Source: Cyanophora paradoxa CCMP329 (Eukaryota > Plantae > Glaucophyta). Taken from it: a stretch of 64,000 bases of DNA. The stretch covers positions 62,001 through 126,000 of the forward strand of contig QPMI01000157.1 of assembly GCA_004431415.1 (NCBI GenBank), in the 5' to 3' direction. A program made the translations under genes and the position numbers. Below the pieces are notes generated by a model. It was not told the DNA's origin, made no database searches, and saw nothing but the letters and a program-made list of their open reading frames with translations. This document shows, in pieces, positions 1 to 64,000 of this stretch (position 1 is the first letter of the stretch; every line of letters begins with the position of its first letter).

Positions 1-12900: not shown

Positions 12901-13363
12901 CGAATTATTTGTCTTGACGGTGAAGCGCCGGTTTCAGACAAAGCTGCAGGCGTCAGTGCTTGTGGTGGCGGTTCTCACGCCAGGAGCGTTAGATCGCTGC
13001 CGGATCTCTGCGGTGGGCTCGGAGAACGATTGGGTTCGCAAGGAGCTCACCGTCGCCTGCGAAAGCAAGAAGGCCGGCCGCTCTGCTCTCCTCTACTCTC
13101 ATCGCCGCTCTAAAATATTGAACAGGCCATAGTTCGGTTCTCGACCCGAGATTCGAATGGCCTGTCGATTTGCCTGCCGAGATCCGCGACCTACCTCGAC
13201 ATCAAGGTTAGCAAATCAGATTGCAATCGATATTGATCATGATGCTTCTGTGAACACATATATACCTTCGTACGGCAGGCGTTGTGTGGCAGCACGACTA
13301 TGTCGATGCGTGCGTGGTCAAGCTCTGCAGTACATTCAGAGCGCTGTCGACGCCGTGTCATAG
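9990..13363 (+). CDS. RCC1-SAM-TIR protein, copy 2
   Basis: Near-identical to copy 1 apart from scattered small indels. Confidence 0.88.
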
Positions 13364-13669
13364 TGTTGACTACGTCCATATATATATAGATTCCTTGCTC
13401 CTTCATTTATATATATATATATATATATTATATTGTGTCTTTGCTCCTTATATATATGTTGCAATTGATTGATTTGAACCCCATGCACATGCAATATGCT
13501 TCATGGCATGTGCATTAATCAAAGAGCACACCAAATCCCTCCCCTCCACACCCTCCGCTTCTTCCCTCCCCCCCCCCCCCCCACCCCCCCCCCCCCCCCC
13601 CCCCCTCGCGGTCCCCCCTCTCCCCTGCGGATCCCCGCAATCGCCGCCGCCCTGCTTGGGCGGCGCCGC

Positions 13670-15725
13670 CCAAGCGGCGGGAGTCGGAGCCCTTCGTGGA
13701 CACGGGCCTCGAGGGCGCGACGTCGCCGTCCTCCGCGACCCGACCGGCGAGGAGCGGCCCTACTGGTCCGCCCCGCGCCCCCGACGCGCCCGGCCCCCCG
13801 CCCCGCCCGCTGAGGCGGGCGCAGGGAGGGCGGCCTGGGCCCGCAGCTGCCCGAGTACGAGTGGACGCCCTCGCCCTCCGCCGGGGACTCCGCCTCCCAG
13901 CCAGCGCCTTCGTGCGCCCCGCCCCGCCCCGCCCCGCCGGCGCGCGCGGGGCCGTCTGACGCCAGCGGGGCCCCAGGAGGTGCTCAAGCGCTACGCGTCG
14001 GTGAAGGAGGAGGAGCCGGCGGCGGCCGCGGCGGGCCGGCGGCGGCGCTCCCCGCCTTCCAGTCGCGCTCCATGAAGCCCCCCGCAAGCCGCCCCGCAGG
14101 GACCCGCCGGCAGCGCCGGCAGCGGCGGCCCGGCGCCGGCTCCCGGCCGGGATCGCGCGGGACGGGGCGGGGCGGAGGGGGCGGCGACGGGGCGGGCAGA
14201 GCGGGGGTCGGGGGCCGGGCTCGGGCGGGGCAGCCGCCCCGGCAGCCGCCAGGGCCCCGGCTCCCAGCGCTCCAGCGGCAGCGGCTCGCAGCGCGCGACC
14301 ACGCCGCAGGCCGGCTCTTTGACGAGGGCACGGCGCCGGGCCCGAGCGGGGCGCGTCGGCCGGCGCCGGCTCGCAGCGGGCGCGGCCCGGCTCCCGCGGG
14401 CCCCTCCCCGCCGGCGCCCCGGCTCGGGCGGCGGGGGCGCGGACCCGGCTCGGGCCCCGGCAGCCGCGGCGGCGCCGGCTCCGGAGGCGGCGCCGGGGCC
14501 GGCTTCGCGGGCATCGCCGGCGCCCTCGGGCGGCCGCACTCGGGCGCCTCGGTGCCGGGCTCCTCCCGCGGCGTCTTCGGCTCCGCCGCCGAGGGGTACG
14601 ACGACGGCGGCGAGGGCTCGGACCCGGACAGCCCCCCGCTCGCGGTGCGCCCGCGCGCGTCGCCCCCGCGCGCCCCATCTCACGCCGGCGCAGCGCTGGA
14701 GTGGACGGGCCAGTGGCCGCCGCCCTGCCGCACGAGTCGGAGCTGGGCCGGGCCCGCGGGGCGCCTCGCGGGGTGCCTCGCGGGGCGCCGGCTCGCAGGC
14801 CGCCACGGCGCCGGCTCCGGCTCCGGCTCGAGCCCGGGCCCGGCCTCGGGCCTCGGCTCCCGCGCCGGCAGCCGCTCCGCCTCGGGCCCGAGGCCGGGCA
14901 GCCGGGGCGAGGCGGCGGCCTCGGCGGCGCTGGCGCGGCGGCCGGGTCGAGCTGGCGCTGGCGCGGGGCGCCTCGGCCTCGGCGGAGGCGGGGCCGGCGC
15001 GGGGCCACACGGCGGAGCGGGAGGCGGGGCGTGGCGGGGGCGCTCGGCGGGCCTGGCCGCCCAGTTCCTCCAGTTCGAGCTGCGCCGCATGGCCCGCGCC
15101 GCCCGCACCCCTCCACCCCTCCCGCCCCCCTCCCGCTCTCCTCCGCTCCCGCCAGCGCCCCGCCGCGCCGGCCCCGGGGCGGGGGAGCCCTCCCGCCGGG
15201 CCGCGGCGGCCTCCGCTGCATGACGCCCGACTCGGCCTCCGTCGCCTCCGCCCCGCGCCTCCCCTCGGCCCGGCCGCCATGGCCGCCCCGCCGGGCTCCC
15301 CGCAGCGGCGGGGCCCGGCGGTGCAGACGCAGCCCTCGCCGGCCGCCGCCACCGCCCTCGCCCTCGTGCCCCGTCCCGCTCCCCGCGCCCCCGCCTCCTG
15401 CTCCTCAACCCCGCCCCCCGCCCCCGCGCTTCCGCCTCTCCCGCCCCTCCCCGCGCCCCCGCCCCGCCGCTCCCCGTCCCCGTCGGTGTCCCCGCCGCCT
15501 CGCCCGCCGCCCCGGGGCCCCGGCGGCCGCCCGGCGGCCGACCTCTCGTCCGCCGCCGCCCTCCTCCTCGCCTCCCGCCCTCCCGCTCCGCCTCCGCCCC
15601 CGCCCTCCCTCCGGCCCCCGCCCCGCCCCCGCCCCCGCCCCGATCGCGAGCCGCCGCCCAGCCCGCCCCCGGGCCGCCGCCGGGCGCCGCTGGCGCGGCC
15701 CACACCCCTTCCTTTTCCCTTCTGA
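13670..15725 (+). CDS. GC-rich low-complexity spliced gene, copy 3 (start uncertain)
   Basis: Repeat copy of the same exons. Confidence 0.45.
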
Positions 15726-16895
15726 GGCCGCGGTCCCAGGCGGCTACTGCGGCGGGGGCCCGAGCCTCGTGCGCGCGACGCAGCCCGTCGCGCTCAGCAG
15801 CGGCGCGCCGCCGCGGCCCTACTCCTCAGCCCGCTGGCTCAGCTGCAGCGCGCCCCGTCCGCCCCACCTGCCCCTCCCTCCAGCCTCTTCCCCATCTCGG
15901 TGTAGCCTGCCCTGAGCTCGAGCCGTACGCGTGGCAACTGTGTCTATATATAATCGAATTGATCGAGTCCGAAAAGGTATTTCAGGGGGTACGATAAGTT
16001 GGTGGCCTTCGGCCAAAAGTTCGGCGCAAGCCGTTGTGGCTTGAGCTATGAGCTTAAGCTTGAGCCACGAAGCTTGATGGGCTCTTCGTTGAGCTTGAGC
16101 TAGAGCTCAACGAGCTTGAGCTAAAGCTTAACGAGCTTGAGCTATAGCTTAACGAGCTTGAGCTATAGCTCAACGAGCTTGTTCACGAGCTTGATCATCC
16201 AGCTGCGGCTTGTGCTTGTTAGTTCCGAGTTGAATTAGTTCCGAGTACCCCACCCTCGCGATCGATGTCCGCGCTCCTCTCCTGGCGCGTGGGGGCGACT
16301 TTGATGATGTTGCGCATCAACTACATCCTCATTGGACTCGCGAACATCGATATCGGAGTCCCCCGCGCTTCTGTATTGAGCGTCGTGCTGAGCGACACAT
16401 TCGCGATCAGATGGTTCTTAGTGATCATGCTGTTTTTGAAGCCGGAGTCGCATTTCGACGGCGTATTGTCAAGTTTTGAGAAAATGGTCTGGAGATATGA
16501 ATCTTCTCCACCTTTTTAGCGTCTTTGCGGGGCGTGCAATACGTTCCTTGTGCAGCGAGACGTACGAACAGAACTTTGTATGAGATCTAGAGCCAGGAAC
16601 TTAGAATCAATTAACGGCTTGCGCCGAAAATTCTCGTTTTTCAGGGGTACGTGAGGCTCGCGCACGCCACATCAGCTAGCTATATAGCGATAGCTAGCGC
16701 TGCAGGCTAGACGACCCGGTCGTCTATTGCAATCGTGCTAGCGCTGTATACGTAGTGTTGCACATGTCCTAGGGTCGGAAGGTCCGACGCGTTTGATCAT
16801 GAGCTAATGCTTCTGCTCATGATCACCTGATGTTGCAGCTGTCGAGTCCTTTTCATCTGGCTACCACGACCGCGACCGCGGCCGGATCATCGATC

Positions 16896-19800
16896 ATGGG
16901 AGGCGCTCGTTCGGCTCCAGTCGATCCACGACCTTCGGCTCCAGCACGCACAATGGAGGAGCAAGCACTTGCGCATGCGCATGCAAGCGATCGCAAGACG
17001 CGTGCGCAGAAGAGCGAATTGCCGGAGAGCACGGGCTTGCGGCAGTATATCGAGTTGTTCCGTTTGCCGAATGAGGTGGTCTCGAGCTCGGAAAGCGCAA
17101 CGTTAACTGGCCCGTTGCCATGGCCCCAGGCAATCGCAGCAGACAGCACAAAGCAGAGGCGGTGCCGCTTCAGCACGAAAGGGCCCTTCCAGCTCGCTAC
17201 ATCCGCCGACTCGGCCTTCTGGGTCTCCGTGCGGCCCCTCCCTCTTGCTACCTTCGGGGCGCGCGCTTCCGCTCCTTACGCTCACCAGAGGCTGGCCGGC
17301 TGTTCCGATGGAGGCTGACGCTGCTGGACGCCCCGGCTGCGACGAGTTCGAAGAGGAGCAGCTGCCGGAGCTGCCGGTGTCGGGCCTCCACCACGGGGCC
17401 CGCGACCGGCTGAAGCAGGTCGCCTGCGGGGCCAACTTCGTCTTCGCTCTCTCCGAAGAGGGCGTCCTCTTCGCGCGCGGCAGGTGGGTCATCCGGGACA
17501 GAGGGCGTCCATTTGGGGCCGTAGCTGACGCTCCCGGGGCGCACCCGGGTGCAGAAACGAATCGGGCAGCTGGGCCAAGACAGTGACGTGCCCCACAGTT
17601 ACAGCCAATCCTTCCTGCGTGTGCCGTACAAAGCGCCGGTGGCGGCGGTGTCGGCGGGGCACGCCTTCGCTGCCCTCCTCACGGCGGGGGGCGAGGTGGC
17701 GACGTGGGGCGACAACTCTTACGGGCAGCTGGGGCACGGCCCGGCCGTCGGGCCCCTCCTTCGCCGGCCAACGGCAGTGAAGAGCCTCCAGCAGTGGAAG
17801 CCCTGCGTAAAACTTGCATGTGGTCCACATCATGTCGTCGTAATTGACACAGAAGACAATGTTATCGTGTGGGGTTGCACAGGCTTGCCTCGCTCTGACG
17901 CCGTGCGCCTGACCTTTGCTAAAATTTTGTGGCTCTGGCCTCAATCGATATCGTTATACTTTGCTGCAGGATCGGATGCGGGCGGTCCCTGGAGTGGTGC
18001 CCGGGGCACCGCGCGACGTTGTTCAGGTCGCCTGTGGAGGCGCCATTGGTGTCGACGGGCACACTGCCCTTCTTACTGGTGCATGCATATGCCGCCGGTC
18101 CCCTTCGCGATCGGATCAATCCTTCAAAATCTACTCATGTATCTTTCGGACCTTGATGCTCAGCACATGGCAAGGTGTTCACATTCGGACGCGCTGCCGA
18201 GTGTCAGCTCGGCCACCACTACGGATTCTGGGAGGCGCCTTGTTCTCAAGTGCAGGTCCGGATCCAGGATCCGATCATCCCCCTTGAACTTCTCCCAAAT
18301 GAATGCCAGCAGATGGTAACAAGGTTGGTCCGGCTCGTGACAACCGTCTCTTGCAGTGCTGGCGCCACGTATCTGCGTGCTGGTGCATTCTTGTCTGTTC
18401 TACATATACGTATACACTATATGACCTAGTCAGTCTATGACCATGTTTATCTATGCGCATGCAGAAGACGGCGAGCTGTACCGTTTTGGCTCGGGTCAGT
18501 ACGGTTTACAGCAATTAATAACTAATGTGCGTGATATCAATCGTCAAACATATATCGGCACGACTTGTTACATCAGGGCATACTTAATGCATTTGCCGCT
18601 TGACACGTTCACGTGCACGTGCGCAGAACCACGTGGCAGACATTGTCTCCTCCAGTTACCACACCATCGCAATCTGCGGTTTGCATTAACACTGACAGTT
18701 GTATATTAACGTTGCTTGCCATTCGACATATAACAGCTCTTCCTTGCATGCGCATGCGCGTGCACAGTTGTCCGGGCGCACGCAAGGTTGCAGCAGACGG
18801 ATCCAGATGCAGATCTTGCAACGAAGCTTCAAAGCGCACATTTCAAGTTCGAAATCGAGAAGGCTCTTATACTTAATAGTGTTGAACAACAAAACGCCAC
18901 GGTTTGTGGCTGGTTTTCCTGATGCTGTTCCGAGATTAAGTTGCTTCGAGTTTTAAATGTTTCCCTCTTCATCTTCAGAATTCTTCGCATGCTTCGAACT
19001 CGAATTATGCTCCAGACGTCGATCCTGCTGCTGTGCAGTTGCATGCAGCTTCTGCCCGGCTTGCAGTTGAAGGTGAGCACGCCGAAAATCAAAGTCTGCA
19101 GCTCTATTTTGATTTTAAGTAGTGCCGACCGATCCGCGAACCATGCGTGTGGCGGATGTGTCGAGTGGCTTCGATCTCTTGATCTTGGAATGCTCGCGGC
19201 TTCCTTTGAGAACAATTGCGTGGATGGGATGGTGCTCTTAACGCTCACCGATGCTGACCTCCAGGGGGAACTCGGCATCTCGTCAAGCCTCATCCGCCGC
19301 AAACTTCTAATGAAGGCTAGTTCTTTGTTCGATTTTACGGTTTCAATTTCTCTGGTTTTCTCATACACTATTTGTTTAAATTACGTTCTTTCAGATCGGC
19401 GAGCTCGCGCAACAGCATAATCTTTCATCAGAGCGGCCTCGTGATCAGAACACTCAGGCTCACGCGTACGATCAGCGGCCTCAAGCTCTGGCAATTTCAA
19501 TGCGCTTGCTGCCACCGGGTGCTTGGTGTTCAATTGTTACCAAATTCACAATTCGAAACGTAACTGTCAGATTTGAGTTTCATGTGTTTCTGTCATATCG
19601 TCGTGCTGGAGGCTCTGATCGCTCCCACCTCCTTCGCGAGCGTCTCGCTGCTTTGGGGTTTATGCTTTCTTCCCCTGCTTACAGCTGATGATTGCAATTG
19701 CTTTACCTGATGGATATCTGCAGGTACCGAGTGTTCATGGATGTCTCAGAGCTTGGACAAGGCACATTCGACCAGCAGCTTGTGGTAATTAAATTGTGCT

Positions 19801-20274
19801 CGATTCTCCACGAATTATTTGTCTTGACGGTGAAGCGCCGGTTTCAGACAAAGCTGCAGGCGTCAGTGCTTGTGGTGGCGGTTCTCACGCCAGGAGCGTT
19901 AGATCGCTGCCGGATCTCTGCGGTGGGCTCGGAGAACGATTGGGTTCGCAAGGAGCTCACCGTCGCCTGCGAAAGCAAGAAGGCCGGCCGCTCTGCTCTC
20001 CTCTACTCTCATCGCCGCTCTAAAATATTGAACAGGCCATAGTTCCGGTTCTCGACCCGAGATTCGAATGGCCTGTCGATTTGCCTGCCGAGATCCGCGA
20101 CCTACCTCGACATCAAGGTTAGCAATCAGATTGCAATCGATATTGATCATGATGCTTCTGTGAACACATATATACCTTCGTACGGCAGGCGTTGTGTGGC
20201 AGCACGACTATGTCGATGCGTGCGTGGTCAAGCTCTGCCAGTACATTCAGAGCGCTGTCGACGCCGTGTCATAG
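16896..20274 (+). CDS. RCC1-SAM-TIR protein, copy 3
   Basis: Near-identical to copy 1. Confidence 0.88.
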
Positions 20275-20589
20275 TGTTGACTACGTCCATATATATATAG
20301 ATTCCTTTGCTCCTTCATTTATATATATATATATATATATTATATTGTGTCCTTTGCTCCTTATATATATGTTGCAATTGATTGATTTGAACCCCATGCA
20401 CATGCAATATGCTTCATGGCATGTGCATTAATCAAAGAGCACACCAAATCCCCTCCCCTCCACACCCTCCGCTTCTTCCCTCCCCTCCCCCCACCCCACC
20501 CCCCCCCCCCCCCCCCGCCCCCTCGCGGGTCCCCCCTCTCCCTGCGGATCCCCGCAATCGCCCGCCGCCCTGCTTTGGGCGGCGCCGCC

Positions 20590-22637
20590 CAAGCGGCGGG
20601 AGTCGGAGCCCTTCGTGGACACGGGCCTCGAGGGGCGCGACGTCGCCGTCCTCCGCGACCCGACCGGCGAGGAGCGGCCCTACTGGTCCGCCCCGCGCCC
20701 CCGACGCGCCCGGCCCCCGCCCCGCCCCGCTGAGGCGGGCGCAGGAGGGCGGCCTGGGCCCGCAGCTGCCCGAGTACGAGTGGACGCCCTCGCCCTCCGC
20801 CGGGGACTCCGCCTCCCAGCCCAGCGCCTTCGTGCGCCCCGCCCGCCCCGCCCCGCCCGGCGCGCGCGGGGCCGTCTGACGCCAGCGGGGCCCCAGGAGG
20901 TGCTCAAGCGCTACGCGTCGGTGAAGGAGGAGGAGCCGGCGGCGGCCGCGGCGGGCCCGGCGGCGGCGCTCCCCGCCTTCCAGTCGCGCTCCATGAAGCC
21001 CCCCGCAAGCCGCCCGCAGGACCCCGCCGGCAGCGCCGGCAGCGGCGGCCCGGCGCCGGCTCCCGGCCGGATCGCGCGGGGACGGGGCGGGGCGGAGGGG
21101 CGGCGACGGGCGGGGGCAGAGCGGGGGTCGGGGGGCCGGGCTCGGGCGGGGGCAGCCGCCCGGCAGCCGCCAGGGCCCCGGCTCCCAGCGCTCCAGCGGC
21201 AGCGGCTCGCAGCGCGCGACCACGCCGCAGGCCGGCTCCTTTGACGAGGGCACGGCGCCGGGCCCGAGCGGGGCGCGTCGGCCGGCGCCGGCTCGCAGCG
21301 GGCGCGGCCCGGCTCCCGCGGGCCCTCCCCGCCGGCGCCCCGGCTCGGGCGGCGGGGGCGCGGACCCGGCTCGGGCCCGGCAGCCGCGCGGCGCCGGCTC
21401 CGGAGGCGGCGCCGGGCCGGCTTCGCGGGCATCGCCGGCGCCCTCGGGCGGCCGCACTCGGGCGCCTCGGTGCCGGGCTCCTCCCGCGGCGTCTTCGGCT
21501 CCGCCGCCGAGGGTACGACGACGGCGGCGAGGGCTCGGACCCGGACAGCCCCGCTCGGCGGTGCGCCCGCGCGCGTCGCCCCCGCGCGCCCCATCTCACG
21601 CCGGCGCAGCGCTGGAGTGGACGGGCCAGTGGCCGCCGCCCTGCCGCACGAGTCGGAGCTCGGCCGGGCCCGCGGGGCGCCTCGCGGGGCGCCTCGCGGG
21701 GCGCCGGCTCGCAGGGCCGCCACGGCGCCGGCTCCGGCTCCGGCTCCAGCCCGGGCCCCGCCTCGGGCCTCGGCTCCCGCGCCGGCAGCCGCTCCGCCGC
21801 CGGCCCGAGGCCGGGCAGCCGGGCGAGGCGGCGGCCTCGGGCGGCGCCGGCGGGCGGCCGGGGTCGAGCTGGCGCTGGCGCGGGGCGCCTCGGCCTCGGC
21901 GGAGGCGGGGCCGGCGCGGGGCCACACGGCGGAGCGGGAGGGCGGGGCGTGGCGGGGCGCTCGGCGGGCCTGGCCGCCCAGTTCCTCGAGTTCGAGCTGC
22001 GCCGCATGGCCCGCGCCGCCGCACCCCTCCCGCCCCCTCCCGCTCCTCCCTCCGCTCCCGCCAGCGCCCCGCCGCGCCGGCCCCGGGCGGGGGAGCCCTC
22101 CCGCCGGGCCGCGGCGGCCTCCGCTGCATGACGCCCGACTCGGCCTCCGTGGCCTCCGCCCGCGCCTCCCTCCGCCCCGGCCGCCATGGCCGCCCCGCCG
22201 GGCTCGCCGCAGCGGCGGGCCCCGCGGTGCAGACGCAGCCCTCGCCGGCCGCCGCCACCGCCCTCGCCCTCGTGCCCCCGTCCCGCTCCCCGCGCCCCGC
22301 CTCCTGCTCCTCAACCCCCGCCCCCCGCCCCCGCTCTTCCGCCTCTCCCGCCCCTCCCCCGCGCCCCCGCCCCCGCCCGCTCCCCGTCCCGTCGGTGTCC
22401 CCGCCCGCCTCGCCCGCCCGCCCCGGGGCCCCGGCGGCCGCCCGGCGGCCGACCTCTCGTCCGCCGCCGCCCTCCTCCTCGCCTCCCGCCCTCCCGCTCC
22501 GCCTCCGCCCCGCCCTCCCTCCCGGCCCCCGCCCCGCCCCCGCCCCGCCCCGATCGCGAGCCGCCGCCCAGCCCGCCCCCGGGGCCGCCGCCGGGCGCCG
22601 CTGGCGCGGCCCCACACCCCTTCCTTTTCCCTTCTGA
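20590..22637 (+). CDS. GC-rich low-complexity spliced gene, copy 4 (start uncertain)
   Basis: Repeat copy of the same exons. Confidence 0.45.
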
Positions 22638-23816
22638 GGCCGCGGTCCCAGGCGGCTACTGCGGCGGGGCCCGAGCCTCGTGCGCGCGACGCAGCCCGTC
22701 GCGCTCAGCAGCGGCGCGCCGCCGCGGCCCTACTCCCTCAGCCCGCTGGCTCAGCTGCAGCGCGCCCCGTCCGCCCCCCACCTGCCCCTCCCCTCCAGCC
22801 TCTTCCCCATCTCGGTGTAGCCTGCCCTGAGCTCGAGCCGTACGCGTGGCAACTGTGTCTATATATAATCGAATTGATCGAGTCCGAAAAGGTATTTCAG
22901 GGGGTACGATAAGTTGGTGGCCTTCGGCCAAAAGTTCGGCGCAAGCCGTTGTGGCTTGAGCTATGAGCTTAAGCTTGAGCCACGAAGCTTGATGGGCTCT
23001 TCGTTGAGCTTGAGCTAGAGCTCAACGAGCTTGAGCTAAAGCTTAACGAGCTTGAGCTATAGCTTAACGAGCTTGAGCTATAGCTCAACGAGCTTGTTCA
23101 CGAGCTTGATCATCCAGCTGCGGCTTGTGCTTGTTAGTTCCGAGTTGAATTAGTTCCGAGTACCCCACCCTCGCGATCGATGTCCGCGCTCCTCTCCTGG
23201 CGCGTGGGGGCGACTTTGATGATGTTGCGCATCAACTACATCCTCATTGGACTCGCGAACATCGATATCGGAGTCCCCCGCGCTTCTGTATTGAGCGTCG
23301 TGCTGAGCGACACATTCGCGATCAGATGGTTCTTAGTGATCATGCGCATGCTGTTTTTGAAGCCGGAGTCGCATTTCGACGGCGTATTTTCAAGTTTTGA
23401 GAAAATGGTCTGGAGATATGAATCTTCTCCACCTTTTTAGCGTCTTTGCGGGGCGTGCAATACGTTCCTTGTGCAGCGAGACGTACGAACAGAACTTTGT
23501 ATGAGATCTAGAGCCAGGAACTTAGAATCAATTAACGGCTTGCGCCGAAAATTCTCGTTTTTCAGGGGTACGTGAGGCTCGCGCACGCCACATCAGCTAG
23601 CTATATAGCGATAGCTAGCGCTGCAGGCTAGACGACCCGGTCGTCTATTGCAATCGTGCTAGCGCTGTATACGTAGTGTTGCACATGTCCTAGGGTCGGA
23701 AGGTCCGACGCGTTTGATCATGAGCTAATGCTTCTGCTCATGATCACCTGATGTTGCAGCTGTCGAGTCCTTTTCATCTGGCTACCACGACCGCGACCGC
23801 GGCCGGATCATCGATC

Positions 23817-25584
23817 ATGGGAGGCGCTCGTTCGGCTCCAGTCGATCCACGACCTTCGGCTCCAGCACGCACAATGGAGGAGCAAGCACTTGCGCATGCG
23901 CATGCAAGCGATCGCAAGACGCGTGCGCAGAAGAGCGAATTGCCGGAGAGCACGGGCTTGCGGCAGTATATCGAGTTGTTCCGTTTGCCGAATGAGGTGG
24001 TCTCGAGCTCGGAAAGCGCAACGTTAACTGGCCCGTTGCCATGGCCCCAGGCAATCGCAGCAGACAGCACAAAGCAGAGGCGGTGCCGCTTCAGCACGAA
24101 AGGGCCCTTCCAGCTCGCTACATCCGCCGACTCGGCCTTCTGGGTCTCCCGTGCGGCCCCTCCCTCTTGCTACCTTCGGGGGCGCGCGCTTCCGCTCCTT
24201 ACGCTCACCAGAGGCTGGCCGGCTGTTCCGATGGAGGCTGACGCTGCTGGACGCCCCCGGCTGCGACGAGTTCGAAGAGGAGCAGCTGCCGGAGCTGCCG
24301 GTGTCGGGCCTCCACCACGGGGCCCGCGACCGGCTGAAGCAGGTCGCCTGCGGGGCCAACTTCGTCTTCGCTCTCTCCGAAGAGGGCGTCCTCTTCGCGC
24401 GCGGCAGGTGGGTCATCCGGGACAGAGGGCGTCCATTTGGGCCGTAGCTGACGCTCCCGGGCGCACCCGGGTGCAGAAACGAATCGGGGCAGCTGGGCCA
24501 AGACAGTGACGTGCCCCACAGTTACAGCCAATCCTTCCTGCGTGTGCCGTACAAAGCGCCGGTGGCGGCGGTGTCGGCGGGGCACGCCTTCGCTGCCCTC
24601 CTCACGGCGGGGGCGAGGTGGCGACGTGGGGCGACAACTCTTACGGGCAGCTGGGGCACGGCCCGGCCGTCGGGCCCCTCCTTCGCCGGCCAACGGCAGT
24701 GAAGAGCCTCCAGCAGTGGAAGCCCTGCGTAAAACTTGCATGTGGTCCACATCATGTCGTCGTAATTGACACAGAAGACAATGTTATCGTGTGGGGTTGC
24801 ACAGGCTTGCCTCGCTCTGACGCCGTGCGCCTGACCTTTGCTAAAATTTTGTGGCTCTGGCCTCAATCGATATCGTTATACTTTGCTGCAGGATCGGATG
24901 CGGGCGGTCCCTGGAGTGGTGCCCGGGGCACCGCGCGACGTTGTTCAGGTCGCCTGTGGAGGCGCCATTGGTGTCGACGGGCACACTGCCCTTCTTACTG
25001 GTGCATGCATATGCCGCCGGTCCCCTTCGCGATCGGATCAATCCTTCAAAATCTACTCATGTATCTTTCGGACCTTGATGCTCAGCACATGGCAAGGTGT
25101 TCACATTCGGACGCGCTGCCGAGTGTCAGCTCGGCCACCACTACGGATTCTGGGAGGCGCCTTGTTCTCAAGTGCAGGTCCGGATCCAGGATCCGATCAT
25201 CCCCCCTTGAACTTCTCCCAAATGAATGCCAGCAGATGGTAACAAGGTTGGTCCGGCTCGTGACAACCGTCTCTTGCAGTGCTGGCGCCACGTATCTGCG
25301 TGCTGGTGCATTCTTGTCTGTTCTACATATACGTATACACTATATGACCTAGTTAGTCTATGACCATGTTTATCTATGCGCATGCAGAAGACGGCGAGCT
25401 GTACCGTTTTGGCTCGGGTCAGTACGGTTTACAGCAATTAATAACTAATGTGCGTGATATCAATCGTCAAACATATATCGGCACGACTTGTTACATCAGG
25501 GCATACTTAATGCATTTGCCGCTTGACACGTTCACGTGCACGTGCGCAGAACCACGTGGCAGACATTGTCTCCTCCAGTTACCA
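23817..25584 (+). pseudogene. RCC1-SAM-TIR copy 4, disrupted by LINE insertion in the last RCC1 exon
   Basis: Identity to other copies stops after ctccagttacca (25584); SAM and TIR exons of this copy are not in the window. Confidence 0.9.
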
Positions 25585-25760
25585 GACTCTTGCGGCCCTC
25601 GGTGGGGCGACCTGGTGTACCCCGAAAAAAAGGGGCTTCCTTAGAACTTCTTTCCTGCTCGTGCAAAAGCGCGGGAGGACCAGCGGACAGCACAGAAGCA
25701 CTCGGTAGCCTCTGGCGAGCCTGGTGATACCGAAATCAACGGAATTCCGGAGATGGAGGT

Positions 25761-28700
25761 ATGCCGGCCGTCCTCTCACGTTTCGCTTTAAATCCGGACC
25801 ATTCGCCACCAAATCTATGGAATAGAAGCTGTCTGCGCCCAGGGGAAGCCCTCTGGCGCGTGCCTCGCGCCCAGATAAAAAGTTTCAAATTTTCCCTCGC
25901 CCTCGCCACCGAATCCCTTGCACTGGCGGCGCCGGGACCACACCTGCCTTCTAGCGCTAGCTATAGCTCTAACTCTCAAAAACACCCCTCCGTCGCCGCG
26001 CTTCGTCGTTCGGCCCGCCGGGAATTTGGATTTTGCTCGGAGGCCCGCCGGGCGCCCACGGAATTTGATCTCCGACTTTCGAGTCGTGATTCGGAATGTC
26101 CCTTCGCCGATCGAGCTTTTCCCGGACCCGGGTCAAGCTCCGGCGATTCAGTCGTGCCTGCTCTGCGAACGGTGCCGATCCATTCCAGTCCGAACAGTCC
26201 CTGCCGGCGCCCTCGCCGTGCCCCTGCAAGAAGCTCTAGTGACGCTAGCGAATCTCTGTCTCCGATTCTGCACGATGACGCTCGCGTCTTCGTTGCGCAG
26301 CAGCAGAATCCATTCACCGCCGCGGGAGCTGGCCCAGCGCCGCCGATCCCTGTCCACAACGCGTATGACGGCCTGGATCTCGATGAACTCGGTACAACGG
26401 ACATCGCAGCTGCGAACGCAGCGGCTATCGCTGCAATCGGCAGCACCGATGACAGTCAGAGCGCGCCCAGCCCGACTCTCGGCCTGTCGCGTGTGCGCAT
26501 CTCGGACCGCGAGTCGAGCGAGGAGCCGCCGGCAAAGACGCCGCGCACAGCGTTCATCGAAACAGGAGCGTCCTCAGCGGCAGCCGAAGTCATTGCCAAG
26601 GTCGTTGGCGAGTACGCCGGCAGCAATCCAACAGCACCAGTAGGCACGGTCGTTACGCACGTAGCGGCAACGTCGCCTCTCTGGCGCCACCTAGCAGCGG
26701 AAGACTACAGCAACTCCTATGCGCAGTACCTTCGGAATGGCTCCAACACGCTGGGCATCTCGCTCAGCGAGTCGCTGGACACGATCGCCCGCGAGTTCAA
26801 CATCAACCGCGACATCGTGGGCGAGATCAGCGGCAAGATAGAGAATGAGATCCGAGCCAAGCACCCGAAAGCGGTGGAGGCTGCAGGTGCGCTGAACACA
26901 CATGATCATGCGTATCTGATGGACGCTGAGATGCTTTGCGCGTCTGCAGACAAGGAACTCGCCGACATCGCCAGCGAGCTGGAACAGGACCCGCTCAACC
27001 TGAACGTACCACTGGTTCCACCGTGCGCATCTCATACATGTAGATGCTGTACAGACGGCGGCCCTGAACCGGAACGCAGCGGCGGCGCCTCGGGCTCGGC
27101 GGCGGCGGCGGCGGCGGACGGCCAGCGTGACCCGACACCCGGCAGCAGGTGCGCGAACGTGCGATTAGATTTACAACAGCACGCAGTTGCTTACCGGGTT
27201 TTTGCGGGTAGCGAGCGCCCCCCAACTCGAGAAAGCGCGACAGCGAACCGTGGAGCATCGCCCGCCGCGCCCGCCGCTGGCCCGTCAAGCCTGTGGGTCC
27301 AGAAAGACTGCCCTGACATCATCGAGGATCCTCTTACCTTCCGATTGGAGATCAAGTATGAGGACGTGGCTGCTGCAGCGGGCGTCACTGCTGCCGGCGA
27401 CGTCTACGCCCCGGAAGCGGTAACCAAGGCGAAGGAGCACTTGAAGGGCGTGCTCCAGAAGCACAAGGGTCGGCTCAATCATGATCCGAACAGCCGCAAG
27501 CTCACGGTGGCCGGCGACCACTCAGTCTTCGAGTTGAACGCGTCGGACCAGCGCTCCTACCAGGCGTTCCTCGCCCTGCACCGCACGGACCCCGACTCGC
27601 TCCGTTTGCCGGCTGTCAAGGGCGGCCGGCCCGAGTCCTTCGCGCACTTCCTCCCCCGATACGACAAGAAGCGCACGGGGCTCAACAAGTTCGTGATGCA
27701 GGTAAGCTCGCCACCGCCCCTAAAAGAAGGAACAACCAAGCATAAACGAAGGCCGCGGTGTGCTTGCGCTGAAACCTTGGTCACGGTGCAGGCTATCGAC
27801 CTGCCGCCTGACATCCCCGAAGGCGAAGTGGTCCGCAAGGTCGAGAGCATCATCAAAGCGGAGATGCGGCAAACCGCTGCAACGTTCAAGAAGGAGCGCG
27901 GCTACCTGATATCCGAGATCGCCGTATTCGCGGAGCGCGGCCCCGAGCGGGACAAGAAACCGAACAGCATCCAAGCACTGCATACCACAAACCGAGTGCG
28001 CCGCCCTCAGCGAGCCAGGGCGATGCCGGACGCGCGGCCCGCTGCGAACGCCGGGGCGCAGGTTGTGTTCGCGGTGCCCCCATCCCAGGACCTGGTCGAC
28101 AAGCTCGCTGGCATGCACCCGTGGCCGGAGCAGCGCATCATGCTGAATCTGATCCGAGGCACTGCTCCGCCGGCACGGATGGAGCGCGCACAGCACTTCA
28201 CGATGCTGCACGTCCCCTCGACGATGAACCTGGCCGACGAGAACTTTGCCGTGATCCTCAAAGGCCTCGGGACGGTGCACGAGCCCTCCTCCTTCACAGC
28301 ATTTCGGCGAAGGCAGGCGCTCACAGCGAACGCGCAGACTCGAGTCGTCTGGCCCGGCCATTGCAAGGCCGAGAACGCGCTGGTCACCTCCACCCCCCAG
28401 CCAACGGGCCAGTCGTACGGCAAGCCGAGCCTGTACTTCACGACGACGAACTGGGCGCGCTCCCCGTTCGTCCACCTTGAAGTAAGCCCCGCGAAGCAGC
28501 CGCAAGTTGCAGCCCGCTTCTTCGGCCCGGGAACGGCGAACACGGTGGCGGCGCCAATCGACCTGGTGAAGAAGGCCTACGAGCTCTGTGGCGAGGGCCG
28601 GCCGGGGAGCTCGCCAGCGCAGGTAGCGGAGAAACTGGTGGCCCCGGCGACCCCCGTGCCCCTTCCAGGGATCGGCGGCGTCCTCCTGGCGAACCGATTC

Positions 28701-29086
28701 GTCGTCATCCCGTACGAGGTCAGTGGGGCACTTTGCATGCATGATCGATCGCAAGAGCTGACCAGACCTGCGCGCAGCCATTCCCGTGCGAGCGCTGCAG
28801 CTCGCCAACGGACGGCCTGGCGCAGGCGGTGGCGGTGCGAGTGGCGCAGCGGGGCTTCACGTTCCACCACGACTTCAAGGGCTACCCCCTCTGCGGCCGC
28901 GCCTTCGACGCCGAGCAAGTCCGGCAGCAACCGGTGGCCCAGGCCACTGCGAGCCAGCAGCCCCGCCGGGCGGTTCGTGCGGCGCGCGAAGTCCCGGCAC
29001 ACCAGCGCATGTACGACCAAATTATGCAAGCCGGCGCTGCTGGCCTCCGCCCGACTTCCCTTGGCAAGCGACCGCTGCCGCAGTAG
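25761..29086 (+). CDS. LINE ORF1-like protein, probably spliced; true start uncertain
   Basis: Long ORF upstream of ORF2. Removing putative introns gives RRM-like KFVMQ|AIDLPPDIPEGEV and Cys/His motif IPYE|PFPCERC...HHDF...C, ending at stop 29086. Confidence 0.65.
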
Positions 29087-29263
29087 GCCTAGCTACAGCC
29101 ATTGTCCCCAGTGCTCCAGTGAGAGCCCCTTTACCCACAGAACACTTGTCTGTAGCTTTCCCGCCCTTGATTCGATAAACCGCCATGCTGAAGATTGTCT
29201 TCCAGTGCGCGTACACGAGGGCACTGGGATGGTACACAACATCAACCACTGTACTGTACCCAA

Positions 29264-32200
29264 ATGAAAAAGAAAACTAAATCTGCGGCCGCGGCCCCCG
29301 CGGCACCAAAAGCAGCTCCAAAACCTAAGGCGCCCGGCAGCAAGCCAACGGGCCAAAAGAAACAAAATGCGACCAAGCTGCAGCTGAACAACAAGGCGGC
29401 GGGCGCGGCGCCCGCGGGATCTGGGCAGGCGGCCGCGACGCTTCGGCTGGAGAACGTCTTCCCCCCTAGCATGTTTCCCGAAGGTGGCGACTTCATAGGG
29501 GACGAACCGGCTATCAGGAAGCAGAAACCGGACGGGGTGCTGAGGACCATGACCTTCAACACGAGAGGCTCCAGCGCCTACAAGCTGCAGCAGCTAGAAG
29601 AGTTCTGCTGCCGCTGGGATGTCGATGTAGCGGGCGTGCAGGAGCTGTCGATGACAAGGCCCCAGATGGCCGCCGCCCTGAGGTCGAGAGGGGAGGACCC
29701 GCTCCAGCCGGAAGGTGCGATAACGCACGGAAAGCTCCTGTACACGCTAAAATCAGGAGACGGAACGCGAGGGAGCGGCGCCGCTCTCTGGGTCGCGCCG
29801 CAATGGGTCAAGCACCTCACGACGAAGTACGAGGTCCAGGGCCGGCTGATCGGGTTCGAGCTCCGCTTCAAAGGGAACCTCCAGCTCTTCGTGGCGAGCG
29901 TGTACATGCCCGCGACCGAGAGCAAAGCTGCGCACCGCCAGGATCAGGAGAAGGTCGTCGAAGAACTGACGAAGATGTACGACGACTTCTACGAGCGTGA
30001 CAACGCGCACCTGCTGCTCCTGGGAGACTGGAACTCGGTCCCGGTCCCGTCGAGCTCACGCATCCGAAACGGCGCCCTGGCCCAGAGCCACAAAGCCGAA
30101 CGGAAGTGGTGGCACACGATGATCGACTCGTGGGACCTGCGCGACGCCGGGATGTCACACGCGGCGAAACATGATGACGGAACTCTCTGCGGAGCACGCG
30201 AGATCACGCACCGCACCCCGCACGGAAGCAAGGGCCAAGGAGCGTCGGTCGGGGCGGCGGTGGCACCTGTACCGTCAGACGGAGTAGACGGGTCAGAGGG
30301 CGCGGAACGCGAAGCCGAGGAGGAAACGCCGGCTGACCTACCAAAAGACGCGCTCTGGCACGCGGCGCGCATCGATGCAGTGCTGGTCTCGGAATCACTG
30401 GATCACGCGCTCCTCAGCGCGCACACATGCCCCGCGTGGGTCGATGCGCCGCACGACTCAGACCACTATCCAGCGTTCGCGGACTTCGACCTGAAGGAGG
30501 CGGGCATGACAGCGCCGGTGGGACCGAAGCCAGAACCGAAACCCGGGCCACCAGTGTTTGACCCGGACGGCCTGAAGCGCACACAAAACGAAAAAGATGA
30601 GCTGAAAAGAGAGCTAAACAGGCAGCTCGGCGAAGCCGTCGGGGCGGACCTCGACGCCGTCGGCGAGGGCACGCCGGAAGAGCGTCTCGAGCGACTGAGC
30701 CGCATCCACGCTGCGAGCGCGAGCCTTGTTCAGGAGGTGGCAAAGGAACATCTATGCATGAGGGGCCGAGGGGGGAAGCCGACCAAGCCGCGCAACCTGC
30801 CGTGGCAGGCGAAGGCCGACGCCAGAGTTGCCCGCATTCTCGCTGCCTGGAGGAAGGAACCAGGCGGGATCCCGTCGGAGCTGACGGTCCAGGCGATCGA
30901 GAAACTGCTGCACTACGTGACCGCCAGGGAAGGCCTCCGACCCTTCCCGCTCCGTCCGGCTGAACGGCGCCAAGCGAGGGCTGAACAAGGCTCACCGCCG
31001 CCCGGATCCCCGTATGCGCACTCGAGCTCGCACAGCTCACAAGGCTCGCGCAGCGGTAGCCCCGCGCCGGTTCCAGCCGTACCCCCCGCGGCTGATCAGC
31101 AAGAGGACTGGGCCGAGATGCACCGGCGGCAGCTCAAAGAAGACTGGGCGACCTTCTTCCGGGAGCTGAAAGTATGGCGAAACCGGACGCGGCACGACCT
31201 GCAGAAAATCCGCCGGGCGCTCCAGGCGGAGGACGTTGAGAGGGCATTAAAAGAGAGGCTAGACAAGTTCATGGACGGCCGCCAGCTCGGATCCTATATA
31301 GCCGCGGTGCTAGAAAAGCCGCGGAACCGCCCGATCATGCACATCACGCGTGTATCCAAGGACGGAAAAACGTATGAAATCTACACGGAGCCTGAGGAAG
31401 TGAAACGACTCCTAAAAGAGCACTGGCGGAAATGGTGCCGGCGCCGACGCCCACGCGTGGGCTGCACCCCAGAGACAATACCGGAAAGCGCGCTGAAGGA
31501 TAGCATGGGGAAAGAACTGCTCGACTTCTGGAGGCTGGAATACGAGCCAAAAGCATACGCGGACCCTGCACTATTCCGAAACGACATGTCGGTGCCGAGC
31601 GAAGGCGAGCTCGGCGACTACATTAAAACGCTAAGAAACACGGCAGCCGGGCCGTCGAACTTCTCGTATGCTATGGTGAAGTTCCTATGGGCGCCGGTGC
31701 CCAAGCCGAGGCCCAAAGACGGGAAGGGCGACGAGGCCGGTGGCCCAGCGCCGGAGGGCCCGAGCCCAGCCGACGAGAGCGCCGAGGAGGCCACGGAAGC
31801 GGAGCCCGTACACTGGGGCCGGAAGCTGCTGCTCGCGCTGGTGGCTGAAGCGATCCGCCTCCGGGACCTGCCGGATGCCGTGTGTCAGGGCAACATCCTC
31901 GGCATTACTAAGAGCCGGGAGTGGGACGGGGATATCGAAAATAACCTGCGACCGATCACCCTGCAGGAGGTGGCCCTGAAGCTGACCACTGGCCTCCTGA
32001 ACGCGCGCCTGTCCCGGACAATCCATCAGAACGGGCTCCTGAAAGGGGCCAACTACGGCTTCAGACCTGGTTGCTCGACGGACGACGCCCTTCACGTCTT
32101 TAACGCAGTTCTCGAGGACGCGAAGGAGTTCAAGAAGCCTCTGTACATCCTGCTGCAGGATATCAGGCGAGCGTACGACTCCGTCTCGTGGGAGAGCATG

Positions 32201-32995
32201 GAGCTCTCGATGCGGAGGCTGAACGTACCCGAGGGGTACATCGAGCTCCACAGGAACATATTCCGGCGCCGCAGGGCGCGGGCAATCTCCGGTCACGGCC
32301 TCTCCGACGAGTTCGAGCTCGAGTGCGGACTGCCGCAGGGCGGCGTCGAGTCGCCGCTGCACTGGCTGATCTTCTACGATGCCCTCCTCTGCGCGCAAGA
32401 GCGCCTGGATCAGCACGAGCGCCAGCACGGAAAGAAGACGGCAAAGACGATAGAGCACTATGCCCACCCCGAGAGCTGGGAGGAGCCGGGCACGGCGTAC
32501 GTGATGGGGAACCCGAGGGAGACCGATGCTGCGGAACGCGAGGGCCGGGCCCGCGTCAGCGGCGTGGCGTACGCCGACGACACGAAGTGGATGAGCGGCA
32601 GCATGCGGGGGCTGCAGGCCCAGGCCGACGTGGCCGGTGAGTTCTTCCGCCTGCACGATATCGAGGTCAACGCAAAGAAGACGATTTTCACGTGGAACAA
32701 CGCACGTCGCGAGGTTGAGAGCAAACCTGGGGCCCACCCCGCCGCGAAGAAGAAGGAGAAGCAGCCCTCCCCGCCGAAGATCAACGGTACCCCCGTCGGA
32801 CTTGTCCGCCAGCCCCACGAGCACTTCAAGCTCCTCGGGGTATACATGAGCGCAAACCTGAACTGGGATCGTCAGTGGCAGTACATCTGCGATCAGGCGC
32901 GAGGCGCAGTCGCGCTGATAGAACGCAAGAAGCTCACCGCGAACGAGGCCTGCTACCTTGTCGAGGCCGTAGTACAGGCCCGCATCTCGTACGGC
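29264..32995 (+). CDS. LINE ORF2, 5' part: AP endonuclease + reverse transcriptase
   Basis: APE motifs TFNTRG, GVQE, VYMP, LGDWNS, RIDAV, SDH; RT motifs RPITL, NYGFRPG, QDIRRAYDSV, GLPQG, SPL, AYADD, KLLGV. Confidence 0.95.
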
Positions 32996-33142
32996 ACACA
33001 TAGGGATATGCCAGATCCAAGCCCTCGGGCTTCGCCCTCTGGCTTGGATCTGGCATATCCCTATGTGTGCGCGTTTTAAGCACTAGGGTAGTAAGCATCT
33101 ATTTTAGGTCTTAGGGTATTAAATATGTCTTTTTGGCACCAG
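32996..33142 (+). repeat. Left terminal inverted repeat with terminal hairpin (32996-33068)
   Basis: Imperfect reverse complement of 63155-63303; arms 32996-33023 and 33041-33068 are perfectly complementary. Confidence 0.95.
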
Positions 33143-33147
33143 CAAGG

Positions 33148-33260
33148 GGTGTTGAGGGTGTTGAGGGTGTTGAGGGTTGTTTGTAAACTTTCTTATGAAA
33201 ATTCTCTCTCGCGGGAATTTTTACATATAACCCTCAACACCCTCAACACTCTCAACACCC
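33148..33260. repeat. Left subterminal inverted 9-mer array around an AT-rich core
   Basis: (gggtgttga)x3 ... (tcaacaccc)x3. Confidence 0.9.
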
Positions 33261-33264
33261 TCTC

Positions 33265-33675
33265 TTAAACCTCAAATCTCCTCTTCTCATGGTGTAATCT
33301 CTTTTTGATCACTGCCCCAAAACCAATAGCATATTTGCTTATCTCCTCCTCCAGCTCGAAAGCAATTAAACTTGTATTCCTTTCTGCCTGTTTTCCACAG
33401 CTGAATATATCTATTGCTAACATGCCTTGATCACTGTAGCAATGAGCAGAGCAATGGCTTTCATCTAATAATAATACTTGGGCAAATCCAGGGGGTGATT
33501 TGGTGCCATCAAATATCTCAGCATGTTTGTGGACAACCTGGATTCCATATTTCTTGATGATGTCTTCACTGACATTTATGAGCCATTTAGAGAGCCCCAC
33601 ATGGTCGCTAATTGGTTGGCTGAATTGAAAGTCAAGCATCACATGGTAGCCTTTGGCAAGCATTTTGAATACCAA
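33265..33675 (-). CDS. speD: S-adenosylmethionine decarboxylase proenzyme family (small prokaryotic type)
   Basis: GYHVMLD...PPGFAQVLLLDESHCSAHCY...LAIDIFSCG, including the E-SH pyruvoyl cleavage motif. Confidence 0.88.
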   Translation of the reverse strand: MVFKMLAKGYHVMLDFQFSQPISDHVGLSKWLINVSEDIIKKYGIQVVHKHAEIFDGTKSPPGFAQVLLLDESHCSAHCYSDQGMLAIDIFSCGKQAERNTSLIAFELEEEISKYAIGFGAVIKKRLHHEKRRFEV

Positions 33676-33708
33676 TAGCTAAGAAAAAACAATAAGATAT
33701 CTGACGAT

Positions 33709-34554
33709 TTAAGGCAAAGGATCACTTCCACCAATGGGATTGTATAAATTGGTGGTTAGATATTGACCATATCTATTTCCTCTGGCTATTTCATCATTTC
33801 TTTCAGCATACATAATCACTGTGTAAGTCCCTTGTTGTGTGGCTCTTATAATATATTGGTCATCTTGTGTGTCAAGTAGGGGCAATGAATGAAAAGCAAG
33901 ACCGAAATTATCTACTGGGACTACTTGGACTGTAATACGGGGTCTTGCTCCATCAGTTCGTCTACATAATGAGTAAATATCAGCAGGCAACGTCTCAGTA
34001 TATCTATAATGATTTCCCAAAGGCTCTAAAATATCAAGAAAAGCAGTCTGAAGGTTGATAATGATTGTGTTGATTTTGATAATGTAAGGCTCATTCATTC
34101 CCGGGACATATGTCCTGATTCTTGTATTCACATCATCTGGATTGGGTTGATCATTTACTAATAAAGGCGCTCCAATAATTCCACCAACCCTTAAACCATC
34201 TCCAATATAGGCACCTCCTGACCTACATTTAATTGCTCCCCTTCTTGCTTCGTAGGCAAAATTGGTTACCTTGTTATCATCATTGTAACTATCAGGATCC
34301 CCATGAAATGCGTTGAAATTCGCATTTGTTACAAGAAGTTTAGTAGTTTTAACGACCCCATTATTTTTGTCACATCTTAACTCTTTTAGTCTTAGCATGT
34401 GAGTGTCACCAAAAGTATTCAGAGTTGGGGCTATCTCTGTGGATTCGAGACCATCTATATTATCAATAATAGCATGCTGTAAGACGTGGTTAGCTGGAGC
34501 AGCTAATGATAGTTGCGCTGTTAAAATGCGCTCTGGTGGTGCTGGTGCCGCCAT
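33709..34554 (-). CDS. Hypothetical (possibly virion-associated) protein, paralogue of 34574-35419
   Basis: 281 aa; shares GLESTE, KELRxDKxxGVVKTTxLLVTNANF, RSGGA and RNDE with its neighbour. Confidence 0.75.
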   Translation of the reverse strand: MAAPAPPERILTAQLSLAAPANHVLQHAIIDNIDGLESTEIAPTLNTFGDTHMLRLKELRCDKNNGVVKTTKLLVTNANFNAFHGDPDSYNDDNKVTNFAYEARRGAIKCRSGGAYIGDGLRVGGIIGAPLLVNDQPNPDDVNTRIRTYVPGMNEPYIIKINTIIINLQTAFLDILEPLGNHYRYTETLPADIYSLCRRTDGARPRITVQVVPVDNFGLAFHSLPLLDTQDDQYIIRATQQGTYTVIMYAERNDEIARGNRYGQYLTTNLYNPIGGSDPLP

Positions 34555-34573
34555 TTAATATACTGAAACATAA

Positions 34574-35419
34574 TTACGGAATGGGATCATTCGGGAATGG
34601 TTCATTATAGAAATTCGATACTTGCGAATCGGGATTTATACAGTTGGCAACCGCCCATGCTGCTTCATCATTACGATATCCAAAAATCAATATATCATAA
34701 CCCCCTACCTCTGATGCCCAAAAATCGAAACTGTTTGGTTGGGTGGCAGGATTTCTTGTGATCCATCCACGCCCACCATGGCCTACTGCTTGAACAAAGA
34801 AAGTATAACCTTCTAATCCTCCATTCTGAGAGCGACACATAGAATACATTGCCTTAGGTAAAAGCTGATTAGCCAATTTCCAAGGTCCAGCAATACCTTG
34901 GGGTTGTGTGGCATCTTGCGTATTTACATTAGCTCTAATGATACCAAAAGCATACGGGGAATCCCCGCATGGAAGAAACATGCGAATTCTTTGGGGATTA
35001 TCAGCATGTTCAGGTAAAGTGTCCGGAAAATCATTGAAGGCAGCAGAAGAGCCAAGCATTCCCGATACTCTACAGCCACCACCAATTATTGCTCCTCCTG
35101 ATCTTATAACAGCAGCAGCCCTTGTATTGTCAAATTCAAATGCTTTGATATCTACACCATACGCATCAGGTTGTCCATTTGCTGATTGAAAATTCGCATT
35201 TGTTACAAGTAGTTGAGTTGTTTTCACCACTCCCGAACTTTTATCAGCTCTCAGTTCTTTTACACGAATCATGCTGTTTTTATCAAAAGCATTACCAGAA
35301 TTGGCTCGTTCTGTGGATTCAAGTCCACGAATTTCATCAGACACTTCGTGTTGTCTAAAATGAATTGCTGGACTCCCCAATGCGTAAACTGGTAATTGGA
35401 CTCGATTATATTCGCCCAT
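34574..35419 (-). CDS. Hypothetical (possibly virion-associated) protein, paralogue of 33709-34554
   Basis: 281 aa with the same shared motifs. Confidence 0.75.
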   Translation of the reverse strand: MGEYNRVQLPVYALGSPAIHFRQHEVSDEIRGLESTERANSGNAFDKNSMIRVKELRADKSSGVVKTTQLLVTNANFQSANGQPDAYGVDIKAFEFDNTRAAAVIRSGGAIIGGGCRVSGMLGSSAAFNDFPDTLPEHADNPQRIRMFLPCGDSPYAFGIIRANVNTQDATQPQGIAGPWKLANQLLPKAMYSMCRSQNGGLEGYTFFVQAVGHGGRGWITRNPATQPNSFDFWASEVGGYDILIFGYRNDEAAWAVANCINPDSQVSNFYNEPFPNDPIP

Positions 35420-35458
35420 TTCTTCTTTTATTAAGAAGGATAGAAAAATAAAGATTCA

Positions 35459-38400
35459 TCACGGAATTCCATATGCTGTCCAGTGAATTGTAAAGGTATA
35501 TGTCGTATTTGCTGTAGCAGTCGCATCAGTTAGCAAGGTAACATAAACTGTTGAAGAGGTAGAACTTGAATTTGATAATCCCAGTTTATAGTTAAGTGCT
35601 TGTGATGACACTGGGGTTCCCTCCATTATTAAACTAATGACAGGAGGTTTTGTGTTGAATGCTGGGTTCCAATTTAAGATATAAGTGGCTTCTCCACGGC
35701 TATTGGCATTGAGGGGTCCTATACTCATCTGGAAAGTCCCAGATAGAAACCTTTGCCTGATTTCATTCCATGTCAGGATTTTACTTAGACTATTTGTAGT
35801 TCCAGTGGCCACCTCATAGAAAGACCTCGCATAAACGTTGGTGTTCACACTGAGCTTGTCTACCAAAAGATTTGCTGAGAGCTGAGTATATGCTTCGGGA
35901 TACGTGTATGGAAAGTCAAGCCCAAATTTGAGCTTAAAGTAATATCTCATGAAACTCTTTTCAGTTGGAGATAAAGCCCGATTAAAAATTACAACTTCGG
36001 CTATCTCTCCTACATAGGAAGTGAATGAGAGTTCCTTTATTTTTATGGTCGGCATGTTTGACCAAAGGAAGCTTCCAGTAATTGAGGGAGATACATCTGC
36101 GCCATTCAACCCCATAGTTAGTGTTGTAGGGGTTAATTGAAAGTCGAACAACCCCCAAGAATTCAAGAAGCTTGTTGTTGAGACTTGTGTTAATGTGGAA
36201 GTGATAATACCAAGGGAATTTCCATTAACTGCTCCCAGTGTGATATATCTCCCGTATGTAGGGTCACTTGTGTCATCATTGGTAACTACAAAATGTGATT
36301 GGTTACCTGTGGCAGTGTGCTTTCTCACTGAAAATACAGTCATGCCACTGGCAAAAATGTTTGATAATGCTGTGGTGTACTGATGCCGATATCCAGAAGA
36401 ACTACTTGTGCTGACCATGTATTTATTTCCATTCAATGCTGTCCCACTGCTTATTGAGTTCTTGGATAAAGTGAACCCAGGGCTCATGTTTGGTAAGGCA
36501 AGTGGGAGCCCTTCTGCTCTGTTGACCATTGTTTCTAACAACGAGCCATTGACATCAGTTGAATTTGGGTACCAGTGGAACACACAATTGGATGTGAAAA
36601 GTGGATTAGTATATGAAAGGAGCTGGTCAATTGGTGGCGATGTAGAAATTGGATAGAACTTGATGGACTGCTCACCATTTATGATTGAAGGAGTGTAAAG
36701 GTTGCTTGAAACTACAAGGTTTGATGTTATTGTACCTCCCGTTCGGGGCAGATAGCTGCTGAGCCAGTCCCTTGTAACATTTGAAGTAACAAGTTGTGGA
36801 TTAATTTTTTCAGCTATCAATGCTTGAACGACATTTGAAGTGGTGTAAGGTTGAAGCCAGTTTTGAACAATGTTTGATGTGGGGATATTTGGCAAGGCTA
36901 CATTGCTATTCACAGTCAGCTTATTAAGTATAAGATTGGGGGTGGACACCTGTAGGAACTCATTTGAGGAGTAGGCTGGGCTGATTTGGGGAATTGGGTT
37001 GCTCAGACCATACTTTTGTGATAGATAGTAGCGGATAAAGCCCTTCTCATCAGCTGACAAAGCACGATTGTAAATAATTATTTCTGCCATTTGTCCTTGG
37101 AAGCTTTCTATCCCAATCTTTTGGATTGTGAGATTTGCCACTTCACTTAAATTGTAGTTGCCAGATAATGTGGGGGATAAATCAACACTGTTGATGCCTA
37201 CTGTGGTGATGTTTGAAGTGACATGATAGTCAAACAAAGTCCATTTGTCATAAAAGCTCGTGGCTGTGGATGCTGTGGAAGTTGCTTGATACACTCCATT
37301 TGTTTGATAACTCGTTATTCCAATAGATGTTTCTCCTGTGGTTCCAAATCTTATGTATCTGCTTGATGTTGGGTCACTATAAATTGTAAGATGGGCAGAA
37401 GCACTGCCAGAAGTCGAATAGTTTCTCCTCACAGTGAACATTGTCATCCCATTGCTGAATGGGTTTGCTATGTAGGGACTTGGTTGCGCCAAATAGGTTG
37501 AAACCCCTGTAACGCCAAATAGTTTATTCCCATTGATCAATGAGGCACTTAGCACAAAAGCCCCAGTTGAGACTTTAAGCCAAGAAGGCAAAGCATTGGG
37601 TTGCCCAGATGCCCTATTGGTGAGTTCTGGTATTGCTGTGCCTGATGGCTCATTTAAAGGATACCAGTGGAATACACAGTTTGGAGTAGACAGTGGATTT
37701 GTGTATGCTGAAAGGCGTTCCAAGGGAGGTATCAAGTTTTGTATTAGAACCAATTCTATGGATTGGCTACCACTTCTTATGTTATTTGTGTAAAGGTTGC
37801 CTGAAACTGAAAGATCAGATGTGATAGTTCCACCCGATTTGGGCAAATAGTTGCTCAACCACCCTTGTGTTATGTTTGAAGTCACCAAAGGGCTTATCCA
37901 TCCTTGAACTACATTTGATGCCATTAATGGAGCTATCCAATTTTGGACCACATTGGATGCCGTGAATGGAGCTATCCAATTTTGGACGACATTTGATGCT
38001 GTTAATGGAGCTATCCATCCTTGAACAACATTCGATGTTGGATGATGAGGAAGGTAAGCATTGCTTGTAACCGTGAGATAGTCTATCACTGTGTCGGGCG
38101 ATGTAATTTTCAACCCTCTGTAAATGGTTAGAGGTTGAGTGATTGGAAATCCATACATCATTTGGATGTAATATCTTACTTGTTGTTTTTCTGATGCGGT
38201 CAATGCTCTGTTGAAAACAAGCAGTTCACAAATACTTCCTGAAAAGCCATTGAACCCAAAATTGTTGAAGTTTGTATCAGGAAGATAATTGGTTCCTGTG
38301 ACAGTTCCAACATCAACACCATCTAACCCTACTGTGTAACTGTCAGAGGTAATAGTTTGGTCAATGTAATACCACTGGTTCAGCATTGATGGGACTGTTA

Positions 38401-41400
38401 TTAAAGGGCGAGTTTGTGATACACCACCTATCGTAAAACTTGTCATTCCAATTGTAGTGGATGAATTTATTCCATAAGCAACAACTCTGGTTGGTGAAGT
38501 TGTTCCCCACATTCGCAATTGGTTAACTGAAAAACTTGAAGCTGGATGCTTACCTATAATAAAATAGGTAAGCCCTGTCGACCAATCGACTGTTTTCACA
38601 GTGCTGTTTGGTTGGACAATGGAGATGGATGAACCTGTTATACTGATTTGGTTGTTTCTTTCAGCATTGTTTGTATATACCCCATTGGTGGTTCCACTAA
38701 CGTAAAGAGAAGGGAATATTGTTTTTGTTGGAGATCTATTATCAATGAATGTAGCTTTTGCTTCTGGACCTTCTGTTCCTGATGCTTTCCAAGCAAAAAG
38801 ACAATTCGGAATATTTGAAGCTGGATCATAACTTGCTGTGATAGGATACCATTCCCTATAAACCTGATTCATATTATGAAAATTAGATGAACCAACGGTG
38901 AGAGTTCCATTGACATTTAAATTGCTTGTGATTGTTCCACCTGTGAGTGGTAAGTAGTTGGAAGAAACATGATCTTTAATGGCGATCATATCTGCCTTTG
39001 GAGCTAACCATTCTTGAACCACATTCGATGCTGTTAAAGGCGCTATCCACTCTTGAACTACATTTGATGCTGTTAAGGGTGCTATCCACTCTTGAACTAC
39101 ATTAGATGCTGTTAAAGGTGCTATCCATTCATGAACCATATTTGATGCTGTTAATGGAGCTATCCATTCTTGAACCACATTCGATGCCGTTAAAGGTGCT
39201 GTCCATTCCTGAACCACATTAGAAGTGGTTAAAGGTTCTATATTGGTATTGATACTGTCTATGCTTTCTTGTATCTGTGTAATTTGGGCATTGATGGCAG
39301 TAATTTCTGCCTCTTGAAGGCTTGAACTTGTTTGAAAATCTTTGATAATAAAACCACCTCCTGGTGCTGGTGCTGTATATTGGAGGTTGTTAGCTATAAG
39401 ACTTCCTGTTACTCGAAGGCTGTTTGTTTGGAGAAGAAGTTTGTTAGGGTCACTGGCGAAAGGATTGTCCAATGGCTCAGGATAGCCGTATTTTTGGAGG
39501 AGATAACTTCGTATGTTGTCCTTCACGATTTCTGTTGTTGGTTTAATAATCACTATTAGCTCTGCTAAATCTTGTTTGGAGGTTGAAGAGCCAATACGAC
39601 TTTCAGTAACAAGGTTATTGGGGAACATGTTTGTAACATTTTCAACACTTCTATTGCTACCATTGATCCCAAATGTAACAGTGGAAGGAGAGACTGTTAC
39701 TTCGTAGAGTGTCCATGTCGTCATTTCAGAGTATGTAATTTCTGCTTTTGCGTTACTTGGTGAAGTGCTTTCACCTAATCCTGCTGCTCCAACCCCATTA
39801 GAAACCTGAATATAACAAGTCGCACCATTGTTCCATTTATTGATGCTCCAATTTGTGGTTCCATAACTCAAAGATAAAACGTTCTCTACAGTTGGAGGTG
39901 CTGTATCTGTGAATTTCGCGACGAAAAACACAGTTAAATGTTGCTGTGAAGTTTGGCTCATGAAAAGTTCACACTCAGCCCCCCACGTATTATAGGCTGA
40001 AAAGTTGAAGTTAATTGTAGGATATGAATTAAAATAAGGTTTGTTGTTAGGACCTCCATTATTCTTAATTTGTGTCGAGTTCCCAGCAACATTACCAAAC
40101 CCAAGAAGAAAATTCGGGGTCTCAGGGTTATTATCAAACCAAACGTCTCCTGCTCCGTTTCCAAGTCCACTCACTATCGTTCCATCTTTCATGTTGTCCC
40201 TTGCTCTGACCCAAACGAAAACATTAAGAACTGAAAGGACATTAAACGTCGAAACATCCAAATAATCCAATTTGAAAGTGTTCTCATATATTTTTAGTTT
40301 GCTGTCAGTGTTTCCTTGATTGCTCACGTTAAGATTTCCTGTGATTGTTCCACCTGTTAATGGTAAGTAGTTATCTAACAACGCTTCTGAATCTGCTATC
40401 CAACCACTCACAACATTTGAAGTGGTGTATTCATTTAACCATCCGTTTACTACATTCGAGGTTGTGAATTCTGTCAATAATGCTGCTACACCATTGGTGG
40501 TTGCTAAGTTCATCCCTGTTACTTGTAGTTCCTGAGTCTTGATGAGTAGTTTATTATCATCTCTTGGTATTGGGTTTGAAGGGTCTTCCACAAATCCGTA
40601 GAATTGATGAAGATACCATCGTAAACTATATAGTTCCTCCGCTGTTAAGACTCTTGTGAAACAATAGAATTCGCACAGGTCGAATTTTGAGTATTGACTT
40701 CCCAAATATACATACTTAACATCATTTCGGGGTAGGTGAGAACCATTTGATATCGAAAAGGTCTGTCTCTCTTTCGCATTAACGCCCACTTTTACGGATG
40801 TGCTTGTGATTGTGATGTCATAGATTGTCCAAGAATCTACTTCGTCAATTGTGAGTGGAACCCTGAAAGTAGATTGGTCTAATTTGCTGATGTTCAAAAC
40901 GAAACCATCACCCCATTGACCTTTCGAAATACTCCAAATTTGCCCATTACTACCAAGTGTAGAAGACCCATCAAACTGTAAAATAGGTTCAAGCGGTTCA
41001 GCGCTTCTTAACTTAATCACAAATGCGACGGTTATCCCTCCACTAAAATCAATGGTTTCAAAGCCTGCTGAATTTGTAGAAAAGAAGGAATAACGGAAAG
41101 TAGAGAAGCTATTTGTGTCTGCTACATCATAGAAGGGTTTGTTATTAGGACCTCCTGAACTCTTGAATACTACACTTCCAGACTGTATCAGTTTTTGAAT
41201 AACATTAGCATTTGCTTTATTTACAAGCTCATAGACCAATACATTATTTTCCCAAGCATCATCCAAACTCGCATTAAATCTTAGAAGGCAATGAGACAAA
41301 CCCCCAACATCGAAATTTAAGAAGTTTAAAGGGGCTCTTGAAATCTCATTATTCCCTATAACAATCTTATCCTTTACCTCCAATTCTCTATTGACTGTAA

Positions 41401-43537
41401 GATCACCTGTAATGGTGCCACCTGTCAATGGTAAATATTTAGCAAGTTCAGCATCAAGCTCAGTCTCTGTAACATAGGGTATTAATGCTGCTGCCAGTGT
41501 TGTGGCATATTCAGTTTCTGTTACATAATCATTGAGTATAGTAGTTAATTCAGTTCCATCTATGTAATTCTTATTTTCTAAATAATCCTCTGTGACCACT
41601 CGTGATATATTTTCGTTGTGAATGTTTTTTGCTGATGCCCTTTGATTGATCTCTAAGACACCCTCCCCCACTCCACCATTATAATTTGTTTTAATCCAAG
41701 CTACCTCACACTGTTTATAATCATCGCGATCTCCAATTAAATCATCAGGTAAGAGACGTTCTCGGCTAAATATTAACTTGGGTCTTGATCCATCAAGAGC
41801 GCTAACATCAGTTACGTTAATTTGAAGGGTCGCATCTTTGTCTACAAAATTAATTGGATTGGCTGGAAGAGATGGTATAGGTGGTAATGTTGCTGTCATT
41901 GGGATGTCGTCAGGGTAGTAACTTGTTAAATAGATACCTGGTTTGGTGTCTTTTATTTCAACACCTCCACCAGCTGCCACTAAATTAACTCTTGTAGGTG
42001 GTCTAATATAGAGTTCGCCTTCCATTGTGGTTCCAGCATTAATTCCGTGGCGATTGACATAATATGTATCTAATAGTAATCGTTCTTCTGTGTCTATATT
42101 TTTATACAGGCTCACACCATGTAGCCCATCATTCACAGCATTACCTGCTGATGCGAAAGTAGGTTGCTGGTCGATTTCATCCCAATCGTGTCTGTGGTCT
42201 TCTGGTGGGAACAATTCTGGTACATCAATTTCGTCCCAAGTGTGTCTATGGTCTGCTGGTGGAAATTCTTCTGGTATTCCATCGATTTCTCCCCAATCAT
42301 GCCTATGATCCACAGGCGGAAATCTATCAGGTTTATTCTCGATTTCGTCCCAATCATGGCCATGGGGATCAGGTGGATATGTTTGTGGTTTATTTCGAAT
42401 GTCCTCCCAATCCACTATGAAATCGAATAGATCAGGTGCGAAACCATCAGGTAAAAGCTGCTCATCAAAAGGCTCGTAGCGATCATAAGTTACAAGATTT
42501 GGGTCGAAACCATCTGGTAAGACATTATCCTCTTCAAATCGCCTATCTTCAAGAGGTATAACATTTACATCTGGTGATAAAAGCTCCTCAGCTGGTTGTT
42601 TGTAATCTGTAAATACTGGTTTGTTTCTGACTTTTTCCCAGCTAACTATGTGCTGCCCAAAGGCTACATTTTCCTCTGCTGTGTATTCCCTCCCTGGTTG
42701 CTTCTTTGGTGTAAGGTCGGGTGGATCCCACGGAAGCGGAAAGGGGACAGGAACAGGACCGTAATGCTCAAAGATTTCCCTTATAGTTTTCTCACTGACA
42801 AGCTTTTCACCATTGGCATACACATTGCTTCCATGGATATTTCGCCACTGCCTCGTCCTGATTCCAAGGTCTTTGGTGTTTGTGACCAATGGTAAAAGGT
42901 GCCTATCCATTTCGACAAGATCAGGGTGTAAATGGATTGCCACTGGTTGAGTGGGGCTGCTGTTGATGGTAATTGATGGCTTTTTCTGGTGGACATCATT
43001 TGGAGTAAAAAACCCAAACGGCTCATTCCTCGCAAAGTCATATGTAATATCCTTGGGGTATACATCATTAGTTGAACAGACTTGATTCGTGTTCTGGAAA
43101 TGGCCCACTTGTAATACTTGGGGAACCTCTGTTTTTGTGGTGCTGCCCTCATTATAAATTCTTAAACCCGTGTTCTGTTTGCCCTGCTCATCTTGTACAT
43201 TGAAAATCAAACGGCCACTATCACACCTTGATGGTATGTCTGGATGGGTTCCACTTGGTTTAAGTTTTCTGGGTCTCTTTCTGGTTGCCTTGATCTCTGC
43301 TACTTGGTTGGCTTTCACATTGCCCAAACTAAAAGCTATACTGACATCCTCCTTGTCTGGATCGGTCTGATTTAAGGAAAGGGCATGCTCCCTTGATTGA
43401 GTCTTTGAAGAACCGTCAGAGCTGTGGTCGATTGATATTGAACCTTTAACTTTTATATTATCAAAGTTCACATGCTTTGTGCTGCTGGAATTATCATCTT
43501 GAATTGTTTCCAGATTAGGGGGGTAATTAAAGCTCAT
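35459..43537 (-). CDS. Giant fibre/adhesin-like protein (2692 aa) with five LamG/ConA-like modules
   Basis: HxHxWxEI repeats, five YLPxxGGTIT motifs, TASNVVQEWIAPL repeats, five domains ending in an ExxxFNRAL...RxY...YG-like motif. Confidence 0.8.
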   Translation of the reverse strand: MSFNYPPNLETIQDDNSSSTKHVNFDNIKVKGSISIDHSSDGSSKTQSREHALSLNQTDPDKEDVSIAFSLGNVKANQVAEIKATRKRPRKLKPSGTHPDIPSRCDSGRLIFNVQDEQGKQNTGLRIYNEGSTTKTEVPQVLQVGHFQNTNQVCSTNDVYPKDITYDFARNEPFGFFTPNDVHQKKPSITINSSPTQPVAIHLHPDLVEMDRHLLPLVTNTKDLGIRTRQWRNIHGSNVYANGEKLVSEKTIREIFEHYGPVPVPFPLPWDPPDLTPKKQPGREYTAEENVAFGQHIVSWEKVRNKPVFTDYKQPAEELLSPDVNVIPLEDRRFEEDNVLPDGFDPNLVTYDRYEPFDEQLLPDGFAPDLFDFIVDWEDIRNKPQTYPPDPHGHDWDEIENKPDRFPPVDHRHDWGEIDGIPEEFPPADHRHTWDEIDVPELFPPEDHRHDWDEIDQQPTFASAGNAVNDGLHGVSLYKNIDTEERLLLDTYYVNRHGINAGTTMEGELYIRPPTRVNLVAAGGGVEIKDTKPGIYLTSYYPDDIPMTATLPPIPSLPANPINFVDKDATLQINVTDVSALDGSRPKLIFSRERLLPDDLIGDRDDYKQCEVAWIKTNYNGGVGEGVLEINQRASAKNIHNENISRVVTEDYLENKNYIDGTELTTILNDYVTETEYATTLAAALIPYVTETELDAELAKYLPLTGGTITGDLTVNRELEVKDKIVIGNNEISRAPLNFLNFDVGGLSHCLLRFNASLDDAWENNVLVYELVNKANANVIQKLIQSGSVVFKSSGGPNNKPFYDVADTNSFSTFRYSFFSTNSAGFETIDFSGGITVAFVIKLRSAEPLEPILQFDGSSTLGSNGQIWSISKGQWGDGFVLNISKLDQSTFRVPLTIDEVDSWTIYDITITSTSVKVGVNAKERQTFSISNGSHLPRNDVKYVYLGSQYSKFDLCEFYCFTRVLTAEELYSLRWYLHQFYGFVEDPSNPIPRDDNKLLIKTQELQVTGMNLATTNGVAALLTEFTTSNVVNGWLNEYTTSNVVSGWIADSEALLDNYLPLTGGTITGNLNVSNQGNTDSKLKIYENTFKLDYLDVSTFNVLSVLNVFVWVRARDNMKDGTIVSGLGNGAGDVWFDNNPETPNFLLGFGNVAGNSTQIKNNGGPNNKPYFNSYPTINFNFSAYNTWGAECELFMSQTSQQHLTVFFVAKFTDTAPPTVENVLSLSYGTTNWSINKWNNGATCYIQVSNGVGAAGLGESTSPSNAKAEITYSEMTTWTLYEVTVSPSTVTFGINGSNRSVENVTNMFPNNLVTESRIGSSTSKQDLAELIVIIKPTTEIVKDNIRSYLLQKYGYPEPLDNPFASDPNKLLLQTNSLRVTGSLIANNLQYTAPAPGGGFIIKDFQTSSSLQEAEITAINAQITQIQESIDSINTNIEPLTTSNVVQEWTAPLTASNVVQEWIAPLTASNMVHEWIAPLTASNVVQEWIAPLTASNVVQEWIAPLTASNVVQEWLAPKADMIAIKDHVSSNYLPLTGGTITSNLNVNGTLTVGSSNFHNMNQVYREWYPITASYDPASNIPNCLFAWKASGTEGPEAKATFIDNRSPTKTIFPSLYVSGTTNGVYTNNAERNNQISITGSSISIVQPNSTVKTVDWSTGLTYFIIGKHPASSFSVNQLRMWGTTSPTRVVAYGINSSTTIGMTSFTIGGVSQTRPLITVPSMLNQWYYIDQTITSDSYTVGLDGVDVGTVTGTNYLPDTNFNNFGFNGFSGSICELLVFNRALTASEKQQVRYYIQMMYGFPITQPLTIYRGLKITSPDTVIDYLTVTSNAYLPHHPTSNVVQGWIAPLTASNVVQNWIAPFTASNVVQNWIAPLMASNVVQGWISPLVTSNITQGWLSNYLPKSGGTITSDLSVSGNLYTNNIRSGSQSIELVLIQNLIPPLERLSAYTNPLSTPNCVFHWYPLNEPSGTAIPELTNRASGQPNALPSWLKVSTGAFVLSASLINGNKLFGVTGVSTYLAQPSPYIANPFSNGMTMFTVRRNYSTSGSASAHLTIYSDPTSSRYIRFGTTGETSIGITSYQTNGVYQATSTASTATSFYDKWTLFDYHVTSNITTVGINSVDLSPTLSGNYNLSEVANLTIQKIGIESFQGQMAEIIIYNRALSADEKGFIRYYLSQKYGLSNPIPQISPAYSSNEFLQVSTPNLILNKLTVNSNVALPNIPTSNIVQNWLQPYTTSNVVQALIAEKINPQLVTSNVTRDWLSSYLPRTGGTITSNLVVSSNLYTPSIINGEQSIKFYPISTSPPIDQLLSYTNPLFTSNCVFHWYPNSTDVNGSLLETMVNRAEGLPLALPNMSPGFTLSKNSISSGTALNGNKYMVSTSSSSGYRHQYTTALSNIFASGMTVFSVRKHTATGNQSHFVVTNDDTSDPTYGRYITLGAVNGNSLGIITSTLTQVSTTSFLNSWGLFDFQLTPTTLTMGLNGADVSPSITGSFLWSNMPTIKIKELSFTSYVGEIAEVVIFNRALSPTEKSFMRYYFKLKFGLDFPYTYPEAYTQLSANLLVDKLSVNTNVYARSFYEVATGTTNSLSKILTWNEIRQRFLSGTFQMSIGPLNANSRGEATYILNWNPAFNTKPPVISLIMEGTPVSSQALNYKLGLSNSSSTSSTVYVTLLTDATATANTTYTFTIHWTAYGIP

Positions 43538-43580
43538 GGCTTTTACTATATGGATTTATAAAATTCCTTATAAGTATTAG

Positions 43581-45137
43581 ATGCCTCTCAAGGTCGTTTT
43601 AGCATTGTCAGGAGGCGGAGCAAGGGGCATTATCATTACCAGACTGCTTAAAGAAATCGAAAATCGAACTGGCAGGCGTATAATAGATCTTGTGGATCTT
43701 GTTAGTGGAACTTCCACAGGTGGGATCATTGCCATTGGGTTGAACATTAGGCATCCAGATAGGGCAGGCGAACCCAAACTGACAGCCAACGATTTACATA
43801 ATATTTACCTGACTCAGCTGCCCTTGATTTTCGCGAATCCTCGAAATATAATCGAAAACGCCCTTTTTAACACCAAGTATGATGTGGCTCCTTTAGAAAG
43901 CGCGATCAATTCTGTTACTGGCGAATCCCTCATTCAGGATTCTCTGAAGGACATTGTGATTACTTCGTTTGATACTCAGTACATGAAACCTATATTTATC
44001 ACAAATGATAACAACTACAACTTTCTGCCCTGTAAAATAGCAGCAAGGGCTACCTCTGCTGCTCCCACCTACTTTTCTCCTGTGAGTATAGTTGATTTTA
44101 ATCGAGGGGTAACTGCTTGCCTTATTGATGGTGCTATTTCAGGGAACAACAACCCAAGCGTTTGTGGCTATAGCCATGCGAGGAAGATTTACAGTGATGA
44201 TGATGACATTATAGTTATAAGCATCTCTTGTGGTGAGGTAGACCCATATTTAGAGTCTGATTATTTCGGCTATGGTTATGAGACTGTGAATAGTTGGGGC
44301 ATTCTCTCATGGATTGCCTCAACAGATGGAAGCCCATTGATCAACATGCTCATGGCAGCAAGTGAGCTGTCAGCTCTTGACAAAATGGAGGAGTTGCTAC
44401 CTTACAACTACGATCAGGATTATGGGAGGTACTATAGGCTATCTGTTCCTCTTCCAAATCACATAGTCAAGTCCCTTGATGATACCTCTAAAATCCCCGA
44501 CATGCTTGCGTTCACTGAGACATACATAGCAGCAAACAACACCATGATTAATAAGCTTTGCGATTTGCTGGTAGCAAACTTTGAATTAAAGAACCCATCA
44601 AAAGCTTACATCTCTTCCACTCTCACCCTGTCACCACCTTTGGATGCTAATTGGTACAAACTTGCTGATGATGCCTTTACTGCCTCATCCTCTGTGACAG
44701 GTAAAGAGCCCCACATGGCTCGACCTTCATCATTTGGCTGGGAAGCTGGGGCATTTGCTCCAGAGCAGATATGGGAGACCCCCACTGAGTACCTTCAAGT
44801 TGCTTTCCCGTACACTTTTGAACTCTCTTCAGTGGTTGCCTATGGGTCAGGGGACACCAATGCTTTTATAAAAACTTTCAATGTGGCTACATCAACTAAT
44901 GGGGTCAACTGGTCTTTTATTCGAGCAGAAGGGCAGAACAAAACATTTGTTTGTGAGAATATAAACAATGCTAATAATTCCGGCGATGTAGCTTTATTAA
45001 ATGGTTACCCTCTCACCATCAAGGATGCTTTCTACATAGGGTTCTCTTTGAGAATCAAGTATGTTCGCATTTATCCCCTTGTCTATGTGAATGCTCCCAC
45101 AATGAGAGTCGATTTTACAGGTGCGTTTATTCGATAA
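43581..45137 (+). CDS. Patatin-like phospholipase with C-terminal F5/8-type C (discoidin)-like domain
   Basis: LSGGGARG, GTSTGG, SAAPTYF, DGA; C-terminal ASSS...W...EYLQV...YVRIYP...MRVDF. Confidence 0.9.
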   Translation: MPLKVVLALSGGGARGIIITRLLKEIENRTGRRIIDLVDLVSGTSTGGIIAIGLNIRHPDRAGEPKLTANDLHNIYLTQLPLIFANPRNIIENALFNTKYDVAPLESAINSVTGESLIQDSLKDIVITSFDTQYMKPIFITNDNNYNFLPCKIAARATSAAPTYFSPVSIVDFNRGVTACLIDGAISGNNNPSVCGYSHARKIYSDDDDIIVISISCGEVDPYLESDYFGYGYETVNSWGILSWIASTDGSPLINMLMAASELSALDKMEELLPYNYDQDYGRYYRLSVPLPNHIVKSLDDTSKIPDMLAFTETYIAANNTMINKLCDLLVANFELKNPSKAYISSTLTLSPPLDANWYKLADDAFTASSSVTGKEPHMARPSSFGWEAGAFAPEQIWETPTEYLQVAFPYTFELSSVVAYGSGDTNAFIKTFNVATSTNGVNWSFIRAEGQNKTFVCENINNANNSGDVALLNGYPLTIKDAFYIGFSLRIKYVRIYPLVYVNAPTMRVDFTGAFIR

Positions 45138-46062
45138 ACTCGAGCTGAAAAGAATTGTCAATTCCATTCATGTCAATGATGTCACCAAAGTAGTCTTTGA
45201 ACTCAACTGTTAGTTCTCTCACCACCAGATGTCGGTCATTAATTCGAATAAACTCCCCATGTTCACCATTATAGTAAACATAGCCTCCTATATCCTTGCT
45301 TAATTGGAGTCTCAGTATGGCGCCTTGGTTTTGTGGCTGTGATTTTGGGACTATATTATGTCTGCTGGCAAAGGGAGCAAGTTCTTTGACATGTAAATAA
45401 AGGTACTGCTCAGCATTCATATCTGCCATCTTATTGCTGTAATAAACATATCTAAGAGGTGTGGATGAAAGTCTGGATCCCGAAAAGGTAGTTCCCCACA
45501 AGGGGTGATTGAGTGTGATAGGTTTGCCATCATACTTTAGAAAATTCTCAGGGCGATATGGAGATTGAGAGGGCGAATTGTCATCCATAAATGAAGACTG
45601 GAACTCAGTTGAGCTTAAACCCAATAGCTTACCAATGCGCTTATTGCTTGCTTTTATACGGAAAAATCTGTTACTGTAGAACTCCACTTTATAAGTGGTT
45701 GGATTGTAGAATAATTTGAATTCGAAAGCAACTGTTTTTCCTGCTATAGTTTCCTCATAGAACACATAGTTCAATCCATAGTTGTATGGTTGGGTGACCC
45801 CAAAATGACCCTGATTGATATAACCGGTTGGCAGAGGAGAGATGTTGTAAGTTACTGTTTCAGTGACAGAACTATCCTGATAGGTGAATTCCACTATTAA
45901 ATGATCTGTTCCCACACTATTGTAAATGCTGTTTGGAATTTCTGCGTAAATGATCCTACACTCTCGAGGTCTCTCTACTGGTGTTGTGAGGGCAACCCTG
46001 TAAGAGTTTTCGGTTTCACCTTGGCTGCGATCCCTGCTATCAACATTGACAAGCCGGTTCAT
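45127..46062 (-). CDS. Putative minor capsid (penton-like) protein
   Basis: N-terminal VDSRDR...Y.V.L...AEIPNS and C-terminal LTVEFKDYFGDIIDMNGIDNSFQLEF, typical of PLV/NCLDV minor capsid proteins. Confidence 0.7.
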   Translation of the reverse strand: MNRLVNVDSRDRSQGETENSYRVALTTPVERPRECRIIYAEIPNSIYNSVGTDHLIVEFTYQDSSVTETVTYNISPLPTGYINQGHFGVTQPYNYGLNYVFYEETIAGKTVAFEFKLFYNPTTYKVEFYSNRFFRIKASNKRIGKLLGLSSTEFQSSFMDDNSPSQSPYRPENFLKYDGKPITLNHPLWGTTFSGSRLSSTPLRYVYYSNKMADMNAEQYLYLHVKELAPFASRHNIVPKSQPQNQGAILRLQLSKDIGGYVYYNGEHGEFIRINDRHLVVRELTVEFKDYFGDIIDMNGIDNSFQLEFIE

Positions 46063-46070
46063 TTTAATAT

Positions 46071-47102
46071 ATGAATATAGATAAAAGGAGAATGCCCGTG
46101 GATTACATTGAGGTGAGTTCTTTTAATACAATCTCTGGTGACGGTCCTACTTCAAGCTTTGTAGCTCGACTTCCAAACATATATGAGAATGTGAGGGCTG
46201 TCAGGCTGGTCTCGGCCGAATTTTATAATAGTATCCCTATGGTGAGTGGTGAAACGCAACCAGGGGATATTACAATTGATAATTCATTCAGCATTTTTTG
46301 GAGTGAAGAATTCGATGGTGCTGGCATTGATGGCATTCCAACTACTCGACCAGCGGCCGGCTTTGAACCTTGGAAGCAATTAATCATAAGTCGCAAAAAA
46401 CCCATTCAAAGCCACCAGCAATTGGTAAATGTAATTAATGCGAAATTCGATGATAGAGAGCCGGAACCATCTATTCGCTGTAAATGGGATGAGTCACTAA
46501 AACGAATTATATTCCACTCAGAGAAACCTTTCTATTTAGCCTTCTCTAACGCTGGAAATCCAAACCAGAAAACGATCCAAAAGTTGCTGAGCGCTGCCCG
46601 ATTGCTTGGTCTTGATCCCGGAAGATATGGAAATTCCCCAATCCAATCACAGGTTTATAATGCTCTTACTGATGGCATCTTTACTGGTGAACGGGTGAAT
46701 GGCATTATATCTTCATTTGAACCCGAGAAAACCCGTGATAGTGTTTTATTTGTGAGAGTAAAAGAGTTGGGTGATCTGGTTCAGTGTGGGGATGGTCTCC
46801 TGACTGGTTACTTCCACAAAATCGTGGTTCCTGACAAGGACTATGGTGAGCATGTGGTTTACAATTCGACAGAATCCCACCCACTTTACAAATACTATAA
46901 CAAAAAAATGAGTTTGTCTACATTCTCTGTGGATATAGTAAATGCTATAAACGAACCAATTGATTTTGAGGGTCAACCTGTCCACCTCACATTTGAAATT
47001 CGCTATGGGGACGAGCCAGCAGGTGACCCTCTCTATGAATACTTTAAGATGCGGATGTCGCAAAGTCATCCAACATATCCGGTCATTGCGAGTTTCGGGT
47101 AA
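46071..47102 (+). CDS. Second putative minor capsid protein
   Basis: IEVSS...SSFVARLPNIYENVRAVRLVSAEF...LFVRVKEL...PIDFEGQPVHLTFEI; same layout as the divergent neighbour. Confidence 0.68.
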   Translation: MNIDKRRMPVDYIEVSSFNTISGDGPTSSFVARLPNIYENVRAVRLVSAEFYNSIPMVSGETQPGDITIDNSFSIFWSEEFDGAGIDGIPTTRPAAGFEPWKQLIISRKKPIQSHQQLVNVINAKFDDREPEPSIRCKWDESLKRIIFHSEKPFYLAFSNAGNPNQKTIQKLLSAARLLGLDPGRYGNSPIQSQVYNALTDGIFTGERVNGIISSFEPEKTRDSVLFVRVKELGDLVQCGDGLLTGYFHKIVVPDKDYGEHVVYNSTESHPLYKYYNKKMSLSTFSVDIVNAINEPIDFEGQPVHLTFEIRYGDEPAGDPLYEYFKMRMSQSHPTYPVIASFG

Positions 47103-47156
47103 ACACAAGGATCATTCGTAATTTTTTTATGTTACAGTATAATAAAAGCGAAAATC

Positions 47157-48526
47157 ATGGATATTACGTCGACCCTCCAGCGCCTTTCGTTGAAAGAAGC
47201 CCTAACAACCCCAGAGGAGGCCAAGGCCTTCTTTCTGGATAACTCCCTTATGCTTGGTCTTGAATCCAAGTCTAAGCCCGTTCTTGTTGTTGTGAACCCG
47301 AGCAATACTTTTGAAAATAATGTTGGAAATCGCATTTCATTCAAACTCCCTCGCTACAATTTCTGTGGCAAACTTGAACTTGCCTTCGACCTTCCAGCTA
47401 TCACTTTTGGTGATGCTGATCTTGTTCGAAATGGGTATACTCGCCCAGTTGGTGCTTTGGTTCAGCGACTTGAAATTACCTATGGGTCATACACCTACCA
47501 TATCCCTTCTGATTTCCTTGCTCATTTCCCTCTTGTCTATTATAGTGAGGATCAGCTTGCCAAAAAGAAGCGGTCAATGGGCATGCTTCACGGCATCCCG
47601 CCCATGGAACCAACCGACTTGGTGGCTCATTCTTTGTTGAAATTCCTGTGCCTTGGCTAAACCACTACCTACCTCTTGGTGCTCTGTCTGGTGAAATGGT
47701 AGTAACTGTTTGGTTCAAGGATGTAGGGAAGGGTTATGTTGAGACTTCTTATGGTGGTCGTACTCTTCCTAAGGCTGGGGACACAGCCATTGATGGGGAC
47801 AAGGACGATGGGCTTGGCGTCGCACCTGCTGAATCTGTGCTGGCACATGTTGGCCAAAACATCACCACTTTCAATCTTGGTGCGCCAAACGTTGAAATTA
47901 AAATTACTTCTCCTCGCCTTTATATGTATGCTGTTAATGTGTCTGATGAGCTTTTCGCTACTGTTATTGAGAAGGTAAAGACAACTGGCATGGCTATCCC
48001 TGCTCTGGATATTGGATTTGTGGATGTCAGTGATTTGAAAGCCAAGGGCGGCGCCCAGCCCAATCGAGTTAACCTCTCCCAAATCTCAGGTCTTGTTTAT
48101 GCTCTGCTTGTTTCAGTTCGTGATAACGCTAATGTTGACAAAGCAAATGGTTCCCACAGTGTACTTAAGACCTATTCCAACTCCAAAGAGATCACATTCA
48201 CAATTGAGATAAACGGCCAGCGACTTTTTGCCACTGAGCCAATTTCGCTCCTGAAAGGTGCTGAGCTGATTGCTGATGTCTTCAAATGCTCTAATATGGA
48301 TAAGGTTGCTGATCGCTATGTTCTTTCGGGTATGAGTTTCTGTCTTGACGGTGAGAAGGCGATTCGCAATATTGCCCAGTCTGGCTATGTTGACCTGACC
48401 AATTCTTCATCTTCATTCCTCACTCTCTACATGCCCACTGACAAGGCAATTGATGTCAATGTTCGCGCTCTCATGCACAGCTTTATCATAGTGGACAAGG
48501 ACGGGCTGCGGCGGATCAATCTATAA
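47157..48526 (+). CDS. Major capsid protein (double jelly-roll), one frameshift near 47600
   Basis: ISFKLPR...LELAFDLP...GALVQRLEITYG, then FVEIPVPW...YLPLGAL in the other frame; ~455 aa joined; lies between minor capsid genes and ATPase. Confidence 0.78.
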
Positions 48527-48579
48527 ACCATATTCAGTCACATCGTATTATTTTTATCTGGTTCTTTATAGAAGGAAGC

Positions 48580-49362
48580 ATGGGCGACTTGGACGAATTT
48601 AATGCTGGTGAGATGATAAATCCCCCTTTCCGCGTTTTGGCAATTGGCAAATCTGCTACTGGTAAATCAGAGGCTGTAAAGTATTGGCTCAAGCAGCTTC
48701 ATGATGCCAAAAAGATTGATGTCGTCCTTGTAATCAGTGGAACGGCTTTTAACAACTTTTGGAACAATGTAGCAAGTGTTCAGCTTGGCAAATGGGATGC
48801 TCCTTACATTGAAAAGGTTCTGGAAGATCGACAACAGAAAATAGAAAAAGGAGAGCCGATTAATCAACTCTTAGTTGTACTGGACGATCTAATTGATAAT
48901 GACTTGGTCGATCTCACTCGCGATAAAATAATCAACAAATTGTACTCTATGGGCAGACATTTGAAAATATCTATTATCTGTATCACACAAAAGCTAAGGA
49001 AAGTCTCATCGACCATTCGCGTCAACTCAGATTATGCTATGTTCCTAAGCGCTGCCAATAGAAAGGAGCTTGAAGCCATTGAGGAAGAATATAATATAAT
49101 GCGGGACAAAGATGTTTTCTATAAAATGTTTGAAGAATATGTACATTCCTATCAGTTTCTAATTTGGTCATCCGCCGATTATTCTGTGAAATATTTCGTA
49201 GATAAAGCGGATTTGGTCAAAGATTTCCCATTTCCACGGTTCCACAGGAAGCCAAAGAAGAAAGAAGATGAGCTTAAACCACCAGAGAAAGAAGAGGGGC
49301 GCAAAGAAGTGAAAAGCCAAGTTCATAGTAATAAGTTAATGCGATATAAACGCGGTCTATAA
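48580..49362 (+). CDS. A32-like (FtsK/HerA) genome-packaging ATPase
   Basis: Walker A GKSATGKS, Walker B LVVLDD, GRH...ITQ, IRVNSDY. Confidence 0.93.
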   Translation: MGDLDEFNAGEMINPPFRVLAIGKSATGKSEAVKYWLKQLHDAKKIDVVLVISGTAFNNFWNNVASVQLGKWDAPYIEKVLEDRQQKIEKGEPINQLLVVLDDLIDNDLVDLTRDKIINKLYSMGRHLKISIICITQKLRKVSSTIRVNSDYAMFLSAANRKELEAIEEEYNIMRDKDVFYKMFEEYVHSYQFLIWSSADYSVKYFVDKADLVKDFPFPRFHRKPKKKEDELKPPEKEEGRKEVKSQVHSNKLMRYKRGL

Positions 49363-49390
49363 AAATATCTCTCACTTTAATAAAGACACA

Positions 49391-50125
49391 ATGCCCCCCA
49401 AACGCAAAATAGGCATCCCTGCTGGGGCTGTTGGTTATTCAGGCGGTGGTAACAATGGCTCCATTAACACAGACCCGCTTAAATTCAATGGAATGAATGA
49501 GATAAAGCCCTCACAACAGCAAGAGGATCCCCTTAATGCCGCCTATGAGGAATCTTTTGATGACAAAGCCCCACAGACGTCCACCAGTGATCAGCTCAAC
49601 ATCTCCCCTGAAGCTTCTAAAATGAAGGCTGTAGGTGAGGGTGCCAGGCGAATTATAGGTGCTGCTGATGATAAAGGTCTTGGGCTCCAAGATCTATCAC
49701 TCACTCGCAAAGGTGAGGGTCTCAGTAAAGAATCCGACAAGGTTATCCAGTCTATGGCGGGTGAAGTCACATACAAGACTGCTCCCACCCAGAATATTCA
49801 TAGAGTTCCCAAGGCTCAATGGGACGAAATGACTGCCAAGCTTAAAGATCTGGAAGCCAAGTCCAGTGCCTTGGAGCAATATGTAACTGAGAAGAGAGAG
49901 AGATCCAAACTCAAGGAGATGCTTAGAAAGGAGGTGTTCAAAATGGGGATCACTGGAATTCCAGATAAACAGTTTATTGCCAAGAAAGAGACCCAAATTG
50001 ATGAGCAAGCAGTTGATGAAATGAAAACAAAGACCCAAAAGGGGACTATTGAGCCAGGTGCTACAAAGGCAGAGGTGGACAAAGGCGTAGCCCCCACAGT
50101 GTATAAACGACGGGTTTGGCTTTGA
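49391..50125 (+). CDS. Hypothetical protein, basic N-terminus, coiled coil
   Basis: 244-aa ORF with AT-rich upstream context in the gene-dense block. Confidence 0.7.
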   Translation: MPPKRKIGIPAGAVGYSGGGNNGSINTDPLKFNGMNEIKPSQQQEDPLNAAYEESFDDKAPQTSTSDQLNISPEASKMKAVGEGARRIIGAADDKGLGLQDLSLTRKGEGLSKESDKVIQSMAGEVTYKTAPTQNIHRVPKAQWDEMTAKLKDLEAKSSALEQYVTEKRERSKLKEMLRKEVFKMGITGIPDKQFIAKKETQIDEQAVDEMKTKTQKGTIEPGATKAEVDKGVAPTVYKRRVWL

Positions 50126-50153
50126 GAAAAAATAAACGTTTTTTCTATTATAA

Positions 50154-50384
50154 ATGGATGATACCATCAGTCTGGTTGAGTTCACCGTTGATAGTCCTGT
50201 AAGTGAGAGTTATATTAAGAGCGCTTTAGCAAACCAAAAAAGATACAGGGAAGACCCAGCATATAGAGAGGTTAAGAAACAACAAGCCTTGGCATCATAT
50301 TATCGCCGAAGGGCACAAAAAGAAGTGGTGAGGCCAATGGGGAGGCCGGCTAAATACTTTTTAACCACTGAGAGCAGCAACTGA
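50154..50384 (+). CDS. Small basic protein, possible DNA binder
   Basis: RYREDPAYRE...YY...GRP; resembles 57269-57460. Confidence 0.6.
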   Translation: MDDTISLVEFTVDSPVSESYIKSALANQKRYREDPAYREVKKQQALASYYRRRAQKEVVRPMGRPAKYFLTTESSN

Positions 50385-50409
50385 GTTATTTTGTCCTGTT
50401 ACTTGTAAG

Positions 50410-50685
50410 ATGTGGCAATGGCTCCAACAATTGCTGGATATGTTTCATATACATGTGACCAGCAATTATAAATGTAGCTGTTGTGATACTACTATTGACG
50501 TCAGCATTGGATCTTCCTCCCCAAGTGGATCCAGGAGTGGGTCTCCCTATGATGTGGTGCTGAGGACAGGGTCAACTGAGGGGCAAAGGGTAAGCTTGGA
50601 GAGCATTGAAGAGGTGACAGGGGAGCAATTTGCTCAGGCTGTAAGCAGCGCTTGGGATGAGTACCAAGGAAACCGTCTACATTGA
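50410..50685 (+). CDS. Hypothetical protein
   Basis: 91-aa ORF tightly packed with neighbours. Confidence 0.5.
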   Translation: MWQWLQQLLDMFHIHVTSNYKCSCCDTTIDVSIGSSSPSGSRSGSPYDVVLRTGSTEGQRVSLESIEEVTGEQFAQAVSSAWDEYQGNRLH

Positions 50686-50690
50686 ACACA

Positions 50691-50927
50691 TTATCTGCCA
50701 TCAGGGAAGGGGCTAATCTCATTTCCAAGCATGAGGAGATCGTTTGATATTTTTTGTAAAGCTGCTTTGATATGTGGAGACAGGGGGGCTATTCGATGAC
50801 CAAGGTTGTACAGTTCTATAGAGAGGCGATGTATGGAGTTACTCAGTTCTGAGCTTGGAGACGTCAGCGCCAAATATGAGAGTTCAAAGGACACCTCTAC
50901 AAGGCGAGTATGGATGGGAGTTGTCAT
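50691..50927 (-). CDS. Hypothetical protein
   Basis: 78-aa ORF convergent with the previous gene. Confidence 0.45.
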   Translation of the reverse strand: MTTPIHTRLVEVSFELSYLALTSPSSELSNSIHRLSIELYNLGHRIAPLSPHIKAALQKISNDLLMLGNEISPFPDGR

Positions 50928-51375
50928 AATAATCTACTTTTAGGCAGCATAAAAATGCGAAAGGGGCGGCTCTGCGTAGAGCTTGATGAGAGCTTCACAG
51001 GAAAAAAAAGAGCGCTCAAAACGGCCAATCTGGTGCCGAGATATTCGCGTTTGAAGTTCCTTAAGTGGCTCTAATTGAAAGTTTTAGAAACATTCTTATA
51101 GAGCTCTATAAGGAAAAAGCCGCCTACTGCTGTACGGTAGGCGCGAGGGCTCTACCGGTAGGCGAGTAGGCAGGGCCCTACTGTTCTACCGCCGGCGGAC
51201 TGTGCCTACCGGTCTGCGGTAGACACACGGGCTCGCCTACCACTGCGGTAGGCTGGCTCATATATATGTATATGATATATATGAAAAAAACCAAGTTTTG
51301 GTAAAAACTACAGCGCCGTGATCGCCATGACGCGGCGAGTCCGGAAAGCTATGTTATATATATATGTCATGTGAC

Positions 51376-53535
51376 TCAGAAGAGCCTAGTTTATGGTGCG
51401 GCTAGGCTTAGCCATGCGTGCTGTGCAGTTCTAGCAAGCTGGCGGCGAGAGCGAGCAGAGCTGGTATTCCAGGAGCAAGCACAAGTACAGGGTACAAGTG
51501 TATGTCCAGGACATCAGGTCCGGAGTGAGCCGCGCCGTATCCGTCGTGAGGTTCAGTGCCCGAAGCATGTACTCAGACTGTTCGATGATCACGCTGAAGA
51601 TGTAGGCCCGCGGGATTGCATCGTTCTCGACCAGAAGCGGTTGCGGTTCGCAGAAGGTCGTGCGGAGAGAGGCGTCATCTGTGGCACTGACGACGCTTGC
51701 CAGCAGCGTGCCCTGAGCGAGTGCCCTGGCCCGGAGATGGACAGAGACGCGAGGTATCAGCGCAGCCGTGTGCCGTAGCTTCGAGTCGACGTAATCGATG
51801 AGGACTTGCCCTTCTTCTGCCTCCAGCGCGGGAGGGAGCCTGTGCAATTCTCGAAGAGACTGGTGGAACAGTCGAACGCGTACAGCATGCGTGTCGCCTT
51901 GCGCCGTGACTGCGCGCAGCGTGGAGTGGTGGTGCAGCGGTGAGGTCGTGGCCCCCTCGCCTTTGCGAGCGTCCAGCGCCGTCTTGTAGGCCCGGGCCGT
52001 GTCGATCACTGAGGAAAGGATCGCGGTAGCCACCGAGTCCGTCGTGTAGCTTGCGATGCTCGCGTCGGTTGCGCTGAGGCCGAGGAACTCAAGGAAGGGA
52101 ACCGACGAAGTCAGGTCACGTAGAGTCACGAGCTCCGCCGGGGTGCTGTCGTAGGCCAGACAGGCGACAAGGTAGACTGCTGAGCGGAAGCGGGGAATGT
52201 GATGCAGCAACTGTGCGGCCTGCGCCTCGCGAGTGACCTTGTACGTGAGCGGGATCGGGCGCTTCTCGTCCTTGAAACGGGCCATGTCATCGTCGTTCAG
52301 CGGGCGCCTGCCGATCCGACGTGCAAGGTTGTTCTGGAACACGCCCGTGTTTGCGATGCCCACCGCGTCATAAGAGGCGGGGCACCACGCGACGGGGCGC
52401 TCGTCCGAGTACAGGTCTGCGTTGTCCAGCGCCGTCGTCATGAGCATGTACGATTGCTCACCTGGCCAGTAGATCGCGCAGCCTGGGGCAAGGGAGAATG
52501 TGTGGGCGGGGATCTCGCGAACGTCGGGAGGCGGGTGAAGTCTGCCGTGCTCGTCGGGTGCGATGTGGAGCCGCGCGCAGAGCTCCTTGCTGAACGACGT
52601 GTCCGTGTCCTCAGCCTCCTCCGGGGCCGTCGGCGTCGTGGTCGAGGGTCCCGCGGTCGGCGTCATGACTGTCGGCGCCGTCGGCATCGCGGCCGAGGGT
52701 GCGACAGCGGACGTTGTCACCGACGGGGCTGGAGTCATAGCCGGCGCCTTCGGCTGCACGGCCGAGGGCGTGGGGGATACGTCGCGGGCTTCGGAGTTGC
52801 GACTGCAACCTGTACCGTCGGCGGCGCGGCCGAGGGTGCGGTGGGCAGCTGGTCCGAAGGCATCGTCCCGCGCGGGCGCGCGGACGGTGGGCGCCACGAG
52901 CCGCCTGCAGCCGGGATGGCATCGTCCAAGCCGTCGCTTGCAGGGCGGGTTAACGAGACAGCAGCCGAGCCCGTCGGCGTTCCAGCTGGCTCGTCGTGGT
53001 CACTTGGCGACTCCTCGTCGCGGTCCTGGGCGCGCCGGCGGTACTCCTCGTTCCTCCGCCGCTGGTCCGTCTCCTCGTCCGCCGTGCGGAGGGCGGTGAG
53101 CTGCATGAGCGTCATGATGCGCTCGTTCGCATGCGGCACGATGTCGTCGAAGAACGGGAGAGGATCATCGTTGGCGAACTGAATGATCGCCCGCTCCACC
53201 TCCAGCTCCGACAGTCTTCTTAGCCGCACCATAAACTAGTCCCGGCGAGGGTCAGAAGAGCCTAGTTTATGGTGCGGCTAGGCTTAGCCATGCGTGCTGT
53301 GCAGTTCTAGCAAGCTGGCGGCGAGAGCGAGCAGAGCTGGTATTCCAGGAGCAAGCACAAGTACAGGGTACAAGTGTATGTCCCGGGGTGTGAGCCCGGG
53401 AGGGGTACATGAAAAGTAGTGGGGGTCCAATCGGCGCACTCATTGTGAGCGCTGCGGAGACTAAGGCCAAGCACTGCGAGTAGCGAGACTCGGGGCGCCG
53501 GCTCCTGACGGCCTAAAGCCGTGAGGCAATATGAC
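51376..53535 (-). mobile_element. GC-rich element with 132-bp direct repeats, nested in the repetitive insert
   Basis: 51376-51507 equals 53252-53383; it splits a gtcatgtgac|at junction that is intact at 53945-53960; possible TGAC duplication. Confidence 0.7.
51431..53232 (-). CDS. Unknown ~600-aa protein of the nested element (frameshift near 52900)
   Basis: ORFs 52735-53232 and 51431-52897 overlap on the same strand with host-like GC content; no RT or recombinase motifs seen. Confidence 0.55.
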
Positions 53536-53683
53536 ATTATGATATATCATATACATATATCATAATGGTATATACAAGTCGCTCAAATTTAAGTCATATA
53601 AGGTCTTATAAGAGTTGTCTTATATCTTATATGGTCTTTATAAGAATTCTTTTTCAAAATCTTATATGGTCTTATAAGATTTA

Positions 53684-53832
53684 ATGTGCGTACTTTAGCT
53701 GGTACGCAGGCCACTGTGCGTACCGTAGCGCAGTACGCAAGCCACTGTGCGTACCGTAGCGCAGTACGCAAGCCACTGTGCGTACCGTAGCGCAGTACGC
53801 AGGCCCCTGTGCGTACCGTGGCTCAGTACGCG
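53684..53832. repeat. 31-bp palindromic tandem repeat (~4.5 copies)
   Basis: gccactgtgcgtaccgtagcgcagtacgcaa at 53710, 53741, 53772 and 53803. Confidence 0.9.
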
Positions 53833-54031
53833 CGAACGTACATATGTATATGATATATATGAAAAAAAAACAAGTTTTGGTAAAAACTATAGCGCCGTGA
53901 TCGCCATGACGCGGCGAGTCCGGAAAGCTATGTTATATATATATGTCATGTGACATCATAATATATCATATACATATATCATTATGGTATATACATTTGG
54001 TATATGCGAAACTGAAAATATTCGTAGCTCG

Positions 54032-54436
54032 TCACCAGATCATCGTAAGGCTATGATGTTGGAGTCTATAAATATCTACTTTGTACGAGGAATCCAACGG
54101 TGATAGCGGCAAGGAGTGAATCGGTGATTTTAAGATGGGGTACTTACAATTTTCATGACTTTCTCCAGCTAAAATTTGCTTTGTGGAGTAGGGCATACCC
54201 TCCATGCCATAGTTATCACATATGATGTTCTCATATGCCTCCATCAATCTGCGCAATTCTTTACTTTTCTGGGGTTGATGTCTTGGGGGACTTCCTATAC
54301 TCATCATAATACTGCTGCCTGACTGCCTCCCACAGTTCAACCATGTCCTCAAGGGGATGTCATCATAGCTGCTATCTGAGTCCATGGTGGTACTGGTGGG
54401 CTTATGTAAGACTGTTTGGGGGGTTGGGGGTGTCAA
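54032..54436 (-). CDS. Hypothetical protein, 3' end possibly replaced by the insert
   Basis: 134-aa ORF; no recognised motif. Confidence 0.3.
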   Translation of the reverse strand: MTPPTPQTVLHKPTSTTMDSDSSYDDIPLRTWLNCGRQSGSSIMMSIGSPPRHQPQKSKELRRLMEAYENIICDNYGMEGMPYSTKQILAGESHENCKYPILKSPIHSLPLSPLDSSYKVDIYRLQHHSLTMIW

Positions 54437-54529
54437 GAATCAATTTTTGGTGGGCACTTGGGGGCTTGGGCTCTTCACCATGCTATATGAAGATGTCCTT
54501 AAGTGCTGGTGGCCTACAAGCAAGTGGGG

Positions 54530-54897
54530 TGGATTTTGGGGGGGTTAGGGGACTCAAGGAGAAGTTAGGGGGGGTTTCTGCCAACTGACGTCTTGTTGTT
54601 TAGGTTACCATTCTCAGTCTGGAAGGTGGGGTTTAGGGGGGGATTAGGGGGTTGTGGAGTGGGTAGGGGGGTATTCTCTCACAACTCTATATATTTCTGG
54701 CTTGTTGCTTAAAAATGAAAAGATTTGGAGGCTATAGGAGTTATATATCCCCCCCTAGGTCCCCTAACCCCCCTATGTGTATACATTATTACCATTTCTG
54801 GTCATAAAACAACCAGAAAGTAAAAAATGAAGGTCCCCCAGAAGGTCCCCCAGACGTCTTGAACCCCCCCCAAAAACCTATCATGAGCCCCCCCTAA
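54530..54897. repeat. G-rich then C-rich inverted repeat cluster downstream of the primase-helicase
   Basis: ttagggg(g) motifs followed by (c)ccccta motifs across an AT-rich spacer. Confidence 0.75.
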
Positions 54898-57165
54898 TCC
54901 TCCTCCTCTTCCAAAAATTCCACCAACAGCCCACAGCTCTTGAAGTAAGCCATCATCTCATCCCACTTGAAGACATAACACTCCCTTCCACAATACTTGG
55001 TAGGCCTCACATATTCCAGTCCAGCCATCTCAATGTAGAACTTCCTTGAGCTGAATTCATTCTTGAATTTATTAATTGTAATGAACTGCTGGAACCACTC
55101 CCACACCTGTTGCCTGTTCTCAGTCCTTGGTGTATCCTTGGTAATCTTTTGGGTGTCTACCAAATCCTTGGTGAACAAGGCAGTGACAGGAACACTTGCT
55201 TGTTGGGCAAGGTAGTAGCTGTTGGTCATTGGCCTGTCAGCATACCAGTTCACATCTGTGACATCCACCTTGTTTTTCAAGTAAAGGAATACCATGTGCT
55301 GGTTTCTTGGCTCCTTCAGCCAATTACCAGTGACTTGAAATATTTCATGTCACCCTTTTTCTTGTCACTCACCTCCACAATCACAAACCTTCTATCTCCA
55401 GCCTCCACTTTGATTGGTAGGGTGTTGTTGGTAGTAAATATGATCCTGGCAAAATTCCTCACCTCATGAGAATTGACATACTTAGCCTCAATTACAATTT
55501 TCTCAGCAGTGATCATGTCCTTGAGGGCATCACTGTTTGTGAAGGTGTCTTTGCCACTTGCCTCATTCACAGTGATAAGTAGTTTGTGCTTTCGCTGGTG
55601 GGCAAAGTTTCCAAATAAGTCCTTCAGTGGGTTGGCTGTGCTGAAAGCCAAGTCCCACCCAGTATTTCATTTTGAAACCAATCCAATATGATGTTCTTCC
55701 CCACTCCTTGCTTTCCCTTGAAGATGATTGAAATCCCATTCAACTCCCCAGGTCTCTGAATAATGTGGGCAAAGTACTTCAGTATGTAATTGAATGTAGA
55801 AGCATCTTCACCACTGAGAATCATCATGTGGTCAAGGAATGGGCTAACATCTTCCTCAGTTACATCAGGAGGAATATCCATTTCACTCACATCCATAAGC
55901 TCACCTTTCATACCAGCATAGGCATTAAACACCTTGGCAGTGGTGGAAGCAGATTTTACAGGAGGTGGGAGGAAGTCCAAGTAATCATACCTTGTGGCAG
56001 TCTCATCTTTCGCCCACTTTTTGATGAAGTTATGAGGCTCCATCTTCATAGACATTAGGTCAAACTCTGTGTACTGAATGTGAGGGTATACATCCTCAGC
56101 CAAGCTTTTGAAGCTGGTTGTGTCATACTTCTTGGTATGATCATTCCAAGACAAGACAAACCCAGGCTTCATAATGTGAGCAAGTCTGGCATCCATGTAG
56201 GGCTTGATCTCCATGTAATCACAGTTGGTAGGAATTGGAGCAGTCTTGTAATCAATGTTGGAAAGGGAAGCTTGACATTCAGGTACATCAAACCCACTGG
56301 CCATAGGTTTTTCCACAAAAGTCACCCTGTAGCCAGTTTTTCCCTCCACATAATCACTAACCTCTTCCAAAGCACTCAATACTTTGGGGTCTTTCCTGAT
56401 CATACATCCATCAAAGACCAAGACATCCACATGGAGCTTAAGAGCACTGAAGTACTCACAAGCAGCCATTAACACCTGATTCTCAAGGTCACATAGTACC
56501 ATATTCATGGTGGAACCAAGTACATTGCTTTCTTTCTTGCGCTTAGCAATAGCATAGAAGCGCTGCTTCTCAATCCCACCAATGAATTGATGGACTTTGG
56601 CCATTTCCTCTTTGAGATCACTGAAGTACTTGTGATTGATAAGTAGGCTAGAGAGGTCAGCCCCTTGCCCACCATTGATGACTGCCAGAATGCTGCGCTT
56701 GACATCAGCCTTGGATTTCTGGGTGACCTCACAGAGATCATCAAGAATTTCATCCCTGCTCTGAACATATTTGTTCAGCTGAGGAGTGGCAATTGAATGT
56801 TTCTCACAATACTGAACAAGCAGGACAGGGTGGCAGTTCACAATGTCAATGTCATAGTAGTAGTCCTTGGAAATGGTGTGGCGAATTTCCCTACAGATGC
56901 TTTGAAGGCTGGGGGTTTTTCCATCCACAAAGTACCTACCAGTGTTGTGCTTCACCTGCTTATATTTACAGGTGTGGTAGCCCTCATGATCGACGATAGA
57001 AAGTAATTTCTGGATGATGGCTCTCATTTGGGTCTTGTCAGTTTCAGGGCGAAACTGGAGATTATCAAAGTTCTCCACCACCCATTTGAGGTTACCTCTG
57101 TGGATGCGCTCAGTGAGAATGAAGGTGTTGCCATTGGGGTTGATTGAGCTGAATGAGGGAGCCAT
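54894..57165 (-). CDS. TVpol (PolA-related primase/polymerase) fused to D5-like SF3 helicase; two frameshifts (~55655, ~55320)
   Basis: YYDIDIVNCHPVLL, VLVFDGCMI (TVpol); GKQGVGKN, ITVNEA, IIFTTN, DRRF (SF3); three collinear ORF pieces. Confidence 0.85.
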
Positions 57166-57268
57166 TCTACAGTAGGGTGAGAAAATAATTTGATGATTCT
57201 ATTGACACCCTTGTCCTTAAGTAGTTTATAGAATCATTAAATAAAACAATCAATTTTTCGCAACCCCC

Positions 57269-57460
57269 TCAATACACCACTGTCCTTGGTCTGCCAACAA
57301 GGCACCTCCTTTCATCAAAGAGGTACCTCACGCAGGGAAGGGGGTCACCTTTGTAGTATCTGCTCCTCAGACTATTAAGCTTCATTCTCTCACGGAAAGC
57401 AGGATCTTGAGCACGGCGACGAGTCACATAGGCAATTTGAGATGCCGCATGGTATGCCAT
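57269..57460 (-). CDS. Small basic protein related to 50154-50384
   Basis: RRAQDPAFRER...YY...GRPR. Confidence 0.55.
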   Translation of the reverse strand: MAYHAASQIAYVTRRRAQDPAFRERMKLNSLRSRYYKGDPLPCVRYLFDERRCLVGRPRTVVY

Positions 57461-57515
57461 TTTAATTCTTGTTCCTCTACACTATAGGTAAGATTTTATT
57501 CTTTAAATGCTGATT

Positions 57516-58088
57516 CTATTCGGTATTTTGTGCCTCGGGCTTAATCTCATTGAGAGCGGCAAAGTCTCCATAGTGTTCAATTGCCGCCTGATTGTAGGCA
57601 TGAGCGGCTAAGGCTTCATTTTTGTAATACCCCAAAGAGAGCCTTTTGTCATTAATTGTAATCTGAGCACACCATTTACCCTCTCGTTTCTTGAAAGAAA
57701 CACCTTTATATTGACTGCTTGTATTGCTGCTTTTACTCCTATTCCTATTATTCTCAAAAGGATAGCATACCCTCAGATTACACTTCCTGTTGTCCAATTT
57801 ATCTCTGCTCACATGGTCGACAACCAACCCTTCTTTCAGTTCATTTGTCATTATCAATCGATGAGCATACAATACCAACCATTTCCCTTCATCTCGCCTT
57901 ACACTTGTCTTAGCATAACCATCCCCATCCAAACACCAGTTATATCTCATCATTGTAGGAGCATCTTCGATATCACATATCATATACTGGCCCCTTCCTT
58001 TGGCCCCTCCAAGTGGAACGTAGAAATATTTCATGGAGTCCACGTCGTCAAACTTGGTTTCAACCAAATCCTGATCAAAGGTTTCCAT
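57516..58088 (-). CDS. HNH endonuclease with AP2 DNA-binding domain
   Basis: HRLIM...VDHVSRDKLDNRKCNLR...N; SQYKGVS...WCAQI...LGYY...AAHAYN.AA. Start taken at METF. Confidence 0.92.
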   Translation of the reverse strand: METFDQDLVETKFDDVDSMKYFYVPLGGAKGRGQYMICDIEDAPTMMRYNWCLDGDGYAKTSVRRDEGKWLVLYAHRLIMTNELKEGLVVDHVSRDKLDNRKCNLRVCYPFENNRNRSKSSNTSSQYKGVSFKKREGKWCAQITINDKRLSLGYYKNEALAAHAYNQAAIEHYGDFAALNEIKPEAQNTE

Positions 58089-58184
58089 TTTTCGTCTACA
58101 ATAGACACACAAATTAATCTTCCAAATTCTACGCGGCATTTAAAGATTATTTTCGTACCTATATATAAGTACAACCCCCCAACC

Positions 58185-61100
58185 ATGCCCCGCCCCAGCC
58201 ACTACCAAATTAAGGAGCTCCAGGACAAGATTCTCGGGAATCTGGCGTTCTTACTGGCCAATCACTCCATCAGTGAAAGTGAATATGAATCTTATATTAA
58301 ACAGACCAACAAGAAGCTCAAGGGGCTTCAAGCTCTCAATCGAGAGCTATTAGGGAAAATCGAGACCCTTGATGAGACTGATCGCCTTGGCCAAATCCAA
58401 GTCGAACAAACTACCACAACTCAAGTCAGAGGAGATGAATACACTACCTTAATAAATGAACATCGTGCTCTTAATAATAAATACATTGATTTTACCATCA
58501 GGGCTCACCACCAGATCCTGACCACTCAAGAGTTTATAGACACCTACTCTGAGGAACTCCACACAAGGCTCCAAGATGCCATCAATTCACAGATGTCGAT
58601 TAAAACTCGCTTTACGTTTGTCTGTCGCTTTTCAAAAGCAAACAATTCGAGAGACTTTATTACCAAGCACATTTACAGCACCTATGCTATCATGACAAGA
58701 TCTCGAACCCTCACTAAAGAAACTGCGAAATTGGCTAAGGAATGCCAGTCGCAAATTAATGTCACAGACAGCTATAAACTCCAAAGCATTGAGGCTTTGA
58801 GAGTGATTGTTCTGTCCTTTAAACCCATCTCAGGAGGTGCTTTTATCCCACTCCCAGAGTGGCTCAAAAATAAACGAGCCATTGTCAATGTTAATAACAA
58901 GGACAATAGATGCTTTGAGTATGCTATCCTTTCTTATATTCACAAGGACGAAGTAAATAGCCACAAGCGCAATGAGACTTCCCAATACAGGAGGTGGTTC
59001 AAAAAAGAACTAAATTTCGAGGGCATTGAGTTTCCTGTAAAGGCAGATGCTGATACTATTGATCTCTTTGAAAATCTCAATCCAGCAATCTCTGTTAATA
59101 TTTACGACCCCTCTAACTCTACAGAAGAAATTAATCTACTCCACAACAGCTCCTCAAGGAACAGGAAACACCAAGTGGATCTGCTGCTAATTACAGACGA
59201 AAATGGTAACAGTCATTATACCACAATATTCAGCATGTCCAGAGTCTTAGCTAAAAATGATAAGCAGCGACTCCATTTCTGTAAAACCTGTTCCAACCAC
59301 TTCAAGACTGAGGAGAAGCTTCAATCCCACATTCAAAGCAAACGTTGTGTGGATTGGAAGACAAGTGCTGGAGAGACCCCAAAACAACCCACATTCATTG
59401 AATTTGGTCTTAAACATCTCTCAAAGACTGTATTCCTCCCCGTGATTGCCTATTGCTATTTCGATTATGAAACAGATATTTCTGGTATGTTCAAGATCAA
59501 ATCAATCTCACTGACAGCTCTTCATAATAATAGAGTAGTACTCACTAAAACCCACTCCAACATCTTTGAGCTCCTGAGTACCCTCGACAGCACAGCCCCA
59601 GAGCTATTCAAAGCCCTATTTACCAACATCCCAATGTCACTGACCAAAGAGCAGAAACGTACCCATTACCTTGCTAAAACCTGCTACATCTGTGAGGGTA
59701 CGTTTTCCCAAGACAACTATAAAGTGAGGGATCACGACCACCAAACTGGCGATTTTGTAGGCACAGCATGTCGCAAATGTAATCTCCACAGACGCACCAG
59801 CAATCTCACCAAGATTCCCATAGTGACCAATGATCTGTCCCTATCTGGAACGCAGATATTCAAGGCAGTCGCCTTAAATCCCGAAAAAAGGGTGGAAGTC
59901 CTCGCAAAATCGTTTGACAGCTACATGTCGATCACCTGGGGCTGTTTCAAATTCATTGACATCAAAAACTTTATTGATTATGGCGTCCAGAACGTGGAAG
60001 GATTAATGGAAAAGTTCCAGCTTTTCCGCCAGAAATCACACAAAACTTTTGGGATGGATGCTGCCCACTATGTCTCAAGTCCGGGGCTTTCGTGGGACAG
60101 CATGCTATCTATTACCAAGCCTAAAATCGAGCTTCTTTCCAACCTTGATATGTACAACATGGTTGAAGGCATGATCAGGGGAGGCCTTTCGATTATGAAT
60201 CATAAATATGCCAAAAAGGAAAGGGACAGCCACATTATATATTTGGATGCCAATAACCTATATGGATATGCCTATCCCAAAAGCTACCCTCTCGAATTTC
60301 CAATGGCACCCAGAACCCTCAAATTACGACCTGTCATCAGCAGAGGGGCCATCTTAGAAGTTGACATCCATTATCCCCAGCACCTCCATCAACTCCACAA
60401 AGAGCTACCTCTTGTCATCAAGAGAGCAGAGGATGGACTTCAAGCAGCCTGCGAAGACATTTGTAATTATGTGGTGTCGAAACCTTTGCTCCAATTCATG
60501 GTAGCGCAAGGCTTAAAGGTCACCAAAATCCACAGGGTGCTAACATTTACTCAGGCTGCCTTTATGAAGCCTTACGTCGAATCCAATGCCCAAAACCGCA
60601 AAGCAGCCCCTTCCAAACCCGAAAAGGACTTCTTTAAGATCATGAACAATAGCCTTTTTGGCAAAACCATTGAGAAAGTGAGAGGAAGGTCTAATGTCAA
60701 GATTGCCACCAACGAAAAGCAATTTATGAAATACGCCAGATCGCCCCTACTCAAAGCAGAAACAAGACTAAGCGATTCAGCAGTAGCCTTCGAAATGCTA
60801 CAAAAAGATGTCAAGTTAGATAAGCCCATAGCAATTGGGGCAGTTGTTTTAGATCTTGCCAAGCTGCGCCTATTTGATTATTATTATAACACCATCAAGC
60901 GGAAATGGCCAGACTGTAAACTGCTTTTTACTGATACAGATTCGCTTTGCCTTCAAATAAATTCGAAAACTATAGCAAAAGACCTACAAGACATTGACAC
61001 ACACCCCACAGAGCTTGGAAAGTTCAAAAATGAGTTTGAGGGCAGAACCATTATTGAATATGCTGGGGTAAGGCCGAAATGCTACAGCATTAAAACAGAT

Positions 61101-61214
61101 GATGAGGAAATAAAAAAGCTGGCAGGTGTTTGTAAGGAGACCATTCAAGCAGATCTGTCTTTCCAAGATTATAAAGACCATGTGCTCCACCAAAACCCAA
61201 GCAAATCGAGATGA
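58185..61214 (+). CDS. polB: Protein-primed family B DNA polymerase (Polinton type)
   Basis: YLDANNLYG, KIMNNSLFGK, TDTDS, LGKFK, RPKCY; Zn-finger insert CYIC...DHDH.TG...ACRKCNL; N-terminal IPLPEWL...DNRCF...SHY. Confidence 0.95.
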   Translation: MPRPSHYQIKELQDKILGNLAFLLANHSISESEYESYIKQTNKKLKGLQALNRELLGKIETLDETDRLGQIQVEQTTTTQVRGDEYTTLINEHRALNNKYIDFTIRAHHQILTTQEFIDTYSEELHTRLQDAINSQMSIKTRFTFVCRFSKANNSRDFITKHIYSTYAIMTRSRTLTKETAKLAKECQSQINVTDSYKLQSIEALRVIVLSFKPISGGAFIPLPEWLKNKRAIVNVNNKDNRCFEYAILSYIHKDEVNSHKRNETSQYRRWFKKELNFEGIEFPVKADADTIDLFENLNPAISVNIYDPSNSTEEINLLHNSSSRNRKHQVDLLLITDENGNSHYTTIFSMSRVLAKNDKQRLHFCKTCSNHFKTEEKLQSHIQSKRCVDWKTSAGETPKQPTFIEFGLKHLSKTVFLPVIAYCYFDYETDISGMFKIKSISLTALHNNRVVLTKTHSNIFELLSTLDSTAPELFKALFTNIPMSLTKEQKRTHYLAKTCYICEGTFSQDNYKVRDHDHQTGDFVGTACRKCNLHRRTSNLTKIPIVTNDLSLSGTQIFKAVALNPEKRVEVLAKSFDSYMSITWGCFKFIDIKNFIDYGVQNVEGLMEKFQLFRQKSHKTFGMDAAHYVSSPGLSWDSMLSITKPKIELLSNLDMYNMVEGMIRGGLSIMNHKYAKKERDSHIIYLDANNLYGYAYPKSYPLEFPMAPRTLKLRPVISRGAILEVDIHYPQHLHQLHKELPLVIKRAEDGLQAACEDICNYVVSKPLLQFMVAQGLKVTKIHRVLTFTQAAFMKPYVESNAQNRKAAPSKPEKDFFKIMNNSLFGKTIEKVRGRSNVKIATNEKQFMKYARSPLLKAETRLSDSAVAFEMLQKDVKLDKPIAIGAVVLDLAKLRLFDYYYNTIKRKWPDCKLLFTDTDSLCLQINSKTIAKDLQDIDTHPTELGKFKNEFEGRTIIEYAGVRPKCYSIKTDDEEIKKLAGVCKETIQADLSFQDYKDHVLHQNPSKSR

Positions 61215-61287
61215 CTGTTCAAAAGAAGCTTGATAATGAGACGTTTAATGTGAAGATGTCCAAGATTGCTTTCTAATCCCAATATAG

Positions 61288-62655
61288 ATGTCATCAAAGA
61301 TCACACGCAGACAAACAGAGTACGATGTGAGTATATTGCCAATCCCAATCCCTCAAGAGGAGAGAGGGGGTCGCATTCAGAAAAAGAGTGACCTCAAAGC
61401 TTTAGTTCCTGCGGATATCCCAACTGCCATTGCTGTGCCTCACTTGGATCCCTTAGCAAGGACATTCTATGACACCAAGGTAGGATTTAAAGGCCTTGCT
61501 TCATTGGCCAAAGAGCTTCCAGATGTGCCAAGAAAGACAATCCGTAGATTCTATGATGCCCAAGAAATCAACCAGATAAATAAACCCCTCCCATCTGCCA
61601 AGAAGACTGCCTATATCCCAATAAGACAGCCACTCGACTGCTATGCCATAGACCTAATCTTTTATCCTTCGTACAGCAAACAGAATCAAGGCTACAACAC
61701 GTTCCTCACAGCTGTAGAAAATACCACCAGACTGGGCTTTATAATTCCCATGAGGGGAAAGACAGCAGAAAGCACATTGAACGCATTTAAGGAGCTTGAG
61801 CAACAAGTCCCTCGTCCAATTGTGAAGATACAAAGTGATGCTGGGAGCGAATTCCTGAACAAGGTATTTAAAGACCATTTAGAAACCCAGATGATTGAGC
61901 ACCAAGTTTCGCAGGTTGGAGATCACAATAGCCAAGGCCGAATAGAAGCCTTTAATCGCACAATAAAGAAGCTAATTAACTCGTATTGTATAGCGAATAA
62001 TACTGTAAAGTTTTTCGACAAGCTCCAAGATTTTGCCTACAACTACAATAATACCATCCACTCAGCAACGGGGATGAAACCAGCAGAGACCACAGAGGTA
62101 CATGTTCCTCTAATACTCGCAAAAGAAAACGAGAAATTCATGAAGTCAATTGAATATCTAAAAGACTATCCAGCAGGGAGCCACGTGAGAACTAAAATAG
62201 AGAAGAGCCCATTTGCCAAACAAGGGAATAATTGGAGCCGCGAAATATTCACAATAGAAGGAGTGGAGGGGTTCAAATTCAAATTAAGGGACATTTCTGG
62301 CAAACTAATAGATCGACTTTATGCCCACTATGAATTACAGAAAGTGGAAGCCGTGGAGTTCTTGGAAGCCCCATCAATTAATGTCATTGAAGAGGCAAAG
62401 AAAGAGGCCAGAACAGAGCGACTGTTGGCCAGAGAGGGAATTGAGAGGGCTCCAAACGTGCCAGATAAACCATTATTGGAGGACAGAGCAGGGAAGAAGA
62501 AGAAACAAGGGAGAGAGTTGGAAAGATTGAGGGTGGCAGGGACAGAGAGATTAGCAGGGGGAGCAGAGGCAGTAAGGTGGTATAGAGATTTCTCGAATTC
62601 AAAGGAGACCTATGAAGCTCCAGCAATTTCCACGAGATCAAGGAGGAGGATTTGA
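61288..62655 (+). CDS. Retroviral-like (RVE) DDE integrase
   Basis: IDLI, IQSDAGSEF, IEAFNRTIK, YNNTIHSATGMKP; consistent with the 6-bp TSD. Confidence 0.95.
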   Translation: MSSKITRRQTEYDVSILPIPIPQEERGGRIQKKSDLKALVPADIPTAIAVPHLDPLARTFYDTKVGFKGLASLAKELPDVPRKTIRRFYDAQEINQINKPLPSAKKTAYIPIRQPLDCYAIDLIFYPSYSKQNQGYNTFLTAVENTTRLGFIIPMRGKTAESTLNAFKELEQQVPRPIVKIQSDAGSEFLNKVFKDHLETQMIEHQVSQVGDHNSQGRIEAFNRTIKKLINSYCIANNTVKFFDKLQDFAYNYNNTIHSATGMKPAETTEVHVPLILAKENEKFMKSIEYLKDYPAGSHVRTKIEKSPFAKQGNNWSREIFTIEGVEGFKFKLRDISGKLIDRLYAHYELQKVEAVEFLEAPSINVIEEAKKEARTERLLAREGIERAPNVPDKPLLEDRAGKKKKQGRELERLRVAGTERLAGGAEAVRWYRDFSNSKETYEAPAISTRSRRRI

Positions 62656-62664
62656 GCAGAGAGG

Positions 62665-62940
62665 AGGATGGGGGGATGGGGGGATGGGAAACCCATCCCC
62701 TTGTACTCGAATAGAAAATTTCAAAAAACAAAAACAAAATTTGTTTTCTGAGAAAAGTCCCATCCCCCTGACTGAGTCCCATCCCCCTCCCATCCCCCTG
62801 ACCAGATATCGTCACAAATCAACCAAATTTCATACATTTTCCCATCCCCCTGCCATCCCCTCTGCCATCCCTCCCATCCCCCTGCCATCCCCTCAAACCA
62901 CCCTTTTACCAGACACTCCCATTCCCCTTCCATCCCCCTG
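62665..62940. repeat. ggatgggg / ccatcccc repeat cluster downstream of the integrase
   Basis: 3 forward copies and about 10 inverted copies around an A/T-rich spacer. Confidence 0.8.
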
Positions 62941-63012
62941 ACTATTCAAGATATCTGTTTAAGAGAAAATGTAAAGAAATGAAAAGATGAATGGCAGTCT
63001 TAATTATGGATA

Positions 63013-63107
63013 GAGGCAGGAGAGGCAGGAGGGTTATATGTAAAATCCCACACAAGAGGGGATTCCTTAGGAAAGTTTACAAATAACCCTCCTGCCTCTC
63101 CTGCCTA
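63013..63107. repeat. Right subterminal inverted 9-mer array around a homologous AT-rich core
   Basis: aggcaggag x2 ... ctcctgcct x2. Confidence 0.88.
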
Positions 63108-63154
63108 ATTGGTGCCGAATCCAAGCTTCTAATACCCCAGAGGCGGCCAACATA

Positions 63155-63303
63155 CTGGTGCCAAAAAGACATGATTAATACCCTAAGACCTGAAATAAAT
63201 GCTTACTACCCTAGTACCTGAAACGCGCACACATAGGGATACCCCTGATCCAAGCCTGTAGGCCGAAGGCCGGAGGGCTTGGATCAGGGGTATCCCTATG
63301 TGT
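63155..63303 (-). repeat. Right terminal inverted repeat with terminal hairpin (63229-63303)
   Basis: Arms 63229-63256 and 63276-63303 are perfectly complementary. Confidence 0.95.
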
Positions 63304-63309
63304 TACGGC

Positions 63310-64000
63310 CTGAAGCTCATGACCCTGAGCGAGAGTCAGTGCCAGGAACTTGATCGCATTTGGATGCGGGTCGTCAAGCACCACGGGAACCTCGCCGCCT
63401 CGACGACGAATTACGCGATCTGGAGCCACGGGGGGTACAGCCTCAAACGAACAGCCCACCTGCAAGCGGAGGCGCAAATCACAGAGGCTCAGATCCGGCT
63501 CTGCGCGCCAGAGGGCTCGCTGCTGGCCCGGGTTGTACGGCACCGGGTGCGCGCGCTGCAGGAGAAGCTTGGGGTGCCTCTGCTCCCGACCGAGTTCCTA
63601 AACGCGCCCGTCTCCAGCGACCTCGCCCGCAGAAACGCCCTGGCGGCGATCATGCCGCAGATGCAGCGCCGTAAGTACCGGCTGATGTCGAATCACGCGC
63701 GCTACGCGGCGTTCCGCACCTTGCCCGGGGCGAAGCCTTGGCCTGACCCGGAGCGCCTCGACCGGCGCTACGTCGTGGCAATGCACATCCCAAGAGCCGT
63801 CTTCAGCGTTGCAGCCCCTGCCCTGTACGGGGCGGGCGTGACGACCATGGACGCGGTGACAGCAGCGGACGGCGAGACCTTGCGAACCTGGCAGGACCTG
63901 TACATGGGTGCGCCCAAGGGGACGCTGCAGAAGAGCGAGCCTGCGTGGTGGCGTGAGGTGGCGAACGCGATCACGGTTGACGGGAAGAAGCTGCGGCACC
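63310..64000 (+). CDS. LINE ORF2, 3' continuation (partial)
   Basis: Removing the virus and one TSD reads ...QARISYG|LKLMTLSESQCQELDRIWMRVVKHHGNL..., open to the window end. Confidence 0.92.
   Translation, partial: MKLMTLSESQCQELDRIWMRVVKHHGNLAASTTNYAIWSHGGYSLKRTAHLQAEAQITEAQIRLCAPEGSLLARVVRHRVRALQEKLGVPLLPTEFLNAPVSSDLARRNALAAIMPQMQRRKYRLMSNHARYAAFRTLPGAKPWPDPERLDRRYVVAMHIPRAVFSVAAPALYGAGVTTMDAVTAADGETLRTWQDLYMGAPKGTLQKSEPAWWREVANAITVDGKKLRH

Follow-up and report, generated by a model that had tools for sequence, protein, structure and literature searches.

A Polinton-like element with an outer and an inner hairpin at each end and two types of replicase

Results

An integrated Polinton-like element with paired hairpins at its ends

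The window (the whole 64-kb stretch of DNA analysed here) contains an integrated element of the Polinton-like virus (PLV) type, ~30 kb long (32996-63303), which has an outer hairpin and an inner repeat hairpin at each end. The preliminary description had recognized a Polinton-like virus here, an assignment borne out by the present analysis. Its account of the ends was correct for the outer hairpins but overlooked the second hairpin inside each end. The element is flanked on both sides by the 6-bp target-site duplication (TSD) TACGGC and interrupts a host retrotransposon whose reverse transcriptase (RT) frame is open on either flank. The empty site is present in short-read contigs, in 4/4 runs in one comparison and 3/3 in another. 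The terminal inverted repeats (TIRs) are ~150 bp long, imperfect and only ~90% identical, and the tips of the element begin ACAC.

29264..32995, + strand: host non-LTR retrotransposon ORF2 (APE and RT), split by the element; the frame resumes after 63310
32990..32995: left TSD, TACGGC (empty site in short-read contigs)
32996..33142, + strand: left TIR, imperfect, pairing with 63155-63303
63155..63303, - strand: right TIR
63304..63309: right TSD, TACGGC (sequence; empty site in short-read contigs)

Apart from its replicases, the element carries the following features.

33265..33663, - strand: S-adenosylmethionine decarboxylase-like gene (PF02675, E 1.6e-11)
35459..43537, - strand: 2692-aa LamG-domain protein, probably a fibre (PF13385, E 1.3e-10)
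43581..45137, + strand: patatin-like phospholipase with F5/8 domain (profile search)
45127..46062, - strand: likely minor capsid (penton) protein (Atlas look-alike 0.97, low recognition; in its cluster 26% of members bear Sputnik V18/19)
46071..47102, + strand: possible second penton-like protein (resemblance by eye only)
47157..48526, + strand: likely major capsid protein, split between two frames in the assembly (Atlas 0.96 to PF04451-bearing clusters, low recognition)
48580..49362, + strand: A32-like packaging ATPase (PF04665, E 4.6e-13)
51377..53530: GC-rich insertion, nested in the element and bearing 131-bp direct repeats, outside the end system
61288..62655, + strand: rve integrase, DDE triad D122, D184, E220 (profile search, residues)

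The two capsid assignments come from Atlas look-alikes only, with recognition under threshold. No Pfam match to an Ulp1/adenain protease was obtained with 23 + 43 protein queries, a search that short or very divergent genes may escape.

The outer hairpins are perfect and differ by compensated changes

32996..33068, - strand: left outer hairpin, 28-bp perfect stem and 17-nt loop, with a GCGAAGC mini-hairpin on the 3'-ended strand (short-read contig spans, 2/3 runs)
63229..63303, + strand: right outer hairpin, 28-bp perfect stem and 19-nt loop, with a CCGAAGG mini-hairpin (sequence, folding)

The arms of each outer hairpin are perfect reverse complements (32996-33023/33041-33068 on the left, 63229-63256/63276-63303 on the right), bearing out the 28-bp palindromic termini reported earlier, and among inverted repeats with loops of up to 100 nt these are the two longest perfect ones in the window. 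The left stem reaches 30 bp only because the TSD ends, by accident, in GC. Folding z-scores are -16.1 (left) and -12.7 (right) relative to 200 shuffles, and Rfam gave no match in the window. Short-read contigs rule out that misassembly produced the left hairpin: in 2/3 runs a contig begins exactly at 32996 and continues through the hairpin to 33109, and in the third it stops at 33064. The right hairpin is represented, among the matches listed, only by an inner-arm variant, so its loop is without independent confirmation. Both stem types occur in short-read contigs. By contig depth the right-type stem seems commoner than the left-type (905 vs 240, X1), depth not being the same as copy number.

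The stems of the two ends differ at positions 14, 15 and 18, and each of these differences is mirrored in the partner arm. There are 0/28 mismatches within each end versus 3/28 between the ends, so that, as had been claimed, pairing inside each hairpin is better kept than end-to-end identity; the rate in the remaining TIR positions is similar to that between the stems (7/74). If the arms are independent, coincidence of all three sites and their bases has a probability of ~1e-5, a figure to be read with the clustering of the three changes, which possibly reflect fewer than three events. One more compensated pair is found in the loops, which hold GGGC-GAA-GCCC (left) and GGCC-GAA-GGCC (right) on the 3'-ended strand. 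These GAA mini-loops are as originally described, but since the ends are one inverted repeat their shared strand is a single observation rather than two independent ones. CGAAG-centred 4-bp stems number only four in the 30-kb element, and two of them cap the ends. Both loop types are named in PMC13037366 as extra-stable mini-hairpins at replication or transcription starts.

The combination of perfect pairing within each end and divergence between the ends suggests that homogenization acts within an end, and not between ends as a panhandle would. Perfect palindromes are able to correct themselves without selection. In principle the palindromes here could be functionless scars left by template switching at broken ends, with gene conversion keeping them perfect, an alternative put forward in bioRxiv 10.64898/2026.07.28.741278. 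We consider this very improbable here, given that the ends share a stem length and a C-GAA-G cap despite unequal loops, that the mini-stem change is compensated, that two stem types are found in the contigs, and that a second structured element lies inside each end.

The element encodes both PolA-S3H and pPolB

54894..57165, - strand: PolA (TVpol)-superfamily 3 helicase (PolA-S3H), in three reading-frame pieces in the assembly (homologues, residues, fold, DUF5906)
57516..58139, - strand: HNH-AP2 endonuclease, between the two replicases (profile search)
58185..61214, + strand: pPolB; TP-like domain with a changed linking loop (58761-58775), vOTU Cys/His and polymerase motifs intact, exonuclease decayed

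Both PolA-S3H and pPolB are encoded by the element. PolA-S3H, a replicase of non-pPolB type as found in some PLVs, has 94 homologues, retains the invariant residues D105, D107 and D252, and matches the fold of Klenow/Bst Pol I (E 8.6e-7). As TVpol is itself a predicted primase (PMC3671162), it may have no need of a DNA primer, which counts against fold-back priming.

The pPolB retains the predicted terminal protein (TP) fold, the polymerase motifs and an intact, well-conserved vOTU Cys/His pair, and its best fold matches are the bidnavirus-like and adintovirus PolBs. However, the predicted linking Ser, found in 24 of the 25 homologues with a residue there, is replaced by Asp in a loop that has no Gly or Pro. 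In the predicted TP fold this loop is placed between the final helix and strand, which is the linking-loop position given in bioRxiv 2024.03.18.585575. The exonuclease has lost the ExoII Tyr-Asp (27/27 homologues), has Asn for the ExoIII Asp (27/27) and is marked by a deletion of ~100 aa. Short-read contigs agree with the window at the altered sites. As the whole pPolB is divergent (~34% identity), the single linking-Ser substitution is weak evidence taken alone; the TP domain scores 0.13 against homologues, whose own minimum among themselves is 0.15. From these sequence features the pPolB is likely to be either a relic or an elongating polymerase without priming. A loose end at 58774, considered as a further terminus, reads instead as a diverged pPolB copy.

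The main alternative is that pPolB still protein-primes at the ACAC tip, with PolA-S3H providing the helicase and the outer hairpin serving as a cruciform or single-strand-fold signal for excision and integration by the integrase. The tip sequence suits slide-back priming, the TP fold is still predicted along with an intact vOTU dyad and polymerase motifs, and Thr194, Ser196 and Tyr197 lie beside the altered residue. Furthermore, protein-primed mavirus has likewise lost its exonuclease and gained an S3H (bioRxiv 2024.03.18.585575), and pPolB is as a rule found together with a DDE integrase (bioRxiv 10.64898/2026.10.13.758929). Against protein priming stand the replaced linking Ser and the low TP-domain score, the limited identity of the TIRs, and the presence at both ends of an origin-like hairpin typical of primase-helicase loci. 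Protein priming is on balance unlikely, although it deserves serious consideration.

The inner hairpins resemble a replication origin

33147..33260: left inner hairpin, in which inverted arrays of a 9-bp unit flank a conserved ~60-bp core; likely origin for PolA-S3H
63012..63106: right inner hairpin, a different 9-bp unit with 24-bp perfect arms; core as in the left

Within the element the inner-hairpin pattern occurs solely at the two ends. Two further arm variants are present in contigs, and these too are mutually inverted. Because the repeat unit is not the same at the two ends, strict sequence-specific iterons are disfavoured.

The same pattern is present in 18/80 PolA-S3H loci versus 0/30 pPolB loci (14/59 versus 0/28 by cluster, Fisher p 0.0037), as found with a detector written after those PolA loci had been viewed and against a pPolB set that probably consists mostly of animal-type Polintons. 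It was found in 0/88 integrase loci, most of them short or weak matches, and in 0/80 shuffled loci. Fourteen of the 18 PolA-S3H sites lie <1 kb from the gene, where 3.3 would be expected. When the unchanged detector was applied to 14 further loci fetched by ATPase, both sites recovered were within ~50 bp of an AEP-type primase-helicase gene. No site was seen in 62/80 PolA loci, nor in the sole PolA locus of the held-out set (L205). The inner-hairpin pattern is linked by these data to primase- and polymerase-helicase genes in other viruses. In relatives the site usually adjoins the gene, while in the window element it is >5.8 kb from PolA-S3H. The distribution of the pattern across loci, and its usual position beside the gene, make it likely that the inner repeat hairpin is the PolA-S3H origin. 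Inverted repeats have been suggested as primase-helicase origins (Barth et al., PMC11296320). As unrelated viral contigs also show the pattern beside such genes, searching for it could help to locate origins across the virus group.

Discussion

A model for replication and integration

We tentatively favour a model, to which we give somewhat less than an even chance, in which PolA-S3H replicates from the inner hairpins, the folded-back 3' end takes the place of a terminal protein, and opening of the fold falls to the rve integrase. PolA-S3H would load at the inner hairpin and melt it, and the freed 3' strand would snap back, helped by the GAA mini-hairpin, to give a fully paired 3'-OH. Extension of this 3'-OH into the genome would produce a closed end. 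The integrase would then nick this closed structure at its stem base, joining the new 3'-OH to host DNA, and gap repair would copy the unfolded hairpin, yielding the two-armed integrated form with its 6-bp TSD and constant loop orientation. As the arms would be physically paired in every cycle, mismatches within an end would be repaired or purged while left and right ends drift. A point against the model is that no strand-change joint is among the matches listed in the contig data.

Two other accounts assign the outer hairpin a different role. It might be a primase-loading signal on displaced single strands (compare phage G4 and ssiA), at which PolA-S3H primes and the hairpin is not extended. 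The ssiA signal contains CCGAAGG, mini-hairpins can arise in origins of the G4 type (PMC13037366), and TVpol is a predicted primase-polymerase (PMC3671162). Such a signal would nevertheless have no need of a stem that is blunt, perfect over 28 bp and flush with the terminal base, and by itself would probably leave the end-copying problem unsolved, so that we regard this account as improbable.

The end geometry and the S3H helicase are also parvovirus-like, and the ends could be remade as in parvoviruses or poxviruses, through transfer of the hairpin or resolution of dimers, with the loop inverted at each round; a similar model appears in bioRxiv 10.64898/2026.07.28.741278. Against this, no Pfam match to an HUH nickase was found among 66 protein queries, a single loop orientation is seen at both ends in contigs, and an unbranched contig runs through the left hairpin in 2/3 runs. 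The argument from the contigs is a weak one because contigs drop rare forms, but we judge hairpin transfer quite improbable. Of the mechanisms raised in the preliminary description, fold-back self-priming is plausible and is supported by the altered predicted priming residue of pPolB and the origin-like inner hairpin, and parvovirus-style hairpin transfer is weakly disfavoured.

A broader extension of the fold-back model, which we think doubtful but conceivable, is that this is a Polinton lineage in the course of abandoning protein priming. A PolA-helicase origin would have been installed at both ends, pPolB priming and proofreading lost, and a retroviral-type integrase would double as a hairpin-opening nickase; the inverted 8-10-bp repeat hairpin would serve PLVs and virophages with a PolA- or AEP-helicase as their general origin.

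These proposals bear on the start of replication, and the completion of linear ends, in PLVs and virophages that lack a functional terminal protein. The element supplies short testable substrates: its end hairpin, 73-75 nt long and occurring naturally in compensated variants, and a candidate origin of ~100 bp. Two polymerases and an integrase that could be tried on these substrates are encoded alongside. If the integrase does open the fold, a DDE integrase would join replication to integration in a DNA virus.

Comparison with known systems

Searches for close relatives with their ends, made by integrase alone in viral contigs, by tip pattern and by inner-core pattern, recovered none. Integrase-alignment scans yielded 8 + 80 distant loci without a comparable terminal hairpin (the metagenome scan covered 6/64 parts), and no relative combining rve with PolA-S3H was recovered, rve being present in 0/80 PolA loci. 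None of the 212 loci collected is a relative with intact hairpin ends. A perfect hairpin of at least 18 bp within 30 nt of a locus end was found in 3/212 loci. One of these (L122) is at a true contig end but is a loopless AT-run palindrome and maybe an assembly artefact; the others (L153, L194) are at internal cut points. Among the 30 pPolB loci, the relatives with true-Polinton-like locus ends (L006, L012, L018, L025) have no terminal hairpin.

Classical Polintons/Mavericks and adintoviruses share with the element the pPolB type, rve, 6-bp TSD, TIRs, A32 ATPase and a dinucleotide repeat at the tip. Unlike them, the element has hairpin ends, imperfect TIRs, an additional PolA-S3H, a decayed exonuclease and an altered linking loop, and gave no Ulp1/adenain match. 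Parvovirus and AAV ends have a self-priming hairpin geometry, with an S3H helicase and repeats near the hairpin. The present element differs in its 30-kb size, rve integration, single loop orientation in contigs and lack of an HUH Rep match.

PolA-S3H (TVpol) and AEP-S3H PLVs and virophages, including dual-replicase genomes, resemble the element in having PolA-S3H, an HNH gene beside the replicase and two replicases; repeats are marked around the replicases in the source (bioRxiv 10.64898/2026.10.13.758929). Such replicases usually accompany tyrosine recombinases, whereas here the partner is rve and origin-like hairpins stand at both genome ends.

The preliminary description took the terminus type to be undescribed. 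This does not hold: the Halocafeteria seosinensis preprint of July 2026 (bioRxiv 10.64898/2026.07.28.741278) reports TIR palindromes adjoining TSDs in virophage subtypes 1, 2, 5 and 6 and PLV subtype 4, proposes the same hairpin-priming model, and calls for a test of how such ends are primed. It was the only account of this end type in the literature searched, mainly non-subscription papers and the text of preprints, and none of the matches listed there defined the inner repeat hairpin as an origin. A main-text term search of PMC10120064, PMC8547959, PMC12220804, bioRxiv 2022.07.28.501842 and bioRxiv 2025.10.09.676808 gave no match for 'hairpin' or end palindromes. According to the Halocafeteria preprint, end palindromes occur preferentially with non-pPolB replicases and RVE; its elements share with ours the TIR palindrome beside the TSD, the RVE and the non-pPolB replicase, and its PLVs share the lack of a capsid protease. 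The sections of its text considered here mention neither end covariation nor GAA caps, and neither a second, inner hairpin nor a pPolB of altered priming loop in the same element. The end type itself is known, and what is new in the present element is the paired stem changes, the inner hairpin at each end and, beside PolA-S3H, a pPolB with an altered predicted priming residue and a decayed exonuclease.

Element boundaries and gene content

The element spans window positions 32996-63303 with a GC content of 44%, against 64-66% in its flanks, and interrupts the ORF of a non-LTR retrotransposon, with TACGGC duplicated at both sides. Among short-read contigs, assembled from host sequencing runs, the empty site was found in 4/4 and 3/3 runs (two comparisons with one run in common), and in one run the same element tip is joined to a different flank. 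The boundaries are therefore exact, and the element belongs to a family with other insertions. This family has subtypes: some short-read contigs carry other sequence upstream of the pPolB start (58137-58175), and another copy diverges over 160 bases at 60202-60363. Uninterrupted copies of the host retrotransposon also occur in these contigs. At window positions 1-25500, a host repeat of 6.9 kb stands in tandem in about four copies; it includes stretches of 86% GC and a 21-bp subrepeat, and an Rfam search gave no match for it.

Features of the element and its host (window positions)
25761-32995 and 63310-64000: host non-LTR retrotransposon, with 1168-aa ORF1 and APE-RT ORF2
33265-33663: AdoMet decarboxylase-like gene, just inside the left end
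51258-53956: GC-rich 2.2-kb insertion within the element, with two ORFs

Two replicases are encoded by this one element, a PolA (TVpol)-superfamily 3 helicase (PolA-S3H) and a protein-primed PolB (pPolB) of Polinton/adintovirus type, together with an rve integrase whose triad is intact, an A32 ATPase, a patatin lipase, an AdoMet decarboxylase, an HNH-AP2 protein and a large LamG protein. Capsid and penton genes are likely on weak Atlas evidence, and 66 protein queries gave no protease or HUH match. PolA-S3H has 94 homologues, keeps the invariant acidic residues and, as modelled, folds like Pol I. Since single-base indels inside the pPolB gene distinguish the short-read contigs from the window assembly, assembly errors probably also account for the split reading frames of the capsid and PolA genes. 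The AdoMet decarboxylase-like gene seems unusual cargo for a Polinton-like virus. A near-identical duplication of 118 bp (51258-51376 and 53838-53956) lies on either side of the GC-rich insertion, which contains 131-bp direct repeats (51377-51507 and 53253-53383) and a 19-bp inverted repeat (53221-53280); its ORFs have no Pfam match, and it is possibly a non-autonomous Ngaro/DIRS-like element.

Outer terminal hairpins

Each end of the element carries a perfect 28-bp palindrome, with loops of 17 and 19 nt. The left and right stems differ at three positions, every one mirrored in the partner arm, and the terminal hairpins with compensated differences proposed in the preliminary description are real and well formed. 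The terminal inverted repeat (TIR) adjoining the stems differs between ends at 7/74 positions. The loops contain GCGAAGC and CCGAAGG, both on the 3'-ended strand and both named as mini-hairpins in the available part of PMC13037366; the tip itself starts with ACAC. One short-read contig spans the whole left hairpin in 2/3 runs. Among the short-read matches listed, all of them to contigs, the right hairpin is represented by its inner arm only, and there is no strand-change joint. Parvovirus-type hairpin transfer appears unlikely, and we give the least credence to the palindromes being scars.

Altered priming and proofreading sites in pPolB

In a 28-sequence alignment, 24 of the 25 pPolB homologues having a residue at the Ser position of the GSGW loop keep Ser; the element has Asp195 instead, and both Gly and Pro are absent from the loop. 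In the structure model this loop lies between the last helix and last strand of the N-terminal domain, where the available text of bioRxiv 2024.03.18.585575 places the linking residue. The ExoII Tyr-Asp and ExoIII Asp, present in 27/27 homologues, are missing along with ~100 deleted residues. Window and short-read contigs agree across these sites. The altered positions are those of priming and proofreading, the linking site being predicted from alignment and model.

These changes should not be over-read, because neither the vOTU Cys/His pair nor any polymerase motif is lost from the element pPolB, Thr, Ser and Tyr adjoin Asp195, the tip starts with ACAC, and mavirus, in the same partly available preprint, lost its exonuclease in the company of an S3H. 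The same points also favour a reading in which pPolB protein priming continues and the outer hairpin is an integrase signal, which we consider possible, if doubtful.

Inner hairpins as candidate origins

Inner hairpins (window positions)
33147-33260: left, 9-bp unit arrayed in inverted orientation on both sides of a ~60-bp core
63012-63106: right, 9-bp unit arrayed likewise, with the ~60-bp core shared between the ends

The 9-bp unit is not the same at the two ends, yet the arms are complementary at each, as they are in two further variants in short-read contigs. A detector for such inverted arrays of short repeats matches the element solely at its two ends. In a post hoc test, the detector having been made after similar structures were noticed in PolA relatives, it matched 18/80 PolA-S3H loci, 0/30 pPolB loci, 0/88 integrase loci and 0/80 shuffled loci (clustered, 14/59 PolA-S3H versus 0/28 pPolB, p 0.0037), the controls not being habitat-matched. 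Most PolA-S3H loci have no detected site; in 14 of the 18 positive loci it lies <1 kb from the PolA-S3H gene (3.3 expected). Run without change on 14 additional loci, retrieved through their ATPase, the detector found two sites, each ~50 bp or less from an AEP-type primase-helicase gene, and none in the sole PolA locus. This adjacency suggests an origin in cis for replicases of the primase/polymerase-S3H kind. That the outer hairpin is a primase-loading signal seems unlikely.

Inverted-repeat structures flanking the PolA-S3H gene in two other loci
L194: 9161-9287 and 12418-12526
L120: 1818-1899 and 5512-5601

Their position on either side of the gene suggests a mobile replicase cassette. On a 720-kb viral contig (L160:12158-12284), an inverted repeat array lies 39 bp from a PolA-helicase gene, its core resembling by eye that of the window's inner hairpins. 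The pattern also immediately follows AEP-type primase-helicase genes at L199:6794-6905 and L203:9336-9468. The ATPase of L199 is identical to that of the PolA-bearing contig L154, a hint of replicase exchange.

Proposed mechanism and comparison with known systems

The reading we prefer, at slightly less than an even chance, combines both hairpins. PolA-S3H would open the inner hairpin; the 3' strand would fold back on the outer stem and be extended; the integrase would nick the closed end at the stem base, joining it to host DNA; and gap repair would restore the two-armed form with fixed loop orientation. Such fold-back would explain perfect pairing within ends, drift between them, the single loop orientation and decay of the priming loop.

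Searches by integrase in viral contigs, tip pattern, inner-core pattern and integrase-alignment scans found no close relatives with ends. rve occurs in 0/80 PolA-S3H loci, pPolB relatives with Polinton-like ends lack the terminal hairpin, and across 212 loci one occurs at a single true contig end, of doubtful origin.

The preliminary description took this terminus type to be undescribed, which does not hold: the available text of bioRxiv 10.64898/2026.07.28.741278 reports that virophages and one PLV subtype of Halocafeteria have palindromes in TIRs adjoining target-site duplications, ties them to non-pPolB replicases and particular integrases (RVEs), and proposes hairpin priming. As far as their accessible parts go, bioRxiv 2026.10.13.758929 describes dual-replicase genomes with repeats around the replicases, inverted repeats are put forward in PMC11296320 as possible origins for primase-helicases, and the pairing of pPolB with a primase-helicase is uncommon according to PMC3671162. 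Covariation and inner repeats may already be present in material outside the preprints' main text. The hairpin-priming hypothesis put forward for the Halocafeteria elements becomes sharper and directly testable with the covariation, the mini-hairpin caps, the origin-like inner hairpin and the altered pPolB described here. The element shares with the Halocafeteria elements, as available, a palindrome inside the TIR beside the duplication, and its end structure is a variant of these recently described palindrome ends.
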